Of a stretch of DNA of 64,000 bases, positions 1-64,000 are shown one piece after another. How positions within the stretch are numbered: the first letter of the stretch is position 1; every line of letters begins with the position of its first letter. This stretch comes from a candidate division WOR-3 bacterium (GTDB lineage: Bacteria > Hydrothermota > Hydrothermia > Hydrothermales > JAJRUZ01). The stretch spans positions 2,719 to 66,718 of the forward strand of contig JBDRZP010000007.1 in the NCBI GenBank assembly GCA_039804025.1. Reading direction: 5' to 3'. The notes beneath the pieces were generated by a model. That model did not search any database. It was given only the letters and a program-made list of their open reading frames with translations, and was not told where the DNA came from. Made by a program: the position numbers and the translations under genes.

Positions 1-250
1 TTTATTTTATTCACCTTTTTCTCACATTTCCCCTGGTTTTAATTTTACTTTTTCATATTTAAGAAAATACCCCTTTCTTAATGGAGAAATTTTCTATTCT
101 ACAAAGAGAAAGGATATTTATTATAACCTTAAATATGGCATAAGTTTTCCTTTTGTTTTTCCCCAGAATATCATATACCTAAATTCTCTATTTTTTGAAA
201 GTAATTATTTCCTAAAAATAGGTTTTAAAAAAAGATATCAGGAATATTCA

Positions 251-949
251 TTGGATCCTAAAAAAGGAATTTTTCTTTCAGAATTTATTTATAAAAACTC
301 AAAAAAAGAAAGTAAATTTTTTGATGATGCCAATTATGCAGGTTTTAATTTTGGATTTTATATTTTCCCTGTCACTGACTTATTTTATAATGAGATTAAC
401 ATTAATTTTTCTTTTTATCCCCAAAGATTTTCAGGAGATTATAACTTTAAAAAATTTTTTATAAAATATGAACTTTCTTTTAGCCCTTTTTATCCATATT
501 TATCTTACATAAATCCTTTTGACCTTATAAATATAAAATTTTTTTACGGCAGAATTGAGGGTCATTTCCCTTTACAGGAGTTCTTTAATAATTATTCCAT
601 TTCCTCTTATGATATCTTGAGTTCCCCTTTTGAAAGAATTTCTCTTTTATCTTCTGATTATACCTTTACAGGTGAGGAAGGAATTTATTTAAAAGGCTAT
701 AAATTTGTAAGATTTAAAAATGTATTATCTTTTTTCTTTTCTTCGGGTTTTAAAAATTTTGGAATTTTCTATGAAAAGATTTTATGGGGTGACTTCAATC
801 TTTGGGATTCAGGAATTTACTTTATAAAATACTTTAAGAATTTTATGTTGAAAATATATTTACCTTTTTATATAAATAACCCTCACCTTAATAAGGAAAA
901 GAACAATTTTGATTTTAGAATTAAAATTGTGTTAAAATTTTTTGAATAA
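251..949 (+). CDS. hypothetical protein, aromatic-rich (F/Y/N-rich), possibly beta-strand-rich or outer-membrane-like; no signal peptide at the called Met
   Basis: 232-aa ORF from the six-frame track; call rests on composition and alternating aromatic pattern only, no family motif recognised. Confidence 0.3.
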   Translation: MDPKKGIFLSEFIYKNSKKESKFFDDANYAGFNFGFYIFPVTDLFYNEININFSFYPQRFSGDYNFKKFFIKYELSFSPFYPYLSYINPFDLINIKFFYGRIEGHFPLQEFFNNYSISSYDILSSPFERISLLSSDYTFTGEEGIYLKGYKFVRFKNVLSFFFSSGFKNFGIFYEKILWGDFNLWDSGIYFIKYFKNFMLKIYLPFYINNPHLNKEKNNFDFRIKIVLKFFE

Positions 950-962
950 AAGGTTCAAATCC
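950..962 (+). promoter_or_regulatory. upstream stem-loop motif AAGGTTCAAATCC, 21 nt before the ATG of 984..1496
   Basis: read directly from sequence; one of at least 9 instances of the same T-arm-like motif at constant distance from start codons. Confidence 0.45.
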
Positions 963-983
963 TAAAAAATAGAAAGAAAAAAA

Positions 984-1496
984 ATGGATTTTGGAAAAAT
1001 AATTGAAAAAGCTCTTTCAATTTTACAATTAAAAGAAGATGTAATAAAGGAAGTATCTGAAAAACCTGAATATTTAAATTTTTCAATTTTAATTGTTGCT
1101 ATTGCGGGACTTGCAAGTTCAATTGGTTCTTTTAAGTTTATTCCAGGTATAATCACTGGTCCAATTGTTGCTGTGATTGGATTTTTTATTTGGGTTGGAA
1201 TATTGTGGATTATTGCAAAAATCTTCGGTGGTAAAGGAAATTACCTCTCTTACTTTAAACCTCTTGCAATGTCTGATATAATTCAATGGGTAACAGTTAT
1301 ACCTTTTATAGGCTCTTTTCTTGGTGCCATTGCCTTAATATGGATGGTAATTGTTGCCATAAAGGTAACACAGATTGTTCATGAACTTGATCTTCCTAAA
1401 GCAGTTCTTGTTGTTCTAATACCGATTGGTGTAGTCTTCTTCCTGTTTCTTCTTTTTGGGGCTGCAGCCCTTGCTGTAATTGGAATGAGAGGATAA
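984..1496 (+). CDS. Yip1-domain-like small polytopic membrane protein
   Basis: 170 aa; hydrophilic N-terminus followed by 4-5 hydrophobic helices, the layout of Yip1/YIF1-type proteins. Confidence 0.45.
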   Translation: MDFGKIIEKALSILQLKEDVIKEVSEKPEYLNFSILIVAIAGLASSIGSFKFIPGIITGPIVAVIGFFIWVGILWIIAKIFGGKGNYLSYFKPLAMSDIIQWVTVIPFIGSFLGAIALIWMVIVAIKVTQIVHELDLPKAVLVVLIPIGVVFFLFLLFGAAALAVIGMRG

Positions 1497-1505
1497 AAAT
1501 CTTAA

Positions 1506-2855
1506 TCAAGAATAAAAGAAATTTTAACTAAATTTGAAAATAAATTATTAAGAGATAAAGATTTATTAATCAAATATTCTGAGGACGAATCACCGGTTAA
1601 GGGTAAAATACCAGAATTTGTATTTCTTCCTCAAAAAGTAGAAGAAGTCTCTGAATTTATTAAATACTGCTTTAAGTATAAAATTCCAATAACACCAAGA
1701 GGAGGGGGAACAGGTCTTTCAGGTGGTGCTGTTCCTTTAAAAGGTGGTGTTATATCCTTTGAAAGGATGAATAAAATTATTGATATTGACGAAATAAATC
1801 AATATGTGGTCCTTGAGCCTGGTGTAATTACAGGGGAAATTAATAAAGTTCTTAAATCCTTTGATCTTTTTTATCCACCTGATCCAATGAGTCTTGATTC
1901 ATGTACCATTGGTGGTAATGTTGCAACAAACGCAGGGGGTCCTAAGGCTTATAAATATGGTGTTACATCAAATTACCTTCTTGAACTGGAATGTGTATTT
2001 CCAAATGGGAAAGTAGAAACAATAGGTAAAAGAACAAGAAAATGGAAGGCTGGTTACAACCTATTGAATTTCTTATGTGGTTCTGAAGGAACACTTGCAT
2101 TATTTACAAAGATTACTCTTAAGGTAATTCCAAAACCTGAAAAAGAGATTCTTATAATGCTTGGATTTGAAGAAAATAATAAACTTTTTGAGTTTGTAAA
2201 AAAAATTATCAAAAATAAATTTTTCCCTTCAGTAATTGAATTTATGGATAAAAGTTGTTTTAATTTAGTAAAAGAGAAAATTAAAAATTTTTTCCAAATA
2301 GAAAGTTCTATACTCTTTATCAGTTTTGAAGGAGGGGAAAAAGATATAGAAAAGATTATTGAAAGATTTTATTTACTAACGGAAAAAGAAAAGATAAATA
2401 ACATTTTTGTAGGAGATGATAAAAATACTATTGAAAGAATGTGGAATATAAGAAAAAATATGTTTTATGAAACAGAAAAAATGGGTTTTAAAGTTCATTC
2501 AGAGGATGCAGGGATAACATTAACAAAAGCTATAGAATTTATTGAGGATATAAAAAAAATTCTTAAGGATTATAATAAAGAAGGTTATATATTCGGTCAT
2601 CTTGGTGATGGGAATATACATATAAATTTGACTTATAAAATGGATGAAAAAGGGTTGATTAAGGAAATTTCAAAAATTATATGGAATCTCATAATAAAAT
2701 ATGGTGGGACAATAACTGCAGAGCATGGAATAGGTTATTTAAAAAAGGAAGGGTTTAAAAGAGAAATATCACCTTTTTTATACAGAATTCATAAAGATAT
2801 TAAAAAAATTTTTGACCCAAAAGGCATTTTGAACCCGGGAAAAATTTTTTACTAA
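1506..2855 (+). CDS. FAD-linked oxidase (glycolate oxidase subunit GlcD / D-lactate dehydrogenase family). Track ORF starts at ATG 1767, but the FAD-binding domain is encoded in frame upstream from about 1506 with no ATG/GTG/TTG
   Basis: Upstream in-frame translation reads ...PVKGKIPEFVFLPQKVEEVSEFIKYCFKYKIPITPRGGGTGLSGGAVPLKGGVISFERM, the FAD-binding PCMH signature, joining MNKIIDIDEINQYVVLEPGV... C-terminal FAD-oxidase_C-like region; total about 449 aa, typical of GlcD. Confidence 0.6.
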   Translation, partial: SRIKEILTKFENKLLRDKDLLIKYSEDESPVKGKIPEFVFLPQKVEEVSEFIKYCFKYKIPITPRGGGTGLSGGAVPLKGGVISFERMNKIIDIDEINQYVVLEPGVITGEINKVLKSFDLFYPPDPMSLDSCTIGGNVATNAGGPKAYKYGVTSNYLLELECVFPNGKVETIGKRTRKWKAGYNLLNFLCGSEGTLALFTKITLKVIPKPEKEILIMLGFEENNKLFEFVKKIIKNKFFPSVIEFMDKSCFNLVKEKIKNFFQIESSILFISFEGGEKDIEKIIERFYLLTEKEKINNIFVGDDKNTIERMWNIRKNMFYETEKMGFKVHSEDAGITLTKAIEFIEDIKKILKDYNKEGYIFGHLGDGNIHINLTYKMDEKGLIKEISKIIWNLIIKYGGTITAEHGIGYLKKEGFKREISPFLYRIHKDIKKIFDPKGILNPGKIFY

Positions 2856-2901
2856 ATTTTAACTCAAATTATAGAATAAAAGTTTATTTAAAGATTTAAA
2901 A

Positions 2902-2935
2902 GGGGAAAAGGAGAATAATACTCTCCCCTCCCCCT
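2902..2935. terminator. putative bidirectional terminator hairpin (GGAGA-ataatac-TCTCC inside a G/C-rich extended stem) between convergent genes
   Basis: inverted repeat at 2910-2926 with flanking GGGG/CCCC arms, followed by a T-rich stretch; lies between the + gene ending 2855 and the - gene ending 2953. Confidence 0.4.
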
Positions 2936-2952
2936 GTTATATATCTCCTTAA

Positions 2953-4200
2953 TTACACCCAGCCTCTTAATTTCATTCCTTCCACCACTCTTCTCACTGC
3001 CACAGCGTATGCAGCAGTTCTGGGGTCAACATTAAATTCTTTCATAGCATCCCAGACAGCATTAAAGGACTTTGTCATTTTTGTATCAAGTCTCGAATAA
3101 ACCTCTTCCTCTTCCCAGTAAAACCCAGTAATATTCTGAACCCATTCAAAGTAAGAAACAGTAACACCACCTGCATTAGCAAGAAAATCAGGTAAAAATA
3201 AAATATTTTTCTTGTGCAAAATTTCATCAGCTTCAGGAGTAACAGGTCCATTTGCAAGCTCTAAAATTATTTTAGCCTTTATTTTATTTGCATTTTCTTC
3301 TGTTATCACTTCCTCAAGTGCTGCTGGAATAAGAATATCCACATCCAGTTCAAGAAGCTCCTCATTTGTTATTTTTTCACTTCCTTTAAAACCTACTACA
3401 GAACCTGTTTTATTTTTATGTTCAAAAACTTCCTCAAAGGGAAGTCCTTTCTTGTTTAAAATTCCACCTTTTGAATCGCTGACAGCAATAACTTTTGTTC
3501 CGAACATTTCTGTTATAAGTTTGTGGGCAAAGTATCCTGCATTTCCGTATCCCTGAATTGCACAGGTTGCTTTTTTAAGGTCTATCCCGAGTTTTTTAGC
3601 AGCTTCTCTCAATACATACATACCACCTCTTGCAGTAGCATCATTTCTTCCAACAGAACCACCTATTCTTAAAGGTTTCCCGGTAATTACCCCAGGGGCA
3701 TTATACTGTCTTATTTTACTGAATTCATCCATCATCCAAGCCATTATCTGGGGATTTGTGTAAACATCAGGAGCAGGAATATCCTTTTCAGGTCCTATTA
3801 CCTGGGCTATAGCTCTTATATATCCTCTTGAAAGTTCTTCCAGTTCCCTTTGAGACATTTCTTTTGGATTACATACAACACCACCCTTTCCCCCACCATA
3901 AGGTAAATCCATAAGTGCTGTTTTCCATGTCATCCAGGCTGCAAGTGCTCTAACAGTATCAATAGTTTCCTCAGGATGGAATCTTATACCACCCTTTGTT
4001 GGGCCAAGAGCATCATTATACTGAACCCTGAACCCTCTAAATACCTTAACAGTTCCATTATCCATTTTTACAGGTATAGAAACATGTATTTCCCGCATAG
4101 GCCACCTTAGCATCTCGTGAACATGAGGCTCAAGTTTTAAAACTTGGGCAGCTTTATCAAGCTGCTCCTGAGCAACTTCAAAGGGATTTTTTTTAGCCAT
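2953..4200 (-). CDS. gdhA: NAD(P)-dependent glutamate dehydrogenase
   Basis: 415 aa; catalytic GGGKGG motif, Rossmann IQGYGNAGY, overall Glu/Leu/Phe/Val dehydrogenase family layout. Confidence 0.9.
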
Positions 4201-4233
4201 TTTTAGTCCTCCAATTGTTATTTTTAAATTTTA

Positions 4234-4246
4234 GGGGATTTAACCC
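4234..4246 (-). promoter_or_regulatory. variant of the upstream stem-loop motif (GGGTTAAATCCCC on the minus strand), 33 nt upstream of the gdhA start
   Basis: read directly; one nucleotide shorter loop and longer spacing than the other instances. Confidence 0.25.
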
Positions 4247-4313
4247 TCCTCCTTTTTAAATTAATTATATAATAACTTTACAAATTCAGTCAAATAATTT
4301 AAAATATAATTAT

Positions 4314-4326
4314 AAGGTTCAAGTCC
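4314..4326 (+). promoter_or_regulatory. upstream stem-loop motif AAGGTTCAAGTCC, 23 nt before the ATG at 4350
   Basis: read directly; preceded by TATAAT at 4305-4310 and followed by SD GAGGT. Confidence 0.45.
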
Positions 4327-4349
4327 CTTTTTAAAAAAGAGGTTAAAAA

Positions 4350-4529
4350 ATGAACATTTCAAAAATAATTTTTATACTTTCCCTTATTACTTTTATAATA
4401 GCAATTGTTTTAAAACTTACAGGCACTGAATTCCCTCATCTTTTTAAACCTTATACCTACCTGAAAGGGACCTGGACATTACTTTTATTTTCTATTAGTT
4501 ACCATTTGATTTTTGAAAAGGGGAAATAA
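4350..4529 (+). CDS. small hydrophobic membrane protein (59 aa), below the ORF-track length cutoff
   Basis: ATG with SD (AAGAGGTtaaaaaATG) and the conserved upstream motif; translation MNISKIIFILSLITFIIAIVLKLTGTEFPHLF... has one clear TM helix. Confidence 0.4.
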   Translation: MNISKIIFILSLITFIIAIVLKLTGTEFPHLFKPYTYLKGTWTLLLFSISYHLIFEKGK

Positions 4530-4556
4530 AAGGGAAAAATATTTTAAAATATATAT

Positions 4557-4955
4557 GTGAATAAAGACACTTTAATTTTAGGTGTTGAAGAATTTGTTGA
4601 ATTACAGAAATTGCTTGATGATTTTACATACAGAGCAAACACACATTCTTCAATGCTTTCTACCCTTTCAGGACAATTACTTGTTTCTTCAGGTTTTAAA
4701 ACTCCCTTTAATCTACTTGCCATATCAGCATTACTTGCAGGGATTTTTCAAAGCACAAGAGAATTGGCAAGAATAATAGGAGAAAAAAATTTTGTAACTT
4801 TTTTTCAGGAAGGTAATAGCTGGAATATATATTACACCCTGGTTGGGGAAGACCTGCTCCTTACCACCTTTTTTGATGATAGAACTATACTGGGAATGGT
4901 AGAAGTTCAGGCAAAAAAACTTGCAAAAAAGATAAATGAACTTTTGAAAAAATGA
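4557..4955 (+). CDS. roadblock/LC7 (MglB-like) domain protein
   Basis: 132 aa; size and pattern (LILGVEEF...LAISALLAGIF...GNSWNIYYTLVGEDLLLTTFFD) fit the roadblock/LC7 fold; first gene of a coupled operon. Confidence 0.5.
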   Translation: MNKDTLILGVEEFVELQKLLDDFTYRANTHSSMLSTLSGQLLVSSGFKTPFNLLAISALLAGIFQSTRELARIIGEKNFVTFFQEGNSWNIYYTLVGEDLLLTTFFDDRTILGMVEVQAKKLAKKINELLKK

Positions 4956-6826
4956 CCCTTTTAAATCCAAGATTTACCTTTAAAAACTTTGTTGAATATA
5001 AAGGGAACAGAATGGCAAAAAGAGCCCTTGAAACCATAATAGAGGATCCACTTGTTTTCAATCCAGTCTTTATATACTCAGAACCAGGAATGGGTAAAAC
5101 CCACCTTGTAACTGCTCTTACACACAGATTAAGAGAAAAAAACATTAAGGACCTTTTTCTTATACCAAAAGAATTTGAAAAAAATTATGAAAAAATATAC
5201 GATTTTAAAAAGGGATTTTTAATCATTGATAATTTTGAAAATTTTTCAAAAATAAAAAGTGAAATAATTGAGGAGTTCACGAATAATTTTGAAATACTTC
5301 TTGCGAATGAGGTTGAAATAATTCTCTCTTCCTCAATTCCCTATAATGAATTAAAGGACCTACCTTTCGAACTTTTATCAAGGATAAAAGGAGGCCTTTT
5401 AATAGAAATATTGCCACCTGATGAAGAAGATATTAAAATCATTATAAAAGAGAAACTAATTAAAAGAGGAATAGAATTAGAGGAAAGATTTATTAATTTG
5501 ATTTCAAGGAAAAATTACAAAAATATAAGAGAAATAGAAGGTGATATAAATAAAATTTTTTTAAGGTTTATTTCAAAAGAAAAAATTGAAGAAAAAGATA
5601 TAGAAGAAATAACAGGAATATCACTTCCTATACTCTTCTTTTCAGATATAATACCTGAAATTGAAAAAAGCCTTGAAAAATTAGAAGTAGTTGCAAGGGA
5701 AGAGGAAGCTTTAAAAACAGCCTTAAAGGAAAAAATTTATATATGGGAAATGAAGGGATTTAAAACTGATAGACTCAAAAAACTTATAGGAGTAAAAGAC
5801 TTGCAGATTTTAAAAGAAGAATACAGAAAATTTATCAGCGATGTTACAAAACTGATTGAGTATCAAAAAATTTATGGTGAAATAGGTGTTCAAGATATAG
5901 AAATTGAAAAAGCCCTTTTTGATCCTGATAGGGTTCTTGAGGTTGAAAAATGGATAGAAGAGATAAAAAGCAGTGTTTTAAAGAAAGAGGAACCAATAAT
6001 TCTAGAAGAAGCTATAAAGGAATCTGAAGAAACTGAAGAAATTGAAGAAATCAGTACTACAGAAGAAAAAAAAGAAATTGAAGAAATTATAGAAGTAAAA
6101 GAAGAGGAAGAAGTATTTATAATTGAGTCTGATTATAACAGAGATGTTCTTGAAGAAATAAAAAAACAAGCAAGAGAAGGTAAACCTGAGATTTTACTTA
6201 TCTTTTCTCAGGGAAGGAGGGGACTTTCAACTCATCTTCTTTATGCTTATGAAATAAATAAAGAAAAGAAAAAAGTTTTTTACCATTCAAATGACATATC
6301 AGATTTATTCTTTGAAGACGAAAGTAAACTTAATACAATTTTTAAAGATTATAATTTTATTGTAATAGATGATGCAGAAATATTTTTTGATGTGGAGGAT
6401 TTAAGAGATAAAATTTTACCTTTAATTATAGAAGAAAAAAATAATGGGAAAAAATTTTTAATAGGAATAAAGAAAAATCCTGAAGAAATCTATTTACCGG
6501 AGGAATACAAAAAAGTATTTGAGTCTTCAAAAAATGTTTCCTTAAAAAAACCAGATAGAAAAATACTTGAAGAAATTTTAAATGAAAAAATAAAAAAAGA
6601 AAACTTGAACCTCGATGAAAATCTAAAAGAAGAAATTCTTAATAGAGAGTTTTTTGATTTAAAAGAATTTGAAGATTATCTTAAGGAAACACAGAAAATA
6701 ATTGAAAATAGAGTAAAAAAAGAGGAAATTAAAATAAGTCTAAAGGGAAACTCAGCCAATGAGAAAAGTAATATAATTTTTGATATTGAAATAATAGAAG
6801 AAAGAATTTTTGAGGACTACCCATGA
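4952..6826 (+). CDS. DnaA/Hda-family AAA+ ATPase-like protein with a second degenerate AAA+-like module and no DnaA domain IV
   Basis: N-terminus LNPRFTFKNFVEYKGNRMAKRALETIIEDPLVFNPVFIYSEPGMGKTHLVTALTH matches the DnaA AAA+ box (NPxYTFdnFVvG..N..A......Npl.NPlFiYG..GlGKTHLl.Ai); Walker B-like FLIIDNFE; second module ILLIFSQGRRGLSTHLLYA...FIVIDDAE; E/K-rich linker between; start overlaps upstream stop (ATGA). Confidence 0.6.
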   Translation: MTLLNPRFTFKNFVEYKGNRMAKRALETIIEDPLVFNPVFIYSEPGMGKTHLVTALTHRLREKNIKDLFLIPKEFEKNYEKIYDFKKGFLIIDNFENFSKIKSEIIEEFTNNFEILLANEVEIILSSSIPYNELKDLPFELLSRIKGGLLIEILPPDEEDIKIIIKEKLIKRGIELEERFINLISRKNYKNIREIEGDINKIFLRFISKEKIEEKDIEEITGISLPILFFSDIIPEIEKSLEKLEVVAREEEALKTALKEKIYIWEMKGFKTDRLKKLIGVKDLQILKEEYRKFISDVTKLIEYQKIYGEIGVQDIEIEKALFDPDRVLEVEKWIEEIKSSVLKKEEPIILEEAIKESEETEEIEEISTTEEKKEIEEIIEVKEEEEVFIIESDYNRDVLEEIKKQAREGKPEILLIFSQGRRGLSTHLLYAYEINKEKKKVFYHSNDISDLFFEDESKLNTIFKDYNFIVIDDAEIFFDVEDLRDKILPLIIEEKNNGKKFLIGIKKNPEEIYLPEEYKKVFESSKNVSLKKPDRKILEEILNEKIKKENLNLDENLKEEILNREFFDLKEFEDYLKETQKIIENRVKKEEIKISLKGNSANEKSNIIFDIEIIEERIFEDYP

Positions 6827-8400
6827 GAGGTTCTCTTAAAGAGGTGCCTTTTTCTGATGTAGTTCAGTTAATGGTTATGGGTAAAAAAACAGGAAGGTTA
6901 TCAGTAACAAATGGAGAAGATTTTTTAGAACTATATTTTAAGGGGGGAATAGTAATATATGGTAAAATGGTTAATAGACCTGAAAGAATAGGGGAAATTC
7001 TTTTAGCAAAAGGGATAATTGATGAGGAAAAGTTAAAAGAAGCCAAATCACTTGTTGACAAAGGAAAACCAAATATAGGAAGTGCTCTTTTAGAACTTAA
7101 TGTTCCAGAAAACGAAATTAAAAAAGCCTACGAAGAGGAAATTAAAAAATTTGTTGCCAATGCAATTTCTTGGAATGATGGATATTTTAACTTTGAACCT
7201 GATGAGTTTCCAAAGGAAAAACCCATTGTTTCTATTGACCCTTCTTATCTTCTTTTAGAATCTGCAAGAACCTTTGATGAATGGCGAAAAATAGAAGATA
7301 TTATTCCATCTTTAGATGAAATATGTATTTTAAAAGACAAAACCTATGTGCCAAGAGATGAAAAAGAAGCTAAAATTATTGAAAGGATTGATGGAAAAAA
7401 AACTGTAAAAGAAATTTTAGAGGAAACAGGTGAAAATCTCTTTGACCTTGCTGAGACTTTTAAAAATCTCCTCTTAAGAGAGGTTATAGAAACAAAAGAA
7501 AAAATTGAAAAGGAAGAAGTTTCAAAAGCAAAAATTCTTGAACATATAAACTTAGGGTATGCCTTTCTAAAAACAGGATTATTTGAAGAGGCTGAGAGAG
7601 AATTTAAAAGACTCAATGAGCTTGCTCCCAATAAACCAGAAGGTTATTTTTATTTAGGACTTCTTTCTATTTATAAAAAGGAGTTCGAAAAAGCAATTTC
7701 TTATTTAAATGAAGCATTAAAATTGGACCCCCTTAATCCAAAAATACTTAACAATTTGCTTTATATTTACCTCGAAACTAACAGGTTAGAGGAAGCAGAA
7801 AAAATTATAAAACAATTAAATGAAATTAAAATTGATGATGAGAGATTCTTACTTAATAAGGCAATTTATTTTGAAAAAATTGGGGAAAAAGAAAAGTCAG
7901 AGGAAATAATAAGAGCATTAATGAAGGAAAAATCTTTCTTAAAAACACCTTATATTCTTCTTGCTCAGAAACTTTATAATGAAAAAAAGTTTCTTCAGGT
8001 TATAGAGATACTTTCAATAATAAAAGGATATGATCCGAAAAATCCTGAGGTTAATTATGGTCTCGGTTTATCATACAGAGCCTTAGGAAAAATAAAGGAA
8101 GCTGAAGAATTTTTGAAAAATGCAATGAAACTATCTCCATCAAATATAAAGTATAAACTCGCCCTTGCTGATTTTTATTATGAAAAGGGAAAATTTGATG
8201 AATGTAAAAATCTATACACACAGGTTTTATCAATTGATAAGCATAACAAGGAAGCCTTATTCAGAATGGGAAATATTTATTTAAAAGAAGGTAAATACGA
8301 AAATGCTCTTAAATATTTTGAAGAGATCTTAAAAATTGAACCTGAAAACAGAGTGGTAAAAAGAAATGTTGAAATTATCAGAAAAACTATTAATGTTTGA
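6823..8400 (+). CDS. DUF4388 (PATAN-like) domain plus TPR-repeat protein
   Basis: N-terminus VPFSDVVQLMVMGKKTGRLSVTNGEDFLELYFKGGIVIY is typical of DUF4388; C-terminal half has multiple 34-aa TPR units (AEREFKRLNELAPNKPEGYFYLGLL..., AISYLNEALKLDPLNPKILNNLLYIY...); ATGA overlap with upstream gene. Confidence 0.55.
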   Translation: MRGSLKEVPFSDVVQLMVMGKKTGRLSVTNGEDFLELYFKGGIVIYGKMVNRPERIGEILLAKGIIDEEKLKEAKSLVDKGKPNIGSALLELNVPENEIKKAYEEEIKKFVANAISWNDGYFNFEPDEFPKEKPIVSIDPSYLLLESARTFDEWRKIEDIIPSLDEICILKDKTYVPRDEKEAKIIERIDGKKTVKEILEETGENLFDLAETFKNLLLREVIETKEKIEKEEVSKAKILEHINLGYAFLKTGLFEEAEREFKRLNELAPNKPEGYFYLGLLSIYKKEFEKAISYLNEALKLDPLNPKILNNLLYIYLETNRLEEAEKIIKQLNEIKIDDERFLLNKAIYFEKIGEKEKSEEIIRALMKEKSFLKTPYILLAQKLYNEKKFLQVIEILSIIKGYDPKNPEVNYGLGLSYRALGKIKEAEEFLKNAMKLSPSNIKYKLALADFYYEKGKFDECKNLYTQVLSIDKHNKEALFRMGNIYLKEGKYENALKYFEEILKIEPENRVVKRNVEIIRKTINV

Positions 8401-9163
8401 TTTAAAAAGTATAAAAGAAATAATACTTGAAAAAACAGGTATTGATTTATCCTATTACAGAGATAGTTACCTTGAAAGAAGAATAAGAGTAAGGATGAGG
8501 AAAAGCGGTTTTTCAAATTTTCTCGATTATATTGAAAAACTGGAAAGTGATTTTGAAGAAAGAAAAAAATTTATAGATGAAATAGGAATAAATGTATCAT
8601 ACTTTTTCAGAAATAAAAATACCTTTGAAGAAATAAGAAGGTTAATTATACCTGAGTTAAGAAATAGAAAAACAATTTATATATGGAGTGCTGGATGTGC
8701 CTCTGGAGAGGAACCCTATTCTTTAGCCATAATTTTAAACGAGGAAAAAATTGAAAACTACAAAATATTTGCAACAGATATTGATAGTGAAATAATTGAA
8801 AAGGCAAAAGAAGGGATTTATTTTCCTGATAAGTTTATTGAAACACCTAAGGAATTTATTGAAAAATATTTTTTTAAAATAAATGGAAAATATAAAATAG
8901 TTGAGTATTTGAAAAAAAATATTACATTTTTTCTTCATGATGTAATAAAAAAACCACCACTTTTTAATTTTGACCTCGTTCTTTGCAGAAATGTTGTTAT
9001 ATATTTTATTAAGGATAAACAAAGAATTGTATTCGAAAATCTATATAATAGTCTGAAAAAAGGGGGGTTTCTTGTTCTTGGTAAAACAGAATTCCTTCCC
9101 TTTGAATTTAATGATAAATTTGATTACATTTCAAAATCTGAAAGAATATTGAAAAAATTATGA
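8366..9163 (+). CDS. cheR: CheR-type protein-glutamate O-methyltransferase (alternative start at 8393)
   Basis: all-alpha N-domain (FFRNKNTFEEI) plus SAM-MTase motif IYIWSAGCASGEEPYSLAI, the canonical CheR signature; overlaps the upstream gene end. Confidence 0.7.
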   Translation: MLKLSEKLLMFDLKSIKEIILEKTGIDLSYYRDSYLERRIRVRMRKSGFSNFLDYIEKLESDFEERKKFIDEIGINVSYFFRNKNTFEEIRRLIIPELRNRKTIYIWSAGCASGEEPYSLAIILNEEKIENYKIFATDIDSEIIEKAKEGIYFPDKFIETPKEFIEKYFFKINGKYKIVEYLKKNITFFLHDVIKKPPLFNFDLVLCRNVVIYFIKDKQRIVFENLYNSLKKGGFLVLGKTEFLPFEFNDKFDYISKSERILKKL

Positions 9164-10980
9164 AAGAAGAAAAATTTTTTATTCCTGTTTTGGATACAAA
9201 TTATGAGGAAAGTTACAATTTAAGTTATCCAGAATGGAGAATAAAATTTGAGAAATTATTACAGGAAATGGAAAAGGGAAATCTAAGGTATATATACTTA
9301 GGAGCAAACACTTCCTTTTTCCTTAGATTTTATAAAGAAAACATTTTAGAAGAAATTAAAATAAACCTTCCCCTTAGATTAAAGAAAATTGGTTTAAACA
9401 CACTTTATTACTTTATTCCAGTAAATGTTATTGATTCCTTTTCTTTGATTTTAAACTTTAAAATTATTTTTGAAGAATTGAAGGAAAGTTTTTCAGGAGA
9501 AAGAACAGTTTATTTGCCTTATATAAATAAACTTCCTAAAGGATTTTTAGCACTTTTAAAGGGATTTGGCATAGAATTCATATTTTCAAGAGTTCCTGTA
9601 AAAAGACCCTACTTAATAGTAAATGATATTGAAAATGAAATAAAAATAGTTAATGTTTCTTCTGACTCAAAAATTGTATTCCTTGATTCCTTTCTAATAA
9701 AAGAGGATATTAGTAAAAATTTATTCTCCATTGAAGAAATAACATCAAGTATTCCTGATAAGGGTGAATTGTATGAATTTAAATCAGAAGTCAAAATAAA
9801 GAAAAGTTTTCCTTATTTTAAAAAGCTTGAAGAAACTATTTTTAAATACCATATTTTAAACATAGTATTAAAAATTGAAAATCCCAATATTTCAAATTAT
9901 TATATTAAAGAAAAAATAAAAAATTTTTTAACCCTCTATAATTCAGAAAATATCGAACTTTTAAAAGAAGAAATAAGGGAAATAAAGCACTATGGTAAAA
10001 AGTTAAAAGAAGATTTTCTTGATAATAGTAAAAAATTATCAGTATTCAATCCTTTACCCTATAAATTTAATTATTACAGAATAATAAATAACAAACTTTA
10101 TAAGGCAGAAGCAAAGCCTTTTTCCTTTTCAGAATTGAAAGAAGAAGAATCCTATGAAAAAAATCTGGATTTTAGAATTTATAATAGAGGTAACATAAAA
10201 TTTTATGAACTTTTAATTCTTACAAAATTAATTGGTGAAAAAGGTGAACTTAAAGGTGGAATTTATGAAGAAGAAGTTATAAAGGAAAACTTTATTAAAA
10301 CTAAATCAAAATTAAGATTGAGTGATAAATCTTACGATTATTCAATTACATTAATTCCTCATGAAAATCTTTTAAAAATAAGAGGAAAACTAAAAAATAT
10401 AAATAAATGTGAAATTTTAATAGGGAGTGAAAAAAATTTAAATATTAGAGAATTTTCCCTCTTTGAGTTAGAGGAATTGACTCTTGAGAAAACCTATTCC
10501 GGTTTTCTTATTATTGATGGTGATAACAGATATCTTATAAAAACAATACCTGGAATCGGTGTTAAAAAATATAATAATACCTTGAAACTTATTTTTGAAG
10601 GAAAGGTAAGCCTTGATATAAAGAAAATTTCTGAATCTTTAATCCTTGAGTATATGAAGTATAAATACAAACCCATTATTTTTGAAGGCTCGCCTAAAAA
10701 GGAACTTTCATCAATTTTTGAAATAAAAAATGAAGATACAAATTTTATTTATATGGATGTTAAAGAAAATATGCTTTATATATACCTTTATTCAGATGAA
10801 AAAGATAATATAAAAATTCTTTTTAAGGGAAAACCTCTTGAAGCCTTTATTTTTGACTTAAAGGCTAATAAAAAACTTGATAAAGTTATGATTAGGGATA
10901 GATGGGTAATAATACCCCCAAAAAAGGGAATTTTCTGTATTGGAGTTGACATAAAAACTTTTCCCTTTTCAATATTTTAA
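9160..10980 (+). CDS. hypothetical protein, K/E/N-rich, no recognisable domain
   Basis: 606-aa ORF translationally coupled (ATGA) to cheR and overlapping the M28 gene start by 1 nt. Confidence 0.4.
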   Translation: MKEEKFFIPVLDTNYEESYNLSYPEWRIKFEKLLQEMEKGNLRYIYLGANTSFFLRFYKENILEEIKINLPLRLKKIGLNTLYYFIPVNVIDSFSLILNFKIIFEELKESFSGERTVYLPYINKLPKGFLALLKGFGIEFIFSRVPVKRPYLIVNDIENEIKIVNVSSDSKIVFLDSFLIKEDISKNLFSIEEITSSIPDKGELYEFKSEVKIKKSFPYFKKLEETIFKYHILNIVLKIENPNISNYYIKEKIKNFLTLYNSENIELLKEEIREIKHYGKKLKEDFLDNSKKLSVFNPLPYKFNYYRIINNKLYKAEAKPFSFSELKEEESYEKNLDFRIYNRGNIKFYELLILTKLIGEKGELKGGIYEEEVIKENFIKTKSKLRLSDKSYDYSITLIPHENLLKIRGKLKNINKCEILIGSEKNLNIREFSLFELEELTLEKTYSGFLIIDGDNRYLIKTIPGIGVKKYNNTLKLIFEGKVSLDIKKISESLILEYMKYKYKPIIFEGSPKKELSSIFEIKNEDTNFIYMDVKENMLYIYLYSDEKDNIKILFKGKPLEAFIFDLKANKKLDKVMIRDRWVIIPPKKGIFCIGVDIKTFPFSIF

Positions 10981-11717
10981 TGATAAAGGATTCAATTTTG
11001 ATTTTTTATATGAATTTTTTAATGTCAATTGGACCAAGAGTTCCGGGAACTTTTGCTCATGAAAATTTAAGAAAATTTCTCTTAAAGGAATTTGAAAGAA
11101 TGGGATTTAAATCTGAGATAGATTCTTTTTATGAAGATGGGTATAAATTTTTTAATTTAATATTTAAAAAGGGAAAAGGAAATTTCATACTTCTTGGAAC
11201 CCACTATGATACAAAGCCTGGTATAGAAGGTGCAAATGATTCAGGTTCAGGTGTTCTTTTACTTTTATATTTGGCAAATTTACTTAAAAATACTCATAAA
11301 AATTTTCTATTTGTCTTCTTTGATGGGGAAGATTTCGGTGATAATGCACCTCTTTACGGTTCAAAACATTTTGCAAAAACAAAAAATTATAAAATTGAAT
11401 GGGGAGTTATTTTTGATATGATCGGTGACAAAAACCTTGAAATTTTTATGGAAGGTTTTTCTTATGAATTAGCTCCAGATTTAACCTTAAAGATTTTTGA
11501 TTTTGCAGAAAAAAGGAAAAAGGATTTTATGTTCAAAAAAGTAAAACATTATATAATTGATGACCATTTACCCCTTCTAAAGAAAGGGGAAAAGGTTATT
11601 CTTTTAATTGATTTTGACTACCCTTACTGGCACACAGAAAAAGATACATGGGATAAGATAAGCATAGAAAATATAAAAAAATTAGGGGAATTCTTTTTTG
11701 AATATTTAAATGAATAA
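10980..11717 (+). CDS. M28-family zinc peptidase (aminopeptidase/glutaminyl-cyclase-like)
   Basis: metal-ligand blocks LLGTHYDTKP, GANDSGSGV, FVFFDGEDFG characteristic of peptidase M28. Confidence 0.6.
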   Translation: MIKDSILIFYMNFLMSIGPRVPGTFAHENLRKFLLKEFERMGFKSEIDSFYEDGYKFFNLIFKKGKGNFILLGTHYDTKPGIEGANDSGSGVLLLLYLANLLKNTHKNFLFVFFDGEDFGDNAPLYGSKHFAKTKNYKIEWGVIFDMIGDKNLEIFMEGFSYELAPDLTLKIFDFAEKRKKDFMFKKVKHYIIDDHLPLLKKGEKVILLIDFDYPYWHTEKDTWDKISIENIKKLGEFFFEYLNE

Positions 11718-11754
11718 ATTTGAAATTAGGAATTCAAAAATAGTATAAATAAAC

Positions 11755-12627
11755 ATGGAAATAACATTATTATTTTTTTCAATATTTTTAAAAGGGGAAC
11801 TTCTTTTAAAAGACTCCATTCCTTTAAAGGATTATAAAGTAACATTTTATGAACTTGACTCTGCTCTTTCACTTATTGATTCCTCTTTCACAAAAACTGA
11901 CCGAGAGGGAAAGTTTTTATTCAAAAATGATAGAAAGGGAATATATATTGTGAAAATTAACTATCAGGGTATAAGATACAGAACTGATCCAATACTTAAG
12001 GATGATGATAAAATAAGGTTAAGTGTCTATGACACTGTTTCAAATTATGAGCAAATGGTTTTGCAGAGAGCACATATTGCTTTTATACCATCACCTGGAT
12101 TAATTCAGGTAATTGAAGTTTACAACTTTTTTAATGCTCATAACAAAACAGTTAAAAGAGAATTTAGAATACCTCTTCCTCCTAATGCTACACATATTTT
12201 TTCTCCACAGGGTGTTCTTCCTTTTGAATTTAAACTCTTTGAAAATTCCTTTATATATAAGGAAGGGTTTAAACCTGGGTTAAAAACAATTTCTTTGCTT
12301 TATCATCTCCCCTTTGACAGGATTAAATTTGAAAGAAAAATACCCTTTATAACAAATGAATTTCTTGTTATGCTACCAAAGGAACTTGAATTAAAAACAA
12401 GGATGAATTTTGAAAAAGAAAATTTACAAACACCACAGGGAAGCTTTTATGTTTATTCCTTTAAAAATTTAAAGGCTAACGAAATTTTATCTTTTGAAAT
12501 TAAAGTCAAAAAAGGTGAAATGTTAAAGGATTTTATTCCACCTTTTCTTTTATTAATTTTGTTTTTAATATTTTTGTTTTTTATTTTTAGAAAAAAATGG
12601 AAGAAAAGGGAAGTTATCTCAGAGTAA
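11755..12627 (+). CDS. membrane-anchored protein with a carboxypeptidase-regulatory-like (prealbumin-like) beta-sandwich domain and C-terminal TM helix
   Basis: TDREGKFLF...GIYIVKINYQG motif typical of CarboxypepD_reg domains; C-terminal FIPPFLLLILFLIFLFFIFRKKWKK anchor. Confidence 0.4.
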   Translation: MEITLLFFSIFLKGELLLKDSIPLKDYKVTFYELDSALSLIDSSFTKTDREGKFLFKNDRKGIYIVKINYQGIRYRTDPILKDDDKIRLSVYDTVSNYEQMVLQRAHIAFIPSPGLIQVIEVYNFFNAHNKTVKREFRIPLPPNATHIFSPQGVLPFEFKLFENSFIYKEGFKPGLKTISLLYHLPFDRIKFERKIPFITNEFLVMLPKELELKTRMNFEKENLQTPQGSFYVYSFKNLKANEILSFEIKVKKGEMLKDFIPPFLLLILFLIFLFFIFRKKWKKREVISE

Positions 12628-13244
12628 TTGATTTAAAAAAAATTTTTAGAAAAACTTATGTTTTAAAAAATATAAATTTTGAAATAAAAGAAAAAGGTCT
12701 TTATCTATTTATTGGTGACAACGGTGCGGGTAAAACAACTCTTTTTAAAATTCTTTCCTTTTTACTTTTCCCCTCAGGTGGAGAAATATTTTACATGGAA
12801 AAAAAAATAAGAGACAATCAGGAAAAAATTTTAAAAAATATAGGCTTTTCAACTCATAATCCCTTTCTTTATCCTGACTTAACCTGTCTTGAGAATCTGG
12901 AATTTGCATCAAAATTTTATAATATAAAAAAAGAGGTAATTTTTGAAATTTCTGAAATTTTTGAAACAAGTGAGTATCTCCGCAAAAAAGTAAAGGAACT
13001 TTCAAGAGGTCAGCTTCAGAGGATTTCCTTAATAAAATCAATGCTCCATGACCCTCTATTTTTATATCTTGATGAACCTTTTAATGCACTTGATAAAAAG
13101 GGAGTAAAAATTCTTGAAGATTATATCATTAAAAATCTTGATAGAAAAATAATCTGTATATCAAGTCACACCCATTCTGATATTTTTGAAAGGAAAAGAA
13201 AAGCCTATTATTTAAAAAAAGGTGAAATTATCAGAGAGGAATAA
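12597..13244 (+). CDS. ABC transporter ATP-binding protein (short, CcmA-like), no adjacent permease
   Basis: Walker A GDNGAGKTTL, signature LSRGQLQRISL, Walker B LYLDEP; overlaps upstream ORF by 31 nt. Confidence 0.75.
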   Translation: MEEKGSYLRVIDLKKIFRKTYVLKNINFEIKEKGLYLFIGDNGAGKTTLFKILSFLLFPSGGEIFYMEKKIRDNQEKILKNIGFSTHNPFLYPDLTCLENLEFASKFYNIKKEVIFEISEIFETSEYLRKKVKELSRGQLQRISLIKSMLHDPLFLYLDEPFNALDKKGVKILEDYIIKNLDRKIICISSHTHSDIFERKRKAYYLKKGEIIREE

Positions 13245-14244
13245 ATTTAAAAAAACCTTCTCTTCTTTCTACTTCAAAATTTAAAAAATGTTTACATGTC
13301 CAGATTGCTGTTTCAAAGTGTCTTGTTGGTTCTGGAACAAAAATTTCTCCTCCATATAAACAAAGAAAAGGAACTAACTGGTCAGAAAGATTTGGATCAG
13401 GAGAATCACCTCTTTTTAAGAGAAATAAAAATCTATCGGCAATTTCTTCACCCAGTTTTTCAGAACTTACTCCTTTTTTACATAATATATCAAGAGCAAG
13501 TTCTCTATTACCATCAAAAATTCCCTTGATAAAAAAAGCACATCCAGGTGAAAGGGATTCCTCATAAGATATTTCTATATCCTTGATAACATTTATTTCT
13601 TTAACTTTTTTCAAAAAGGATTCTTTCATTCTTTCGAGAACTCTTCTTTCTTTCAAAATTATTGAACCTGATAATTTGCCCACTATTTTTTTAAGTTCTC
13701 CTTTTCCAAAATTTAGATTTATTTTATCAAGTTTTCCATGAAATTTAAGTTTAACAAAACCTCCACCCTGTGGGTAATATCCCCTTCTTATAATAAAAAT
13801 TTCATTTTCAAAAAGAATTTTTTCAAATAAAGGTAAAAAATGAAACCTGAAATAATCAAAGGTGGGGGCACCTTCTACATCAGTTCCCCCCTGTATTTCA
13901 AGATATAAAGGTTTTTCAGATATAAGGGAAACAGGGAAAATTGTCTGTAAAAAAAGGGGAATTGAACCAGCGGTTTTAAAATCCATTTTAACCTTTCCGC
14001 CTTTAATTTTTCCTGGAAAAAATTTAACTTCAAGGGAATTTAAAGTATCACCTTCTACCTTTATATCAGATATTTCCTTTAAACATTTTATAATATGTAA
14101 ATGTTGGTTTTTAAGCCCTGGATTTGGTCTTCCTCTTCTAATGTTATAGATATAAAAGGGCTTTTTTGTTAATAGTGAAAGAAAAAGAGAAATCCTTAAA
14201 ATCTGACCTCCACCTTCAAGGTAAGAGCCATCAATTTGAATCAT
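13231..14244 (-). CDS. rtcA: RNA 3'-terminal phosphate cyclase
   Basis: N-terminus IDGSYLEGGGQILRISLFLSLLTKKPFYIYNIRRGRPNPGLKNQHL matches the RtcA signature (GGGQ[IV]LR...R...PGL..QHL). Confidence 0.85.
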   Translation of the reverse strand: MIQIDGSYLEGGGQILRISLFLSLLTKKPFYIYNIRRGRPNPGLKNQHLHIIKCLKEISDIKVEGDTLNSLEVKFFPGKIKGGKVKMDFKTAGSIPLFLQTIFPVSLISEKPLYLEIQGGTDVEGAPTFDYFRFHFLPLFEKILFENEIFIIRRGYYPQGGGFVKLKFHGKLDKINLNFGKGELKKIVGKLSGSIILKERRVLERMKESFLKKVKEINVIKDIEISYEESLSPGCAFFIKGIFDGNRELALDILCKKGVSSEKLGEEIADRFLFLLKRGDSPDPNLSDQLVPFLCLYGGEIFVPEPTRHFETAIWTCKHFLNFEVERREGFFKFIPL

Positions 14245-14252
14245 ATACTAAT

Positions 14253-14732
14253 TTACTTCCTCAAACTTTCAGTGAATTCTAATCCTTTCTCAGTTAAAAC
14301 ATAAAGTGGTTTTCCATTCCTCTTTTTAGGTAAAGAATAAATAAAATTTTTTTTTCTAAACTTCTGTAAAAAGGTTGAGGGATTTTTTGATATTTTCCAT
14401 TTCATTATTTTATAGATTGATTTTATATCAGAAAGTGTAAAGGATTTTCTTCCAAAATTCTCATAATAGAATCTCGCAGCAAGTAACATTTTTTCAGTAT
14501 TACTTTTTATTTTAAAATTTTTAAAATAATCCTTTGTTTTTTCTAAATCACTCTCTTCTAACTTGATTTTTTCTTTTTCAAAATATTTCTCTTTTTCAAT
14601 ATACTTCTCTTCAGGAAACTTTTTAAAAAAAGTTTTTAAAAATTCCTTAAATTTTCTTTCAACAAAATCCCTGTCACCCTGAATTTCTAACTCTAAATTT
14701 CCTTCCTTAATTCTTATAAGATATGTTGACAT
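14253..14732 (-). CDS. hypothetical K-rich protein
   Basis: 159-aa ORF; carries the conserved upstream motif at 14756-14768. Confidence 0.4.
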   Translation of the reverse strand: MSTYLIRIKEGNLELEIQGDRDFVERKFKEFLKTFFKKFPEEKYIEKEKYFEKEKIKLEESDLEKTKDYFKNFKIKSNTEKMLLAARFYYENFGRKSFTLSDIKSIYKIMKWKISKNPSTFLQKFRKKNFIYSLPKKRNGKPLYVLTEKGLEFTESLRK

Positions 14733-14755
14733 TATTTTCTCCCTTATGGATTTAT

Positions 14756-14768
14756 GGAATAGAACCTT
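14756..14768 (-). promoter_or_regulatory. upstream stem-loop motif (minus-strand AAGGTTCTATTCC), 23 nt upstream of the start at 14732
   Basis: read directly; in a divergent intergenic region shared with the 14816 instance. Confidence 0.45.
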
Positions 14769-14815
14769 TAAAAAGCAGTATATTATAATAACTTATGAAG
14801 ATTTTTTTTTCAATT

Positions 14816-14828
14816 AAGGTTCAAATCC
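14816..14828 (+). promoter_or_regulatory. upstream stem-loop motif AAGGTTCAAATCC, 24 nt before the ATG at 14853
   Basis: read directly; identical 13-mer to the 950 instance. Confidence 0.45.
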
Positions 14829-14852
14829 TCTTATTAAAAAGAAGGGTAAAAA

Positions 14853-15884
14853 ATGATTAGAATAGATGAACTTACAAGAGAAGGAGAGCTGTATGAGGTT
14901 TTAGACAACAAAAAAGTAAGATGTTATGCCTGTGCCCATAAATGTGTTATATTTGAGGGTAAAAGGGGAATCTGCCAGGTTAGATTTAACATTGATGGAA
15001 AACTTTATGTTCCTTTTAATTATGTTTCAGGACTTCAAAATGATCCTATTGAAAAAAAACCCTTTTTTCATTTTTTACCAGGTTCTTATGCTTTAACCTT
15101 TGGTATGCTTGGTTGTGACTTTCACTGTCCGTATTGCCAAAACTGGATAACATCACAAGCTTTTAAAGATGAAAGAGCTATCCTTTATTATGAGGAAATA
15201 ACACCGGAAGAGATAGTAAAAATAGCACTTTTAAAGGGTTCAAAAAGTATAATTTCTTCCTATAATGAACCACTTATAACAACAGAATGGGCAAAGGAAA
15301 TTTTTAAATTAGCAAAAGAAAAAGGTCTTAAAACAGGTTATGTTTCTAATGGTTATGTAACTGATGAGGTTTTGGATTATCTTACCGGTTTAATTGATGC
15401 CTATAAAATTGATCTAAAAAGTTTTAAAGAAGAAAATTACAGGATTTTAGGTGGAAAACTTAAATATGTTCTTGAAGGGATTGAAAAAGTTTTTAAAAGG
15501 GGATTATGGCTTGAAATTGTCACACTTATTGTTCCCGATTACAATGATTCTGAAGAGGAATTAAGAGAGATTGCAAAGTTTATTAAAAGTTTATCACCTT
15601 TTATTCCATGGCATGTTACTGCCTTTCATCCTGATTATAAAATGCAAGATCGTGATAGAACCTCTGTTAGAAAAATAATAAGAGCAAGGGAAATTGGACT
15701 TGAAGAGGGTCTTAAATTTGTATATGGAGGAAATGTTTGGGGTTTTCCTGAAATTGAAAGCACCTATTGTCCTTCTTGTGGAGAAATGCTTATTAAAAGG
15801 GAAATATTTCTTGTTTTAGAAAATAAAATTAAAAATGGGAAATGCCCAAAATGTAAAACTGAAATTAAAGGAATATGGAATTAA
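14853..15884 (+). CDS. radical SAM enzyme, AmmeMemoRadiSam-system (AmrS) / PFL-activase-like family
   Basis: N-terminal Cys cluster RCYACAHKCVIFEGKRGICQVR followed by radical SAM CDFHCPYC (Cx3Cx2C) motif; 343 aa. Confidence 0.65.
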   Translation: MIRIDELTREGELYEVLDNKKVRCYACAHKCVIFEGKRGICQVRFNIDGKLYVPFNYVSGLQNDPIEKKPFFHFLPGSYALTFGMLGCDFHCPYCQNWITSQAFKDERAILYYEEITPEEIVKIALLKGSKSIISSYNEPLITTEWAKEIFKLAKEKGLKTGYVSNGYVTDEVLDYLTGLIDAYKIDLKSFKEENYRILGGKLKYVLEGIEKVFKRGLWLEIVTLIVPDYNDSEEELREIAKFIKSLSPFIPWHVTAFHPDYKMQDRDRTSVRKIIRAREIGLEEGLKFVYGGNVWGFPEIESTYCPSCGEMLIKREIFLVLENKIKNGKCPKCKTEIKGIWN

Positions 15885-16843
15885 ATTTTCCTATAAAAAC
15901 CGTTGATTTAAAAAGATATTACGGCAAAGTCTGTGCTCTTGATGGTGTTTCAATAGAGGTTAAAGAGGGAGAAATTTTCGGTCTTTTAGGTCCTAATGGA
16001 GCAGGTAAAACAACCTTTATAAGAATTCTAACAACCTTACTTTTACCTTCTTCAGGAAAGGCTTATGTTTTGGGTTATGATGTGGAAAAGGATTTTAGAG
16101 AAATAAGAAAAAGAATAAATATGGTATCAGGAGGTGAAGAGATAGGTTATGGAATTTTAACCCTTGAGGAGACCCTTTTTTTATTTTCCCAATTCTATGG
16201 AATTTCAATTAAAGAAACAAGAAGAAGAATAAAAGAACTTTCACAATTACTTAACTTAGAACCCCATCTAAAAAAAAGAGTATCAAGACTTTCAACAGGA
16301 TTAAGGCAAAGGATGAATATAGCAAGGGGATTTATAAATAATCCTCAAGTAATATTTCTTGATGAGCCAACAATGGGACTTGATGTTGAGTCAAGTATTG
16401 AGGTTAGACGATTCATTAAAAAATGGGTAAGAGAAAACAAGGGAAAAACAATACTTCTAACAACCCATAACATGTTTGAAGCAGATGAGTTATGTGATAG
16501 AATAGCAATAATAAATAAGGGAAAAATCCTTGCCTGTGACACACCTCAAGGGTTAAAGGAAATGGTAAAAAAGGAAGATATATATGAATTTGAAATAAGA
16601 GCAAGGGAATATGAGCTTGAAAAAACTTCTGAATTATCAATATTAGAAAAAAAGAAATTGGAAGGTGAAAGAATATACATTAAAATAAGAGCTCAAAAAA
16701 ATCTACCTTTTGAAAAAATTATAAATGAGATAAAGAGGAATAAAGAGGAGATACTTTCTTTTAAAAAAATTGAACCAACTCTTGAAGAGGTATTTGTTAA
16801 ACTTGTTGGTAAAACTTTTGAAGAGATTGAAAAAGAAAAATGA
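15875..16843 (+). CDS. ABC transporter ATP-binding protein (ABC-2 type)
   Basis: GLLGPNGAGKTT, LSTGLRQRMNIARGF, IFLDEPTMGLD. Confidence 0.8.
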   Translation: MELNFPIKTVDLKRYYGKVCALDGVSIEVKEGEIFGLLGPNGAGKTTFIRILTTLLLPSSGKAYVLGYDVEKDFREIRKRINMVSGGEEIGYGILTLEETLFLFSQFYGISIKETRRRIKELSQLLNLEPHLKKRVSRLSTGLRQRMNIARGFINNPQVIFLDEPTMGLDVESSIEVRRFIKKWVRENKGKTILLTTHNMFEADELCDRIAIINKGKILACDTPQGLKEMVKKEDIYEFEIRAREYELEKTSELSILEKKKLEGERIYIKIRAQKNLPFEKIINEIKRNKEEILSFKKIEPTLEEVFVKLVGKTFEEIEKEK

Positions 16844-17664
16844 AAAAATTTAAGGAATCTCTTTCAATAAATATAAGAGCAATATTAGCAAGAGCCTATG
16901 TTAGAATAGTTGCAACCCACAGGGAAGGTTCTTGGATTTTTTTATATGGTTTAACAGGTCTTATTTCAATAGCCTCCTACATTTTTTTATACAGAAATCT
17001 TGGAGCAAAAAAGGTATTTGAAGGATTTGTTATAATAGGTGGTTTTGTTTTAGCTTTCTGGATAAATGTTTTATGGAGTATAGCCTCACAGCTATACTGG
17101 GAAAAACTTTCAGGTAATTTAAGATACTTTATAATAGCACCTTGTTCAAAAATGTCAATTTTAATTGGAATGTCAATAGGTGGAATTTATATGATTTTAT
17201 TCAGATCTATATTTATTCTTTTTACTGCTTTTATAATTTTTAAAACACCATTAAAACTTTTTAATCCTTTTCTTGCAATTTTAACATTTTTTATTACTCT
17301 TTTTGGACTCTATGGGCTTGGTATGTCTTTTTCTTCTTTATATCTGCTATGGGGAAGGGAGGCTTGGCACTTATCTAATCTCTTTCAAGAGCCTGTTTAT
17401 GCAATTTCTGGTTTATATTATCCGATAAAAGTTTTACCAATTTTTATTATTTTTGTAGCTTCTCTTATCCCCCTTACCCTTGGTCTTGATGCTATGAGGC
17501 ATGCTTTTTTCGGAAAAGAAGCAGAGGGAATTTTAAACATTTATATTGAAATTTTAATACTTACAATTTTATCAGTGATTTTTCTTTTACTTTCTTACTA
17601 TGCTTTAATAAAGATGGAAACAATAGCAAGAAAATGGGGAACACTTATTGAGAGATGGCAATAG
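16840..17664 (+). CDS. ABC-2 family transporter permease
   Basis: 274 aa, 6 predicted TM helices, ATGA-coupled to the ATPase gene. Confidence 0.6.
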   Translation: MKKFKESLSINIRAILARAYVRIVATHREGSWIFLYGLTGLISIASYIFLYRNLGAKKVFEGFVIIGGFVLAFWINVLWSIASQLYWEKLSGNLRYFIIAPCSKMSILIGMSIGGIYMILFRSIFILFTAFIIFKTPLKLFNPFLAILTFFITLFGLYGLGMSFSSLYLLWGREAWHLSNLFQEPVYAISGLYYPIKVLPIFIIFVASLIPLTLGLDAMRHAFFGKEAEGILNIYIEILILTILSVIFLLLSYYALIKMETIARKWGTLIERWQ

Positions 17665-18482
17665 TAAGATTTCTTTACTCTTCTTTTCTATTAGCTTTCA
17701 AGGTTGAATCAAACTGGACAAGACCTTTCTGGTTTTTCTTTTATCATGCAATAAGACCCTTTTCTACAGTTATTCTGGTTTTATTCATGTATAAGGCTAT
17801 ACTTGGTTTTGATTTTGAAAATCCCTATTTCCCCTTTTTATATACTGGAACGGTTTTCTGGACTTTTATTCAGAATTCAATATTTGGAATTTCATGGAGT
17901 ATTCTCGGTGATAGGGAATTTTATCAGACTTTAAAGTATATGGTAACTTTACCTTTCCCCTATTCATTAAATTTATTTGGTAGATTCTTAGCCTATTTAG
18001 TTCTTTCAATATTTTCAGTGACAATTCTTTTATTAGCAGGAAAGATAATATTCAAAGTAAATTATTTAATTGGACCTTTATTTTTTATATATTTTTTTTC
18101 AGCAATACCATTATTTTTCTCATCAGGTTTACTTTTTTCATCTCTTTTACTTATTTATCCCAGGTATGCTTTTTTTATTCAGGAACTCTTTTCAGGAGTA
18201 TTGTTTTTAATTTCAGGAGTTATTTATCCTGTTAAAATTCTTCCTTATCCCTTAAATCTAATTGCAGCATATTCACCTGTTACAATATGGCTTGATGGTT
18301 TGAGGAAAAGCCTTGGATTAAAGCTTTTTTCCCAGGAGATTTTTAATCCTGAAAATGTTTCCTTTATTTTTATATTTTTCTTATTTTCTTTTTTCTTTTC
18401 CATTATCTCAATTTACCTTTTTAATCTCTCGGAAAATATGGCAAGGAAAAAGGGGCTCCTTGAAGAAACAACAGGCGGTTGA
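17655..18482 (+). CDS. ABC-2 family transporter permease (second subunit)
   Basis: 275 aa polytopic protein overlapping the upstream permease gene. Confidence 0.6.
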   Translation: MAIVRFLYSSFLLAFKVESNWTRPFWFFFYHAIRPFSTVILVLFMYKAILGFDFENPYFPFLYTGTVFWTFIQNSIFGISWSILGDREFYQTLKYMVTLPFPYSLNLFGRFLAYLVLSIFSVTILLLAGKIIFKVNYLIGPLFFIYFFSAIPLFFSSGLLFSSLLLIYPRYAFFIQELFSGVLFLISGVIYPVKILPYPLNLIAAYSPVTIWLDGLRKSLGLKLFSQEIFNPENVSFIFIFFLFSFFFSIISIYLFNLSENMARKKGLLEETTGG

Positions 18483-18491
18483 AGTTTTAAT

Positions 18492-19301
18492 ATGGAAATA
18501 ATAAATGAAATAAATGAAAAAAGAAGAAGATATGTAGATGATTTTCTTTCCTTTATACCGATTTATGAGGATAAAAAAAGGGAAATTGCCTTAAAAAATT
18601 TACTTTTAAAAAATAGAAAATTTATCAAAAACAAGATATGTGTAGAAGCAGGTGCAGGTAAGGGAATTTTTTCAAAATTTATGGTTCTTTTAGGAGCAAA
18701 AAGAGTTTATGCTGTGGAAGAGAGCTTTTACCTTTATAAAATTTTAAAAGAAAATGTAAAAGATGAGAAAAAAATAATTCCGGTAAATAAAAAAATAGAA
18801 GATTTTTTGCCTGATGAAGAAATTGATTTACTTTTCCAGGAGTTTTATGGTTCTCTTCTTTTTGATGAATCCCTTTTAGCTCTTGAAAAAATAAGATTTA
18901 AACCTAAGAGGGTAATACCTGATGGTGGTGCTTTATGGTGTATGATTTTAAAAGAAAAGGAAATTATGGAAAAAGATAAGATATATGAAAAAAATTGGAA
19001 AGAAATTTTAAAAAATGTTTTAGTATCTGACCTTTTTCCTTACATAAAATTTAAGCCACATTTTAAAATATTTGAATGGAATTACGGGAAAGATTTTCCT
19101 AAATTTATTAAATTTGAATTAAAAAGAAAAGGTGATTTTCTTGTATTTTCATCAGAAATAAAAGATAAAGGGAAAAGTATTTTAAAAACATGGGAAACGG
19201 ATACCTGGTCTTTAATTTATACGCCGATTAATGGAAAAAAATTCCTTTTTGAGTTTAATTATGAAAATGCTTTTACGGAGATTAAATTCAAATGGATATA
19301 A
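18492..19301 (+). CDS. class I SAM-dependent methyltransferase with protein-arginine-methyltransferase (PRMT)-like motifs
   Basis: motif I VEAGAGKGIFSKFMVLLGA, post-I KRVYAVEES, motif II IDLLFQEFYGSLLFDE (compare PRMT VLDVGCGTGILS...KVYAVE...DIIISEWMGY). Confidence 0.5.
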   Translation: MEIINEINEKRRRYVDDFLSFIPIYEDKKREIALKNLLLKNRKFIKNKICVEAGAGKGIFSKFMVLLGAKRVYAVEESFYLYKILKENVKDEKKIIPVNKKIEDFLPDEEIDLLFQEFYGSLLFDESLLALEKIRFKPKRVIPDGGALWCMILKEKEIMEKDKIYEKNWKEILKNVLVSDLFPYIKFKPHFKIFEWNYGKDFPKFIKFELKRKGDFLVFSSEIKDKGKSILKTWETDTWSLIYTPINGKKFLFEFNYENAFTEIKFKWI

Positions 19302-19376
19302 AGTCAAAAAAGTATTTAAAAATGAAAAATCTTGAAATTTTTATAATTTTATTTTATTATTACATGTAAGGCATAT

Positions 19377-19390
19377 AGGGTCTAATTCCC
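19377..19390 (+). promoter_or_regulatory. upstream stem-loop motif AGGGTCTAATTCCC, 20 nt before the ATG at 19411
   Basis: read directly; AGGG/CCCT stem with a 7-nt loop. Confidence 0.4.
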
Positions 19391-19410
19391 TTAAAAATAT
19401 CATAAATATT

Positions 19411-22044
19411 ATGAATTTTTTATTTTTATTCTTTTTTATATCTCAAATGAGTGAAGGTTTAAAAATAAACTTTCATACAGCAAGTTTTGAGCCAATTACT
19501 GAAGGTGTCCCTATATTCTCTTCTCAGTTGGATGGGAATTTTAATCCAGGTTTAAATTATGTAGTTATACAGTTTTCAGAAATCCCGACTCCAGAAGAAA
19601 GAAAAAATATTGGTGCAAGTTATGGTATTAAATTTACTCCCTGGTATATCCATGAGAATGCTTTTATTGTAAGTTTCGTTTCAGACAACCCATTAAAAAA
19701 GATAGAAGAAATAAAGGAAATAAGAAATGTGCGAAGTGTCTTTCTTTACAAACCAGCTTTTAAATTTACGAAAGATGCCTGGGAACTATTTACTACACAA
19801 CCTGATTTAAGAGACAAATTTTATGTTCAGGTTTTTCACGATTCTTTACTAATGGATGCTGTAAATCAGGTTATCAATCTTGGAGGTGAAATATTATTCA
19901 TCGGAAAAAGAGATTTAGAAGAGGCAAAACATCTTGCAAGATTTGGATTTATAATAGAAGCAGGGAAACTCGCACAGATTGCAAATAATAGTGGAGTTTT
20001 TGTTATCGGAAGATTATATGAAAAGAATGTTTTTAATGATGCTTCAAGATGGGTAATTCAGACAAATCTCTCAGTTGATACATCTATATGGGCTCGTGGA
20101 ATTAGAGGTGAGGGAGTTATAATAGGGCATAATGACAACGGACTTGACCCAAACCATTGTTTCTTTAATGGAACTATAGACGGTCAGCCAAAAATTGTAA
20201 GACTTTTTGATTATAACGGTGGAGGTTTTGCAAACGGGGATCATGGAACTCATACTGCAGGAAGTGCACTTGGTGGAACTGATCAGCAGAGCACAAATAA
20301 ACAATATAAAGGAATGGCTAAAAGGGCAAGACTTGTATCACAGGAACCATTAGCTCCTGACCCTCCTGGCTTTTACAGTGTCCTTCTTGACGCATATAGT
20401 GAAGGAGCAAGAATACATACAAATAGTTGGGGTTATCAATGTAATGCTATTTTAAATTATTGTGGAACAGGTGGATACGAATTAGAGGCTCTTGATATTG
20501 ATAATTTTGTATGGAATTATATTGATATGACCGTATTTTTTGCAGCAGCAAATGGTGGAGATTGTGTATCCCCTTGGACTTGTGGAAATGTAAGAAGAAT
20601 ATCCTGTCCTGCAACTGCAAAAAATGATATAACAGTTGTTGCAACAAGAAGAGCAAACAATCAGGAATATAAGACAACATGGAGTTCCTTTGGGGCACCG
20701 AATAATCGTGGTGATTACAGGTTTGGAACGGATTTAACTGCCCCTGGTGAGAATGTCAACTCTGCTGATAATAATACAGCATGTGGTATTGTTCAAATGT
20801 CAGGGACATCAATGGCAACTCCAACAGCAGCAGGGGCAGGAGCACTTGTTGTTCAATATTATAAAGAAGGATGGTATGGAAACGGAACAAAGAACTCTGC
20901 ACCTTCATGGAATCCCTCATCAGCACTTGTAAGGGCTACTCTTTTAGCATCTTGTAGGGATATGCTTTATGATGTTGATGATGATGAGTATGGACCAGCA
21001 AATTCAGGAGTCCCAAATATTTATGAGGGTGCAGGAAGAATAACTCTTGAAGATGCTTTGTGGTTTGGTGAGACAAGAAAACTTGCCTTTGTTGATGGTG
21101 ACTTACCATACGGAGATAATCAGTTTAATACTGGTGATTCAATTGTTTACACAATAAATGTTCTTGGAAGCTCTATACCATTAATAATTATTCTTTCATG
21201 GATTGATTATGTGGGGACAGCAAATACATATCCAGTTATAGTTAATAACCTAAATTTAAAGGTGGTTGATCCTTCCGGAAACACATATAAGGGGAATGTT
21301 ACATCCAATGGATGGTCTGTTCCAAATACTGGCTCTTTTGATGCACTTAATACCTGGGAACTCTTCAAATTACAGAACCCTTCAACAGGGGAATGGAAAA
21401 TAATAGTTAAAGGTGCTAATATACCTCAGCCCAAGCCTGCAGGAATAAAATATCCTTTTGCAATTGTTGTCACAGGTAATTTTGACCAAATTTCAAAACT
21501 TGGAACTACTGAAAGTTTTCTTATTCTCTCTTCTTTAAAAGAAGGGATTCTTTTAAATCTTAACTTCTTTGAAAAAATTTCAGAAATTTTGATCTTTAAA
21601 AAGGAAGAAAAAGAGAAAAACTTCTCCCTTATTTTAAAAGAAGAAAACCCTTTAGCACCCTACAGATTTGTTGATAGGAATGTAAAAATCGGGAATACTT
21701 ATGAATATAAAGTGATGGTAATTTCAGGAAGCGGAAATCAGTGGTTTGGTCCAGTTTCAATAAAGTATGATTACTTAACAAGTGAAATCAAAGCTTTTTC
21801 ACAAATTTCCGGTTCAAAACTTAAGTTAAATCTATACCTTGAAGAAGAGGACGAAATAGAACTCTATCTTAAAGACCCCTCTGGTAGAAATGTTAAAAAG
21901 ATTCTTGAAAATAGATTTTCAAAAGGAAACCACTCCTTAGTTTTTGACCTTTCAAATTACAGAATACCAAGCGGAATTTATTTTCTGAATATTAAAGGTA
22001 AAAGTGGAATTGATTTCAAGATTAAAATAAGTGTTTTATACTAA
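19411..22044 (+). CDS. secreted S8 subtilisin-like serine protease with T9SS-type C-terminal sorting domain
   Basis: signal-peptide-like N-terminus; catalytic blocks GDHGTHTAGS (His) and MSGTSMATP (Ser); C-terminal ~80 aa (ELYLKDPSGRNVKKIL...GIYFLNIKGKSGIDFKIKISVLY) matches the Por/T9SS CTD pattern. Confidence 0.8.
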   Translation: MNFLFLFFFISQMSEGLKINFHTASFEPITEGVPIFSSQLDGNFNPGLNYVVIQFSEIPTPEERKNIGASYGIKFTPWYIHENAFIVSFVSDNPLKKIEEIKEIRNVRSVFLYKPAFKFTKDAWELFTTQPDLRDKFYVQVFHDSLLMDAVNQVINLGGEILFIGKRDLEEAKHLARFGFIIEAGKLAQIANNSGVFVIGRLYEKNVFNDASRWVIQTNLSVDTSIWARGIRGEGVIIGHNDNGLDPNHCFFNGTIDGQPKIVRLFDYNGGGFANGDHGTHTAGSALGGTDQQSTNKQYKGMAKRARLVSQEPLAPDPPGFYSVLLDAYSEGARIHTNSWGYQCNAILNYCGTGGYELEALDIDNFVWNYIDMTVFFAAANGGDCVSPWTCGNVRRISCPATAKNDITVVATRRANNQEYKTTWSSFGAPNNRGDYRFGTDLTAPGENVNSADNNTACGIVQMSGTSMATPTAAGAGALVVQYYKEGWYGNGTKNSAPSWNPSSALVRATLLASCRDMLYDVDDDEYGPANSGVPNIYEGAGRITLEDALWFGETRKLAFVDGDLPYGDNQFNTGDSIVYTINVLGSSIPLIIILSWIDYVGTANTYPVIVNNLNLKVVDPSGNTYKGNVTSNGWSVPNTGSFDALNTWELFKLQNPSTGEWKIIVKGANIPQPKPAGIKYPFAIVVTGNFDQISKLGTTESFLILSSLKEGILLNLNFFEKISEILIFKKEEKEKNFSLILKEENPLAPYRFVDRNVKIGNTYEYKVMVISGSGNQWFGPVSIKYDYLTSEIKAFSQISGSKLKLNLYLEEEDEIELYLKDPSGRNVKKILENRFSKGNHSLVFDLSNYRIPSGIYFLNIKGKSGIDFKIKISVLY

Positions 22045-22084
22045 AATTTCCACAAAACCTAAAAAGATAAACTGTAAGGAAAAT

Positions 22085-23521
22085 TTATAATACTATTTCT
22101 TCAAACCTTCTACTCTTTGGTATCTGGCTTTTTATTTTGTTTTCCCTTTTAATACCAATTCCAAGGCATATTCCATCATAAACAAGAACTTTAAAACCAT
22201 CCCTTTCTTTATCTGAAATTTCAATATCAAAACCCTTTAAAATTTTTATCGCATCTTCAGAATTTTTAATTTCATAAATATTTTTCTTAATAAATGGAAA
22301 AACAAGCTGAACAAAATTTGTTGTCAGTTTGTATTCATTATTATGCAATCTTGCTATACGCATACCCTCCCTGAAAGAATGAGGAATTTCAAATTTTTCA
22401 AAATCTTCTGATAAAAGCCATATATCATTCTTTAATTTAAAAATTTTATCATCAAAATAAGATTCATCTATTCCAAAATATTCTTTAAGAAATTTTAAAA
22501 ACCTTCTAACCTCAGAATTATCCCTTTTTAAAAGTTTTCTATACTCTTTTTTTAAAACATAATCCTTTTCTTTTTTTAGTTTATCTATTTTCTTCATTTT
22601 AACAATAAAAAAACCCTCCATTTTTGATTTATGAGGCCATATCCTGATAGCTTTTTCAATTTCTTTTGAAAACTTTTTATCCCTATATTCAGTTATACCC
22701 CTTTCCTCATTTATGTTAAGTTTATCAATTTTCATCACTTCTACTGGGTAACTTTTTAAAATCTCATCAATAAGTTCTTCATTTTCTTCAACTGTTAAGG
22801 TGCAGGTTGAATAAACAATTTCACCTCCTACCTTTAAAGCCTTTATTGCTGAAACAAGAAGTTTTTTTTGAATAATTTTATAAAAATTAACCTCCCTTTC
22901 ATTCCACCAGGAAAGAACCTCCTTTGCTTTATGGAGAGTTCCCATACTTGAACAGGGAGCATCAACGAGAATTTTATCAAAACTTTCAAAATAAAATTTT
23001 CCAAATTGGACTCCATCCATCATAGTTATGGCAGTATTAATAAGACCAATTCTATCAATGTTATGGGTTAAAGCTTTTATTCTTGGTAAATGAATATCAT
23101 TACAAACAAGAACACCTTTATTTTCCATAATTTCACCAATCTGAGTTGCCTTAGAACCAGGAGCAGAAGCAATATCAAGTATAAATTGACCTTTTTCAGG
23201 TTTTAGAATCTTTACAGGTAAAAGAGAAGATTTTTCCTGTATGTAAAAAAGACCTGCGTAGTGTTCAAGTGTTTTACCTATTTCGTATGGTTCATAAATA
23301 ACTTCAAAGGAATTTTCATAAAGAGGGTTTTCTTTTAATATAAAGCCTTTCTTTATTAATCTTTCCTTCAAAAAATTTTTATCAGTTTTTAAAATATTAA
23401 CTCTTAAAGTTTTAGGGAATTCATCCTTAACAGATTCAAAAAATTCCTTTGTTTCCTTAGAACCAATGAGTTTAACAAGGTAAGAATAAAAGGAGGTATT
23501 TTCAAACAAGATTTCTTGCAA
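22085..23521 (-). CDS. 16S rRNA m5C methyltransferase, RsmB/RsmF (NOL1/NOP2/Sun) family
   Basis: DIASAPGSKATQI (SAM motif) and DKILVDAPCSSMGTL (catalytic Cys); C-terminal extension as in RsmF. Confidence 0.8.
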   Translation of the reverse strand: MQEILFENTSFYSYLVKLIGSKETKEFFESVKDEFPKTLRVNILKTDKNFLKERLIKKGFILKENPLYENSFEVIYEPYEIGKTLEHYAGLFYIQEKSSLLPVKILKPEKGQFILDIASAPGSKATQIGEIMENKGVLVCNDIHLPRIKALTHNIDRIGLINTAITMMDGVQFGKFYFESFDKILVDAPCSSMGTLHKAKEVLSWWNEREVNFYKIIQKKLLVSAIKALKVGGEIVYSTCTLTVEENEELIDEILKSYPVEVMKIDKLNINEERGITEYRDKKFSKEIEKAIRIWPHKSKMEGFFIVKMKKIDKLKKEKDYVLKKEYRKLLKRDNSEVRRFLKFLKEYFGIDESYFDDKIFKLKNDIWLLSEDFEKFEIPHSFREGMRIARLHNNEYKLTTNFVQLVFPFIKKNIYEIKNSEDAIKILKGFDIEISDKERDGFKVLVYDGICLGIGIKRENKIKSQIPKSRRFEEIVL

Positions 23522-24233
23522 GTTCCCTTATGTTAAGAGCACTTTCCTTTATTTTTATTGCAGAGTTTATTACCTTTAAATCTTCCGTTTTCTGAGAAAT
23601 TGTATTTGCTTCTTTTAAAATTTCCTGTCCATAAAAATCCAGTTTTTTACCCCATGGTCCATCTTTATTTTTTAAAATTCTCATAATACTTTTTATATGA
23701 GAGCCTATTCTAACAATTTCCTCATTTATTTTCTCACCATTCATCTTTTCTAAATTAAACCCAATTTTTTTTATTTCCCTTTCAATTGCTTTTTTTATTT
23801 CTTCTCCCTCCTTTAATCTTTTTTCTTCAAGTTCTATTAGGGCTTTTTTTAAAAGTCTTTTTAAAAGTATCCATATTCTTTTTTCAGGATAAATAAATTT
23901 AACAAGACCAGGAATTTTGAATGGGTCAATGGTAAATAGTAAATTCTTTTTACTTTTAAGTTTTATATCTTTAATTAAATTTTCATTAATTTTGAATCTC
24001 AATCCTGTTTCGGGAAAATTAATTTTAACTATGAATTTTCCATCCTTTAAATTTTTTTCAAGAAAATTTCTTACCTTTGCTTCTATTCCAGGGATTTCTG
24101 GCTGTAAAATAACTTTAAACTCAGAACCTAATGAATTTAAAGATATAATTTCAAGTTTACAGAAAATATTACCTTCTCTTCCCGATTTCGTGCTTACACC
24201 TGTCATACTTTTTATTCCCTTTTTAATTTTCAT
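23502..24233 (-). CDS. YicC/YloC-family stress-induced protein
   Basis: N-terminal SMTG motif and overall size (243 aa, somewhat short); overlaps rsmB-like start by 20 nt. Confidence 0.55.
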   Translation of the reverse strand: MKIKKGIKSMTGVSTKSGREGNIFCKLEIISLNSLGSEFKVILQPEIPGIEAKVRNFLEKNLKDGKFIVKINFPETGLRFKINENLIKDIKLKSKKNLLFTIDPFKIPGLVKFIYPEKRIWILLKRLLKKALIELEEKRLKEGEEIKKAIEREIKKIGFNLEKMNGEKINEEIVRIGSHIKSIMRILKNKDGPWGKKLDFYGQEILKEANTISQKTEDLKVINSAIKIKESALNIRELARNLV

Positions 24234-24883
24234 TCCATTAAAACATATTCAAAAAGTAAATCAGATATAAAGAAATAAAGAACATCAAAGAAAAAAAGAA
24301 AGAAAACATAGTTTAAATTAAAAATTTTCTCTTCAAGCAAAAGAGTTAAACTTTTTGTGACTGAGATGAAAGGAGGAACAAATAGGGGTAATAAAATTAT
24401 AGGTAATAAAAATTCCCTTGCTTTTGATGAGAAAGTGAGAAAGGATAAAAGTGTCCCCAGAATTGAAAACCCAAAGGAAAATAAAATTAGAATTATAAAA
24501 AAGGGTAAAAAGGGGGGAAAATCAACATTAAGGAAAATTGAGAAAATTACCATTAAAATAAAACCTGAAATTAGCTGAAATAGAAACATGGAAAGGGTTT
24601 TTGAAATGAAGATATAATTTCTCGGAATAGGAAATGTTAAAAGAGAGTATATTCCACCAGTTTCAAATTCCATTGAACTTATTCTTTCAAATCCAATCAT
24701 TCCTGCAAAAATAAAGGATAAAAAGTAGAAAAAGGAAAAAAGCTTTAAATCTTCAATTCTTTCAATTCCAAAACTCAAAAGAAAAAGTAATAAAAAGGAG
24801 AAAAGAAGGTAAGGTATAATTATTTCTTTTGTTCTAAATTCAAGTAAGATATCTTTTTTAATTAAATGGATTATATACTTCAA
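24230..24883 (-). CDS. polytopic membrane protein, possibly CcmB-like ABC-2 permease
   Basis: 217 aa, about 6 TM helices, immediately downstream of rpmB; family assignment weak. Confidence 0.3.
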   Translation of the reverse strand: MKYIIHLIKKDILLEFRTKEIIIPYLLFSFLLLFLLSFGIERIEDLKLFSFFYFLSFIFAGMIGFERISSMEFETGGIYSLLTFPIPRNYIFISKTLSMFLFQLISGFILMVIFSIFLNVDFPPFLPFFIILILFSFGFSILGTLLSFLTFSSKAREFLLPIILLPLFVPPFISVTKSLTLLLEEKIFNLNYVFFLFFFDVLYFFISDLLFEYVLME

Positions 24884-24886
24884 AAA

Positions 24887-25069
24887 TCAAACTACCTCAA
24901 GTTTTCTTAAACACTTTGTGCATACTCTAACTTTTTTAATTTTTCCGTTTATTTTTGCCCTTCTTGTGTGTAAATTAACCTTAAATTTTCTTGGTGTGAC
25001 CCTGTGAGAATGGGAAATTTGTCTTCCAATAATTGTTTTTTTTCCACAGATTTCACATTGCATTGCCAT
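24887..25069 (-). CDS. rpmB: 50S ribosomal protein L28
   Basis: 60 aa, CEICGKK...SHSHRVTPRKFKVNLH matches the L28 pattern. Confidence 0.85.
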   Translation of the reverse strand: MAMQCEICGKKTIIGRQISHSHRVTPRKFKVNLHTRRAKINGKIKKVRVCTKCLRKLEVV

Positions 25070-25509
25070 TTTTCTTCCTCCTTTAATTTTTAATTATAAT
25101 AAAAATAAATAAAATTTTCAACCTGAAAGAAGAAGTTTAGTACCAGAGGAACATATAAGGAAATTGATAAAAAAATAGCATTCTTAAAAGATAAAGTATT
25201 TTATTTATCTTCTCTCACCCTTTGCCCATAGGTGATTTCTTACAAAAATTGTTCTGTAATATAAAATATTTTTAACCCTAAATAAATCTTTATTTTAAAA
25301 TTAAAATTTAACAATAGTGAATATCCTTTGCACTTATTTTAGGAATTCTTGCTTTAATCCAACCCCTATCTTATTTTACAAATAAACTCATACAAAATGA
25401 GAATAAAAGAGCAAAGAAAATTACTGGGAGACAGAAAGGATGTTTGATGAGGTAAATAAAACCTGAAATAATTCTATCATAAGTTATTAAAAGATCTTAA
25501 TTAATTGAA

Positions 25510-26067
25510 CTATCTTAAATGTCTTATAATTTCCAATACTTCTCTATGTCTTTCCTCTGCATTCTTTTCCATAACTCTTAAAGTCTCATCCATTTTATAA
25601 AGCATCTCACTTATTTTTTCTAAAATCTCTGATTGCTTATTTAGAATTTCTGTGTGCCTATTTATCGTTTCTGATTGCTTATTTAACATTTCTGCCATCT
25701 TATTTAACATTTCTGTTTGCTTATTTAACATTTCAGTTTGTTTATTTAGCATTTCAGTTTGCTTATTTAGCATTTCTGATTGCTTATTTAGCATTTCAGT
25801 TTGCTTATTTAGCATTTCTGATTGCTTATTTAATGTTTCTGTTTGCTTGTTTAATATTTCTGATTGCTTATTTAATGTTTCTGTTTGCTTGTTTAATATT
25901 TCAGTCTGTTTGTTTAGCATTTCAGTATGTTTATTTAAAATTTCATTCTGTTTATTTAGCATTTCATTTTGTTTACTTATCATTTCCTTCATCCATCTGC
26001 CATTACTCCATGCAAGATAAGTTAAAACTCCTGCAAGAAGGGTCAGTCCTATTCCAAATATTTCCAT
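25510..26067 (-). CDS. N-terminally membrane-anchored coiled-coil protein built from about 17 heptad repeats (LNKQTEM/LNKQSEI)
   Basis: N-terminal TM MEIFGIGLTLLAGVLTYLAW then perfect 7-aa periodicity encoded by 21-nt DNA tandem repeats. Confidence 0.5.
   Translation of the reverse strand: MEIFGIGLTLLAGVLTYLAWSNGRWMKEMISKQNEMLNKQNEILNKHTEMLNKQTEILNKQTETLNKQSEILNKQTETLNKQSEMLNKQTEMLNKQSEMLNKQTEMLNKQTEMLNKQTEMLNKMAEMLNKQSETINRHTEILNKQSEILEKISEMLYKMDETLRVMEKNAEERHREVLEIIRHLR
25628..25985. repeat. about 17 tandem copies of a 21-nt unit (consensus gattgcttatttagcatttct) inside the 25510..26067 gene
   Basis: read directly; units differ by 1-3 substitutions. Confidence 0.85.
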
Positions 26068-26160
26068 AGTATAAAATTATAAAGAAAAAATGCATTAAAT
26101 ACCAATTTTATTAGAATACCCTTCCTTTTTCTTTCTCCTAATTTTAATTTATTTTCCAGT

Positions 26161-28182
26161 TTACCTTGTGATTATAACTTTAAAAGGTTTATTCTCTTTG
26201 TTATATTTTAAAAAGTAAATGCCAGAGCAAATTCCATCAATGGATAATGAAATTCTTGAATTTGATTTGCTCACTCTATAAGTTCTAACTTTCTCACCAA
26301 GAACATTATAAAGTTCAAATTGACTTATTTTATCTTTAATCAAATGATTTGATTCAATCTTTATCTCATTTTTAACAACATTACCTAATAACCTGAATTC
26401 TTCTTTTGAAAAATCGTTTTCCTCTATTCCATATCCATAAAACTTGTAAATCTGTAAACCAGCATAATAATCAGCTACATAGGCGTAATTTTCTGAAACA
26501 TAAACACCTTCTGCCCATTCAGGTGTCTGATAGTATCCTACTTCATATGGTGAAGAAGGATTTGAAACATTTATTATCCTTAAACCAGAATTCCCATCAG
26601 CAACATAGGCATAATTGTCTGAAACATAAACACCCTGTGCATAGCCAGGTGTATCATAATATCCTACTTCATATGGTGAAGAAGGATTTGAAATATCTAT
26701 TATCCTTAAACCAGAACCTCCATCAGCAACATAGGCATAATTGCTCGAAACATAAACACCCTGTGCATAGCCAGGTGTATCATAATATCCTACTTCATAT
26801 GGTGAAGAAGGATTTGAAATATCTATTATCCTTAAACCAGCCCTCTCATCAGCAACATAGGCATAATTGCTCGAAACATAAACACCTAATGCAGCTCCAG
26901 GTGTATCATAATATCCTACTTCATATGGTGAAAAAGAATTTGAAACATCTATTATCCTTAAACCAGAACCCTTATCAGCAACATAGGCATAATTGCCCGA
27001 AACATAAACACCTATTGCATCGTCAGGTGTATAATAATATCCTACTTCATATGGTGAAGAAGGATTTGAAATATCTATTATCCTTAAACCAGCATAATAA
27101 TCAGCAACATAGGCATAATTGCTTGAAATATAAACACCTAATGCAGCTCCAGGTGTATCATAATATCCTACTTCATATGGTGAAAAAGGATTTGAAACAT
27201 TTATTATCCTTAAACCAGCCCTCCCATCAGCAACATAGGCATAATTGCTCGAAACATAAACACCTATTGCATCGTCAGGTGTATAATAATATCCTACTTC
27301 ATATGGTGAAGAAGGATTTGAAACATTTATTATCCTTAAACCAGAATTCCCATCAGCAACATAGGCATAATTGTCTGAAACATAAACACCCTGTGCAGCT
27401 CCAGGTGTATCATAATATCCTACTTCATATGGTGAAGAAGAATTTGAAACATCTATTATCCTTAAACCAGAACCTCCATCAGCAACATAGGCGTAATTGC
27501 CTGAAACATAAACACCCCATGCCCAGCCAGGTGTATAATAATATCCTACTTCATATGGTGAAGAAGGATTTGAAACATCTATTATCCTTAAACCAGAAAT
27601 TCCATCAGCAACATAGGCGTAATTGCCTGAAATATGAACACCTAATGGATAGCCAGGTGTATTATAATATCCTACTTCATATGGTGAAGAAGGATTTGAA
27701 ACATTTATTATCCTTAAACCAGCATAATAATCAGTAACATAGGCGTAATTGCCTGAAACATAAACACCATAAGAATAGCTAGGTGTAAAATAATGACCAA
27801 GTTTGATTGGATTTGACGCATCTGTAACATCCCATATTTCAAGTCCACCTTGTTCTGTTGCAATATACAATCTCTTATTTACTGGTTCATAAAAAAGTCC
27901 CCAAACAAATCCCCTTGTATAAATTTTTTCTGAAACTTTTTGAGGATTAGAAGGATTTGAAACATTTAAAATATATACACCACCACCTGAACCCAAAAAT
28001 ACAAGGTTCCTTGAAGGATCAAAAGAAACTGCAAAAGAAGGACCAAATGGCCAGTTGCCTATGAATCGGACATTCATTGAATCAAAACCTGCCTTTACTT
28101 CAATTTCAGAAGGAGGAAACAATTTCCAGGGCTTATAATTAATTCCGGTATTTATCAAATTTATAAGTATGAATACCAACAT
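26161..28182 (-). CDS. secreted LVIVD-repeat (beta-propeller-like) protein with T9SS-type C-terminal sorting domain
   Basis: about 11 copies of a 40-aa unit [41 protein letters not shown] (LVIVD repeat pattern); signal-peptide-like N-terminus; C-terminus ...[20 protein letters not shown] is T9SS-CTD-like. Confidence 0.7.
   Translation of the reverse strand: [673 protein letters not shown]
26440..27790. repeat. about 11 tandem copies of a 120-nt unit (near-identical) encoding the LVIVD repeats
   Basis: recurring strings such as tattatccttaaaccag at 120-nt spacing (26573, 26693, 26813, ... 27653). Confidence 0.85.
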
Positions 28183-28431
28183 TATTTATACCTCCTTATT
28201 TAACAATTAAATTTTACTTAAAATTTATAAAAAAATCTATAAAAAAATCAAATAAAAGTTTAGAATACCATAACATTTTAGACTTATAAAGATTATATTT
28301 TTAAATTTTTAAAAAATAATCGAAGGGAGAAAAATTATTTAAAGATTTATGGGTTTATATTGAATTTTTCTGGCTCAATAAGATTAAAAGAAATGCTTAC
28401 TACAAAATGTTCTAGATTTTGCTTTTTTCAT

Positions 28432-28475
28432 AAATATACCGCAACCTTTTTAACTCCAAAAGCATCTTTTGTTGC
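28432..28475. repeat. about 44-nt conserved element cataaatataccgCaacctttttaactccaaaaGcatctttt, copy 1, upstream (minus sense) of the LVIVD gene
   Basis: near-identical copy at 29232-29275. Confidence 0.6.
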
Positions 28476-28565
28476 CTATTTTTCAAAAAATTTTATAGCA
28501 ATCTCCATTAATTTTTCCCCTCTATAATTATTTTTTACACTTTTTTTCATATTTTAATCTTAAAG

Positions 28566-28648
28566 GAATTTTTGCGCACCCTAAAGGGTGCGGCTACCAT
28601 AAAATTATAGAATATGGGAATAAATGTTAAAAATTTTCAAAAATGGTA
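28566..28648 (-). repeat. inverted partial copy (hairpin-2 plus AT-rich body) of the structured intergenic repeat family found in tandem at 44448-44752
   Basis: 83 nt matching the reverse complement of 44670-44752 with 1-2 mismatches (gaatttttgcgcaccctaaagggtgcggctaccataaaattatagaatatgggaataaatgttaaa...). Confidence 0.75.
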
Positions 28649-28689
28649 ATTAATGAATAACTTTAATAGATTTTTATACTTTGAAAGTA

Positions 28690-29166
28690 TTATCTAATGA
28701 ATTTTAGAAAGGTAAAAAATATTATAGTCATAACACCTATCTGTCCTACCCAGAATATAAACATCCATTTTATTATGTTCGCATAAGTTTTTGAAATTTT
28801 TTCATTAAATTCAACTCTTAATTTTGAAATCTCCTCAGTAATTCTTTTATCAATTTTTGCAGTTTCCTCAGTTATCCTTTTATCAAGTCTTGCACTTTCT
28901 TCAGTTATCCTTTTATCAAGTCTTGCGATATCTTCAGATTTTAATTTGTTAATCTCTTCAGTTATCCTTTTATCAAGTCTTGAGATATCTTCGGCTCTTA
29001 ATTTATTAATCTCTTCAGTTAATCTCCTTTCATATTTTTCAGTCTGTAGCTCAATTAAATCAATTTTCAGTTTTTCATTAGAGGCATTTAAAAGCTCAAT
29101 TAATGCATCAACCCCATCTTCCCCAAGCTTCTCCCTTAAAACCTTTGGAATAGTTATTATTTTCAT
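28690..29166 (-). CDS. tail-anchored coiled-coil protein with RLDKRITEExxKL 11-aa repeats and C-terminal TM helix
   Basis: 158 aa; repeats encoded by 33-nt DNA tandem repeats; C-terminal KWMFIFWVGQIGVMTIIFFTFLKFI hydrophobic anchor. Confidence 0.5.
   Translation of the reverse strand: MKIITIPKVLREKLGEDGVDALIELLNASNEKLKIDLIELQTEKYERRLTEEINKLRAEDISRLDKRITEEINKLKSEDIARLDKRITEESARLDKRITEETAKIDKRITEEISKLRVEFNEKISKTYANIIKWMFIFWVGQIGVMTIIFFTFLKFIR
28835..29030. repeat. 5-6 tandem copies of a 33-nt unit (cagttatccttttatcaagtcttgc...) inside the 28690..29166 gene
   Basis: read directly. Confidence 0.8.
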
Positions 29167-29231
29167 AATTTAAATTATAAAGAAAAGATACGAAAAATTC
29201 AAATATTTAAATCTTCTTGATTTTAATTTTT

Positions 29232-29275
29232 CTATAAATATACCGTAAACCTTTTTAACTCCAAAAAAAACATCT
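29232..29275. repeat. copy 2 of the 44-nt conserved element, about 70 nt upstream (minus sense) of the start of 28690..29166
   Basis: ctataaatataccgTaaacctttttaactccaaaaAaaacatcttttt vs the 28432 copy. Confidence 0.6.
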
Positions 29276-29294
29276 TTTTCTATATTGTCGCAAT

Positions 29295-30929
29295 TTAAAT
29301 ATACAGAAAAAATATTAAAAAAAGGATAAAAACTAAAAGAAATATTAAAATCGGAGATATTCCAAGGGGAGTTAATAAATAACCGAATATAAAGGCAAAA
29401 GATGCAACAAAAACACTGTAAGGCAATTGGGTTCTAACATGATCGATGTGATCACAGGAAGAAAAAATTGAACTCATTATAGTTGTATCTGATATTGGTG
29501 AACAATGATCTCCAAAAATTGCACCATCAAGGATAGAGGCAAGAGTCATAATCGTTGTAATTCCATAGACATTTCCATCAAGAGCAAAGGCAACAGGTCC
29601 TGCTATGGGAATAATTATTGCCATTGTTCCCCAGCTTGTTCCTGTTGCAAAAGAAGTAAGACATGAAACTAAAAATGTAAGAGCAGGAAAAATTTTAGGA
29701 GAAATAATTCCTTTAAAAATATTTATGAGATACTCTGCAGTTTTTAATTCAAGACAGACATTTTTAAGAGACCAGGCAAGAACTAAAATTGTAATGGGTA
29801 AATAGGAAGAAAAAGCACCCTTTACTGAATAATAAAAATTTTTTTTAAAACTCAAACCACTATTTATTTTTGAAATTAATAAAGCACTTATTAACCCAAA
29901 GAAAGAGCTAACTAATAAAACAAATATATTGTTTTCTGCATTAGTTATAACTTTAAGCCATACATAGGGATTAAAAAAATTAAAAATATTTTCCCTTAAA
30001 TAAAATAAACCTTTACCATCAAGCCATAACCCGGAAAGAAGGGTTAAAAATAAAATGAAAACAGGAATTATAAAGGTCATTAAAGAAGACCTTGCACTTT
30101 CATCCTCCCTTATTCTTTCAAAACCTTTAGAAGAAAGAGGAACAGCTCCATCATTCAAAAGTTTTCCTTCTTTTTCTGCCCTCTCCTCTGCTTTTTTCAT
30201 TGGACCGAAATCTTTCCCTTTTAAAGTCAAAATTAAAATAAAAATTATCATGAAAAGACAGTAAAATCTATATTTAAATACATCAAGAAATATTGAATAA
30301 CCGTCCTTTAAAATTCCCACACTTTTTGCAAATTCAGAAAATAATCCCACTTCATATCCAATCCATGTGCTTATAAGGGCAATCCCTGCAACAGGAGCAG
30401 ATGTGGCATCAACTAAAAAAGCAAGTTTTTCCCTTGAAATTTTAAATTTATCTGTTATAGGTCTTGCAGAAGTTCCAACAACCATTGTATTTGCATAATC
30501 ATCAATAAAGACAATAAGTCCAAGAAGAAATGTAATAAATTGAGCCCTTTTTTTTGTCTTTGCAAATCTTATCAAATAATTAACAAGAGAGCTAAATCCA
30601 CCTGAAGCTGTTATAACACTGATCATTGACATAATAAAAACAACAAAAAGGAGAATTTCAATATTTGTAATATTAAAGAGAGAATTTGTTATAAAACTTA
30701 AAGATTTTATTAAAAAAAATTCCGTATCTCTAAAAAGCATACCACCAATAATAACTGATAAAAATAAACTCATTAAAAGTTTTCTTGAAATAAGAGTAAG
30801 TATAATTGCCAAAAAAGGGGGTAAAACACTTAAAAATTCCCTCTCTCCATCTATTTTGAAAAAAATTTTTAAAAAAAGAAAAAGGAAAAAAACAAAAAAA
30901 TGAAAAAAGTAATTTTTTAAAAATTTCAT
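29295..30929 (-). CDS. Na+/H+ antiporter NhaC-family-like membrane transporter
   Basis: 544 aa, 11-12 TM helices, C-terminal GDHCSPISDTTIMSS motif resembling NhaC family. Confidence 0.5.
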   Translation of the reverse strand: MKFLKNYFFHFFVFFLFLFLKIFFKIDGEREFLSVLPPFLAIILTLISRKLLMSLFLSVIIGGMLFRDTEFFLIKSLSFITNSLFNITNIEILLFVVFIMSMISVITASGGFSSLVNYLIRFAKTKKRAQFITFLLGLIVFIDDYANTMVVGTSARPITDKFKISREKLAFLVDATSAPVAGIALISTWIGYEVGLFSEFAKSVGILKDGYSIFLDVFKYRFYCLFMIIFILILTLKGKDFGPMKKAEERAEKEGKLLNDGAVPLSSKGFERIREDESARSSLMTFIIPVFILFLTLLSGLWLDGKGLFYLRENIFNFFNPYVWLKVITNAENNIFVLLVSSFFGLISALLISKINSGLSFKKNFYYSVKGAFSSYLPITILVLAWSLKNVCLELKTAEYLINIFKGIISPKIFPALTFLVSCLTSFATGTSWGTMAIIIPIAGPVAFALDGNVYGITTIMTLASILDGAIFGDHCSPISDTTIMSSIFSSCDHIDHVRTQLPYSVFVASFAFIFGYLLTPLGISPILIFLLVFILFLIFFLYI

Positions 30930-31522
30930 TTTATAGATAAAATAAAAATTATAAAAATTGGAACAAATAAGGAAAGTAAAAAACCATTTATAATTGATAG
31001 CAAAAGATATTCTTTACCACCCCACTTTATTATAACAGGAAGAGTGGTATCAACTGTTGTAGCACCACCTGATGCAATTAAAGAGCTTTTACCAAAAATC
31101 CTTATAAGGAAAGGAGCAAAAATAATTGTTTCAATTTCTCTTAAAAGGTTAGTCATTAATGTTATAATCCCAAAAAACTCACCTTTTATTTCTGAAACAA
31201 GAATACTTGATAGACTGTAATAACCCATTCCTGACACAATGGTTATCCCCTCTTTTATTGGAAATCTAAATATTAAAAAAACAAAAAAAGAAAAGAAGAT
31301 TGTCCCCAGAAGTGAAATAAAGGGAAATAACAGATATTTAAAATTTATATTTTTAAAAATTTCTGAAACTCTTTTTTCACTACCAATTTGAATTCCAACA
31401 AAAAAAAGAAGAATATAAAGAACATAGGTTTTATAGTCAAACTTTTGCAATTCAGTAAATGAGAAAAATTTACCTGTTAAAATACCGAAAAGGAAGAAAA
31501 AAAAGAAAAAAATTGATGTCAC
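30926..31522 (-). CDS. membrane protein, possibly DUF340/LysO-like exporter subunit
   Basis: 198 aa, polytopic; ATGA-type overlap with the NhaC-like gene; weak family call. Confidence 0.3.
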   Translation of the reverse strand: MTSIFFFFFFLFGILTGKFFSFTELQKFDYKTYVLYILLFFVGIQIGSEKRVSEIFKNINFKYLLFPFISLLGTIFFSFFVFLIFRFPIKEGITIVSGMGYYSLSSILVSEIKGEFFGIITLMTNLLREIETIIFAPFLIRIFGKSSLIASGGATTVDTTLPVIIKWGGKEYLLLSIINGFLLSLFVPIFIIFILSIK

Positions 31523-31776
31523 TTTTTTAACAAAAAATATGTAAATAAAGAACTTCCTAAAATACCTGTAATAGAAAAAATTAAAGAATAATAAAAATTT
31601 TTATTCAAATTAGATAGGATTTTTTCATCAGAACCAACTGAATAACCTATTACAAAAAGAAAAACTGCAATAAGAATATATACAATAATTTCCGAGAATT
31701 TATTTAAAAAGGCAATTTTTTTTAATAAAAAACCTATAACTATACCAGTTAAAAAAAATATGAAAATATTTATCAT
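31519..31776 (-). CDS. small membrane protein (85 aa), probable partner of 30926..31522
   Basis: 3 hydrophobic helices; overlapping stop/start with flanking genes. Confidence 0.3.
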   Translation of the reverse strand: MINIFIFFLTGIVIGFLLKKIAFLNKFSEIIVYILIAVFLFVIGYSVGSDEKILSNLNKNFYYSLIFSITGILGSSLFTYFLLKK

Positions 31777-32252
31777 TAATTAAATATCTGAGAAATTACT
31801 TTACCAACAAAATGAGAAATGATAACAACTAAAGTTCCTATAATTAAATGCTCAGATACAACTTTAAGGGGGTTCTCAGACTGAATTCTGGAAAGAATAT
31901 AACTTATAACTGTAAGAACAAAGAATCCCCATAAAATATTAACAATAACTGCTAAATTTAATTTTAAAAACAAAACAGGCAAAATAAAAGTAGAAGCAAA
32001 TATAAATTTTGCTAAAAAGGTTGAAATTGTTGAAACCCATATTTCTTTTCCTGTATGAACATTCTCTGACTCCTCAGAAATATGAATTCCAAGAGCATCG
32101 GAAAAGGCATCTGCAATTGCAATTGTAAGAATACCTCCTATTACAGCAAGCCTTGAACTTGTACCTGAAAAAAGTCCTACCATAAGACCCATTGTTGTTA
32201 TTATTCCAGAGGTCATACCAAAGGCAAAACCCACTGTTATTGAATGCCTCAT
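31776..32252 (-). CDS. VIT1/CCC1-family-like (Fe/Mn transporter-like) short membrane protein
   Basis: TVGFAFGMTSGIITTMGLMVGL...AIADAFSDALGIHISEESE resembles the VIT1 N-terminal block (lGanDGlvtt..lv.G....aliAgalSMalGEYvSv). Confidence 0.4.
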   Translation of the reverse strand: MRHSITVGFAFGMTSGIITTMGLMVGLFSGTSSRLAVIGGILTIAIADAFSDALGIHISEESENVHTGKEIWVSTISTFLAKFIFASTFILPVLFLKLNLAVIVNILWGFFVLTVISYILSRIQSENPLKVVSEHLIIGTLVVIISHFVGKVISQIFN

Positions 32253-32258
32253 AGGCTT

Positions 32259-33569
32259 TTAATACAATTTTTTTACTTTCACAAAAGCCGATAAATAAGT
32301 AATTTTACTTGACCAGTCAGGTGAAGGAAAATTAACATTTGGGTCAGTTGGAGAACTATCCTGGGCATGAGTATTTTCTCCACCTGTTGTAAAAACTTCA
32401 ATAAAAATAGAATCAGGATTTGAAAGAAGAGAATCAGGTATTGAAAATTCTAAAAAATTACGAGAGGTGTAACCCTGCTCTCCACCTTTATTCAGAAGAT
32501 TTAAATATTGCCAGGAAGAACCTTTCCATCTGCATAATTGCGCTTCTTGAAGAATATCATTTTCAGGATGCCAGACATAAAGTATATATTTTGGATAAAA
32601 GGGATTTAAAGAATCACCTGCTGCAACCCTTCTATTCCATGGGTCAGAGAAAGCTCCTGATGGGGAAATTGAATTTGTAAAAATATATATTCCAAAAGCA
32701 AGACCGTAATTAGGTCCTGAATTAACATTAAAGCCTATAAACCACTTATCATCAATATGACAAGCCCATAAAGAGTCTAAATCAAGATTTGGCTCATTAA
32801 TATCATAAACAGGATCAAGACCTCTAAGATCCTGAGGTAAAAAATCATTTATTCCATCAATGATTATTGGATTCCTTACTGTACTCTTTTTCAAAACAAA
32901 GTTAATATTTTTTATTTCACTGTAATTTAAAAATAGAAAAAGAGTATCAGGAGAATAATTATTTGACATAGCAATTATTTTAAAAGAATCATCAATAAGA
33001 TCATTAAACTCAAAAGAATTATTCATGGAGTCTGTTGTAAAACTTCTTAAAAGGGTATCAGAATTCTTATAGTAAAGATAAACTTTTGAAACTGGATATG
33101 GAGCATTAATTATGTCTTCAAAATTAACCTTGCCCCTAATTGTTCCTGTACCTCTTATTTTTTTAATTCTGTAAAATAATGAATCCTCAAGTAATAAAAA
33201 TCTGTAAAAGCCATCCTCAGGTAAACTTGCTGATATATGTGTTCCCTCACCTGAAACAAGCTCAAGTTTTCCATAAAGTAAAGTATCTTCCCAGGAAGTT
33301 CCAAAGGAAGGATCCCATTTCTGGTCAGGAACAAATTTAAACATTATGTTTTTTTTATATTTAAATTTTTTAACTATTTCCCATCTATAGTCAGAAACAA
33401 GTTCCATAAAGGAATTTGGGTCACCTAAATTCCATCCTTGAAAATCTCCTGCAAGTTGCATTTTGCTGTAATTGGAGAGATAGTAATTACCTGGCAATTT
33501 AAAATAAGGATTTTCTCTTTTTTTACAGGATAAAAAAATTAATAAAATTATAAAAAAAAACTTTTTCAT
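32259..33569 (-). CDS. lipoprotein with N-terminal CBM48/E-set glycogen-binding-like domain
   Basis: signal peptide plus Cys lipobox (LIFLSCKK); QLAGDFQGWNLGDPNSFMELVSDYRWEIVKKFKYKKNIMFKFVPDQKWDP matches CBM48/AMPK-beta GBD pattern. Confidence 0.45.
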   Translation of the reverse strand: MKKFFFIILLIFLSCKKRENPYFKLPGNYYLSNYSKMQLAGDFQGWNLGDPNSFMELVSDYRWEIVKKFKYKKNIMFKFVPDQKWDPSFGTSWEDTLLYGKLELVSGEGTHISASLPEDGFYRFLLLEDSLFYRIKKIRGTGTIRGKVNFEDIINAPYPVSKVYLYYKNSDTLLRSFTTDSMNNSFEFNDLIDDSFKIIAMSNNYSPDTLFLFLNYSEIKNINFVLKKSTVRNPIIIDGINDFLPQDLRGLDPVYDINEPNLDLDSLWACHIDDKWFIGFNVNSGPNYGLAFGIYIFTNSISPSGAFSDPWNRRVAAGDSLNPFYPKYILYVWHPENDILQEAQLCRWKGSSWQYLNLLNKGGEQGYTSRNFLEFSIPDSLLSNPDSIFIEVFTTGGENTHAQDSSPTDPNVNFPSPDWSSKITYLSAFVKVKKLY

Positions 33570-34009
33570 TTTACCCTTAAAATTGAATTAACATAAGGAC
33601 CATTTTGAATCCTCTCAGGATTTGATGGATCAAGAATCCAGTTCACTCCATCAATTACATATTTATACTGATATACACCAGGTGGTAAAACTTTTATTAT
33701 AGTCCATATACCATCACCTTTTACTCTATCACCCTTTACACCATCATCGTTCATCCTATCAATATCCGGGTTATAAACACCATTTGCAGTTCCTCCCCAG
33801 GCATTAAAATCTCCTGCAAGTGTTACATATCTTGCAGAAGGAGCATAAACTTCAAAAATTACAAACTTTTGATTCTCTCTCTTTAAAACCCTTATTTCCT
33901 CAGGAACATCTTTTTCATCAATTATCCGTGGAGGTGGAACTCTGGGTCTTATAGAATTCCACAGTGAACAGGAAAAAATCATTAAAAAGAAAAGAAAGAA
34001 AAATTTCAT
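33566..34009 (-). CDS. secreted CBM48 (glycogen-binding) domain protein
   Basis: VTLAGDFNAWGGTANGVYNPDIDRMNDDG...GIWTIIKVLPPGVYQYKYVIDGVNWILDPSNPE is the classic CBM48 signature. Confidence 0.6.
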   Translation of the reverse strand: MKFFFLFFLMIFSCSLWNSIRPRVPPPRIIDEKDVPEEIRVLKRENQKFVIFEVYAPSARYVTLAGDFNAWGGTANGVYNPDIDRMNDDGVKGDRVKGDGIWTIIKVLPPGVYQYKYVIDGVNWILDPSNPERIQNGPYVNSILRVK

Positions 34010-34018
34010 AATTAATTA

Positions 34019-34825
34019 TTAAAAAAAATTTAAAGGATTTTCAATTTCAGGAATAATTATATCAAAACCTTTAAAACTTCCCTCTTTTACCCTATTCATA
34101 ATTTTTTTTACCATTAAACCATTCTTTTTTAAAAAATCAGTTATTCTATCACCCTCTTTAATTGATGCTTCAAAGGGATTATAAACTACGAAAAAAATAC
34201 TCCTCTTAAATTCAGGATAAAATTTCTTATATATGTTTAAATTTTCTTTAATCTTTTCATAAACTGGGTCCTTTTCAATTTTTTCACCCATAATTTTCCT
34301 CAATTCAATTATTTTTTTTCTCTGATGCAATAAAAAACTTAGAAGTTTTTTTCTCATAAGAATAAGAGAAACTATTCTTAAGGAAAGAGCTGTTGGAGGC
34401 ATATCAAAAATTACTCTATCGTAATTATCAGAGAATCCCTTAATAATAAGGTCAATCATACAATCTTCTTCTATACCTGGTAAATATCTAAAATTTTCTT
34501 TTAAAGAATCTTCAAATAAAGTAAAAAGAGGAGAAAATTTTTCAATTTTCCTTGATTCCTCAAATGCTTTTTTATCTATTAGTCTTTCTATATCAGGTTC
34601 ATATATAAAAATATTTTTAAACTCTTTAAATTCTTTTTTTTCTTTTAAACCGAGATAATCTGAAATGTTATGGGCAGGATCAAGAGAAAAAAGAAGAGTA
34701 TTCTTTCCAAAAAATTTTGAAAGGAGTATTGAAAGAGTTGTTTTTCCTGAACCACCTTTTCCAAGAAAGAAAAAAAATTTATGAGATATCAAAAAATCCG
34801 AATACTTCTGAAAAGGGGTCATCAT
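34019..34825 (-). CDS. ArsA/GET3-family P-loop ATPase (short form)
   Basis: P-loop FLGKGGSGKTT and the family-specific DPAHNISD motif. Confidence 0.55.
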   Translation of the reverse strand: MMTPFQKYSDFLISHKFFFFLGKGGSGKTTLSILLSKFFGKNTLLFSLDPAHNISDYLGLKEKKEFKEFKNIFIYEPDIERLIDKKAFEESRKIEKFSPLFTLFEDSLKENFRYLPGIEEDCMIDLIIKGFSDNYDRVIFDMPPTALSLRIVSLILMRKKLLSFLLHQRKKIIELRKIMGEKIEKDPVYEKIKENLNIYKKFYPEFKRSIFFVVYNPFEASIKEGDRITDFLKKNGLMVKKIMNRVKEGSFKGFDIIIPEIENPLNFF

Positions 34826-35012
34826 TAAAAAGAAAATTTTTATTTTTTATTTCCTCTACAAGATAAGGATAAATTTCAAGAAAAAAGGAAAAGGGTAGAA
34901 AAGGTGAAAGTCCAAGAAGCGGAGAAAAAGTAATCATTAAAAAAACTTTTTCTCTCTCGTATAACTCCTTTTTTATTTTAGAAAACAAAAATTTTTTAAA
35001 AGGATTTTTCAT
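34779..35012 (-). CDS. small hypothetical protein (77 aa) overlapping both neighbours
   Basis: ORF-track only; overlaps the ArsA-like start by 47 nt and cstA start by 17 nt; may be spurious. Confidence 0.15.
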   Translation of the reverse strand: MKNPFKKFLFSKIKKELYEREKVFLMITFSPLLGLSPFLPFSFFLEIYPYLVEEIKNKNFLFNDDPFSEVFGFFDIS

Positions 35013-36693
35013 TTAAAGACTTATAAAAATTAATAAATAAAATTGAATTTAAATAAAGCATCACTAAGATCATAATAGCAATAAGAATTTTTTGATATAA
35101 ATTCATAACATGTGAAGAAACAAAAGGAATAACATAAAATAAATACCATAGAAAAGCAAGAGTTACAGTTAACCAGAGAAAAAGGGAGGGCACAAGAATT
35201 AATAATTTAAGAGTGCCTTTTATTTTTAAAATTTTTATAACCCAGAGAGAAATAGTCAAAAGAGCTACAGAAGCTAAAAGCTGGTTTGCTCCACCAAAGG
35301 ATGGCCATAATAAAGACCATGAACCCTGTATCGCAAGAAAAAACCCTAAAAGAACAGGTATAGAGGAAAGGAGATACTTATTTTGTAATTTAGCAAAGAA
35401 AGTTTTTTTAAGTGTTATAGGCTCCATAAGCTCCTTTAAAATATACCTTGCAATTCTACCACAAGTATCGAGTGTCGTAGTTGCAAAAGATGAAACCCAT
35501 AAAGATGCAAAAATAAGTATAATTTTTTCAGAAACAAAATTAAAAGAAGAATTAACAGCTTTTGCGTAACTTTTTGCAAATATTCCTATTGGACCACCAA
35601 TTTTAACAATTTCTGAAAGATAATCCTTACCAACATTTATTTCACCAATTAAATTTAAACCAAAAAGACCTATTACAAGAACAACAACAGTTGCAAGCAT
35701 TCCCTCTGTAAACATAGAACCCGCACCGACAAAGAGACCTGATGTTTCTTTATCCAGCTGTTTACTTGAAGTTCCTGAACAAACAAGACAGTGAAATCCT
35801 GATAAAGAACCACATGCAATAATTAAAGGAATTGTGGGCCAGAAAGGAGAATTTCTTCCCTCTATAGCAGGTGGTGAAAAACTTGTAAAAAATGGAAAAT
35901 TTATTGATTTGAAACTCAAAAAAACTGAAATCATACCTATAAATAAACCAATCCATAGAAACCAGGCATTTATATAATCTCTTGGCTGAAGCAAAACCCA
36001 TACAGGAAGTGAGGAAGCAAAAATAACATAAAGAGAAAGAAAAATTAACCACATTTTATAAGGTAAATTGAGTGGGAAAAGAAAGGAAATATAAAATAAA
36101 AAGGGCATTAAAAAAAGACCTACTATAGTAACAATAACATAATTGCCCCTTAAAATTCTCAAAAGATAACCCAAAAACACCGCAAGTATAGTAAATAAAA
36201 GAAAGGCAGTTGCAACCTCTGGCTGTTTTGTAAATAAATTTGAAATGATTGAAGAAAAAGCTGCAAGAACTAAAATAAGAACAAAAAGAACAAAAAAATT
36301 AAAGAGAATCTGGGTTCTTTCACCCATAAGTTTTCCAGCTATCCATTGAATTGATTTACCCTCATATCTTACACTTGCCATAAGGGAAAGATAATCATGA
36401 ACTTTACCAATAAAAACATTACCTATCCAAATCCATAAAAGAGGAAGACCATACCCCCATATCATAGCTATAGCAGGTCCTACAATAGGCCCAACACCTG
36501 CAATGGAAGCAAAGTGATGTCCAAAAAGAATAAGTTTAGGAGTAGGCACATAATCTACATCATCTCTCAGTTTGATAGCAGGAGTTTTGCTTTCTGGATC
36601 TGCTTTCACCACTTTCTTTTCGAGTATTTTCCCATAGGTAAAATAAAAAAATAGATAAATAAATCCACCGGTTAATAAAAGTAAAGTTGCCAT
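34996..36693 (-). CDS. cstA: carbon starvation protein A (peptide/pyruvate transporter family)
   Basis: LFGHHFASIAGVGPIVGPAIAMIWGYGLPLLWIWIGNVFIGKVHDY matches the CstA N-terminal signature. Confidence 0.85.
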   Translation of the reverse strand: MATLLLLTGGFIYLFFYFTYGKILEKKVVKADPESKTPAIKLRDDVDYVPTPKLILFGHHFASIAGVGPIVGPAIAMIWGYGLPLLWIWIGNVFIGKVHDYLSLMASVRYEGKSIQWIAGKLMGERTQILFNFFVLFVLILVLAAFSSIISNLFTKQPEVATAFLLFTILAVFLGYLLRILRGNYVIVTIVGLFLMPFLFYISFLFPLNLPYKMWLIFLSLYVIFASSLPVWVLLQPRDYINAWFLWIGLFIGMISVFLSFKSINFPFFTSFSPPAIEGRNSPFWPTIPLIIACGSLSGFHCLVCSGTSSKQLDKETSGLFVGAGSMFTEGMLATVVVLVIGLFGLNLIGEINVGKDYLSEIVKIGGPIGIFAKSYAKAVNSSFNFVSEKIILIFASLWVSSFATTTLDTCGRIARYILKELMEPITLKKTFFAKLQNKYLLSSIPVLLGFFLAIQGSWSLLWPSFGGANQLLASVALLTISLWVIKILKIKGTLKLLILVPSLFLWLTVTLAFLWYLFYVIPFVSSHVMNLYQKILIAIMILVMLYLNSILFINFYKSLNEKSF

Positions 36694-36724
36694 TTTGAAT
36701 TATAAAATCTTTTCTTTTACTGGT

Positions 36725-38119
36725 TCAAAAATAAATAAGATAAAAAACAAGAAAAACAGCAAGAAAAAAATAAGTTACAAGGTCAAGAGTTTTAAGGGAA
36801 GGAGCACCTATAAAATAAAATAAACCTAAAATAACAAAGGTTATAGTTAAAAGAATATAAAAAAATATATTTACAAATCCAAGAAAGGGAAGTAAAAATA
36901 TTCCAATTGTAAAAAAAAGATAACCCAATTCTTTTTTTCTTTTCATCAAAAAGTATCTTGAAGTTCCATAAAAAAGAAAAAAAAGAAAAACAAAGAGAAA
37001 AAGAGATTTATCTACAAAATTTAAAAAATCTTTACCTGAGGAAGATGTATAGCCAAAGAGAAAAAGACCAGCAGATTCAACTGATATCTCAAGGGGTCTT
37101 ATTTTAAGGGTTTTGATAAAAGTTCTATTTAAAACATAAATTGAAAAAAGAATAAAGATAATAAAAAAGTGATAAAATGATAATAAAAGGGAAAAAATAA
37201 GAGAAATTGATAATGTAAAAGGGACATAATCTAAATTTTTTCTAAAAAGAAATTTGCTTAAAGAATAAAATATCACAGGAGTTAAAATAAAAAGGGGAAT
37301 AAATTTATTAAAAGGAAAATCAAAAAATTTTCCATGTTCTTCAAAAATTATCTTATAAGATGTCCAGAAACCCATAAAGGGTAAAAACAAATTTAAAAAA
37401 AGAAAATCATAATTTATAAATTTTCTCAATATATTTTCCTTATACTCTCTGAAAATTAGAAAAAATAAAAATAGAAGAAAAACAAAAAGAACTCCATATA
37501 AAATTGAAATTTTCTGAAGTTCAAAAGGGAAAACACCACCTTTCCAGAAATCCCTGTTATTGCCAGAGATTAAAATAGGGAAAATTAAAAGAAATATATA
37601 AGAAAAAATATTCAAAATAGTTAAAAAAATTATTTTATAAAATTTTTTACTGAAAGAGACAATATATAGAAAAGTAATAAAGCCCATAATGATAATTTCT
37701 ATCTTAATACCTATGGGTATATGAATCAGATCCTTTAAAGAAAAACTTATATAAACAAAATCAGAGCTTTTTCTAAAAGAGAATAAAAAATTTATAAAGG
37801 GAGTAAAAACAACAAAAGAAAAAGAAGAGGTATAAAAAGATAAAATTTTTTTAAGTCTTCTGTTTATTAAAAATTTAGTAAAAAGTAAATAAATAATTAA
37901 AAGCGTAGAATAAAAAAATATAAAATAAATAACAAATATAAAAAAATGGTACAGATTCTTCAAAAAAAATTTATTTGTATCTAAAATAATAGAGAAAAAA
38001 ATCTTTATTAAGATGATAGTTAGAAAATAAAAAAGAGAATATTTATAATCAGGAAATAAATTTTCTAAAAATTTTATTTTTTCCTTTAACTGAAAGGTAA
38101 AAGGGAGATTTTTCCACAT
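36725..38119 (-). CDS. large polytopic membrane protein, F-rich, unknown function
   Basis: 464 aa with more than 10 hydrophobic segments; overlaps tdh end by 34 nt. Confidence 0.35.
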   Translation of the reverse strand: MWKNLPFTFQLKEKIKFLENLFPDYKYSLFYFLTIILIKIFFSIILDTNKFFLKNLYHFFIFVIYFIFFYSTLLIIYLLFTKFLINRRLKKILSFYTSSFSFVVFTPFINFLFSFRKSSDFVYISFSLKDLIHIPIGIKIEIIIMGFITFLYIVSFSKKFYKIIFLTILNIFSYIFLLIFPILISGNNRDFWKGGVFPFELQKISILYGVLFVFLLFLFFLIFREYKENILRKFINYDFLFLNLFLPFMGFWTSYKIIFEEHGKFFDFPFNKFIPLFILTPVIFYSLSKFLFRKNLDYVPFTLSISLIFSLLLSFYHFFIIFILFSIYVLNRTFIKTLKIRPLEISVESAGLFLFGYTSSSGKDFLNFVDKSLFLFVFLFFLFYGTSRYFLMKRKKELGYLFFTIGIFLLPFLGFVNIFFYILLTITFVILGLFYFIGAPSLKTLDLVTYFFLAVFLVFYLIYF

Positions 38120-39117
38120 TCACCCTCCTCCATCAATTTCATGGCTTTATCTATTTCTTCCATTTTTAAGGTATGGGTTATAACTTTTTTAAGGTCAAGA
38201 CCTGATTCAAGAAGTTTATCAATTTTATACCATGTAGAAAAAATACCTCTTCCAGTTATTCCGTAAATTCTTATATTTTTTAGAATTACTAAATTATTCA
38301 AATCTATATTTACTTTTCCTTCAAAAATTCCAAGAAAAGAAGCTCTTCCACAAGGTGAAAGACACTTTAGCCCCTCTTCAAGAGCTTTCTGGTTTCCTGA
38401 CATTTCTATGAGAACTTCAACACCTTCACCTTTTGTTTTTTCCATAATAATTTCATAAACATTTTCCTTTAAGGGATTTATAACATAATCAGCACCGAGT
38501 TCTTTTGCTTTTTTTATTCTGTATTCTTTTACCTCTGTGATAAATACAGGATAGGCACCTGAATGCTTTGCAACAAGTATAGCCATCATTCCCAGAGGCC
38601 CTGCACCAGTTATTAAAAGACTTTTACCTGAGACATCCTCTGCCAAAACTGTATCCACTGCATTACCAAAGGGTTCTTTCAAGGAAAGCACTTCTTCGGG
38701 CAAATTAATTTCATTTTTCCACAGATTAAAAGCAGGAACTTTAACATATTCAGCATAAGCACCATCTACATCTACTCCGAGAATCTTTGTGTTATAACAA
38801 ACCCTATAATTACCCTTTTTGCATGCAGGACAGTTATTACAAACAAAGTGAGATTCAACCGAAACTATATCCCCTATTTTAAAATTTTTTACATCCTTTC
38901 CCATTTCAACTATTTCACCTGCTACCTCATGACCTATAATTTTGGGAATTTCAAATTTTTTACTTATCCATTCATCCCATCTATATATATGTAAATCTGT
39001 TCCACATATGGAGCATCTTTTTACTTTTAATATAACCTCATCTCTTCCAGGAACAGGTTCTTTAACATCTTTTATCTCAAAACCTCTTCCTTCTTTAGTT
39101 TTAATAATGGCTTTCAT
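38086..39117 (-). CDS. tdh: L-threonine 3-dehydrogenase (zinc-dependent MDR family)
   Basis: CSICGTDLHIYRWDEW...GHEVAGEIVEMG plus GAGPLGMMAI Rossmann; close to E. coli Tdh layout. Confidence 0.85.
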   Translation of the reverse strand: MKAIIKTKEGRGFEIKDVKEPVPGRDEVILKVKRCSICGTDLHIYRWDEWISKKFEIPKIIGHEVAGEIVEMGKDVKNFKIGDIVSVESHFVCNNCPACKKGNYRVCYNTKILGVDVDGAYAEYVKVPAFNLWKNEINLPEEVLSLKEPFGNAVDTVLAEDVSGKSLLITGAGPLGMMAILVAKHSGAYPVFITEVKEYRIKKAKELGADYVINPLKENVYEIIMEKTKGEGVEVLIEMSGNQKALEEGLKCLSPCGRASFLGIFEGKVNIDLNNLVILKNIRIYGITGRGIFSTWYKIDKLLESGLDLKKVITHTLKMEEIDKAMKLMEEGECGKISLLPFS

Positions 39118-39164
39118 TTTTTCCCTCCTTAAGTTAAATTTATTTTTAAAAATTTAAGCAAAAA

Positions 39165-40583
39165 TTAAGGAGCAACACTTGTTACAGCCCAGTTTGAAAA
39201 ATCAACTAATATTTTCGGAAAAACTCCAAAAAATAAAATACCTGCAATACATATTATCATTGAAAGTTTAAGATTAAATGGCATATTCGTTTTAAATTCT
39301 ATATCCGAATCTTCAATATAAAGTTTTTTTGCAACCATAAGATAGTAATAAAGAGCTACAATTGTGAGTATTGCTCCCCATAAAGCAAGATACCATAGTC
39401 CAGCATGAACACCAGCAAGAAACACATAAAGTTTTGCCCAGAAACCTGCAACTGGTGGAATTCCACCAAGAGATAGAAGTATTATAAGCATTGAAAGGGA
39501 TAGTATAGGGGCTTTTTGGGAAAGACCTTTAAGATTCTCAATTTCAGTTTTATTAATTGTATTTCTAACAGTTTCAACAAAAAGAAAAGCTCCCATATTG
39601 GAAAAGAGATAGGTAAACAAATAAAAAATTACCATACCAAGTCCTTCTTTTGTTCCACTGGCTACTCCCACAAGTATATATCCTATATGGGCAATACTTG
39701 AATAGGCAAGCAACCTTTTAAGATTTTTTTGTGGAAGAGCAAGAAGGTTTCCAATAAACATTGAGAAAAAGGAAAGAAGGATGATTAAAAGTAAAATATC
39801 ACTTCTATCTGAAGGTAAAACTTCAAAAATAATTCTGAAAATAGCAGCAAAGCCAGCTGCTTTTGGGGCAACTGCTAAAAAGGCAACATAAGGTTCAGGA
39901 GCTCCATGGTATGTATCTGGAAGCCAGGAGTGGAAAGGGAAACTTGCTATTTTAAAACCCAAACCTGCAATTAAGAAAACTATTCCAGCAGCAAAAAGTG
40001 GCGTAAAATCGCTTAAAAAGGATTTAATTTTTATAAATTCAAGAAAACCTGAAGCTCCATAGATAAAGGAGATCCCAAAAAACATTATTGCAGCAGAAAA
40101 AGCACCTACAAGAAAAAACTTAAGACCAACCTCTGGTGCCAATTCATCATATTTCCTTATAGCAGATAAAACATAAAGGGGAATACTCATCAATTCAAAA
40201 GCAACAAAAAATAAAAGAAAGTTTTTGGAAGAAACTAAGATACTCATTCCAAGAACTGAAGTTAAAATAAGTAAATAATACTCAGCCTTCCTTTTTGGAA
40301 GTTCATTTTCAACATAATGAATGCTTCCGAGGATTCCAATAAATGCAGCAGAAAAGAACAAAAGCTTAAAAGCATAGGAGAATTCATCAAAATAAAAATC
40401 TCCATAATAATTTCCAACAAAATTTTTAAAGAAAATAAACAGCAAGAGTCCGAAAAGAAGTAAAATAGAATTTAAGTAACCTATTATTTTACCTTTTCCC
40501 TTTTCAGGAATAATAAAATCTAAAACAAAAGTTAAAACCATCAGAAAAATAATATAAAATTCAATTAAAGCTACTTTTAACAT
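39165..40583 (-). CDS. nuoN: NADH-quinone oxidoreductase subunit N (antiporter-like)
   Basis: 472 aa, 14 TM, NuoN/ND2 family pattern; immediately follows nuoM. Confidence 0.8.
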   Translation of the reverse strand: MLKVALIEFYIIFLMVLTFVLDFIIPEKGKGKIIGYLNSILLLFGLLLFIFFKNFVGNYYGDFYFDEFSYAFKLLFFSAAFIGILGSIHYVENELPKRKAEYYLLILTSVLGMSILVSSKNFLLFFVAFELMSIPLYVLSAIRKYDELAPEVGLKFFLVGAFSAAIMFFGISFIYGASGFLEFIKIKSFLSDFTPLFAAGIVFLIAGLGFKIASFPFHSWLPDTYHGAPEPYVAFLAVAPKAAGFAAIFRIIFEVLPSDRSDILLLIILLSFFSMFIGNLLALPQKNLKRLLAYSSIAHIGYILVGVASGTKEGLGMVIFYLFTYLFSNMGAFLFVETVRNTINKTEIENLKGLSQKAPILSLSMLIILLSLGGIPPVAGFWAKLYVFLAGVHAGLWYLALWGAILTIVALYYYLMVAKKLYIEDSDIEFKTNMPFNLKLSMIICIAGILFFGVFPKILVDFSNWAVTSVAP

Positions 40584-40584
40584 T

Positions 40585-42144
40585 TTACCCTCCTATGTTA
40601 AATTTTGATAAAAATTCAATAACACTTGCATCAATAAACTTAACAAGGAGGAAAGGAAACATTCCAAAAATTATAAGTGTAAAGGAAAGTATATAGAGGC
40701 TTACCCACTCAGGTCCCTTTGCATCAGAAAGATCATGCCATGCTTTTTCATCAAAGGGACCATAAAAGACAATTTTTAAAAATCTTAAAACATACACAGC
40801 AGTTATAAATGTCCCTGTTATTGCTGCCAAAAACCAGGGAAAGTGTCCTGATTTTACAGCTCCTATAAAAACAAGAACTTCGGCAACAAATCCTGAAAGT
40901 CCTGGTAAACCCAGAGATGTTAATCCTGCAATTGTAAAAGCAGTTGCAATTCCCGGCATTTTTTTACCAAATCCACCCATTTTTAATATATCTCTTGTAT
41001 GAGATTTCTCATATACAAGCCCAACAAGAGCAAATAAAAGACCTGTCATTATACCATGGGAAAACATTTGAAAAACAGCACCATTTACTCCCCATTCATG
41101 AAGAGTTGCAAGACCCAGCATAACATACCCCATATGTGAAACTGAGGAATAAGCTACAATGTATTTTAAATCAAATTGATTCATAGCTGAAAGAGCACCG
41201 TAAACAATATTTATACATGCAATTAATCCTACAAGAAAGGAAAAATCAGAAGCACCCTGAGGGAAAAGTCCCCATCCCCATCTCATTGCACCATAAGCTC
41301 CCAATTTCATCAAAACTCCTGCATGAAGCATTGAAACAGCAGTTGGGGCAGCAGCATGTCCATCAGGAGACCAGGTATGAAGTGGAAAAACACCAGCAAG
41401 AACACCAAAACCAACATAAAAAGTTAAAAATAGAATTCTCTGTAATTCTAAAGGATAATATTTTGTGCTTAATTCTGTATAAGAAAATGTATTTCCACCC
41501 TGAAAATAAAGCACAAGCATTCCAACCAAAATAAAAGCAGAACCAAGAAGCAAGTATAGGGTAAGCTTTGCTGCTGCATATTCCTTTGTTCCAAGTGTAA
41601 CATTTCTCATCGCCGTATCAATAGGTCTCATTATATACTGGATTAAGTTATTGGGTGGAATTTTTGGTTTTAAATCTGCACCTGATCCCCATATTCCTAT
41701 TAAAAGATACATTGGAAGAACTGCAATTTCATAAAAAAGAAAGAATATAAAGAAATCAAGGGATGCAAATACTCCAAAAACTCCTGTTACAAGAACAAAA
41801 AGGAGAATGTAAAATTCCTGGGATCTAAAAGGGATTGTCCAGGAAGCAAAAGTTCCAGTGAATATTATTAAGCCTGTTAAAAGTAATAGAGAAAGAGAAA
41901 TTCCATCTGCACCAAGATAATAAGAAATTCCAAGGGTTTTAACAAGAGGAATGTGTTCAATAAACTGGAATCCCCCTTTTTTAAAATCATATAAAAAAAA
42001 CAAAAGTATAGAGAAAAATAGGGAGATTCCTGAAAAAATACTTGCTGTAATTCTTACGAGGAGGGGTTTCCTCCTCATAAATAGCATTAAAAATGCTCCT
42101 ACAAATGGTGAAAAAACAATTATTGATAAAAATGGGAATTTCAT
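40585..42144 (-). CDS. nuoM: NADH-quinone oxidoreductase subunit M (antiporter-like)
   Basis: 519 aa, LGADGISLSLLLLTGLI and HAAAPTAVSMLHAGVLMKLGAYG blocks of NuoM/ND4/MnhD family. Confidence 0.8.
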   Translation of the reverse strand: MKFPFLSIIVFSPFVGAFLMLFMRRKPLLVRITASIFSGISLFFSILLFFLYDFKKGGFQFIEHIPLVKTLGISYYLGADGISLSLLLLTGLIIFTGTFASWTIPFRSQEFYILLFVLVTGVFGVFASLDFFIFFLFYEIAVLPMYLLIGIWGSGADLKPKIPPNNLIQYIMRPIDTAMRNVTLGTKEYAAAKLTLYLLLGSAFILVGMLVLYFQGGNTFSYTELSTKYYPLELQRILFLTFYVGFGVLAGVFPLHTWSPDGHAAAPTAVSMLHAGVLMKLGAYGAMRWGWGLFPQGASDFSFLVGLIACINIVYGALSAMNQFDLKYIVAYSSVSHMGYVMLGLATLHEWGVNGAVFQMFSHGIMTGLLFALVGLVYEKSHTRDILKMGGFGKKMPGIATAFTIAGLTSLGLPGLSGFVAEVLVFIGAVKSGHFPWFLAAITGTFITAVYVLRFLKIVFYGPFDEKAWHDLSDAKGPEWVSLYILSFTLIIFGMFPFLLVKFIDASVIEFLSKFNIGG

Positions 42145-42167
42145 TATTTTTTATAAATTTAAATGTT

Positions 42168-42180
42168 GGATTTGAACCCC
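42168..42180 (-). promoter_or_regulatory. upstream stem-loop motif (minus-strand GGGGTTCAAATCC), 23 nt upstream of the nuoM start
   Basis: read directly. Confidence 0.45.
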
Positions 42181-42255
42181 TTTAATTATAAAATAATTTT
42201 TTTTTAAAATCAAAAAAAATTTGTATGAAAAATTGAGAGTTTAATAAAATTAAAA

Positions 42256-43848
42256 ATGAACAGAAAACTATACTTTAAATTATTTATTATCCACTTTCTA
42301 ACAAATTTCTTATTCCTGTTGAACTATGATGGTGTTTACTGGGATGATTACGCATTATACAACCAGAACTTTAAAACAATTTATGAAATGTTTAAAGATC
42401 ATTCCGGTTACCTATCACTATATTTTTCTTATTTACATTTTATACTTTTAAAAGCCGGAATTTTTATTTATCGGATTTTAGTTTTCCTTTTATATTTCTT
42501 TAATACAATTTTTTTATATGAAATTCTAAAAAAATTAAACTTTCTTTCTGAAAATGAAAAACTCTCAATAACACTTTTATTTATGCTTTCACCCCTTTGT
42601 TTTGCAAAAATTTCCCTGATGCATTTTACATATGTCTTTAATTTACCAATCTTTTATTTTGCCTTTTTCCTTTTAAGCATTTATATCGAGAGTCCCTCCT
42701 TTCTAAAACGAATTATAATACTAATACTCTTTTTCATATCATTTACAACTAACTCATTGCTTGTTTTTTATCTTCTTCCAATAGCTTATTTATTCTATTT
42801 AAATTATAACTCTAAAACTTCCTTCACTTTTAACTTCTTGAAATTCTTAAAAAATAATATTGATTTTTTAATTTTACCATTAATATATTGGTTTCTTAGA
42901 TTAACTTATTTCAAACCGAGTGGTTTATATGAAGGTTATAATGCAATAAATATTAATTTAAGAACTCCCTTTTATATTCTTATTTCTCTTTTTACAAATT
43001 TAATTGAACCTCTTGACTTATCTTTTAGTCACTCTTTTTCCCTATGGTATATTACTATTTTCCTGATTTTAATTTTTTATTTTTTATTTGATGAACAATT
43101 TGAAAAATCAGAAAATAATGAAGATAAGTTATTAAATTTAAAATTTTTGATGGGCATCATAATTTTTTTAATTAGTGTTTTACCTTATATATTAGTCCAG
43201 AAAATTCCCTCTCTATGGGACTGGGATTCAAGACATCAGCTATTACTTCCGCTTGGATTCAGTTTTATAGTTTATTTCGGCTCAAAAATTCTTTTAACTA
43301 AATTCCTAAAATTGAAATTTAATAATTTTATTTTATATTTCTTTTTATCATCTTTCTTAATTGAAAATTTAATAGCAAATTTCAAATACCATATTGACTT
43401 TTTTTACCAGCTAAGTATTATAGAAAATATGAAAAAAAACGAATCAATAAAAAATAATTACACTTTTGTTGTTAAAACAGAACTAAAGGACAAATTAGCC
43501 TTTAACAGATGGTTCAGATCTTACGAATTAAACGGGATGTCAAAAATTGCTTTTGGTATTGACAACAAATTATTTATTCCTGAGAATATAGATTTAAATT
43601 CAGATTTTAACTTTTATAAACCTTACAAACAGTATAATTTCTCAAACTGGGATCCAGGTTCCTTTCAAAATAAGAAATATATCGTGATAAAGGAAAACCC
43701 TGATACTCCCTTTTTTAATTTTGATAAAAAATTCTTTATACTCTTTCCTTATTTAAAATACTATTTAAAACTTAACTTTTATAAAATATTTAAACCCACT
43801 TATTTCAAAAGAGAAATATCAAAACTTGTAATAATAGAGGCTTTATAG
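42256..43848 (+). CDS. polytopic membrane protein (N-terminal ~11 TM + C-terminal soluble region), possibly a GT39/ArnT-like glycosyltransferase
   Basis: architecture only; no catalytic motif confirmed. Confidence 0.35.
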   Translation: MNRKLYFKLFIIHFLTNFLFLLNYDGVYWDDYALYNQNFKTIYEMFKDHSGYLSLYFSYLHFILLKAGIFIYRILVFLLYFFNTIFLYEILKKLNFLSENEKLSITLLFMLSPLCFAKISLMHFTYVFNLPIFYFAFFLLSIYIESPSFLKRIIILILFFISFTTNSLLVFYLLPIAYLFYLNYNSKTSFTFNFLKFLKNNIDFLILPLIYWFLRLTYFKPSGLYEGYNAININLRTPFYILISLFTNLIEPLDLSFSHSFSLWYITIFLILIFYFLFDEQFEKSENNEDKLLNLKFLMGIIIFLISVLPYILVQKIPSLWDWDSRHQLLLPLGFSFIVYFGSKILLTKFLKLKFNNFILYFFLSSFLIENLIANFKYHIDFFYQLSIIENMKKNESIKNNYTFVVKTELKDKLAFNRWFRSYELNGMSKIAFGIDNKLFIPENIDLNSDFNFYKPYKQYNFSNWDPGSFQNKKYIVIKENPDTPFFNFDKKFFILFPYLKYYLKLNFYKIFKPTYFKREISKLVIIEAL

Positions 43849-43871
43849 AAAAAGGATACTCTATGAATTCT

Positions 43872-44327
43872 TTAAACTTTTTTTATTATTTTATATATAT
43901 TTCCGAGACAACAGGAACCTTGCGGGTTTCTTAAATCGCAAGCACACTGTTTTAGCTTTATTCCTGTATTTATATCCTCAATAATTTCTTTTTCTCTCTT
44001 TTCCTTTACCATAGAAAGAATTTCACCGAGAGTATGATTAAAACAGTAACAAACAGGAACAAAAGGGTTTTCTGGCTCTTTTTGATAAACAGGGACTTTT
44101 ACATCTTCGGTTTTAAATACATCATCAGAAGAATTATAATAAACGATAGGACAATTTTCAGTTTCACAGAAAAAATAAGATTCTGAAGGAAATATTCTTC
44201 TCAAAGAGACTTTCAAAAGGGACTTTAAAGTTTTTAGATTCACCTTTTTACCAGGTTTTCCACAGAAAGGACAATTAGTATTTTCTTTTATTATGTCACC
44301 TTTCTCACATTGAATGCACTTATCCAT
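43872..44327 (-). CDS. Cys-rich putative metal-binding protein with N-terminal zinc-ribbon (CxxC...CxxC)
   Basis: CIQC...CPFC, CETENC, CYC, CAC, CC clusters in 151 aa. Confidence 0.4.
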   Translation of the reverse strand: MDKCIQCEKGDIIKENTNCPFCGKPGKKVNLKTLKSLLKVSLRRIFPSESYFFCETENCPIVYYNSSDDVFKTEDVKVPVYQKEPENPFVPVCYCFNHTLGEILSMVKEKREKEIIEDINTGIKLKQCACDLRNPQGSCCLGNIYKIIKKV

Positions 44328-44447
44328 TTTTAAATTATATTGAATAAGGATAAATAATTTAAAATTATTTTATGATACCGAAAGAATTTAAATTGACATG
44401 TTATAATTTGGAAGAAATAGAGAAAAAACACGATGAGATAGTAAAAA

Positions 44448-44752
44448 TTCGCAGGCTAAAGCCTGCACCTACCATTTTTTTGAAAATCTTTAACATTTAT
44501 TCCCATATTATATAATTTTAGGGTAGCCGCACCCTTCAGGGTGCGTTAAATTAATTCTCTGGTTGTATTTCGCAGGCTAAAGCCTGCGCCTACATTTTTT
44601 TGAATTTTTTTAACATTTATAACCCTAATTTTATTATAAAATCTTGAGATTTATTCTGAAGGCTAAAGCCTGCTCCTACCATTTTTTGAAAATCTTTAAC
44701 ATTTATTCCCATATTCTATAATTTTATGGTAGCCGCACCCTTTAGGGTGCGC
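44448..44752 (+). repeat. three tandem copies (one partial) of a ~100-nt structured intergenic element: hairpin GCAGGCTAAAGCCTGC, CCTACC...GGTAGC long-range pair around an AT-rich body, hairpin CGCACCCTTTAGGGTGCG
   Basis: copies at about 44448-44545, 44569-44657 (lacks hairpin 2), 44659-44752; inverted partial copy at 28566-28648. Confidence 0.8.
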
Positions 44753-44862
44753 AAAAATTCGTTAAGATTAAAATATGAAAAAAAGTGTAAAAAATAATTA
44801 TAGAGAAGAAAAATTAAGGGAGATTGCTATAAAATTTTTTGACATAATTTGAATTATAAATT

Positions 44863-46356
44863 TTATCTATTTGAAGCTTCAATCAATTTTTTTAAAATTT
44901 TAATTTTTTCTTTCAATTCCTCAAAAAGTTTTAAACTCATTCTCCATTTCCAGTTACCAATTTTTGTCCCCGGTTTATTAATTCTTGCCTCTTCACCAAG
45001 AAATAAAATATCATAAACAGGAATTATTATAACACTTGCTCTTGAAAAAAGCATCTTTTTCATTATCCCGTTCCAGATATCATCTTCTGAGGAAATATTA
45101 AGATAATCTAAAATAAATTTTTTTATATTATCTTTTATTTCCTTCTCAAACCAACCTTTTAAGGTATTTGTATCATGAGTTGAGGTGTATCCAAAGGATT
45201 TTTCAGGATAATTATGGGGTAAATGGGGATTATTTAAATTTAAATCTCCAAAACCAAATTGAAAAACCCTCATTCCAGGAATATCATAAATTTTCATAAT
45301 CTCAACAACATCATCAGTTATAAAACCAAGATCTTCTGCAATTAAATTAAACTTACCAAATTTTTTAAAAATAAAATCAAAAAATTCTCTTGCAGGAGCC
45401 TTTACCCACTCACCAATCCTTGCATCCTCACTTCCATAAGGAATCTGATAATAACCAACAAAACCTCTAAAGTGGTCTATTCTTATATAATCATAAAATT
45501 TTAAATTATGAAAAATCCTTTTAACCCAGAAATCAAAATTTCTCTCCCTTAATTTATCCCAATCATAAACTGGATTCCCCCATAATTGACCTTTTTCAGA
45601 AAAATAATCAGGCGGAACTCCTGAAACATAAAGAGGTTTTTTATTTTCATCAAGTTTAAAAATTTGAGGATTCTCCCAGACATCAGCACTATCATAGGAG
45701 ACATAAATAGGTATATCACCTATTATTTTTACTCCCCTTTTATTTGCATATCTTTTAAGAGTTATAAACTGTTTATAAAAAATATACTGAACAAATTTTA
45801 CTTTTTCTATTTCCCTTTCATATTTCCTCTCCAGTTTTCCAATCACCTCAGGAGACCTATCCCTTATTTTACTTTCCCACTCATTCCATATAGTTTTAAA
45901 TTCATTTTTTAAAACAGTAAATAAAGAATAAGAATTTAACCAGTAATCATTTTCTCTACAAAATTTCAAAAATTTATCCTCTTCATTTTTTTTCTTGAAA
46001 TTATAATAGGCAATATCTAAAATAACTCTTTTAAAATCATAAATCCTTTCGTATTCTACTTCATTTTCCTTAAAGTCAGGAACTTTTTTCAGTATGTCTT
46101 TACTTAATAAATCTTCCTTGATTAAAAAATAAGGTGAAATAAATAAAAAATTGTAAGCAAAGGCTGAATAACTCATGTAAGGAGAAAAAAGACCAGATTT
46201 ATCAACTGGATTTAAAGGCAAAATCTGCCAGAATTTAATTTTATTTTCAGCTAAAATATCAACAAATTTATAAGCAAAACCACCAAAATCTCCTATACCA
46301 AAAGGTGAAGGTAATGAAAATATAGGAAGTAAAACACCACATCCCCTCTCATTCAT
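44863..46356 (-). CDS. malQ: 4-alpha-glucanotransferase (amylomaltase, GH77)
   Basis: N-terminus GVLLPIFSLPSPFGIGDFG is the GH77 hallmark. Confidence 0.85.
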   Translation of the reverse strand: MNERGCGVLLPIFSLPSPFGIGDFGGFAYKFVDILAENKIKFWQILPLNPVDKSGLFSPYMSYSAFAYNFLFISPYFLIKEDLLSKDILKKVPDFKENEVEYERIYDFKRVILDIAYYNFKKKNEEDKFLKFCRENDYWLNSYSLFTVLKNEFKTIWNEWESKIRDRSPEVIGKLERKYEREIEKVKFVQYIFYKQFITLKRYANKRGVKIIGDIPIYVSYDSADVWENPQIFKLDENKKPLYVSGVPPDYFSEKGQLWGNPVYDWDKLRERNFDFWVKRIFHNLKFYDYIRIDHFRGFVGYYQIPYGSEDARIGEWVKAPAREFFDFIFKKFGKFNLIAEDLGFITDDVVEIMKIYDIPGMRVFQFGFGDLNLNNPHLPHNYPEKSFGYTSTHDTNTLKGWFEKEIKDNIKKFILDYLNISSEDDIWNGIMKKMLFSRASVIIIPVYDILFLGEEARINKPGTKIGNWKWRMSLKLFEELKEKIKILKKLIEASNR

Positions 46357-48229
46357 TTTTTAAGTATAAAACAGCAAGTGGAGGTAAAGTTAATTCTATT
46401 GAATAATTTCTTCCGTGAAAGGGAATATCTTGTGAATAAATTTCACCATTTTTAACACCACTTCCTCCAAAATTTGTATCATCACTGTTTAGAATCTCAA
46501 AATATTTTCCCTTTTTAGGAACTCCGATTCTGTAATTATATCTAACAACAGGGGTAAAATTACATACAACAAGAATAAAATCACCCTTTTTATCCTTTCT
46601 TATAAAACTTATAACGCTTTGTTCTCTATCGTTAAAATCAATCCATTCAAAACCTTCTGAATAAAAATCAGTTTCATGAAAACATTTTTCTTTCTTATAA
46701 ATTTCATTTAACTTCTTAACAAAATTAAAAAGAGAGTTGTTATAATGATTATTAAGTAAAGAAAAATTAATTTCAGAATCATGATTCCATTCTCTATCCT
46801 CACCGATTTCATTTCCCATAAAAAGAAGTTTTTTTCCAGGATGAGCATACATATAACCATACAAAAGTCTTAAATTGGCAAACTTTTGCCAAGTATCACC
46901 TGGCATCTTATTCAAAAGTGAACCCTTTCCATGGACAACTTCATCATGGGATAAAGGCAATATAAAATTTTCAGAAAAAGCATACCATATACTGAAAGTT
47001 ATTTTATCGTGATGATATTTTCTATAAATTGGATCCTTTGAAAAATAAAAAAGAGTATCATGCATCCATCCCATGTTCCATTTCATTCCAAAACCAAGTC
47101 CTCCTTCGTCAACCCTTCTTGAAACTTTAGGCCAGGAAGTTGATTCTTCAGCGACTGTGTGGATCCCCTCAAATTCTCTATAAAGGTAAGAATTCATTTC
47201 TTTTAAAAAATCAATGGCTTCAAGATTTTCTCTACCTCCATAAATATTTGGAATCCATTCACCTTCTTTTCTTGAATAATCAAGATAAAGCATTGAAGCT
47301 ACTGCATCCACCCTTAAACCATCTGCATGGTATTTATCAAGCCAGAAACAGGCACTTGAAATTAAAAAAGACTTAACTTCATTTCTTCCATAATTAAAAA
47401 TCAAACTATCCCAGTCAGGATGCCATCCTTTTCTTCTATCCATATGCTCATAGAGATTAGTTCCGTCATAAAAAGACAATGCAAAATCATCTTTTGAAAA
47501 ATGTGAGGGAACAAAATCAAGAAAAACTGCAATTTTATTCTTATGTAAATAATCTATCAAAAACATCAAATCTTCTGGTTTTCCGTACCTTGAAGTGGGA
47601 GCAAAATATCCTGTTACTAAATATCCCCATGATCCATAAAAAGGATGTTCCATTAAAGGTAAAAATTCAATATGGGTAAATCCAAGTTCTTTCACATATT
47701 CACAGAGTAAAGGGGCTATTTCCCTGTAATTAAAAAATTTACCGTTCTTTTTTTTCCATGAGCCAAGATGAACCTCATATATCGAAATAGGGGCTTCATG
47801 ATGATTTATTTTTTTTCTCTCCTTTAACCATTCCTCATCATTCCATTTATAATCCAGTCTCCATACAATGGAAGCTGTTCGCGGTGGTTCCTCAAAACAA
47901 AAAGCAAAAGGGTCCTGTTTGTAAGCTGAATAATTATTAAACTTTGATACAATAAAATATTTATAAAGGGATCCATTCAAATCTTTTTCAACTATTCCCT
48001 CCCATATTCCAGAACCATCCCATCTAACAAAAAGTGGATTTCTTTCTGGTTCCCAATTATTGAATTCACCTACTACATAAACTTTTTCAGCATTAGGAGC
48101 CCATACTGCAAAATAGGTTATATATTTCCCATTTACCTTTATAACATGTGAGCCAAGTTTTTCATAAAGTTTATAATGTGAGCCTTTTTTAAATAAATAA
48201 ATATCATAATCAGTGAAAAGAGAAAACAT
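46349..48229 (-). CDS. glgB: 1,4-alpha-glucan branching enzyme (GH13_9)
   Basis: YEKLGSHVIKVNGKYITYFAVWAPNAEKVYVVGEFNNWE N-terminal CBM48 region plus GH13 catalytic blocks (GLRVDAVASMLY, FMGNEIG). Confidence 0.9.
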   Translation of the reverse strand: MFSLFTDYDIYLFKKGSHYKLYEKLGSHVIKVNGKYITYFAVWAPNAEKVYVVGEFNNWEPERNPLFVRWDGSGIWEGIVEKDLNGSLYKYFIVSKFNNYSAYKQDPFAFCFEEPPRTASIVWRLDYKWNDEEWLKERKKINHHEAPISIYEVHLGSWKKKNGKFFNYREIAPLLCEYVKELGFTHIEFLPLMEHPFYGSWGYLVTGYFAPTSRYGKPEDLMFLIDYLHKNKIAVFLDFVPSHFSKDDFALSFYDGTNLYEHMDRRKGWHPDWDSLIFNYGRNEVKSFLISSACFWLDKYHADGLRVDAVASMLYLDYSRKEGEWIPNIYGGRENLEAIDFLKEMNSYLYREFEGIHTVAEESTSWPKVSRRVDEGGLGFGMKWNMGWMHDTLFYFSKDPIYRKYHHDKITFSIWYAFSENFILPLSHDEVVHGKGSLLNKMPGDTWQKFANLRLLYGYMYAHPGKKLLFMGNEIGEDREWNHDSEINFSLLNNHYNNSLFNFVKKLNEIYKKEKCFHETDFYSEGFEWIDFNDREQSVISFIRKDKKGDFILVVCNFTPVVRYNYRIGVPKKGKYFEILNSDDTNFGGSGVKNGEIYSQDIPFHGRNYSIELTLPPLAVLYLKNE

Positions 48230-48232
48230 TGA

Positions 48233-49261
48233 TTATTTTACTTCCCTTAAATACCTTGCCGCCTCCTCAGGAGATATTGGATTTATATAAAAACCTGAAC
48301 CCCACTCAAAACCTGCAATATAAGTTATTCTTGGTATTATCTCAATATGAAAATGGTAATCAAGATGTATTGTCTCCCAATAATAAGGTCTTCCAGGTCT
48401 TGGTCTTATAACAGGGGATGTGTGAATTACAAAATTATAGGGGGGGTCATTTAAAAGAAGTTTAATTCTCAAAAGAACATCTTTTAAAACAATTGATAAA
48501 TCTTTTATTTCTTCATTATCCATCAAAGTAAAATCATGACTGTGTTTTAAAGGGAAAATCCATGTTTCAAAAGGAAAAGAAGAAGCATAAGGGCACCAGA
48601 CTAAAAATTTTTCAGTTTTGTATACAATTCTTTCACCTAAAGAAACTTCCTGGTCAATTAAATCACAGAATATACATCTTTCCTTTCTTTTATAATGTTC
48701 CTTTGCTGCCTCAAGTTCTGCAACCACTGCAAGAGGAATTATAGGAGTCGCAATAAGTTGAGAATGAGAATGATATAAAGAAGCACCAGCATCCTTTCCG
48801 TAATTTTTAAAAATTAAAATGTATCTGAATCTTATATCTTTTGTTAAATCTATATATCTTTCTTTAAAGGCTATAAGCACATTTTTTATATCATCATGAT
48901 TCATATCTTGAAGTTGAGTTTCATGGTTAGGTGTTTCAATGATTACCTCATGGGCACCTATTCCTGAAACATGATCAAAAAGCCCAACTCCCTTTCTCAT
49001 TAGTTCTCCCTCAATTCTTAAAGCTGGAAATTTATTAGGAACAACCCTCACTTTCCAACCTGGTTTATCTCTTTGTGTTCCCTCTTTTCTTATAGAAAAA
49101 ACCTCCTTCGGGGTTTTATCCTCATTTCCTTCACAGAAAGGACATGTATCCTTTGGGGGTATCTCTTCTTTTTCTCTTTGAAAATCTTTTGGTCTTAAAC
49201 CTCTTTCAGGAGAAATTATGGTCCACCTCCATCTTATAGGGTCATATCTTAATTCAGGCAT
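48233..49261 (-). CDS. galactose-1-phosphate uridylyltransferase-family (GalT-like HIT) nucleotidyltransferase
   Basis: ELRYDPIRWRWTIISPERGLRPKDF...CPFCEGNE and HSQLIATP (HxHxQ-like) motifs. Confidence 0.7.
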   Translation of the reverse strand: MPELRYDPIRWRWTIISPERGLRPKDFQREKEEIPPKDTCPFCEGNEDKTPKEVFSIRKEGTQRDKPGWKVRVVPNKFPALRIEGELMRKGVGLFDHVSGIGAHEVIIETPNHETQLQDMNHDDIKNVLIAFKERYIDLTKDIRFRYILIFKNYGKDAGASLYHSHSQLIATPIIPLAVVAELEAAKEHYKRKERCIFCDLIDQEVSLGERIVYKTEKFLVWCPYASSFPFETWIFPLKHSHDFTLMDNEEIKDLSIVLKDVLLRIKLLLNDPPYNFVIHTSPVIRPRPGRPYYWETIHLDYHFHIEIIPRITYIAGFEWGSGFYINPISPEEAARYLREVK

Positions 49262-49276
49262 ATTATTTTCTCCTTT

Positions 49277-51331
49277 TTAAACAAAATTATAATCTTCTTC
49301 TTTTTTTTCAATCAGATAGTAACCGTATATAGGATGTCTGCATACATTTTTATTTTCAATAGCCAAAAAGAGATATATATTATTATAAAGATTTTTTATT
49401 CTTAATTCAAAAATTTTATCTGCCTTAAATTCAAGGTCATAAGGTAAATTATCTTTTTCAAATTTAAAAATTTTTTCAAAGTTATCTGACTTTATAGCAA
49501 TCAAAATTTTATAACCTTCCTCAAAAATTTCATTAAAATTCTTTTTTGCATCAATTCTTAAACAGAAATTTTTCTCTTCATCCCATCCAAAGTAAAGAAA
49601 CTTTAAAATACATTTATGTTCTATATCCAGGTCAATAGTACCTGCATTTGCCCATTCATAAAAATTTGTTATTTTACCGTCAATAACAGGATATATAAAT
49701 CCTGAAATATTCTTCAAGAAATTTTTATGAATTTCCTTTTTAATTGGATTATTAAGAAAATCAGGGTATTTTTTACCTAAATTTTTGTAAACATTTTTTA
49801 AATGTTCTCTAAATAAAATATCAAACTCTGGAGCATAAAATGTAGGATTATCATAACCAAGCCACCAGAAAAAGTCACTACCCTCTGCAAAAAGCATTGA
49901 ATACATAGATTTTTCATTTTTTAGAAAATCTCTTCCAATATCCTCTCTTACTTTTTTTAAGATAGTCCAACCTTCATTTTTCTCATCATCCCCCATCCAT
50001 GTGGTAAAATCACTTCTTATCCATGAACCTGGATGAATTCTCTCTAAAACTCCCTTATCCTTAAAATCAAAACCTTGCTCGAAAGTTGAAAAAACAATAA
50101 AATCTTTTTGGGAGAGTGTTTCATAAAACTTTCTTAAAAACAAAATCCCCCCTTTCTCATAATGAATCCAAGGATTTTCTCCGTCAAGAATTACTGTTAC
50201 CCATAAATTCTTCCCTTTTCTTCTTAAATTTTCAAGGTAATTAACAAAATCTGAAACTGCTTCCTCTGACTTAAGATTTTTATAAACAAAACCTATCTTG
50301 TCAGATAAAACTCTATCTCTAAAAAATAAAAGAATTTCACCTTCTTTCCCCCTGTAAATGTAAGGTTTATAGAGTTCATCTCTTATTTCCCAAGGCTTTT
50401 CTCTTAAAGGTATATTTATACTCCTTTCAAGAATACCCTCATCAGTCATTGTAAATTGAATTTTTTTTCTAATAAATAAATCAAGGGTTTTGTCTGATAC
50501 ACTACCTTCAGAAGGCCATATACCTTTAATTTCTGTATTGAATTCTTTTCTCATGTAAGATAAAGCAAGATCTATATGCATTTCTGCATCCTCTGTATGG
50601 GAAAATTCAACCATTCTTTCTTTAATATGAGGTGATGATATTTCAAAGGACTTACTTTCTATTATAAGGGGAAGAATTGGATGTGAAAAGGGGGATGTTG
50701 TTAATAAAACTTTTTTATTTTCAATAAGTTCTTTATAAATTTTAACAAGTTCTTCAATTATTTCAAAGCATATTTTTAAAATTTCTTTTTTGTCCTCTTC
50801 AGAATAATTTTCTTTTTTTTCTCCGAGTTCCTTTAAAATTTTATTTTCCTCTTTTTTAATTTCAGAAATACTTGAATATATAAAATAAAACATTATATCC
50901 CTTAATTCATTATTTGAAAAAAATTTTATTTTTTTCTCAAGTCCTAGAATGTTCCCCCTTTTTATAAAAAGGTAATTAAATCTCTCATAAGGTTTAATCT
51001 GTTTCTCGTAATTTAGAGAAAAAAAATTCCTCAAAACAAAAATTTTTTCATCATTTTCCATTTGAGAAGGGTCCTTTTTAAAAATATTAAGCCATAAACA
51101 GGAAACATCTTTTTCTAAATATTTTTTTATCTGATACCAGAGAGTGGGGGTTATGTTAAAAGTAACCTTCACATTTTGAGGTGTATCAACTAAAATTCTC
51201 CCCATATCATAATACTCCCTTATTGCATGAATAAATACCCATGGAAAGAAAAAATATTCCCTTTCAGGTTCAAGAAGAAAATATGAAGGTTGATGAAGGT
51301 GCCAGAGAATAGAAAGGTTTATATCTTTCAT
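49277..51331 (-). CDS. glycoside hydrolase family 57 protein (alpha-amylase/branching-enzyme-like)
   Basis: N-terminus INLSILWHLHQPSY is the GH57 signature; 684 aa. Confidence 0.7.
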   Translation of the reverse strand: MKDINLSILWHLHQPSYFLLEPEREYFFFPWVFIHAIREYYDMGRILVDTPQNVKVTFNITPTLWYQIKKYLEKDVSCLWLNIFKKDPSQMENDEKIFVLRNFFSLNYEKQIKPYERFNYLFIKRGNILGLEKKIKFFSNNELRDIMFYFIYSSISEIKKEENKILKELGEKKENYSEEDKKEILKICFEIIEELVKIYKELIENKKVLLTTSPFSHPILPLIIESKSFEISSPHIKERMVEFSHTEDAEMHIDLALSYMRKEFNTEIKGIWPSEGSVSDKTLDLFIRKKIQFTMTDEGILERSINIPLREKPWEIRDELYKPYIYRGKEGEILLFFRDRVLSDKIGFVYKNLKSEEAVSDFVNYLENLRRKGKNLWVTVILDGENPWIHYEKGGILFLRKFYETLSQKDFIVFSTFEQGFDFKDKGVLERIHPGSWIRSDFTTWMGDDEKNEGWTILKKVREDIGRDFLKNEKSMYSMLFAEGSDFFWWLGYDNPTFYAPEFDILFREHLKNVYKNLGKKYPDFLNNPIKKEIHKNFLKNISGFIYPVIDGKITNFYEWANAGTIDLDIEHKCILKFLYFGWDEEKNFCLRIDAKKNFNEIFEEGYKILIAIKSDNFEKIFKFEKDNLPYDLEFKADKIFELRIKNLYNNIYLFLAIENKNVCRHPIYGYYLIEKKEEDYNFV

Positions 51332-51385
51332 GGATGGTAATTATAAAATTAGAAAAAAAGCAAAAACAAATAAAAGTTTGAAAAA

Positions 51386-52858
51386 ATGAAAAATGTTAAA
51401 TATAATATTAAAAATTTTTATAAAATGAAAATTGCCTATTTCTCTGCAGAAGTTTATCCCTTTTCAAAAGTTGGTGGACTTGCAGATGTGGCAGGTTCAC
51501 TTCCTATTTTTATAAAAAATAAAGGAATTAACATAATAGTTTTATCGCCTTATTACTCAAAATTTATTAAAGAAAAAAACTTTAAAATCAAGGAAAAAGT
51601 AGAACTGAAGGTAGAATTTGATAATAAAAATTTAATAACAGAATGGATTCATATTTCCTATAAAAATGTTTCCTTTTACCTTTTAAAATATGAGGAATAT
51701 TTTGGAAGAGATTATATTTATGTGCCCTCATCAGGTGAAGATGAAAAACAGTATAAGAGATTCGCTCTATTTTCTTATGCATCCCTTTTATTTTTAAAAA
51801 AAATTAACTTTAAACCCGATATAATTCATATAAATGACTGGCACACTTCTTTTATACCTCTATATATAAAAAGAAAATTTAATAGAGATGAATTTTTTAA
51901 AGAAATAAAAATTTTGCTTACAATTCATAACCTTTCCTATCAGGGGATTTATGAGAAAAAAGTTTTGAAGGAAATTGGATTTGATGAAGAAATAAAAGAA
52001 ATAGAAAGTAACGGAAATATCAATTTCTTAAAAGCAGGAATTTTATTTTCTGATTATATAAACACAGTAAGCAAAAGCTATTCTGAGGAAATATTAACTC
52101 CTCAGTTTGGATGCGGACTTGATGAAATTTTAAAAAGTAAGAAAAATAAAATTTATGGAATATTAAACGGTATAGATTACGAGGAATGGAACCCAGAAAA
52201 AGATAAGGATATTTATAAAAATTATAGTATCAAAGATTTTAAGGAAGGAAAGGAAATAAATAAGAAAAAGTTAAGGGAAGAATTTAATTTAAAAGATGAT
52301 AACTCAATTTTAATAGGAATGGTATCAAGATTAACATATCAAAAGGGAATAGATTTACTTATTGAATCTTTCAATGAATTTTTTAAAAGAGAACTCCAAT
52401 TTATTTTACTTGCAACAGGAGAAAAGAGATATGAGGATAAAGTAAAGGAATTTGAAGTTAAGTATAAAGAAAAGTTCAGATTTTTACCAAAATTTGATTT
52501 AATCCTTGCCAAAAAAATTTATGCAGGCTCAGATCTTTTCTTAATTCCATCTATATTTGAACCCTGTGGTCTTACACAAATGATATCAATGAGATTTGGA
52601 ACAATTCCTTTTGGTTTTAAAACAGGGGGGCTAAAAGATTCAATCAAAGATTATGAAGAAGGAGGATATGGTTTTTTATTTGATGAATATAAAAAGGAAA
52701 AATTTATTGAAAAACTTGATAAAATTATTTCGGTTTTTAAAGATAAAGAAAAATGGAATAAATTAATAGAGGAATGCATGAGAAAGGACTTTTCCTGGGA
52801 AAATTCAGCGAAGGAGTATATAAAATTATATGAAAGAATAAAATATGAGGGAGTTTAA
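51386..52858 (+). CDS. glgA: glycogen synthase (GT5, ADP-glucose type)
   Basis: KIAYFSAEVYPFSKVGGLADVAGSLP N-terminal motif. Confidence 0.85.
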   Translation: MKNVKYNIKNFYKMKIAYFSAEVYPFSKVGGLADVAGSLPIFIKNKGINIIVLSPYYSKFIKEKNFKIKEKVELKVEFDNKNLITEWIHISYKNVSFYLLKYEEYFGRDYIYVPSSGEDEKQYKRFALFSYASLLFLKKINFKPDIIHINDWHTSFIPLYIKRKFNRDEFFKEIKILLTIHNLSYQGIYEKKVLKEIGFDEEIKEIESNGNINFLKAGILFSDYINTVSKSYSEEILTPQFGCGLDEILKSKKNKIYGILNGIDYEEWNPEKDKDIYKNYSIKDFKEGKEINKKKLREEFNLKDDNSILIGMVSRLTYQKGIDLLIESFNEFFKRELQFILLATGEKRYEDKVKEFEVKYKEKFRFLPKFDLILAKKIYAGSDLFLIPSIFEPCGLTQMISMRFGTIPFGFKTGGLKDSIKDYEEGGYGFLFDEYKKEKFIEKLDKIISVFKDKEKWNKLIEECMRKDFSWENSAKEYIKLYERIKYEGV

Positions 52859-54074
52859 TCATTTAAAAATAATCACACTTATTTTAGCAGGAGGAAAGGG
52901 TGAAAGACTTTACCCTTTAACAAAATTCAGAACAAAGCCAGCAGTTCCTTTTGGTGGAAAATATAGGATTATTGATTTTGTGCTCTCCAATTTAACAAAT
53001 TCAGGTTTCCTTTCTATATATGTTTTAACACAGTATAAAGCACAGAGTTTAACAGAACATATTGAACAGGGTTGGCAGCTTGGAAGTGCCTTAAGAAGAA
53101 GGAATTTCTTTATAACAATTGCTCCTGCACAAATGTGGATGGGTGAAGAGTGGTATAAAGGAACAGCAGATGCTGTTTATCAAAATTTTCATTTACTTTC
53201 AAACTTTGACCCTGATATAGTTCTTGTTTTTGCAGCAGATCATGTTTATAAAATGGATGTTTCTCAAATGTTAAGGTTTCACCTTGAAAAGGATGCAGAT
53301 TTTACAGTATGTGGTATTCCTGTCACAACTCAAGATATATCTCATTATGGAATAATATGCTCTGATAATGAAAACAGAGTTTGTGGATTCTGGGAAAAGC
53401 CGAAAACTTTACCCCCTGAATTAAAAGATAAAAAATTATTTATATCTATGGGTAATTATATTTTTAGAAGGGAATTTCTTGAAGAAATTTTAATTGAAGA
53501 TTCAAGGGATGAAAAAAGTTCTCATGATTTTGGTAAAGATATTTTGCCTAAAGTTTACAAAAATTCAAGGGTATTTATATATGATTTCTCACAAAACAAA
53601 ATAAGAGGTGAAGAATTTAACTACTGGCGTGATGTAGGAACAATAAAGGAATATTATGAAGCAAACATGGATTTATTAAAAATTCCTCCTCCTTTAAATT
53701 TATGGAATCCACACTGGACAATAGGAACTGTAAGCTTTAAAGATCCACCTTGTTTTATAGAAAAAAATGCAGAAGTTTATAATTCAATAATTGCAGAAGG
53801 AACAAGAATATTTAAAGGTGCAAAAGTTATAAATTCAGTAATTGGTAGAAATTGTATTATAGAAGAAAATGCTATTATTGAAGATTCAATAATTCATTAT
53901 GGAGTAAAAATAAGAAAAAAAAGTATTGTTAAAAAATGCATAATTGATAAATTTGTGGAAATTGAAAAAGAAACTAATGTTTGGGAAGATAAAAAAGAAA
54001 ACTATGAAATAAGGGATAACATTCTAATAATTCCATCCCCTCCACCATCTATGAGAACAAGTAAAATTTCTTAA
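52845..54074 (+). CDS. glgC: glucose-1-phosphate adenylyltransferase
   Basis: ILAGGKGERLYPLTKFRTKPAVPFGGKYRIIDFVLSNLTNSG matches GlgC N-terminus almost residue for residue. Confidence 0.9.
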   Translation: MREFNHLKIITLILAGGKGERLYPLTKFRTKPAVPFGGKYRIIDFVLSNLTNSGFLSIYVLTQYKAQSLTEHIEQGWQLGSALRRRNFFITIAPAQMWMGEEWYKGTADAVYQNFHLLSNFDPDIVLVFAADHVYKMDVSQMLRFHLEKDADFTVCGIPVTTQDISHYGIICSDNENRVCGFWEKPKTLPPELKDKKLFISMGNYIFRREFLEEILIEDSRDEKSSHDFGKDILPKVYKNSRVFIYDFSQNKIRGEEFNYWRDVGTIKEYYEANMDLLKIPPPLNLWNPHWTIGTVSFKDPPCFIEKNAEVYNSIIAEGTRIFKGAKVINSVIGRNCIIEENAIIEDSIIHYGVKIRKKSIVKKCIIDKFVEIEKETNVWEDKKENYEIRDNILIIPSPPPSMRTSKIS

Positions 54075-54098
54075 ATAATGGGTTCTTTATAAAGATAA

Positions 54099-55856
54099 CT
54101 AAAGGGCTACTTTTTCTTTTAACAGAAGATTTTCAATTTCTTTCTCAACCAGCTCTTTTTCTGTTTTAAATTCCTCCAATGGTTTTTCCTTTAATCTTAT
54201 AATCCTATCAATAAGTTCAGGATTCAAAATTTTCTCAATTTCTATTTCTTCTTTCAAAGCCTTTTCACCTGTTAAATAGAACTTCTGAATAACTTTCATC
54301 ATACCATACTGTTTTTCAAGGGGACAGGTATAATCCACTTCATCAAAGGCACTCTGCTGTAAGAATCCATCCCTTATTATTCTTCCAGTTTCAAGTAATA
54401 ACCTTTCATGATCTTCAAGAGCATCAGGACCAACAAGCTGGACAATTTCTTCAAGTTCAGCATTCTTCTGTAAAACTTCTCCTGCCCATCTTCTTAATTC
54501 AGGAAAATCAGGAGCAACGTTTTCCCTGAACCATTTTTCCATTAGTTCAAAATAAAGGGTATATGACCTTAACCAGTTTATAGCTGGATAATGTCTTCTA
54601 TATGCAAGTGCAGTATCAAGTGCCCACAAAGCACCTACAACTCTCAATGTGCTCTGGGTAACAGGTTCAGAAAAATCTCCACCAGGAGGGGATACAGCAC
54701 CAACAGCAGTAACAGAACCTTCATATTCATCACCTGCAAGAGGAATAACCCTACCTGTTCTTTCATAAAAAGCAGCAAGTTTTGCAGCAAGATAGGGGGG
54801 ATAACCTTCTTCTCCAGGCATTTCTTCAAGTCTTGAAGATATTTCCCTTAAAGCCTCAGCCCATCTTGAAGTTGAGTCTGCAAGCAATAAAACATTATAA
54901 CCCATGTCTCTATAATACTCAGCGAGGGTTATTCCAACATAAATTGATGCCTCTCTTGCTGCAACTGGCATATTTGATGTGTTTACAACTAAAATAGTTC
55001 TATCCATAAGTGGAGCACCCTTATGGAAGGGATCATCAAGTTCAGGGAATTCAATAAGAACTTCAGTCATCTCATTACCTCTTTCTCCACAACCAATATA
55101 TATAACAACTTCAACAAGAGAACATTTTGCAAGTGTCTGCTCTGTAACAGTTTTTCCAGTTCCAAAACCACCAGGTATTGCAGCATTCCCACCAAGAGCA
55201 ATAGGAAAGAAAAAGTCAAGAACCCTCTGTCCTGTTATTAAAGGTTTCTCAGGTCCCATTCTTTTTCTAAAAGGTCTTGGAACCCTGACTGGCCACCTGT
55301 GATATAGTTTTAATTCAGTTCCATCTTCAAGAATACATACAACATCTTCAACTGTAAAAGAACCACTTTTAATTTCCTTAATTCTTGAAGGTTTGACATT
55401 GGGTGGAACTAAAATTCTATGTCTTATACTCTGCGTCTCCTGTACCTCTCCTATTATTCTTCCTGGCCAAACTTCATCTCCCTTTTTCAATAAAGGCTCA
55501 AAATCCCATTTTTTATTCCTATCAAGAGCATTTGCCACAACACCTCTTTTAATAAAATCTCCAACCTTATCTCTTAGAACCTGCAAAGGTCTTTGAACAC
55601 CATCAAAAGCTGTGGTTAAAAGACCTGGACCAAGTTCTACAGATAAGGATTCTCCAGTTCTTTCAACAGGTTCACCTACAAAAAGTCCTGAAGTATCTTC
55701 ATAAACCTGAATAAAGGCAAGGTCTTCTTTAAGTCTTATAATTTCTCCTACAAGACCTTCGTTTCCCACTCTAACAATTTCATTCATTCTTGCACCACGC
55801 ATATTTTTAGCAACTACAAGAGCACCCGAAATCCTTGTAATTACAGGTTTTTCCAT
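54099..55856 (-). CDS. atpA: V-type ATP synthase catalytic subunit A
   Basis: 585 aa; N-terminal barrel, P-loop GGFGTGKTV, and long collinear similarity to Thermus/Enterococcus V-ATPase A (e.g. [45 protein letters not shown]). Confidence 0.85.
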
Positions 55857-55958
55857 AAGTTTTCCTCCTTTATTTTTATTAAATAAAATTTATTATAATC
55901 TTTTTGTATTTTAAAGTTCAATTTTGAAAACAAGTTTAAAAATTTCTTATTTTAAAAT

Positions 55959-56894
55959 ATGAAACCTAAAAAACTGAAACTCGGTTTTTTTCCAACAAAA
56001 GTTGAAAAAATTATCCTTGATGGAGAAGAAATTCTTATTAAAAGGGATGACTTTACAGAACTTGTAGGTTCTGGAAATAAAATAAGAAAATTAGAGTACT
56101 TCTTTTACAAGGCAAAAAAAGAAAAAGTTAAAAAAATAGTTACATGTGGAGCAATTCAATCAAATCATGCAAGAGTAGCTGCTTATCTTGCGAGAAAATT
56201 AAATTTTGAACCTGTTTTATTTTTAAGGGGAGAAAAATCGAAAACATATGAAGGAAATTTATTTTTAAACCACCTTTTTGGAGCTGAAATACATTTTGTA
56301 AAAGAAAGAGAATATGAGGAGATTGATAAAATAATGGAGGAATATAAAAATTCTGAAATGAAAAAGAAAAATAAAGTGCTTTTAATCCCTGAGGGTGGCT
56401 CCGATGAACTCGGATTATGGGGATATGTTGATGCATTCTCTGAAATGAAAGAATTTATATTGAAAAATAAAATTGATTCAATTTTCTGTGCTGTTGGTTC
56501 AGGTGGAACATACGCAGGTTTATTTCTCGGTAAAAAAATATTTAATCTTGATACTAAAATTTGCGGTGTTCTTGTTACAAGAAACAAAAAATATTTTGAA
56601 GAAAAAATTGAAAAAATACTGAAAGGAGCCATAGAAAAATATAAATTGAATATTAATTTTAGCAAAGAAGAATTCGTTTTTTATGAAAATTACATAGGAG
56701 AAGGTTATGGAATACCCTATAAAGAAGAAATAGAAATAATTAAAAAAATGGCTAAAAAAGGAATAATTCTTGACCCTGTATATACAGGAAAGGCCTTCTA
56801 TGGATTTTTAAATGAAAGGAAAAATTATAATAAACCACTTTTTTTACACACAGGAGGAATTTTTAGCATATTCGCCTTTAAAGAATATTTTTAA
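55959..56894 (+). CDS. PLP-dependent D-cysteine desulfhydrase / ACC deaminase family enzyme
   Basis: SGNKIRKLEYF and TCGAIQSNHARVAAYLA motifs. Confidence 0.75.
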   Translation: MKPKKLKLGFFPTKVEKIILDGEEILIKRDDFTELVGSGNKIRKLEYFFYKAKKEKVKKIVTCGAIQSNHARVAAYLARKLNFEPVLFLRGEKSKTYEGNLFLNHLFGAEIHFVKEREYEEIDKIMEEYKNSEMKKKNKVLLIPEGGSDELGLWGYVDAFSEMKEFILKNKIDSIFCAVGSGGTYAGLFLGKKIFNLDTKICGVLVTRNKKYFEEKIEKILKGAIEKYKLNINFSKEEFVFYENYIGEGYGIPYKEEIEIIKKMAKKGIILDPVYTGKAFYGFLNERKNYNKPLFLHTGGIFSIFAFKEYF

Positions 56895-56996
56895 AAAATG
56901 TGATTTAAATCACTTGTAATTTTTAAAAAATCAATATATAATTAAAAATAACCATCTCTATAAGCTCCTAATTAGTTGGGGGGGTACTTAGAGATG

Positions 56997-57010
56997 AGGG
57001 TCCGAGTCCC
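56997..57010 (+). promoter_or_regulatory. upstream stem-loop motif AGGGTCCGAGTCCC, 22 nt before the ATG at 57032
   Basis: read directly; SD AGGAG lies between motif and ATG. Confidence 0.4.
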
Positions 57011-57031
57011 TATAAAATAAAGGAGTTTAGT

Positions 57032-58861
57032 ATGTATAAATTAATTCCAATGATCTTATTCGCAGTATTTCTCCTGGGATTCACGGAGAAAGAAATCACA
57101 GGGGAAGTTGTAATACAAAATCCTGTAAAAAAAGAAAATATCAAACTCCCACAGAACTTCAACCCTGAAAGTGCTGAGAGGGAACTCATAAATGCAAGAG
57201 AATCTGGAAATAAAGAACTCGCTGGTGAGTTATCGAAATATATACATGAATGGTGGAAGATGAATAGAAAGGAAAACTACTCCCCGATAACCTGTGGGGA
57301 TAACCCTGAACCAGGTAAAAATTTAAAGGAAGAAAATTCAAACTTTAACCAGAATATTCTGAGATGGGGAAATGATGTGAGAATTGATCCAAGAAATGGA
57401 GTAAACGATGTTAAAATAACCTCCCTTTCAACAGGTGAACTCTATACAATTTCGAAATTTTTTGATGGGACAAATTACCGTGTTATAGTTCACAGATCCA
57501 CTGATAATGGAGAAACATGGAATATTTATTGGGATAATACTTTTTCAACAGGGTATAGCATCACTTCACCCGGCATCTTAGCAGTTAATGATACCCTTGT
57601 TTTATGGTACATTTTAATCCAAAACGATACTCTCTATAGAACATGGTTTATCACTGCTTTACCAGGAAATTCTTTCAATCCTATATCCTTTGGTTCTCCC
57701 ACAGGAGGATTTAATGACAATGTCCAATATTGGAATCTTGATTTCAAAACAGATGCACCTCATTACGGTTTATATGAATATAACTATGCAACCTGGGTTG
57801 AATATTATTATGTAGGAACGGATTCAACAAGTGTGATGTTTGCAAGATCAAATGAACTTAATGTCTCAAACTGGGAATTAGGTCCTGTTAAGGTAATGAA
57901 AACCTCCGGGGATAATATATATTATTATCACTCTAAAATTTCTTTTGGTGACCCTCATAGACTATGGATTATTGGACCCTTACATCCATACGGGTATCCC
58001 AATATTTATGATGAGACTATCGGGGGTGTTTATAGTGATGACTATGGGTCTTCCTGGACCCCAAGCAACCCATTTAATCCATTATGGATAACTCCTTTCA
58101 ATGACCATTACGATGATTTTGAGTGTGATTTAGCTGCATCCTATATTGATTCAAACTGGGTAATTTTAGTTACAAGAACAGATACAGGCATACTTCATTT
58201 TCAAGACCTAAATCTTTACAACTACTATTCAAAAAATGGAGGGAATACATGGAATTTTCAGGGATGGGTAATGCCTGATCTTAATTTTAGTCCTGATGTT
58301 TATGTTGATAATTCAAGCACTGCCTTTTATGCTGTTTTCAGAAAGAATATCCCTTCAGGCCCATATGAAGAAGTAAGACTTAAAATAGGTAATATAAATG
58401 ACCCCTCATCCTGGACTGGTTCATATCTTAATATAATAAACGATGATAGTACTGACAACTTAAGTGATGACTTTGGGTCCTATGTAAGTTATAACCCTTC
58501 CACAAATGAGCCTGTTGTGGTATGGACAAGTTTTGAAGGTTTTACTTACAGTATATGGTTTGATGCTCAAACAAGAGTTAAAATTTCTGAAAAAATCATA
58601 AATGAAGAAAATGAAACCACACTTATACCGAGTATTGGGAAAAATAATTTAAAAATTTTCTTCTACATACCATCCCCTTCAAATGTTAAACTGAATATCT
58701 ATTCCCCTGATGGAAGAATTGTAAAAAATATTCTTAACTCAAAACTTAATAAAGGTAATTACACTTATAACATAAGAAACACATTGAAAAATGGCAAATA
58801 CTTTCTAAAACTTGAAACTGAGAATACAAAAGTTTCTATACCCTTAATCATTGTTAAATAA
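57032..58861 (+). CDS. secreted BNR-repeat (sialidase/glycosidase-like) protein with T9SS-type C-terminal sorting domain
   Basis: signal peptide; BNR motifs STDNGETW, SKNGGNTW, DDYGSSWT; C-terminus NVKLNIYSPDGRIVKNIL...GKYFLKLETENTKVSIPLIIVK matches the T9SS CTD. Confidence 0.65.
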   Translation: MYKLIPMILFAVFLLGFTEKEITGEVVIQNPVKKENIKLPQNFNPESAERELINARESGNKELAGELSKYIHEWWKMNRKENYSPITCGDNPEPGKNLKEENSNFNQNILRWGNDVRIDPRNGVNDVKITSLSTGELYTISKFFDGTNYRVIVHRSTDNGETWNIYWDNTFSTGYSITSPGILAVNDTLVLWYILIQNDTLYRTWFITALPGNSFNPISFGSPTGGFNDNVQYWNLDFKTDAPHYGLYEYNYATWVEYYYVGTDSTSVMFARSNELNVSNWELGPVKVMKTSGDNIYYYHSKISFGDPHRLWIIGPLHPYGYPNIYDETIGGVYSDDYGSSWTPSNPFNPLWITPFNDHYDDFECDLAASYIDSNWVILVTRTDTGILHFQDLNLYNYYSKNGGNTWNFQGWVMPDLNFSPDVYVDNSSTAFYAVFRKNIPSGPYEEVRLKIGNINDPSSWTGSYLNIINDDSTDNLSDDFGSYVSYNPSTNEPVVVWTSFEGFTYSIWFDAQTRVKISEKIINEENETTLIPSIGKNNLKIFFYIPSPSNVKLNIYSPDGRIVKNILNSKLNKGNYTYNIRNTLKNGKYFLKLETENTKVSIPLIIVK

Positions 58862-58892
58862 TTTTTTAGATTTACTCTGAAAAAATATAGGG

Positions 58893-58920
58893 GGGAGGTG
58901 GTTTAAAAACTATCTCCCCT
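58893..58920. terminator. putative bidirectional terminator hairpin (GGGGAG...CTCCCC) followed by T-run, between convergent genes
   Basis: inverted repeat at 58893-58920 then tcttttatttt. Confidence 0.4.
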
Positions 58921-58923
58921 CTT

Positions 58924-60219
58924 TTATTTTAAAAGTTTTCTTTCAAAGGCTTCCCTTTCCAGCTGTTCCCTAAAATCAGGGTGAGCAATTTCTATTAAAG
59001 CCTTTGCCCTTTCTTTTAAAGACTTTCCCCATAATTCAGCAATACCGTATTCTGTTACCACATACCTTACATCAGCCCTTGTTGTTACAACTCCTGCACC
59101 TTCCTTCAATTTGGATACAATTTTTGATACTTTTCCACCTTTTGCTGTTGAAGGAATTGCTATAATGGGTTTTCCATTTTTACTCCATCCTGCTCCCCTT
59201 ATAAAATCCACCTGTCCACCAAAACCTGAATAAATGTATGTTCCAATGGAATCTGAACAAACCTGGCCCGTCAAATCAATCTCAATTGCTGAATTGATAG
59301 CAACCATATTATCATTTCTTGCAATAATAAAAGGATGATTAACATAATCACAGGGATGGAGTTCAAAAATAGGATTATTATGGCAAAAGTTATAAAGATC
59401 TTCAGAACCAAATATAAAAGTTCCGATAACTTTCCCTGGATGTAAAGTCTTTCTCGCACCTGTAATGGTTCCATCAAGAATCCTCTCCATTATTCCATCA
59501 GAAATCATCTCGGTGTGAATGCCAAGATCTTTTTTACCTTTTATAAATTTCAAAACTGCATTCGGTATACCACCTATTCCAACCTGTAAAGTGGCACCAT
59601 CATCAATTAAATCTACAATATATCTTGCAATTTTTTCCTCTGTTTCTGTAGGTTCTATTTTAGGAAGAGTATATAAAGGTTCATCAATTTCACAAAGAGC
59701 TGTTATCTTCGATATATGAACAAAACAATCTCCAAGTGTTCTGGGCATTCTCCTATTTACCTGAGCTAAAACCTTTTTAGCACTCTGTATAGCAGCCTTT
59801 GTTGCAATAACTTCAACACCGAGGCTCAAAAATCCGTGCTCATCAGGTGGAGAAGTATGAATTATAGCAACATCAATTTTAATCTTACCTTCTCTTATCA
59901 AAACAGGAATTTCATGCAAATGACAGGGAATATACTCAGCATTACCTTCATTTACAGATTCTCTATCAGCAGGCCCAACAAAAAGAGATTTATGTATAAA
60001 ATTTTCATAAGTTCCATGCTTTTTAAAAGGGTCTTCACCTGCCTGTAATACATGATAAACTTTTACATTTTCAAGATCTTTTCTTCTTGCAAGAAAATCA
60101 AGCAAAAAACTGGGAGTAGCTGCATTTCCGGAGACAAATACTGAGTCTCCGGATTTTATAAGTGATATAATTTCTTCTGGACTTTTTTTCCTTTCATGAT
60201 ACATTTTAAGAAAACTCAT
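58924..60219 (-). CDS. acetyl-CoA hydrolase/transferase family protein (4-hydroxybutyrate CoA-transferase-like)
   Basis: N-terminus YHERKKSPEEIISLIKSGDSVFVSGNAATP and overall 431-aa layout typical of Cat2/AbfT. Confidence 0.75.
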   Translation of the reverse strand: MSFLKMYHERKKSPEEIISLIKSGDSVFVSGNAATPSFLLDFLARRKDLENVKVYHVLQAGEDPFKKHGTYENFIHKSLFVGPADRESVNEGNAEYIPCHLHEIPVLIREGKIKIDVAIIHTSPPDEHGFLSLGVEVIATKAAIQSAKKVLAQVNRRMPRTLGDCFVHISKITALCEIDEPLYTLPKIEPTETEEKIARYIVDLIDDGATLQVGIGGIPNAVLKFIKGKKDLGIHTEMISDGIMERILDGTITGARKTLHPGKVIGTFIFGSEDLYNFCHNNPIFELHPCDYVNHPFIIARNDNMVAINSAIEIDLTGQVCSDSIGTYIYSGFGGQVDFIRGAGWSKNGKPIIAIPSTAKGGKVSKIVSKLKEGAGVVTTRADVRYVVTEYGIAELWGKSLKERAKALIEIAHPDFREQLEREAFERKLLK

Positions 60220-60233
60220 AAAAATCCCCTCCT

Positions 60234-61349
60234 TTATAAAACAGGATAACCTTCACTCCACGGATGTTTCCTTGTAAATTTTCCCTTAAAAGTATAACAA
60301 CCATTCCATAGAGCTTTATTTTCTTTTATATAATCAATTCCATTTTTAACAATTTCTTTTAAATATGGAATTAAAGCATTGGAAAGAGCATGTGAAGCAG
60401 TTCTTGCTACAAAAGAAGGAACATTAGGAACACAAAAATGAATCACACCGAATTCTTTGTAAACAAAACTTTCTGTTGGTGTAAGTCTTGATGTCTCACA
60501 TGCACCTCCCTGGTCTATAGAAAAATCAATTATAACAGAACCGCTTCTCATAGATTTAACCATATCCCTTGTAACAATCTTCGGGGTTTTCTCTCCTGGA
60601 ACAAGAATTGCTAAGATAAGAACGTCAGCAAATTTAACAAATTTAGAAATATTTTCGTAAGTTGCAATAGCAGTAACTACTCTTCCACCGAAAATTTCAT
60701 CAACTTTTTCAAGTTTATTTTTTGAAATATCAAGCATATAAACCGAAGCTCCCAATCCAAGAAAAGACCTTGCAGCATAAGTTCCAAGTGTTCCGGAACC
60801 TATTATAACAACATCAGCAGGAGGTATCCCTGGAATACCACCTAAAAGAATTCCAAGCCCACCCCTTTCTGTTTCAAGCAATCTACCTGCAATCTGGGGA
60901 GCGAGTTTACCGGCTATTTCACTCGAAACCCTTAAAATTGGTAAAGTTCCATCCTCTTCCTGAATTATTTCGTAACCAATAGATGTAATCTTCTTTTCAA
61001 CAAAGGCATCATATATATTTTTTGGTTTCACAGCAAGATGCAAAAATCCAAAAATGACATGGTTTTCTTTCAAAAGTGAAAGTTCACTTTCGAAAGGCTG
61101 GTTTATTCCTAAGATAATATCAGACCTTAAAAAAACTTCTTCCTTTGAATATACTATTTGGGCGCCTTTTTCCTTATACTCTTCATCAGTAAAACCAGCA
61201 CCTTCTCCTGCTTTGCTCTCTAAGTAAATTTCAGCTCCAAGATCAATTAACTCTTTACAGGCTGAAGGAGAAAGAGGCACTCTTTTTTCATAAATATTAC
61301 CCTCTCTTTCCGATAAGGGAATACCTATTATTATTCTATCCATAAACAC
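60234..61349 (-). CDS. ald: alanine dehydrogenase (GTG start at 61349; ATG at 61343 more likely the true start)
   Basis: collinear with Ald: IGIPLSEREGNIYEKRVPLSP..., VIIGSGTLGTYAARSFLGLGASVYMLD Rossmann; first codon in the track ORF is GTG. Confidence 0.85.
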   Translation of the reverse strand: MFMDRIIIGIPLSEREGNIYEKRVPLSPSACKELIDLGAEIYLESKAGEGAGFTDEEYKEKGAQIVYSKEEVFLRSDIILGINQPFESELSLLKENHVIFGFLHLAVKPKNIYDAFVEKKITSIGYEIIQEEDGTLPILRVSSEIAGKLAPQIAGRLLETERGGLGILLGGIPGIPPADVVIIGSGTLGTYAARSFLGLGASVYMLDISKNKLEKVDEIFGGRVVTAIATYENISKFVKFADVLILAILVPGEKTPKIVTRDMVKSMRSGSVIIDFSIDQGGACETSRLTPTESFVYKEFGVIHFCVPNVPSFVARTASHALSNALIPYLKEIVKNGIDYIKENKALWNGCYTFKGKFTRKHPWSEGYPVL

Positions 61350-61364
61350 CCTCCTTTAAAAAGA

Positions 61365-61379
61365 GGGGGTTGAACCCTC
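61365..61379 (-). promoter_or_regulatory. upstream stem-loop motif (minus-strand GAGGGTTCAACCCCC), 21 nt upstream of the ATG at 61343
   Basis: read directly; SD GGAGG between motif and ATG. Confidence 0.4.
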
Positions 61380-62712
61380 AAACAATTAAAAGTTCACCTT
61401 TTGGATAACTCTTCAAAGTTTTTTTTCTTGTAATAAGAATACTCCAAACAGTGAATACACCTATTCTTCCAATAATCATAAGAAAAATTATTACTAATTT
61501 TGAAACAGGAGAAAAATCAGTAGATAAGCTTAGATTCGGATAAATTTTGGAACCCAAAGATAGACCAACAGTTGAAAGAGCAGAAATAACTTCAAAAAGT
61601 ATTCCTGTAAAGTCAAATCTATTTCCTTCTACAATTAAAATTAGAAAAAGACAAAGGCCTGCAATAAAAATATAAAGGGAAAATATCATTAAGGACTCAA
61701 TAAGTAAATTATTTTCAATTCTCCTTTTTGATAAATAAACTTCTTCTTCTCCTCTAAATATACTCCTTAAAAAAGCCGCCAAAATTGCAAAATTGGTAGT
61801 TTTCACTCCTCCTGCAGTTCCACCAGGGGAACCACCTACTATCATTAAAAAAATTATAATTAAAATTGTTGATATTGAAAAATTTGCAATATTCAAAGCA
61901 CTAAATCCTGCTGTCCTTGGAGTTGTTACATGAAAAATTGAATTTATAATTTTTAATAAAACATTAAAATTCTTTAAAGAGTTATTCCACTCAATTATTA
62001 AAAAAATTATACTAAAAAATAAAATAAGGAATAATGTGGTTTTAATAACAACTTTCGAGTGATAGGATACGGATTTTCTTTTTCTAAGGAAATTATAAAT
62101 ATCATCAAGTACAAAAAAACCGATACCACCTATTATAAAAAGAAAAGAGATAGTTAACAGATAAAATGGAGAATTCTGGTATTTCATTAAATTTTCTGAA
62201 TAAGAGGAAAAACCTGCATTACAGAAAGCGGAAATACTATGAAATACACTGTGAAATAATCTATCTTTACCATCTGTAAATAAAAAAAGGAAAAAGGAAC
62301 CCGATATTTCAATTATAAGGGTATAAATTAAAACTTTTAATATTAGTTCTCTCACAGGAATGCCTCTCAAAAAAGTCTGGGTTTCCTTTGTTATCACCCT
62401 CAAAGAGATCGGAACACCACCTTTTAAAACAAGGAAAAAATAAGAAAGAAGCGTCATATAACCAAGCCCACCTATCTGTATGAGAAATAGAATAATAAAT
62501 TTTCCCCATATAGTCCAAAATTTTTCTGTATCCTTAACAATATGACCTGTTACACAAAGGGCAGAGGTAGATGTGAAAAGGGCATCAATAAAATCAAGAT
62601 TGCCTTTATGGGTAAAAGGTAAAAGCAAAACAAAGGAAAAAAATAAACTTATTAATAAATACCCTGCTAATATTAAAAAATGGGGTTTAAATTTAAAAAA
62701 TTTATTCAACAA
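61378..62712 (-). CDS. TrkH/KtrB-family potassium uptake transporter
   Basis: 444 aa polytopic; selectivity-filter-like glycine motifs SAFCNAGFS and STVGLSLGS. Confidence 0.7.
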   Translation of the reverse strand: MLNKFFKFKPHFLILAGYLLISLFFSFVLLLPFTHKGNLDFIDALFTSTSALCVTGHIVKDTEKFWTIWGKFIILFLIQIGGLGYMTLLSYFFLVLKGGVPISLRVITKETQTFLRGIPVRELILKVLIYTLIIEISGSFFLFLFTDGKDRLFHSVFHSISAFCNAGFSSYSENLMKYQNSPFYLLTISFLFIIGGIGFFVLDDIYNFLRKRKSVSYHSKVVIKTTLFLILFFSIIFLIIEWNNSLKNFNVLLKIINSIFHVTTPRTAGFSALNIANFSISTILIIIFLMIVGGSPGGTAGGVKTTNFAILAAFLRSIFRGEEEVYLSKRRIENNLLIESLMIFSLYIFIAGLCLFLILIVEGNRFDFTGILFEVISALSTVGLSLGSKIYPNLSLSTDFSPVSKLVIIFLMIIGRIGVFTVWSILITRKKTLKSYPKGELLIV

Positions 62713-63052
62713 ATTCTAAAAGACCTTCTTCCGCACTGTCTCCCTTTCTAAATCCCAGTTTTATAATTCTTGTAAAGCCTCCCTTTCTATCCTTAAAATT
62801 CTTTGCTATTTCAAAAATTTTACTTGAGGCTTCCTTGTGATTTAAGTAGGAAAATATAAGCCTCCTTGTAGCCTGAGTATCATTTTTCGCAATATTAAGA
62901 AGCTTTTCTACAAATTTTCTTGTTTCCTTCAGCTTAGGAACAGTGCTTTTAATCCTTCCTTTTAATACCATACTTATTGCCTGATTTCTTATAAGTGCCT
63001 TTCTATGGGAATGAGTTCTCTGTAACTTCCTCCCTTTTTTTAGATGTCTCAT
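62702..63052 (-). CDS. rplQ: 50S ribosomal protein L17
   Basis: MRHLKKGRKLQRTHSHRKALIRNQ... matches the L17 N-terminal signature. Confidence 0.9.
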   Translation of the reverse strand: MRHLKKGRKLQRTHSHRKALIRNQAISMVLKGRIKSTVPKLKETRKFVEKLLNIAKNDTQATRRLIFSYLNHKEASSKIFEIAKNFKDRKGGFTRIIKLGFRKGDSAEEGLLEFVE

Positions 63053-63061
63053 ATTTCCCTC

Positions 63062-64000
63062 CTATTTCTTTATTGGTTTTGAAATCTCCATTCCCAGGTA
63101 CAAATCAAATTTTTTAAGTTTTTCCTCTATTTCTTCTATTGACTTTTTACCAAGATTTTTAATTTTCAAAAGATCCTCTGGCTTTAAAGTAACAAGATCA
63201 TAAAGCGTTTTAATTCCTTCCTCTTCAAGTGCTTCTGAAACCCTTTTAGATAAATCTAAAAAGGAAATACTCTCGTCGAGCATTTCCATATGCTTTTTTG
63301 ATATTTCTTTTACCTTTTTCTCTTTAACTTCTTTTTTCTCTGTATAAATTTTCTTTAAACTTGAAAGATGTTGAATCATAATTTCCTGAGCTTCAATTAA
63401 AGCATCATAGGGAGTTACTGAACCGTCAGTTTCAATATCCAAAAATAACTTTTCAAAATCAGTCCTGTAATCTACTCTCATATTTTCTATCCAGAAATTT
63501 ACAAACCTTACTGGTGAAAAATCAGCATCAATGAAAAAGGAATTATGGGGTAATATAGGTTGGAATCCCTTATCAGCTTTTATAAGGTACTTTATTTCCT
63601 CAACAGTCAAATAACCTCTTCCACTCGTTACAAATGCCTCAATTGCAAGTTTAGATTTATCAGAAGAAAGTTCAGCTATGTGAACTTCAGGGTTAAGTAT
63701 TTTTATCTCAGGTGGTAATCTAAAATCACCTGCTTTTACTTCTCCTTTTCCCTGCTTTGATAAAACCATGGACTTATATGGAAGATCACCCTCAAATTTT
63801 ACCCTTACTTTTTTTAAATTCAAAACAATATGAGGAACATCCTCAATAACTCCATCAATAGTAGAAAATTCATGCAAAACCCCATCAATGTGAACTGCAA
63901 AAATTGCCGAGCCTTTTATACTTGAAAGTAAAACTCTCCTCAATGAATTTCCAAGTGTAACTCCATAACCCCTTTCAAGAGGAGAAATCTCAAAAACTCC
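63062..64000 (-). CDS. rpoA: DNA-directed RNA polymerase subunit alpha, 5'-partial (continues past window end)
   Basis: C-terminal domain ...LSKRVSEALEEEGIKTLYDLV and N-domain VLLSSIKGSAIFAVHIDGVLHEFS; first about 30 residues lie beyond 64000. Confidence 0.85.
   Translation of the reverse strand, partial: GVFEISPLERGYGVTLGNSLRRVLLSSIKGSAIFAVHIDGVLHEFSTIDGVIEDVPHIVLNLKKVRVKFEGDLPYKSMVLSKQGKGEVKAGDFRLPPEIKILNPEVHIAELSSDKSKLAIEAFVTSGRGYLTVEEIKYLIKADKGFQPILPHNSFFIDADFSPVRFVNFWIENMRVDYRTDFEKLFLDIETDGSVTPYDALIEAQEIMIQHLSSLKKIYTEKKEVKEKKVKEISKKHMEMLDESISFLDLSKRVSEALEEEGIKTLYDLVTLKPEDLLKIKNLGKKSIEEIEEKLKKFDLYLGMEISKPIKK

Follow-up and report, generated by a model that had tools for sequence, protein, structure and literature searches.

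The window analysed here, a 64,000-nt stretch of DNA, comes from a hot-spring bacterium of the uncultured WOR-3/Hydrothermales group. A sequence-only reading had described nine short hairpins resembling the T arm of tRNA in front of unrelated genes. All nine are present at the positions and on the strands given, and each points toward its downstream gene, the two copies in the divergent region facing outward. Positions within the motif are numbered below as in tRNA. The nine candidate T-loop hairpins are as follows:

950 to 963, forward strand: AAGGTTCAAATCCT, directly after the stop codon (947-949) of a conserved ORF (251-949); ATG of a Yip1-like gene (984) 21 nt downstream, no Shine-Dalgarno
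4233 to 4246, reverse strand: variant (A)GGGTTAAATCCCC(T), C56 to A, in the gdh leader; ATG (4200) 34 nt away
4314 to 4327, forward strand: AAGGTTCAAGTCCC, 23 nt from the ATG (4350) of a 59-aa membrane peptide
14754 to 14768, reverse strand: AAGGTTCTATTCCA, 23 nt from the ATG (14732) of a conserved 159-aa protein gene, itself located upstream of rtcA
14816 to 14829, forward strand: AAGGTTCAAATCCT, 24 nt from the ATG (14853) of an AmmeMemoRadiSam-type radical SAM gene
19377 to 19390, forward strand: probable variant AGGGTCTAATTCCC, 21 nt from the subtilase ATG (19411), no Shine-Dalgarno
42166 to 42180, reverse strand: GGGGTTCAAATCCA, 23 nt from the nuoM ATG (42144), no Shine-Dalgarno
56997 to 57010, forward strand: variant AGGGTCCGAGTCCC, U55 to C, 22 nt from the ATG (57032) of a gene whose product has a T9SS sorting tail
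61365 to 61379, reverse strand: GAGGGTTCAACCCCCTC, 5-bp stem, overlapping the TGA stop of trkH; ATG of ald (61343, a start fixed by homologues) 22 nt away, strong Shine-Dalgarno

The 12-mer RGGTYCRARTCC has five exact matches in the window, where shuffled sequences predict 0.09; of the nine sites, the remaining four are variants. Relaxing the search to GGTNNNANNCC returned 24 matches in the window; those lying upstream of a gene in their own orientation are exactly the nine listed sites, which are also all of the intergenic matches. The core GGTTCNANNCC was then counted in approximately 237 kb from this genome and at least five related Hydrothermales/WOR-3 genomes. It occurs 37 times, and 26 of these matches are placed 12-36 nt upstream of an ORF start, compared to a mean of 1.4 matches for 200 scrambled motifs, 6% of them at this position. 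All positioned sites are sense-oriented relative to the downstream gene. Overall, 26 of 177 genes (15%) have the motif upstream, rising to 29% where the upstream gap is at least 15 nt, and the genes served include rpoA, nuoM, gdh, ald and fbp. Hydrothermales relatives carry the motif; the loci sampled from two further WOR-3 lineages lack it.

A logo of 34 sites gives the consensus A-R-G-G-T-T-C-D-A-N-Y-C-C-Y, with information content near zero outside these 14 nt. On sequence, this is a position-by-position match to the tRNA T-arm consensus (GGTTCRANYCC): the eight specified motif positions are those of the T arm, and the degenerate positions are those that vary in tRNA. Six of the nine window sites fit GGTTCNANNCC. 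ARAGORN predicted no tRNA gene in the window or in 10 related loci, and no Rfam family matched anywhere in the window, where the E-value mode yielded sub-threshold noise only; the tRNA family (RF00005) reached at best 18.6 bits, at one site, against a gathering score of 29, and had no match in the 14756/14816 region.

The loops are more varied than first described. Only three of the nine read TTCAAAT, the form thought to predominate; six fit TTCNANN, and three are variant at positions 55/56 (TCTAATT, TCCGAGT and TTAAATC). In 33 sites, U54, A58 and the G53:C61 pair are invariant and positions 59/60 are variable. With one-mismatch variants validated by position, G53, A58, C61 and C62 are invariant, as is U54 with one doubtful exception, and loop positions 55 and 56 tolerate change. 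The T-loop structural motif is a U-turn-like fold of 5 nt in which positions 1 and 5 form a reverse-Hoogsteen pair and the nucleotides following position 5 bulge out; the sites carry its sequence features, namely U at loop position 1, A at position 5 and a closing Watson-Crick pair, and the pattern of variation appears to be that expected for a T-loop structural core.

The stems are likewise shorter than the 4-5 bp originally reported, being 2-5 bp and typically 3 in the nine window sites. Predicted hairpins are weak, nearest-neighbour folding being a method that does not model T-loops, and the predicted folds of motif leaders are not better than those of shuffles. Pair 51:63 covaries (GC 11, AU 10, GU 3, UA 2, unpaired 7) and is paired in 78.8% of sites compared to 56.4 +/- 5.7% after shuffling, a level that none of the 500 shuffles reached, in a control that ignores the kinship of orthologous rows and concerns a single covarying pair counted on related sequences. 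Both-sided switches at this pair also occur within sets of orthologues, which partly answers the kinship caveat. Covariation in the stem is confined to this pair: the two main stem pairs cannot show it because GG and CC never vary, and beyond the third pair, pairing is at random level.

Up to six genomes have the motif in front of orthologous genes despite differences in flanks, spacer and even the Shine-Dalgarno; the genes keeping the motif are those for the radical SAM protein, the approximately 160-aa protein, nuoM, ald, Yip1, the 59-aa peptide and rpoA. The L010 orthologue of the site at 950 (position 1876) is GGTTCTATTCC, with the order of stop, motif and start kept, and those of the gdh and 59-aa peptide sites are GGGTTAAATTCCC and GGTTCAATTCC; at gdh, a conserved GGAGG precedes the motif. 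Both divergent-region sites are kept in five related genomes, the one at 14754 with changing flanks and the one at 14816 with a switch of pair 51:63 from A:U to G:C among them. The nuoM site is GGTTCAACTCC in L037; that of L038, GGTTCAATCCC, has a 7-bp stem. The ald site is GGGTTCAATCCC in L041 and the variant GGGTTTAACCCC in L040. The variant at 56997 is matched by L041 9856 on the reverse strand, AGGGTCCGATTCCC with the same downstream ATAAAATAAAGGRAG leader, and the U55C change is therefore conserved. No other-species orthologue is available for the site at 19377, so its membership rests on its position and on the tolerance of positions 55/56 elsewhere; these read CT, and U54, A58 and G53:C61 are kept in a 4-bp stem. 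Retention of the motif at orthologous sites with diverged flanks indicates that it is under purifying selection.

The distance between the core end and the start codon had been called constant, and in the window it is 21-24 nt at eight sites, but gdh departs from this with 34 nt. Across all sites it is approximately 19-28 nt (34-36 nt for the gdh copy); the average is 21.5 +/- 2.3 nt at genes lacking a Shine-Dalgarno and 24.4 +/- 3.2 nt at those that have one. Uniformly short leaders could by themselves produce this near-constant distance. The motif had also been placed just 5' of the Shine-Dalgarno, an arrangement that holds at only about half of the sites; at the remainder there is none between motif and ATG, and 11 of 26 motif-bearing genes lack any Shine-Dalgarno. 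Among orthologues it is gained or lost while the motif is retained. These genomes also hold genes that have neither Shine-Dalgarno nor motif and are not leaderless, showing that the motif is not required for Shine-Dalgarno-independent initiation.

The best sigma-70-like promoters, called as consensus matches only in DNA of 71% A+T, lie upstream of the motif and place it approximately 0-11 nt into the predicted transcript:

4264 to 4293, reverse strand: predicted sigma-70-type promoter of gdh, TTGACT-18-TATAAT, 11/12 matches; T-loop at about +11
ending at 4305, forward strand: predicted promoter of the 59-aa peptide gene, TTTACA-17-TAAAAT; motif at about +3
14785 to 14813, reverse strand: predicted sigma-70-type promoter of the 159-aa protein gene, TTGAAA-17-TATTAT, 10/12 matches; T-loop at about +10
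42185 to 42213, reverse strand: predicted sigma-70-type promoter of nuoM, TTGATT-17-TATAAT, 10/12 matches; T-loop at the transcript 5' end

As the nuoM promoter ends at 42185, its predicted transcription start site (TSS) falls at about the first Gs of the motif. Predicted promoters upstream, a motif at about +1 to +11 and one covarying stem pair agree with the earlier proposal of a promoter-proximal or 5'-leader RNA element. The motif is not confined to promoters: at five operon junctions, including rpsD-rpoA in two genomes, a stop codon is followed directly by the T-loop, approximately 21 nt and a start codon.

A promoter-hexamer role and a terminator role were rejected. A sigma-70 hexamer would keep a fixed spacing to its partner and to the TSS, but -10-like hexamers do not peak at any one distance from the motif, upstream (2-18 nt) or downstream, and the 19-23 nt observed before the ATG are too few for the -35 of a leaderless promoter, which requires 26 nt or more. 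An intrinsic terminator combines a G+C-rich stem of 5 bp or more with a U-run behind it on the transcribed strand. In the three scanned regions, no terminator-like site was detected on the strand of the motif; T4 or more follows only about one-quarter of sites, the mean stem is 3.2 bp and a gene start always follows.

Could the sites have arisen by chance, be remnants of decayed tRNA genes or belong to a mobile repeat of the MITE/REP type? Their sequence is identical to the tRNA T-arm and one of them gives the 18.6-bit tRNA match, but the enrichment is far above shuffles and scrambled controls, ARAGORN finds no tRNA, the similarity ends at 14 nt where a REP or MITE would extend over tens of bases and have its copies at non-orthologous places, often 3' of genes or between operons, and the same sites are conserved at orthologous genes across genomes, always 5' of the start. 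These readings are effectively refuted, in line with the original view that the motif is neither chance nor mobile-element debris. A double-stranded DNA element, either the operator of a global transcription factor or a TSS-proximal promoter element with only coincidental T-arm likeness, is distinctly unlikely. Its strict orientation, even in divergent regions with two outward-facing copies, its presence within operons right after stops such as rpsD-rpoA, the absence of a fixed offset to -10-like hexamers and a geometry unfit for a leaderless-promoter -35 all speak against it, whereas proximity to -10-like hexamers, the palindromic RGG-N7-CCY frame, as for a dimeric protein, and the many transcription units preceded by the motif would be accounted for. 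In addition, covariation at 51:63 (G with C, A with T, T with A) fits base pairing and not independent half-site preference, and the coincidence of both fixed and variable positions with those of the T-arm would go unexplained.

At the RNA level, it is possible, if unlikely, that the hairpin serves mRNA processing or stability by marking or protecting the 5' end of the downstream segment, either as a block to 5'-end-dependent decay or through an endonuclease cutting between cistrons where the stop codon meets the T-loop, as in tRNA punctuation. The motif lies 0-11 nt from predicted TSSs, a cut at the upstream stop, where operon copies begin exactly, would leave a 5'-terminal hairpin, and tRNA-like processing signals do exist, as with plant mitochondrial t-elements and RNase P acting on operon mRNAs. 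However, a 3-bp stem is a poor physical block, the variable predicted-TSS offset would leave up to approximately 11 unpaired nt, unprotective against 5'-end-dependent enzymes, the approximately 12-bp acceptor/T-arm helix needed by RNase P or RNase Z is absent, and a simple stabiliser needs no such specific loop sequence. A fourth reading, that the sites are substrates of tRNA T-loop enzymes (TruB for Psi55, TrmA/TrmFO for m5U54, TrmI for m1A58), with modification or chaperone-like enzyme binding as the output, as proposed for the TRUB1/Pus4 and TRMT6/61A sites in eukaryotic mRNAs, we regard as very unlikely. In its favour, U54, with its one doubtful exception, and A58 are invariant, the core is the GUUCNANNC recognition motif (PMC5340967), and TRUB1 requires a stem of at least 2 bp only, according to the part of PMC13492117 that cites Safra 2017. 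Yet U55C is conserved in two genomes (window 56999, L041 9856) and C56 variants are tolerated, changes that would abolish TruB-type recognition and make TruB a doubtful candidate for the reader of all copies; the affinity of bacterial TruB for short stem-loops is low (Kd > 1 uM; PMC13492117), and a pure modification role leaves the fixed start-codon distance unexplained.

We tentatively favour, at somewhat less than an even chance, a transcribed T-arm mimic that would act in cis on the cistron it precedes, translation initiation, reached via a partner that recognises T-arms, being the most likely target. The RNA element would consist of a 3-bp stem (R51:Y63, G52:C62, G53:C61) and a 7-nt loop (U54-U55-C56-D57-A58-N59-Y60), located in the 5' leaders of monocistronic or first cistrons or in intercistronic spacers right after the upstream stop. 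Such a 3-bp stem is predicted to be unstable and the host is a thermophile, so the element would have to depend on a partner. In trans, the ribosome or a T-arm-binding protein would recognise the T-loop as a tRNA-like T-arm and promote or position initiation independently of a Shine-Dalgarno. What the analysis shows is the enrichment, the orientation and spacing, the conservation at orthologous genes, the T-arm-type consensus, one covarying pair and the presence in operons; folding and binding as a T-loop, the translation machinery as partner and the direction of the effect are inferred. In a bolder and improbable version, the mimic would be a new bacterial translation-initiation signal that the ribosome itself reads, for instance where it normally contacts the tRNA T-loop or elbow, and that would set the start codon approximately 22 nt downstream in the P site and give Shine-Dalgarno-independent internal entry on leadered and polycistronic mRNAs. 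The lineage otherwise relies heavily on leaderless and Shine-Dalgarno-less initiation.

No paper describing the motif was found in the literature searched, and it looks like a previously undescribed, general gene-expression signal on mRNA. If so, a whole bacterial lineage would rely on 14 nt copied from the tRNA T-arm for general signalling at approximately 15% of its genes, and the short list of bacterial gene-start signals, namely the Shine-Dalgarno, leaderless AUG and A/U-rich leaders, would gain a new class. The motif is also an easily scanned marker improving start-codon and operon annotation in WOR-3/Hydrothermales MAGs, and profiling its presence and absence across the phylogeny could reveal the reader protein.

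Compared to the tRNA T-arm itself (positions 49-65), the motif has the same G52 G53 T54 T55 C56 (R)57 A58 N59 Y60 C61 C62, the same 7-nt loop and the same G53:C61 closing pair. It differs in lacking acceptor, D and anticodon arms, in a stem of approximately 3 bp where tRNA has 5, in accepting A, T or G at position 57, a purine in tRNA, and in sitting in mRNA leaders. Mimicry of the tRNA elbow is known from the dicistrovirus IGR IRES, whose L1.1 region binds the ribosomal L1 stalk; there, an mRNA imitates a ribosome-contacted part of tRNA and drives initiation without the usual signal. That element is eukaryotic viral, approximately 190 nt long, with pseudoknots and without sequence relation to the motif, for which ribosome binding is hypothetical. 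Processing signals such as mitochondrial tRNA punctuation, plant mitochondrial t-elements and RNase P sites in E. coli operon mRNAs likewise place tRNA-derived shapes between cistrons, as here, where the motif begins at the upstream stop at five junctions, but such signals depend on an acceptor/T-arm helix for RNase P or RNase Z to measure, which the motif is without.

The 5'-leader stabilisers and enhancers, namely the ompA-type 5'-terminal hairpin, the cryIIIA STAB-SD and epsilon or A/U-rich enhancers, act on stability or translation and are likewise short, cis-acting, gene-independent and located near the leader 5' end upstream of the ribosome-binding site; the gdh copy with its preceding conserved GGAGG is like STAB-SD. 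These elements have no tRNA-like loop and no defined loop sequence, whereas here the loop is conserved and not the strength of the stem. The eukaryotic mRNA sites of TRUB1/Pus4 (Psi) and TRMT6/61A (m1A) are also T-arm-mimic hairpins with GUUCNANNC and a short stem (PMC5340967; PMC13492117). In most of our sites, the loop contains GUUCNANNC and its stem has 2 bp or more, the conserved U55C and the C56A/T/G variants being the exceptions. The eukaryotic sites are scattered, mostly in coding sequence or 3'UTRs, and are generally regarded as opportunistic, and whether they have a function is still debated. The copies described here, in contrast, are under purifying selection and occupy a fixed place before the start codons of approximately 15% of genes, and they would, if the motif is what it seems, provide a natural case of mRNA T-loop mimicry under clear purifying selection.

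All nine sites at which the sequence-only reading placed a short hairpin resembling the tRNA T-arm (the motif) are present in the window as given. The degenerate 12-mer used in that reading has five exact matches in the window, against 0.09 expected from dinucleotide shuffles. A relaxed pattern, GGTNNNANNCC, has 24 matches, of which the ones found upstream of a gene and in its orientation are the nine listed sites and no others; the claim that the motif points the same way as its downstream gene thus holds at all nine. Spacing from the end of the core to the start codon, described as constant, is 21-24 nt at eight sites (the ald start at 61343 was set by homologues) and 34 nt at gdh. The hairpin itself had been drawn too uniformly: only three of the nine loops read TTCAAAT, said to be the sequence of most, and stems of 2-5 bp had been given as 4-5 bp. 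A Shine-Dalgarno sequence, reported just 3' of the motif, follows it at about half of the sites and is absent from the rest. Neither a tRNA gene nor any Rfam family scoring at its gathering threshold is present in the window, which agrees with the earlier failure to fold a complete tRNA around any copy and rules out both as the identity of the motif. A common regulon was also rejected as an explanation, the genes served being unrelated, as had been noted.

To place these sites in a wider context, the motif was counted in ~237 kb of sequence without redundancy, drawn from this genome and five or more related genomes (loci grouped as L004+L040; L006+L010+L037; L013+L012+L038; L009; L041+L011; and L047, this genome), a sample of a few hundred kilobases and not of whole genomes. 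The window has a G+C content of 29%; MAG GCA_039804005.1 carries an identical radical SAM gene on one of its contigs, and close homologues bear the label Candidatus Hydrothermales or candidate division WOR-3. MAGs holding loci of this sample include GCA_039804005.1, GCA_039630235.1, GCA_039630575.1 and GCA_024277525.1. A contig search with an alignment of a lineage-specific 606-aa protein gave two loci only, while a metagenome search with the 160-aa protein (159 aa in the window) gave 25, of which three are close relatives and 22 distant loci served as an outgroup. Matches to the core, GGTTCNANNCC, number 37 in the sample, and 26 of these have a same-strand ORF start 12-36 nt downstream, whereas 200 motifs scrambled with composition and layout kept gave a mean of 1.4 matches, 6% of them so placed. 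Extrapolated from this density of loci, a whole genome would carry roughly 100-200 copies. By the predicted gene calls of the retrieved loci, the motif stands before 26 of the 177 distinct genes (15%), or 29% when only genes preceded by a gap of 15 nt or more are counted; in 15 of the 26 a Shine-Dalgarno sequence is present as well.

In two more distant WOR-3 lineages (L039, L042-45) the motif is absent before the nuoM and ald orthologues, and 38 kb of their sequence contains one core match, which does not precede a start; ~143 kb from other phyla holds five core matches, one positioned before a start; and it is absent upstream of the 160-aa homologue in the 22 outgroup loci (22-32% identity, GC 34-55%). 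Viral contigs searched with TATAAT-N2-12-GGTTCAAATCC gave at least 120 loci, with the leader architecture in none of the matches listed, of which 32 lie in tRNAs and the other 89 are mostly random coding matches. Separately, GGTTCAATTCC is conserved within the rtcA coding sequence of four genomes (window 13958-13968, minus strand; L004 9110; L006 9109; L009 9077); coding constraint accounts for this look-alike, which is no leader element and makes a useful example of a false positive for genome-wide scans.

A family-weighted logo of 34 sites, in tRNA T-arm numbering, reads A50(0.73) R51 G52 G53 T54 T55(0.93) C56(0.84) D57 A58 N59 Y60 C61 C62 Y63, which is the tRNA T-arm consensus at each position, free positions included. 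Essentially no information lies outside these 14 positions, which rules out a REP/MITE-type repeat. Variants with one mismatch were examined where a correct position ahead of a start codon spoke for their being real. Among them G53, A58, C61 and C62 are never altered and a change at U54 rests on a single doubtful match, while C is tolerated at position 55 and A, T or G at position 56. The invariant positions match the requirements of a T-loop fold (a U54·A58 pair, with G53:C61 closing the loop); the relaxed positions 55 and 56 serve in tRNA for D-loop contact and TruB. The GUUCNANNC motif has been documented (PMC5340967; PMC13492117).

The stem was then considered pair by pair. Pair 51:63 is GC at 11 sites, AU at 10, GU at three, UA at two and unpaired at seven, so that 78.8% are paired compared to 56.4 ± 5.7% in shuffles, a level reached by 0 of 500 shuffles when relatedness is ignored, orthologous sites not being independent of each other. 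Within orthologue sets this pair switches on both sides: at the radical SAM gene A:U becomes G:C, while nuoM and the 160-aa gene show U:A replaced by A:U. The stem therefore covaries at 51:63, while pairs past the third are at the random level; an extended T-stem of 5-7 bp was rejected, and the element is therefore a 3-bp stem with a 7-nt T-loop. By nearest-neighbour rules this hairpin is too weak to fold stably alone. Sequestration of the Shine-Dalgarno sequence by the C-rich 3' half appears in some minimum-free-energy folds, with z-scores (-1.05 to +1.4) that are not significant, and is also disfavoured by the half of sites that lack a Shine-Dalgarno sequence.

At orthologous genes the motif is kept while its flanks and spacer are altered.

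Genomes with the motif before orthologous genes
radical SAM: six
160-aa protein: six
nuoM: three
ald: three (one C56T variant)
Yip1-like: two
59-aa peptide: two
gdh: two (variant)
T9SS-tail protein: two (U55C variant, leader conserved)
rpoA: two

For the same gene, the Shine-Dalgarno sequence is gained or lost between genomes in the radical SAM, 160-aa, ald and 59-aa sets (window 14733-14852, 4327-4349 and 61344-61365; L004, L006, L010, L041). Because the Shine-Dalgarno sequence varies in presence within orthologue sets, the motif is the more conserved signal, and this variation suggests a relaxed dependence on Shine-Dalgarno pairing in the lineage.

We next consider position. The best predicted sigma-70-type promoter matches lie upstream of the motif, which would lie at about +1 of the predicted transcript at nuoM, +3 at the 59-aa peptide, +10 at the 160-aa gene and +11 at gdh. 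A TATAAT is conserved 12-13 nt upstream in L004 and L006; overall, the offset from -10-like hexamers is not fixed (2-18 nt), and no -10-like signal was found downstream of the motif. At five junctions, the motif starts at, or overlaps, the stop codon of an upstream co-directional gene, filling spacers of 34-42 nt.

Junctions filled by the motif
ORF251-Yip1: two genomes
trkH-ald: two genomes
rpsD-rpoA: two genomes; T-loop copy AGGTTCTATCCCT directly after the rpsD stop codon, at L047 8955-8968 (this genome, ~30-45 nt past the window's right end) and L040 7244-7257; no Shine-Dalgarno before the rpoA start
ruvX-malic enzyme

Given these promoter matches, the unfixed -10 offset and the stop-codon junctions, we infer that the motif is transcribed and that its position is tied to the start codon, not to the promoter. 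The proposal of a promoter-proximal or 5'-leader RNA element thus fits the leader copies near predicted promoters and is too narrow for those inside operons and at stop codons. Spacing to the start is 21.5 ± 2.3 nt without a Shine-Dalgarno sequence (14 sites) and 24.4 ± 3.2 nt with one (18 sites). Both a -35 role in leaderless promoters and a -10-like role were rejected on geometry and the absent partner hexamer, and an intrinsic terminator or attenuator was rejected after scanning three regions.

Two kinds of start region were recorded besides. In many window genes a TATAAT-type hexamer ends 5-8 nt before the ATG without a Shine-Dalgarno sequence, and these look like leaderless mRNAs, as do, in related loci, ~24 of the 63 genes that have an upstream gap and no motif; other window genes have a short leader with a Shine-Dalgarno sequence. 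The gdh leader carries, besides its real Shine-Dalgarno sequence, a conserved GGAGG directly 5' of the variant hairpin, ~45 nt before the ATG, reminiscent of a STAB-SD-type 5' stabiliser.

Start regions and other features
26068-26090, 29167-29190, 36694-36712, 44328-44348, 51332-51355: leaderless-looking, upstream of minus-strand genes
11735-11754 (+): leaderless-looking
4247-4256 (-) and L010 ~5134-5146 (-): gdh GGAGG
26470-27794 (-), gene 26161-28182: 126-bp unit x10.5 inside a 673-aa protein with LVIVD repeats and a T9SS C-terminal sorting domain (Pfam)
25621-25986 (-), gene 25510-26067: 21-bp unit x17.4 (7-residue repeat) in a 185-aa protein with weak coiled-coil-like Pfam matches only
1767-2855: FAD-linked-oxidase-like ORF; upstream 1497-1766 is still coding-like (…PRGGGTGLSGGAVP…), with no start codon after the preceding stop and a 22-bp tandem duplication (1721-1766) exactly there; a frameshift in the gene or an error of assembly may explain this
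13231-14732 (-): conserved 159-162-aa protein, always directly upstream of RNA 3'-phosphate cyclase (rtcA), syntenic in L004, L006, L007 and L009; no Pfam match; distant homologues (22-32% identity) in metagenome contigs of quite different G+C

Taken together, the best-supported reading is that the motif would be a cis-acting RNA mimic of the T-arm in leaders and intercistronic spacers, read by a partner that recognises the tRNA T-arm and acting on the downstream cistron. The step served would most likely be translation initiation, because the motif tracks the start codon, is present inside operons, persists where the Shine-Dalgarno sequence is lost and precedes genes that lack one, such as nuoM and rpoA. 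The same RNA could instead be a processing or stability signal, or a substrate of T-loop modification enzymes; against the enzymes as a general answer, the U55C and C56 variants are conserved and TruB binding to short stems is weak (PMC13492117).

A DNA-level operator or promoter element, for which the predicted promoters near leader copies might speak, is less likely: orientation is strict, promoter geometry is not fixed, copies occur inside operons, pair 51:63 covaries, and the match to the T-arm consensus would be an improbable coincidence. The sites are not due to chance, tRNA debris or mobile repeats; the sequence-only reading had already held this for chance and mobile-element debris. 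A cultured WOR-3 strain, sy37 (NBRC 116057, genome AP038914), exists (PMC12285271) and may open the way to experiments, if it bears the motif.

In the full-text literature searched, no such motif was found described in bacteria or WOR-3, and nothing relevant was found on WOR-3 regulatory motifs. Among known systems, the motif is alike in sequence to the T-loop-like mRNA sites of TRUB1/Pus4/TRMT6-61A, in placement to bacterial mRNA 5'-leader stabilisers and enhancers, and in logic to tRNA-like punctuation signals or to the tRNA-elbow mimicry of viral IRESs.

Follow-up and report, generated by a model that had tools for sequence, protein, structure and literature searches.

Genes and T-arm-like elements in the window

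The window (the whole stretch of 64,000 nucleotides that was analysed) harbors a recurrent short motif, resembling the T-arm of tRNA, in the leaders of genes encoding a Yip1-domain protein, GdhA, a radical SAM protein, a subtilase, NuoM, a protein with a T9SS C-terminal domain (T9SS-CTD) and Ald, besides two ORFs (Table 1). The names previously given to these genes agree with their Pfam families; the Pfam search assigned no family to the 59-aa ORF at 4350-4529. All the nine instances listed in the earlier note are real sites, but only five of them are exact, the other four being variants with two mismatches or a 6-nt loop. In particular, the gdhA and ald leaders do contain the element, but as degenerate variants, the gdhA copy lying about 34 nt from the ATG. 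Two divergent pairs can be recognized, one formed by the 4315 (+) element and the gdhA-leader element, the other by the 14756 (-) and 14817 (+) elements. Six additional matches with two mismatches (ATGTTTCAAATCCT) are not members, as they are embedded in a coding tandem repeat.

Table 1. Copies of the element in the window, start-codon candidates of ald, and sigma-70-like promoter matches obtained by consensus scan.
Feature	Position	Strand	Context
Element AGGTTCAAATCC, exact	951..962	+	21 nt 5' of ATG 984 of the Yip1-domain gene (984-1496); starts 1 nt past the stop codon of the upstream ORF 251-949
Element AGGTTCAAGTCC, exact	4315..4326	+	5' of the 59-aa ORF 4350-4529
Variant GGG-TTAAAT-CCC, 6-nt loop	4235..4248	-	Leader of gdhA (2953-4200, -)
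Variant AGG-TTCTATT-CC	14756..14768	-	5' of ORF 14253-14732 (-), 159 aa, no Pfam family
Element AGGTTCAAATCC, exact	14817..14828	+	24 nt upstream of ATG 14853 (radical SAM gene)
Variant GGG-TCTAATT-CCC	19377..19390	+	subtilase gene (19411-22044) begins 20 nt downstream
Element GGGTTCAAATCC, exact	42168..42179	-	23 nt 5' of nuoM ATG 42144
Element GGG-TCCGAGT-CCC, exact	56998..57009	+	22 nt upstream of ATG 57032 (T9SS-CTD protein)
Variant GGG-TTCAACC-CCC	61365..61378	-	5' of the alanine dehydrogenase gene (60234-61349, -)
Start candidates of ald	GTG 61349 / ATG 61340	-	
Sigma-70-like match TTGATT-18-TAAAAT	909..938	+	end of -10 precedes the 951 element by 12 nt
Sigma-70-like match TTGACT-18-TATAAT, 11/12	4264..4293	-	end of -10 precedes the gdhA-leader element by 16 nt
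Sigma-70-like match	4277..4305	+	end of -10 precedes the 4315 element by 9 nt
Sigma-70-like match	14785..14813	-	end of -10 precedes the 14768 element by 16 nt
Sigma-70-like match	19332..19360	+	end of -10 precedes the 19377 element by 16 nt

Genome-wide distribution of the element

The 2.12 Mb genome containing the window harbors 105 exact copies of the 12-mer RGGTYCRARTCC; 36 of them are the T-arms of tRNA genes called by ARAGORN, whereas the remaining 69 are not part of tRNAs. ARAGORN calls no tRNA at any of these 69 sites and their flanks lack remnants of an acceptor stem or of CCA, in agreement with the previous statement that no complete tRNA can be folded around the copies of the window; a search of the window against Rfam matched no family. 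The recurrence of the motif is not due to chance, as had been maintained: the window contains five exact copies against 0.09 expected from dinucleotide shuffles, and the two main 12-mer variants occur genome-wide 40 and 35 times, against 0.11 and 0.07 in permutations of the same letters.

The non-tRNA copies are nearly all intergenic, and almost none falls within coding DNA. A co-oriented ATG is located 12-42 nt downstream of 64 of the 69 copies, and in 44/66 the gap between the element and the ATG is 19-23 nt, so that both the orientation and the fixed distance from start codons described for the window hold for the genome, where the expected pile-up of copies at gene starts is found. In 14 cases out of 69 the copy starts 0-5 nt past the stop codon of an upstream gene on the same strand, inside operons. 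Conservation is limited to a core of 12-15 nt, the flanks showing nothing beyond A/T richness, which supports the exclusion of mobile-element debris. A repeat of the REP/BIME type was also considered; REP/BIME sequences are palindromes of about 30-40 nt, lying mostly 3' of genes and not placed with respect to start codons, and this assignment was rejected on the basis of the short conserved core, the non-palindromic loop and the location in front of genes, with a constant spacing to the ATG.

Overall, the element fronts about 70 genes, i.e., about 3.5% of the genes of the genome. They are functionally diverse (GAPDH, GroES, RRF, POR, SucC, SdhA, NarI, NuoM, Flp pilins, T9SS cargo proteins and others), which extends to the whole genome the earlier remark that the genes served are unrelated; such a functional breadth fits a general device acting at the RNA level better than a single regulon. 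The expansion of the element is confined to one bacterial family, where it involves two genera. In the sister genus, 19 of the 25 copies lie 19-28 nt from the ATG, following the same spacing rule, and copies have been gained and lost between sister genomes. The host is a thermophile belonging to a hot-spring family, with a Ca. Hydrothermales / Caldifarciminota MAG as the nearest relative bearing a name, and the GC content of its 16S rRNA is 62%.

Conservation of the element in orthologous leaders

The position of the element is maintained in orthologues from four genomes of the same genus and one of the same family. In these sequences the stem is kept while the letters of the loop shift, e.g., from TTCAAAT to TTCAATT, TTCAAGT or TTCAACT. 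The gdhA-leader element is present in the four same-genus orthologues and in the same-family one, with the loops TTAAAT, TTAAATT and TTAAAAT; the radical SAM element (14817) is likewise kept with loop variants, and the nuoM element is conserved in five orthologues, where the third stem pair appears as G-A, T-A, T-G or G-T. Upstream of the gene for the T9SS-CTD protein, the G003 orthologue carries the loop TTAAAGT in place of TCCGAGT, and the ald homologue of the relative L001 has GGG-TTTGACT-CCC in the equivalent position.

Structure of the hairpin and likeness to the T-loop

The stem of the element consists of two invariant G-C pairs followed by a covarying R-Y pair and sometimes by an additional weak A-U pair, and closes a 7-nt loop; the GG-rich stem of 4-5 bp originally proposed is thus reduced to 3 bp. 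The G1/C11 and G2/C10 pairs are invariant in 66/66 copies, whereas the third pair is A-T in 30 copies and G-C in 23, against six A-C and four G-T (Fisher p=9e-8). The G-T wobble and the A-C mismatch are depleted about equally, so that the third pair cannot separate an RNA from a DNA reading. Moreover, part of this covariation could have been inherited from two ancestral types, since both are also tRNA T-arms. The enrichment is limited to GG/CC stems closing the T-loop; AT, TA, AA and TT stems closing the same loop are found at background level.

The copies carrying one or two mismatches and keeping the spacing allow the fixed positions to be distinguished from the variable ones. In these copies U54, C56 and A58 (loop positions 3, 5, 7) almost never vary and the G53-C61 and G52-C62 pairs are fixed, while the positions corresponding to tRNA 57, 59 and 60 (positions 6, 8 and 9) are variable. 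Judging from the letters of the copies, this pattern matches the structural core of the tRNA T-loop: U54, C56 and A58 are invariant within a 7-nt loop closed by the G53-C61 pair on a paired stem. Position 57 departs from the T-loop motif, which has a purine there, being mostly A with T or C tolerated (TTCTATT is found among orthologues).

The thermodynamic picture is different. The minimum free energy structures computed with RNAfold lack the T-arm hairpin in most copies and the z-scores against shuffled sequences are about 0; no pairing was found beyond the 3-4 bp stem, and in the outer A/T pairs the slid-partner controls pair as strongly as the real partner. For these reasons we do not claim a stable extended stem, the signal coming from the third pair only. 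The hairpin of the earlier note therefore stands as regards its structure-like conservation and the covariation of the third pair, but folding does not predict a stable one. A stem of 3 bp alone should melt in a thermophile, and hence would need a partner, or else the tertiary pairs of a T-loop and modifications.

The likeness to tRNA raises the possibility of a neutral spread, in which a tRNA T-arm sequence was copied into intergenic DNA by recombination or slippage and has no current function. This scenario would agree with the fact that both main variants also serve as T-arms in the same genome and with the turnover of copies across sister genomes. However, it would not be expected to set the copies of two genera at 19-23 nt ahead of start codons, nor to keep them almost wholly outside coding DNA; it leaves the covariation of the stem unexplained, and in orthologues the stem is kept while loop positions 57, 59 and 60 change. 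Positional and comparative data have thus largely refuted the neutral spread already, and we regard it as very improbable.

Putative promoters and transcript 5' ends

Among the sites, 27.5% have a sigma-70-like -35/-10 pair whose -10 ends 6-18 nt upstream of the element, against 5.6% of controls matched for distance to the ATG (consensus matching only), and AT-matched -10 hexamers are modestly enriched 5' of the element. Five such matches are located in the window (Table 1). Since a promoter lies close upstream in many genes, the element would be situated at, or a few nucleotides from, the 5' end of the transcript, and it is probably at or near the mRNA 5' end.

Some data on transcripts are available as Logan metatranscriptome contigs from a related strain, which cover few copies and provide two contig boundaries rather than transcription start sites or expression levels. 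For the gdhA transcript, the contig stops at 4252, which is 4 nt upstream of the gdhA copy and just past a strong promoter match (4264..4293, -). Another contig, starting at 19306, spans the element of the subtilase gene (19377). The idea of a hairpin proximal to the transcription start site thus receives two hints, from the promoter enrichment and from one contig end, but no support from folding, which predicts no stable structure.

The same observations bear on a reading at the DNA level, according to which the motif is part of a promoter used by a dedicated sigma factor, with a very short leader of fixed length, or an inverted-repeat operator (RGG...CCY) with a 7-bp spacer, bound by a dimeric regulator that acts on many genes. 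Co-orientation and linkage to gene starts, the promoter-like sequences around the motif, the weakness of the hairpin when folded and the covariation of the two arms, which suits a dyad-symmetric DNA site too, are all compatible with it. Nevertheless, the spacing is keyed to the ATG and not to a promoter: no -35/-10 at a constant offset from the motif was found, and the sigma-70-like -10s lie upstream of the motif, which is not itself a -10. On the same grounds the motif was rejected as a -10 box, no -35 being anchored on it at a fixed offset. Furthermore, the RNA contig end 5' of the gdhA copy implies that this copy is transcribed, unlike what is expected for a -10 element, and a sigma factor or repressor would have no reason to reproduce the fixed and variable positions of the RNA T-loop core. 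On balance, we consider a DNA-level element unlikely.

Alternatively, the element might be a signal for RNA processing, with an endonuclease cutting polycistronic or primary transcripts just 5' of the T-arm-like hairpin and producing mRNAs that begin with it at a constant distance from the start codon, as a bacterial counterpart of tRNA punctuation or of t-element processing. The 14 copies located immediately after a stop codon within operons, the gdhA contig end and the mimicry of a feature that tRNA-processing enzymes recognize would all be accounted for. The enrichment of promoter-like elements upstream suits primary rather than processed 5' ends, though. Bacterial RNase P requires a 12-bp ruler, made up of the T-stem and the acceptor stem stacked together, and in the element no pairing was found past the 3-4 bp stem. 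Processing therefore appears to us an improbable explanation.

Translation start and candidate readers

The 3' end of the 16S rRNA carries a normal anti-Shine-Dalgarno sequence. Shine-Dalgarno-like sequences are equally common in genes with or without the motif, so the possibility that the element replaces the Shine-Dalgarno sequence was rejected. No complementarity between the element and 16S rRNA, of the kind expected for an epsilon-like enhancer, was found. A search of the genome for an expansion of T-arm enzyme paralogues (TruB, TrmA-like, GIDA/TrmFO) gave none, the truB and trmA-like genes being each present in a single copy; for this reason no candidate reader protein is named.

Comparison with known systems

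The T-loop module occurs in tRNA, in RNase P RNA, in stem I of the T-box and in some riboswitches. With the tRNA T-arm the element shares the 7-nt UUCRAAU loop, the conserved U54, C56 and A58, the variable 57, 59 and 60 and the G53-C61 and G52-C62 pairs, and its two main variants are the T-arm sequences of this genome's own tRNAs. In contrast with a true T-arm, it is an isolated mini-hairpin in mRNA leaders, without a D-loop partner or an acceptor stem, and its many copies are restricted to a single bacterial family.

Stem-loops at the 5' end stabilise bacterial mRNAs, as in the Escherichia coli ompA leader and in the Bacillus subtilis ermC and aprE 5' stabilisers. The element resembles them in being a hairpin upstream of the ribosome binding site, and probably close to the 5' end, in many transcripts, and here promoter-like signals lie just upstream. 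These stabilisers, however, need a stable stem with any loop, whereas the element combines a fixed loop and GG/CC with a short stem and a fixed start-codon spacing; its 3-bp stem, with z-scores of about 0 and in a thermophile, is not a stable one. In the E. coli thrS leader, which mimics the anticodon arm of tRNA-Thr, the mimic is bound by ThrRS. There too a segment of tRNA is reproduced in the leader, immediately before the ribosome binding site, suggesting recognition by a tRNA-binding protein, but the part copied is the anticodon arm and the target is one autoregulated gene, against a T-arm and about 70 unrelated genes here; an operator of the thrS type was rejected on the basis of the arm copied and of the single-copy TruB and TrmA-like genes.

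Eukaryotic Pus4/TRUB1 pseudouridylates mRNAs at T-loop-like GUUCNANNC motifs. The GTTCAAATC of the element fits GUUCNANNC, and a T-arm-modifying enzyme could act on it; yet Pus4/TRUB1 sites are spread throughout mRNAs, whereas the element is multicopy and lineage-specific and keeps a constant spacing to the start codon. A review (PMC13602947) mentions TruB-made pseudouridine in bacterial mRNA. The element shares with plant mitochondrial t-elements and with tRNA punctuation a tRNA-like structure within an mRNA, but it is bacterial and consists of the T-arm alone, and processing is only putative. The t-elements are near-complete tRNA-like folds of organelles, where processing sets the transcript ends. 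A literature search found no multicopy, family-specific T-arm mimic at a set distance before many unrelated bacterial genes.

A possible T-arm mimic in mRNA leaders

The explanation that we favor, quite possible though not yet probable, is that the element is a family-specific RNA mimic of the T-arm, residing in mRNA 5' leaders and acting on mRNA stability and/or on the start of translation. In the leader, the GG and R-Y pairs closing the 7-nt UUCAAAU loop would mimic a tRNA T-arm; the element ends 19-23 nt ahead of the start codon and immediately precedes the Shine-Dalgarno region. Recognition would most likely occur on the RNA and not on the DNA, and the shape of the T-loop would probably be held by a protein recognizing tRNA T-arms, i.e., a T-arm-modifying enzyme or another protein binding the tRNA elbow. 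Once held, the hairpin would guard the 5' end, slowing 5'-end-dependent decay; it may also, or instead, aid ribosome binding just downstream.

A further step, which we consider quite unlikely on present evidence, is that these mRNA mimics are recognized by the T-arm machinery of tRNA itself, being modified and/or bound by elbow proteins, so that tRNA maturation would act as a shared switch for about 70 genes. Candidate marks would be Ψ55 by TruB, m5U54 by TrmA or TrmFO, m1A58 by TrmI and thiolation by TtuA. Such modifications could stabilise the 3-bp hairpin in a thermophile, and the 5'-terminal mimics would switch mRNA stability or translation through the tRNA-maturation pathway.

The occurrence of the same leader hairpin in front of about 70 genes hints at an unrecognised joint control of many genes. 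The restriction to one lineage and the turnover between sister genomes make the claim of a T-arm reader directly testable. If the element is a 5'-end device read by proteins that bind or modify T-arms, tRNA maturation would be linked to genome-wide gene expression, and the family would offer a natural test case for bacterial tRNA enzymes acting on mRNAs, as well as an instance of a sequence-specific mRNA 5'-end signal that would have arisen in a thermophilic lineage of a candidate phylum.

Genome-wide distribution and placement of the element

The recurrence of the T-arm-like motif, seen by eye at nine sites in the earlier note, was confirmed and found to reach genome-wide: about 69 copies of a family-specific element lie at a set distance before start codons. 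The host genome (G000; 2.12 Mb, 47 contigs, 29.9% GC), to whose contig C7 the window belongs, contains 105 exact copies, 36 of them in genuine tRNA T-arms (identified with ARAGORN) and 69 elsewhere. The two main variants occur 40 and 35 times, against means of 0.11 and 0.07 for permuted 12-mers (maximum 3). A co-oriented ATG opening an ORF is located 12–42 nt downstream of 64/69 non-tRNA copies, and the gap between the end of the element and the ATG is 19–23 nt in 44/66 cases (most often 21); a neutral origin, by copying of tRNA T-arms, appears, in our judgement, very improbable. Coding DNA is essentially free of the element: 2/69 copies fall inside ORFs, at C5:68359 (+; antisense) and C18:29382 (+; same strand), the sole exceptions to the leader placement. 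Hence the count with positions relative to starts, proposed in the earlier note, bears out the leader placement; equal frequency in coding DNA, or random distances from starts, which that note held to be incompatible with its reading, was not found, since coding DNA is nearly devoid of copies and the spacing is non-random.

Copies in the window

Five sites in the window match RGGTYCRARTCC exactly, versus 0.09 expected (dinucleotide shuffles); thus, five of the nine sites previously noticed are exact, and the remaining four are variants with a 6-nt loop or two mismatches. Every copy is found a short way upstream of a same-strand gene's start codon.

Copies of the element in the window and the genes (Pfam assignments, or ORFs) that they precede
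Copy	Position	Strand	Downstream gene
Exact	951-962	+	Yip1
Variant (6-nt loop)	4235-4248	-	GdhA
Exact	4315-4326	+	59-aa ORF
Variant (2 mismatches)	14756-14768	-	159-aa ORF 14253-14732
Exact	14817-14828	+	Radical SAM
Variant (2 mismatches)	19377-19390	+	Subtilase
Exact	42168-42179	-	NuoM
Exact	56998-57009	+	Protein with T9SS C-terminal sorting domain (T9SS-CTD)
Variant (2 mismatches)	61365-61378	-	Ald

Two divergent intergenic regions (4235-4326 and 14756-14828) hold two copies each, one per gene, and both copies of each pair have a sigma-70-like promoter match immediately 5'. An ORF at 251-949 (+, TTG start) stops one base before the Yip1-leader element. Six two-mismatch matches, ATGTTTCAAATCCT, at 26470-27794 are not leader elements and were discarded as a coding tandem repeat (126 bp, 10.5 copies, 89% identity) inside gene 26161-28182 (-), encoding an LVIVD-repeat protein with a T9SS-CTD. 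The GC skew of the window is positive at 4–20 kb and negative from 24 kb, and the sign switch at about 20000-24000 may indicate that an origin or terminus of replication lies within the window or close to it.

Stem and loop

The element consists of G52-G53, a 7-nt loop (T54-T55-C56-R57-A58-N59-N60) and C61-C62, numbered as in the tRNA T-arm. A third pair, between the flanking positions 0 and 12, covaries (A-T 30 and G-C 23 versus A-C 6 and G-T 4; Fisher p=9e-8), a result repeated by pair counting on a 66-copy alignment (A2), in which outer A/T-rich pairs did no better than slid controls. Enrichment is limited to GG/CC stems: closed by GG stems, the same T-loop occurs 85 times, in 52 cases at the ATG spacing; AT, TT and AA stems remain at background level (24–30 copies, 1–3 positioned). 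A relaxed search (one mismatch) recovered 63 further spacing-conserved copies, varying at positions 57, 59, 60 and the 5' R, and constant at 54, 56, 58 and both G-C pairs. These constant positions are exactly the ones conserved in the core of the tRNA T-loop (the U54-A58 reverse-Hoogsteen pair, C56 and the closing G53-C61); this match of constant and varying positions favours an RNA motif with a defined shape over an arbitrary DNA word. RNAfold predicted no stable hairpin for the element alone, as expected for a stem of only 3 bp, the more so at thermophilic temperatures. The GC content of the 16S rRNA (62%; C3 minus strand, near 86.8 kb) and of the tRNAs (63%) mark the organism as a thermophile with an AT-rich genome, whose DNA is present in hot-spring metagenomes.

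Position relative to transcript 5' ends

A sigma-70-type consensus scan for -35/-10 pairs, which yields promoter-like matches only, placed a pair with the -10 ending 9–16 nt upstream of five copies in the window (950, 4248(-), 4315, 14768(-) and 19377). Genome-wide, such pairs occur 6–18 nt 5' of 27.5% of copies versus 5.6% of the matched positions upstream of other genes, and -10-like hexamers are modestly enriched relative to AT-matched controls. Metatranscriptome data from a related strain, about 97% identical, include an RNA contig for gdhA whose end, at 4252, is 4 nt upstream of the leader copy and just past an 11/12 promoter match; the contig over the subtilase leader begins 71 nt 5' of its copy. 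Both, being contig ends, are weak evidence. Taken together, the promoter-like enrichment and the contig ends hint that many primary transcripts carry the element at their 5' end or close to it, in line with the TSS-proximal hairpin previously suggested. The same data bear on two other explanations: a promoter or operator element acting at the DNA level, which we regard as unlikely, and a processing signal generating 5' ends at the hairpin, to which we give slightly less credit still.

Downstream genes and leader context

The 66 proteins downstream of copies comprise 153 Pfam families of diverse functions, including GAPDH, GroES, RRF, POR, SucC, SdhA/FrdA, NarI, NuoM and acyl-CoA dehydrogenase, as well as DivIVA, a PilB-like ATPase, Flp pilins, four T9SS-CTD cargo proteins and SBBP proteins. 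Genes preceded by the element head their transcription unit somewhat more often than genes in general (29% versus 21% divergent); 54% have an upstream same-strand gene within 150 nt, and 14/69 copies start 0–5 nt past the stop codon of such a gene. Shine-Dalgarno-like sequences do not differ in frequency (41% of motif leaders versus 36% of other genes); the anti-SD at the 16S 3' end is normal, and nothing there is complementary to the element.

Conservation and spread

The element is kept at the same site before the radical SAM, Yip1, nuoM, gdhA and T9SS protein orthologues (four same-genus genomes and one of the same family). In these copies the GG/CC stem is unchanged and the loop passes from TTCAAAT to TTCAATT, TTCAAGT, TTCAACT or TTCAAAC; that of the T9SS gene passes from TCCGAGT to TTAAAGT, and the third pair of the nuoM copy is G-A, T-A, T-G or G-T depending on the genome. 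The survey pattern RGGTYCRARTCCNWW, which leaves out all tRNAs (0 tRNA and 48 non-tRNA matches in G000), occurs 22–75 times per genome in the host family and 0–10 times in about 270 genomes from the remaining families of its order, class and phylum; the expansion belongs to one family. In a sister-genus genome, 19/25 sampled copies lie 19–28 nt upstream of an ATG. Among the genome contigs searched, the closest named relative is a hot-spring MAG that bears the label Candidatus Hydrothermales bacterium (order Caldifarciminales, phylum Caldifarciminota in the NCBI taxonomy), whose Ald is 84% identical; its contig JBCNUW010000034 carries a leader hairpin GGG-TTTGACT-CCC at the site of the ald variant copy of the window.

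Possible function

The element shows a T-loop-like pattern of conservation and probably lies near transcript 5' ends. Neither Rfam nor the literature searched yielded a matching family, and no precedent for a multicopy T-arm-mimic leader element was found in the latter; it can be compared with T-loop modules, with hairpins that stabilise mRNA 5' ends and with mRNA leaders that mimic tRNAs. TruB is reported to pseudouridylate some bacterial mRNAs (2026 review, PMC13602947), which makes modification of the leader T-arm mimics a plausible hypothesis. The reading that we tentatively prefer, at somewhat under even odds, is that of a device working at the level of RNA, in which the 5' end of the mRNA mimics a tRNA T-arm some 20 nt ahead of the start codon. 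Since a stem of this length would not hold by itself, the mimic would probably act via a partner recognising T-arms, possibly a T-arm-modifying enzyme (TruB, TrmA/TrmFO, TrmI or TtuA) or a tRNA-elbow-binding protein; G000 offered no lead on such a reader, its TruB and TrmA-like genes being single-copy and its GIDA-family genes normal. As to function, we infer that the leader hairpin would probably protect the 5' end of these transcripts from decay and/or aid initiation.

Follow-up and report, generated by a model that had tools for sequence, protein, structure and literature searches.

A tRNA T-arm-like hairpin that precedes start codons by a constant distance looks like a lineage-specific translation signal in one family of Hydrothermales

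A short hairpin that resembles the T-arm of tRNA precedes the start codons of approximately 180-200 genes (~10% of genes), always in gene orientation, in a 2.12 Mb, 30% GC MAG from a hot spring (order Hydrothermales/Caldifarciminales), and this element appears to be a new translation initiation signal specific to this lineage. The hairpin was noticed in a single stretch of 64,000 nt, here referred to as the window, and was then followed through the genome and the phylum, where its structure, position, orientation, restriction to one lineage, conservation at orthologous sites and association with loss of the Shine-Dalgarno (SD) sequence were observed. The explanation that we tentatively favor, at a probability that falls slightly short of even, is that the hairpin is a T-arm mimic in the 5' leader that takes the place of the SD in marking where the ribosome binds (i.e., a candidate initiation signal); its partner would be the ribosome or an associated factor, and its effect would be on initiation.

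A sequence-only reading of the window had listed nine instances of the motif, all nine of which were recovered in place, with stems of 2-5 bp (consensus 3 bp) rather than the 4-5 bp it had given. AGGUUCAAAUCCU at 951..963 (+; core 952-962; 3 bp stem, loop UUCAAAU) is located 21 nt from ATG 984 of a Yip1-domain gene, with a spacer that lacks an SD. The core GGUUCAAGUCC at 4316..4326 (+; 2 bp stem), which has a TATAAT ending 5 nt 5' of its GG, is found 23 nt from ATG 4350 of an ORF for a 59-aa membrane peptide, and the variant AGGGUUAAAUCCCCU at 4233..4247 (-; core 4235-4245), which has the loop UUAAAUC and no C56 equivalent, is found 34 nt from ATG 4200 of gdhA, with an SD (GGAGGA) between hairpin and start. 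One divergent intergenic region holds two outward-facing copies, one per gene as had been described, namely the core GGUUCUAUUCC at 14756..14766 (-; 2 bp stem; 23 nt to ATG 14732 of a 159-aa gene) and a further AGGUUCAAAUCCU at 14817..14829 (+; core 14818-14828; 3 bp stem; 24 nt to ATG 14853 of a radical SAM gene). The remaining copies are AGGGUCUAAUUCCCU at 19377..19391 (+; core 19379-19389; 4 bp stem; 21 nt to ATG 19411 of a subtilase gene); the core GGUUCAAAUCC at 42168..42178 (-; 2 bp stem; 23 nt to ATG 42144 of a gene for a NuoM/Mrp-type antiporter subunit), with a TATAAT ending 6 nt 5' of the GG; AGGGUCCGAGUCCCU at 56997..57011 (+; core 56999-57009; 4 bp stem; 22 nt to ATG 57032 of a gene for a 609-aa secreted protein with a weak match to a T9SS sorting domain); and GAGGGUUCAACCCCCUC at 61363..61379 (-; core 61366-61376; 5 bp stem, loop UUCAACC; 22 nt to ATG 61343 of the alanine dehydrogenase gene), the 3' arm of which can pair instead with an SD (GGAGGG).

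A genome-wide count, which had been proposed along with the first description of the motif, revealed a pile-up before starts: 119 of the 151 strict matches outside tRNAs are located 12-34 nt before a start, as are ~200 of the 478 loose matches outside tRNAs, and only 10 and 3 of the strict matches are antisense inside called genes or face a gene end, respectively. Across genome-wide copies, the last C is separated from the start codon by 20-23 nt, with a mode of 21; the gap from the end of the hairpin to the start codon is 21-22 nt, widening to 24-31 nt where an SD is kept, and this spacing varies little also among hairpin genes without an SD (64% of hairpin genes). The orientation toward the gene and the fixed distance to starts that had been claimed for the motif thus apply genome-wide, whereas its placement just 5' of an SD applies to a minority of copies. 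The genes served include many that are highly expressed (rpsL, tuf, rplL, rpoB, rpoA, rpsO, rpsT, rpsU, rpmE/F/I, infC, efp, and frr, as well as groES, cspA, HU, ftsZ, dnaA, and dnaN), and copies are also found inside operons, e.g., in the 40-nt rpsD-rpoA spacer, between rplL and rpoB, and upstream of tuf. Same-strand gaps of <60 nt hold 74 of 178 copies, just 35% of which are accompanied by a -10-like box. A function as an intrinsic terminator was rejected based on stems of 2-5 bp, the outward-facing copies in the divergent spacer, and the small number of strict copies that face a gene end.

We assign practically no probability to the copies having arisen by chance, by decay of tRNA genes or from debris of tRNA-derived mobile elements, a reading that is already contradicted by the positional statistics. 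While the sequence is identical to that of a tRNA T-arm and a few loose matches adjoin real tRNA genes, the 12-mer pattern from the sequence-only reading has 5 matches in the window versus 0.09 expected from shuffles, orientation and distance to starts are fixed, and copies are kept at orthologous sites while their flanks diverge. As had been claimed, none of the copies can be folded into a tRNA together with its surroundings; ARAGORN reported 0 tRNA genes in the window, and an Rfam search of the window gave no family at gathering score. The flanks are AT-rich and mutually unrelated, without terminal repeats.

The element is a 13-17 nt RNA module with the consensus R-GG-UUCAAWU-CC-Y, i.e., a 3 bp stem and a 7-nt loop (U-U-C-A/U-A-W-Y), in which a G53:C61-type closing pair is followed by a second G:C pair and a covarying third pair. 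An unbiased search for GG-N7-CC near starts found UUCAAAU 47 times, UUCAAUU 20 times, UUCAAUC 9 times, and UUCUAAU 8 times; C is present at the 56 equivalent in 85% of copies and A at the 57 equivalent in 71%, neither of which was forced by the search. The defining sequence features of a T-loop (7-nt loop, closing G:C, U54, U55, C56, purine 57, A58) are thus present, although position 57 is U in ~17% of copies, and the commonest hairpin loop, UUCAAAU, is also the commonest T-loop among the tRNAs of this genome. Covariation of the stem was clear at the third pair, which flanks the GG/CC: among independent loci within the genome (rather than relatives), this pair is Watson-Crick in 135/178 copies compared to 66.7 +/- 6.2 in permutations (z=11, MI 0.67 bit), with A:U in 57 and G:C in 67 of 181 tabulated copies; pairs farther out show weak covariation. 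As the flanking pair covaries, the motif is a base-paired RNA hairpin. An asymmetry of G:U versus A:C, considered as an indicator of which strand is transcribed, carried no information against such an AT-rich background.

Covariation also bears on whether the motif acts as double-stranded DNA (i.e., as a promoter element, discriminator or transcription factor site at a fixed distance from genes), which we regard as very improbable. The motif adjoins -10-like boxes, has partial dyad symmetry (GG...CC) and is the same 11-mer as box B, a eukaryotic tRNA gene promoter that is not known to have a bacterial counterpart. However, the alternation of A:T and G:C amounts to covariation, which is not expected from independent recognition of half-sites, copies are present in 20-60 nt spacers inside conserved operons, and RNA contigs include the motif. 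The profile of flanks of genome-wide copies contains no fixed-position signal on either side of the motif, and the features of a sigma-70-type promoter element (fixed spacing to the transcription start site [TSS] or a partner hexamer, no covariation) were not found.

A -10-like box is nevertheless frequent upstream. Among hairpin genes with room for a promoter, 72-79% have such a box 3-25 nt 5' of the GG (controls 19-33%) and 50-55% have one 3-13 nt 5' of it (controls 8-19%). Because the leaderless genes of the same genome, used as calibration, have a -10 gap of 5-7 nt, the TSS is predicted to be at or just before the stem (0-15 nt) in most genes that have their own promoter. The -10-to-hairpin distance is broad (3-25 nt), unlike the tight hairpin-to-ATG distance. 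RNA contigs cover two copies in the window, but these are assembled contigs from a related strain and cannot show transcript ends: contig 2957-4252 covers the gdhA variant and ends 5 nt upstream of its stem, and a contig starting at 19306, which is 71 nt upstream of the hairpin, covers the subtilase copy. Uncovered parts of the window and joints with short sides were left out of this interpretation, and no usable transcript ends were found among contigs encoding the 159-aa window protein. Covariation, the genome-wide pile-up, upstream -10 boxes and RNA contigs together bear out the initial proposal of a promoter-proximal or 5'-leader RNA element rather than chance or mobile debris; restriction to one family, operon-internal copies, SD loss and thermodynamic weakness were beyond the view of that first reading.

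These data are also relevant to the main rival explanation, which we judge somewhat unlikely, that the hairpin is an mRNA stability structure protecting the 5' end or processing site of primary transcripts or cleaved operon segments. The hairpin and an adjoining ribosome would deny single-stranded entry to 5'-end-dependent RNases (RNase J, E, Y), and the use of a T-loop would be due to its modification by tRNA enzymes of the host (pseudouridine 55, m5U54, m1A58), which would make a minimal hairpin stable to heat. Terminal stem-loops stabilize the ompA, aprE, and ermC mRNAs and thus provide precedent, the -10-like boxes place the TSS at or just before the stem, purines at -2/-1 fit initiating nucleotides, and the assembled gdhA contig ends close to the variant hairpin. 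On the other hand, the constrained distance is from hairpin to ATG and not from TSS to hairpin, the assembled subtilase contig begins well upstream of its hairpin, and the conserved loop letters and extra SD loss are left unexplained. Moreover, stems are mostly 2-4 bp, 141 of 178 hairpins are predicted to be unfolded at 75°C (mean predicted energy of -0.25 kcal/mol at 75°C versus -3.5 at 37°C), and folding z-scores of leaders in the window are near zero. A 16S GC content of 62% in a 30% GC genome, along with the hot-spring source of the assembly, points to a thermophile; the hairpin would thus be too weak as a plain barrier, which argues for recognition by a partner.

The hairpin is confined to one family (5 genomes, 2 genera), and no excess over the tRNA background was found in 115 other genomes of the phylum; among the matches listed for viral contigs scanned for the signal, only phage tRNA genes were found. 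Comparison of a genome from each genus (G000 and G005) identified 21 orthologs with the hairpin in both, 4 with it in G005 only, and 0 with it in G000 only. Within the anchored hairpin, 90% of ortholog pairs agree at the C56 equivalent, which the search did not force, while identity is 38-62% at the variable loop positions 57, 59, and 60 and 43-49% in the flanks; the search itself imposes identity at the two forced stem pairs, U54, and A58. In 14 ortholog pairs the third stem pair is Watson-Crick in both genomes, and in 5 of these it differs between the genomes in a compensatory manner.

Loss of the SD accompanies the hairpin. Among 33 clean ortholog pairs, an SD of at least 5 nt is present in 29/33 genes in G006, which represents the sister family without hairpins, versus 7/33 in G000. 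From G006 to G000, hairpin pairs show 22 losses and 0 gains of an SD, compared to 42 losses and 25 gains in non-hairpin pairs, and the rate of loss given an SD in G006 is 76% with and 43% without a hairpin (Fisher p=0.003). In the sister family, no alternative motif was detected at the same position, where only SD k-mers are enriched. Differences in ortholog length between G000 and G006 are dominated by start-codon miscalls. SD loss is a general trend in the hairpin family, in which many genes became leaderless instead, and its association with the hairpin could therefore be indirect. In this genome, the share of genes that lack an SD is ~63-74%, varying with the length threshold.

Under the initiation hypothesis, the hairpin would be at, or a few bases past, the TSS where a gene has its own promoter, and otherwise in a short operon spacer, and would form the 5' edge of the ribosome-binding site. 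It may dock on the translation machinery or on an attached T-arm-binding factor, such that the A-rich single strand downstream would be positioned in the mRNA track of the 30S subunit and the start codon would come to rest in the P site, thereby substituting for SD pairing in the hairpin family. In favor of this role, we count the position of the hairpin, its covarying stem, the tight spacing to the ATG in genes without an SD, the operon-internal copies, the comparison with the sister family, conservation between the two genera and thermodynamic weakness, along with the many highly expressed hairpin genes that still need efficient initiation. Counted against it are that tight hairpin-to-ATG spacing also fits the stability model with a bound ribosome abutting the hairpin, that 36% of hairpin genes keep an SD, and that no family-specific 16S change or change in copy number of T-arm proteins was found. 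More specifically, the hairpin could represent a third kind of bacterial start signal beside SD and leaderless starts, in which a tRNA-elbow mimic acts in cis in a ribosomal T-arm-binding site, a version that we consider quite unlikely; docking candidates would be the L1 stalk/E-site region or an rRNA GG that pairs with the loop like D-loop G18-G19, the 21-nt A-rich tether would gauge the distance to the P-site codon, and a single origin at the base of one thermophilic family would have displaced the SD in ~180 genes.

Candidates for a partner were sought in rRNA and proteins. The 3' end of 16S rRNA is canonical (CACCUCCUUUCU), with an unchanged anti-SD, and a kissing loop or SD-like pairing was rejected as no complement of at least 6 nt to the motif is present anywhere in 16S. 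In the hairpin family, 16S rRNA has no indels and an unchanged 690 loop; adaptation of rRNA was likewise rejected, given 19 family-specific substitutions that are helix-compensating in the one region inspected (around helix 23). Copy numbers of TruB, TrmA-like, S1, and PUA proteins are equal in hairpin and non-hairpin families, those of proteins with a tRNA-binding domain show no family-specific change, and a stand-alone tRNA-binding protein resembling CsaA/Trbp111 was discarded as a candidate, since a search of four genomes with the hairpin did not find it and a hairpin-free family encodes it.

An alternative that we hold to be decidedly improbable is that the hairpin is an operator for a tRNA T-arm protein (TruB, the U54 or m1A58 methyltransferase, or another factor) that would modify or bind the mRNAs and exert global control over ~10% of genes, e.g., coupled to the free tRNA pool, rather than recruiting the ribosome itself. 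The conserved G53:C61, U54, U55, C56, A58, and 7-nt loop match the determinants that define TruB and TrmA substrates (PMC13492117), GUUCG-type sites in bacterial mRNAs are pseudouridylated (PMC13236023), the genome encodes TruB and a TrmA-like enzyme, and the commonest loop is shared with its tRNAs. However, TruB binds short stem-loops weakly (KD >1 uM; PMC13492117, section 8), both enzymes are single-copy and equally present in the hairpin-free sister family, position 57 is U in ~17% of copies where tRNAs have a purine, and modification alone leaves the fixed distance to start codons unexplained.

How start sites are selected in bacteria that make little use of the SD is an open problem, and a natural lineage has apparently swapped the SD for one defined 13-17 nt RNA module at ~10% of its genes. 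As the element is compact and mutable, it allows direct tests of initiation without an SD, or of a novel way of protecting mRNAs; this would be the first case of T-arm mimicry serving as a general gene expression signal, and it predicts ~180 mRNA sites that tRNA-modifying enzymes should recognize. In annotation, the hairpin pins true start codons and small ORFs in MAGs of this family, and it could be used in thermophiles as a short, portable expression element.

A literature search covering the sequence, T-loops and SD, the lineage, and conserved hairpins before start codons found no description of this element, which nevertheless has likenesses to several known systems. With the tRNA T-arm it shares the G53:C61-type closing pair, G52:C62, and a 7-nt loop U54-U55-C56-R57-A58-N-Y, most commonly UUCAAAU, but it is located in mRNA leaders, lacks the acceptor, D, and anticodon arms, and usually has a stem of 3 instead of 5 bp. 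The mRNA target hairpins of TRUB1/Pus4 and bacterial TruB (GUUCNANNC in a stem-loop) have T-arm-like sequence and structure as well (PMC13492117, PMC13236023), but are scattered, without fixed position or known role, whereas here ~180 copies per genome occupy one position. The t-elements and tRNA-like structures of plant mitochondria, mascRNA, and viral TLS also mimic tRNA within longer transcripts, yet in them an acceptor stem accompanies the T-arm, and cleavage is by RNase P or RNase Z; the short T-arm described here does not reach the length that the known rulers of these enzymes require. Leader stem-loops of ompA, aprE, and ermC are likewise at or near the mRNA 5' end, but have stable stems, no conserved loops, and no fixed distance to the start codon. 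The rpsO pseudoknot, thrS operator, and tisB standby site, which bind to the platform of the 30S subunit or provide standby sites, are folded RNAs directly upstream of the ribosome track that influence initiation; they are gene-specific regulators, whereas here one motif is shared by ~10% of genes. Low SD usage, A-rich spacers, and many leaderless genes are shared with the SD-independent (A-rich leader) initiation of Bacteroidota and with leaderless initiation, for which no conserved hairpin has been described. Finally, like the SD, the hairpin is a short signal at a fixed distance before the starts of many unrelated genes, and orthologs of the hairpin genes in the sister family have an SD; it differs from the SD in being structured, in lacking 16S complementarity, in its position (-22 to -35 versus -6 to -13), and in its occurrence in one family only.

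All nine stem-loops that the sequence-only reading had located in the window were confirmed in the sequence, each oriented as its downstream gene, and the 12-mer pattern drawn up there has five matches compared to 0.09 expected from dinucleotide shuffles of the window. The near-constant spacing to the start also held, as 21-24 nt separate the last C of the core (GG-7-nt loop-CC) from the start codon in eight of nine copies; in the variant hairpin before gdhA (4233-4247(-), loop UUAAAUC) this distance is 34 nt. Two details required correction: stems described as 4-5 bp in fact range from 2 to 5 bp, and a position just 5' of a Shine-Dalgarno (SD) sequence cannot be general, as most hairpin genes lack an SD. 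No complete tRNA had been seen around the copies, and ARAGORN indeed found no tRNA gene in the window; an Rfam scan of the window identified no family at gathering score.

Across the assembly that contains the window (2.12 Mb, 47 contigs, 29.9% GC), the loose pattern GGT[TC]NNANNCC has 478 matches outside the 48 tRNA and tmRNA genes, which were left out of the count. For approximately 200 of these matches, an ORF of at least 60 aa starts 12-34 nt past the end of the match, and the pile-up before ORF starts that had been predicted was found as a sharp peak at 20-23 nt (mode 21), where starts were set by a simple longest-ORF rule and refined using the hairpin and ortholog alignment. Under the strict pattern, an ORF of at least 60 aa starts 15-32 nt downstream of 119 of the 151 non-tRNA copies, and several further copies precede ORFs of 21-58 aa. 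The exact 11-mer GGTTCAAATCC, which is also the commonest T-arm of the genome's own tRNAs (19 genes), has 66 non-tRNA copies, including one antisense within a gene and two facing a gene end. A search fixing GG-N7-CC alone revealed an excess specific to 7-nt loops; near starts, these loops included UUCAAAU (47), UUCAAUU (20), UUCAAUC (9), and UUCUAAU (8). The element is carried by about 9-10% of all genes and by about 25-35% of genes having a 20-200 nt upstream spacer, including genes for ribosomal proteins, EF-Tu, IF3, EF-P, RRF, RpoA, and RpoB as well as GroES, CspA, HU, FtsZ, DnaA, and DnaN; many hairpin genes are among those needing efficient translation.

With regard to structure, covariation was seen at the bases that flank GG and CC, which form a third pair (A:T in 57 and G:C in 67 of 181 copies). 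This pair is Watson-Crick in 135 of 178 copies, whereas permutation gives 66.7 ± 6.2 (z = 11), and the signal falls if the partner column is shifted; each copy being an independent locus, common ancestry does not inflate the figure. Pairs beyond the third are weakly enriched, and the consensus is therefore a 3-bp stem with a 7-nt T-loop, while individual stems comprise 2 bp (35 copies), 3 bp (64), 4 bp (34), 5 bp (26), or more (19). Two leaders outside the window, C3:98478(-) and C37:208(+) of the same assembly, have a T-arm-like hairpin whose 3' arm also serves a second, fused hairpin (…AUCCCGAAC..AGGGAU…), with the start codon 35-45 nt off; these may represent a composite variant.

The hairpin is restricted to one family. 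The exact 11-mer occurs 44-100 times per genome in the window's family (five genomes, two genera) and 2-20 times, i.e., at tRNA background, in 115 further genomes from the phylum, among them those of its sister family within the order. In a genome of the family's second genus (G005; 348 kb examined, 15%), form and distance of the hairpin are unchanged, and among orthologs it is present in both genera for 21 genes, in G005 alone for 4, and in the window's genome alone for none; the copy preceding rpoA is retained in a second relative. By comparison, in a sister-family genome (G006; 1.19 Mb examined, 57%), 5 of 1165 genes match, which equals background, no substitute motif was found in the same 1.19 Mb, and all 65 hairpins with a G006 ortholog occur in the window's genome alone, with none in both. 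Since the search fixes two stem pairs and the loop equivalents of T-arm positions U54 and A58, only free positions are informative on conservation. Across the two genera, the base at the C56 equivalent, left free by the search, is shared by 90% of ortholog pairs, loop positions 57, 59, and 60 vary (62%, 38%, and 52% identity), and the flanks show 43-49% identity; the third stem pair differs, in a compensatory manner, in 5 of 14 ortholog pairs in which it is Watson-Crick in both genera. Covariation, position, and orthologous conservation contradict explanations of the motif as a DNA-level element or as debris.

The organism carries rRNA and tRNA of high GC content (16S rRNA 61.8%, tRNAs 62.5%) in a 30% GC genome, which points to a thermophile; window DNA recurs in hot-spring metagenomes, and a relative came from a 75°C spring (PMC12297393). 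Among named records, a 'Candidatus Hydrothermales' MAG is the closest; it is now assigned by NCBI to Caldifarciminales, within the group once called WOR-3/Hydrothermae. In the window (1-64000), cumulative GC skew climbs until about 20 kb and declines thereafter, and this turn coincides with a change from plus- to minus-strand genes around 22 kb; dnaA is on another contig. A T-rich low-complexity stretch (18358-18405), passed over as a repeat in read alignment, lies within ORF 17655-18482. Large secreted proteins are encoded at 19411-22044(+), a subtilase, and at 57032-58861(+), the latter weakly matching the Por_Secre_tail/T9SS sorting domain (24.4 bits against a 27-bit cut-off); these sequences suggest that the lineage has a type IX-like secretion system.

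An SD is absent from 64% of hairpin genes, and the distance from hairpin to ATG is 22.0 ± 3.0 nt without and 24.5 ± 3.3 nt with an SD. Among the 33 ortholog pairs with aligned N-termini, an SD of at least 5 nt is found in 29 (88%) hairpin-free G006 genes versus 7 (21%) hairpin genes, representing 22 losses and no gains (exact p = 5e-7). For 251 non-hairpin pairs, the corresponding values are 39% and 32% (42 losses, 25 gains), and an SD present in G006 is missing from 76% of hairpin genes versus 43% of others (Fisher p = 0.003). As many of the non-hairpin losses are now leaderless, the family as a whole has shifted from SD-led initiation, and the hairpin leader appears, from these sequence comparisons, to be one of two SD replacements in the family, the other being leaderless starts. 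A TATAAT-like hexamer ending 5-7 nt before the ATG, the leaderless signature, is found in 265 of 1962 genes of the window's genome, an excess of about 180 genes above background (~9%, and ~5% in G006); window sites are 34996-36693(-), 28690-29166(-), and 43872-44327(-), and several genes that are SD-led in G006, e.g., rpsP, are leaderless here.

The flanks of the motif hold no fixed-position signal in this genome. The zone 3-25 nt upstream of the hairpin GG is enriched in TATAAT-like hexamers, and such -10-like boxes, scored by strict consensus, precede 72-79% of hairpin genes with promoter room (a divergent neighbour or a gap of at least 60 nt) as compared to 19-33% of controls. Calibrated on the large leaderless class, in which the -10 box lies 5-7 nt before the ATG, hairpin transcripts would therefore start at the stem or up to about 15 nt before it. 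This promoter proximity is accounted for by the main rival explanation, i.e., that the hairpin is a protective 5' structure acting together with the adjacent ribosome; the same explanation accounts less well for the weakness of the stems, the conservation of the loop, and the additional loss of the SD. Same-strand spacers of <60 nt hold 74 of 178 copies, with a -10-like box in only 35% of these; operon-internal copies are found, for example, between rpsD and rpoA (a 40-nt spacer), between rplL and rpoB, and ahead of tuf. What is constrained is the spacing from the start codon, not that from the promoter. Hairpins are present inside RNA-library assemblies of a related strain, whose contigs are no proof of transcript ends: gdhA is covered from 2957 to 4252, 5 nt past the variant hairpin, and the subtilase leader from 19306, 71 nt ahead of its hairpin. 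In two runs, contigs join 12578/12582 to 18076/18077 and skip ~5.5 kb that contains the divergent spacer with two hairpins; as the sides of this joint span only 21-24 nt, it could reflect a deletion in the strain or be artefactual.

Our preferred reading, inferred from sequence as are all functional statements here, is a cis-acting 5'-leader hairpin that mimics the tRNA T-arm and bounds the ribosome-binding site on its upstream side; it would set the A-rich 21-nt spacer and the start codon in place on the ribosome, substituting for the SD contact. At 37°C the predicted hairpin energy averages -3.5 kcal/mol, and at 75°C it averages -0.25 kcal/mol; the hairpin is the minimum-energy fold in just 2 of 9 window leaders. 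By these predictions it would need a partner to act at growth temperature, being too weak on its own. In 28 of 56 SD-keeping leaders, the 37°C minimum-energy fold pairs the hairpin 3' arm (CCYUU) with the SD and excludes the T-arm fold (in the window, 61337-61389(-), 4304-4356(+), and 14806-14858(+)), which could be a switch where T-arm stabilisation frees the SD or a trivial outcome of CC/GG composition. The hairpin is sequence-specific at exactly the positions read by T-arm-binding factors. The positions conserved in it are the known determinants for TruB/TrmA, and bacterial mRNAs carry pseudouridine at GUUCG-type sites (PMC13236023; PMC13492117), consistent with a possible role as operator or substrate of tRNA T-arm enzymes that may coexist with the start-signal role. 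The 16S rRNA showed no complement of at least 6 nt to the hairpin, no indel, and no loop change, and no family-specific copy was found among S1, TruB, TrmA-like, and tRNA-binding-domain proteins. A stand-alone 111-aa CsaA/Trbp111-like tRNA-binding-domain protein (L083:493-828, equivalent to C1:53392-53724 of the window's genome) was rejected; it also occurs in G005 and was not found in four other genomes of the window's genus, and its presence thus does not track the hairpin.

A literature search found no description of this hairpin element; should the ribosome-docking reading be true, the element could turn out to be a new type of signal. The hairpin has sequence features in common with the tRNA T-arm, but is neither a tRNA nor a tRNA-like structure. 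The proposed role resembles that of SD-type and standby-type start signals, although, unlike the SD, the hairpin has no rRNA complementarity. Finally, the mRNA target hairpins of TRUB1/Pus4 resemble the element, but the element alone is positionally fixed and genome-wide.
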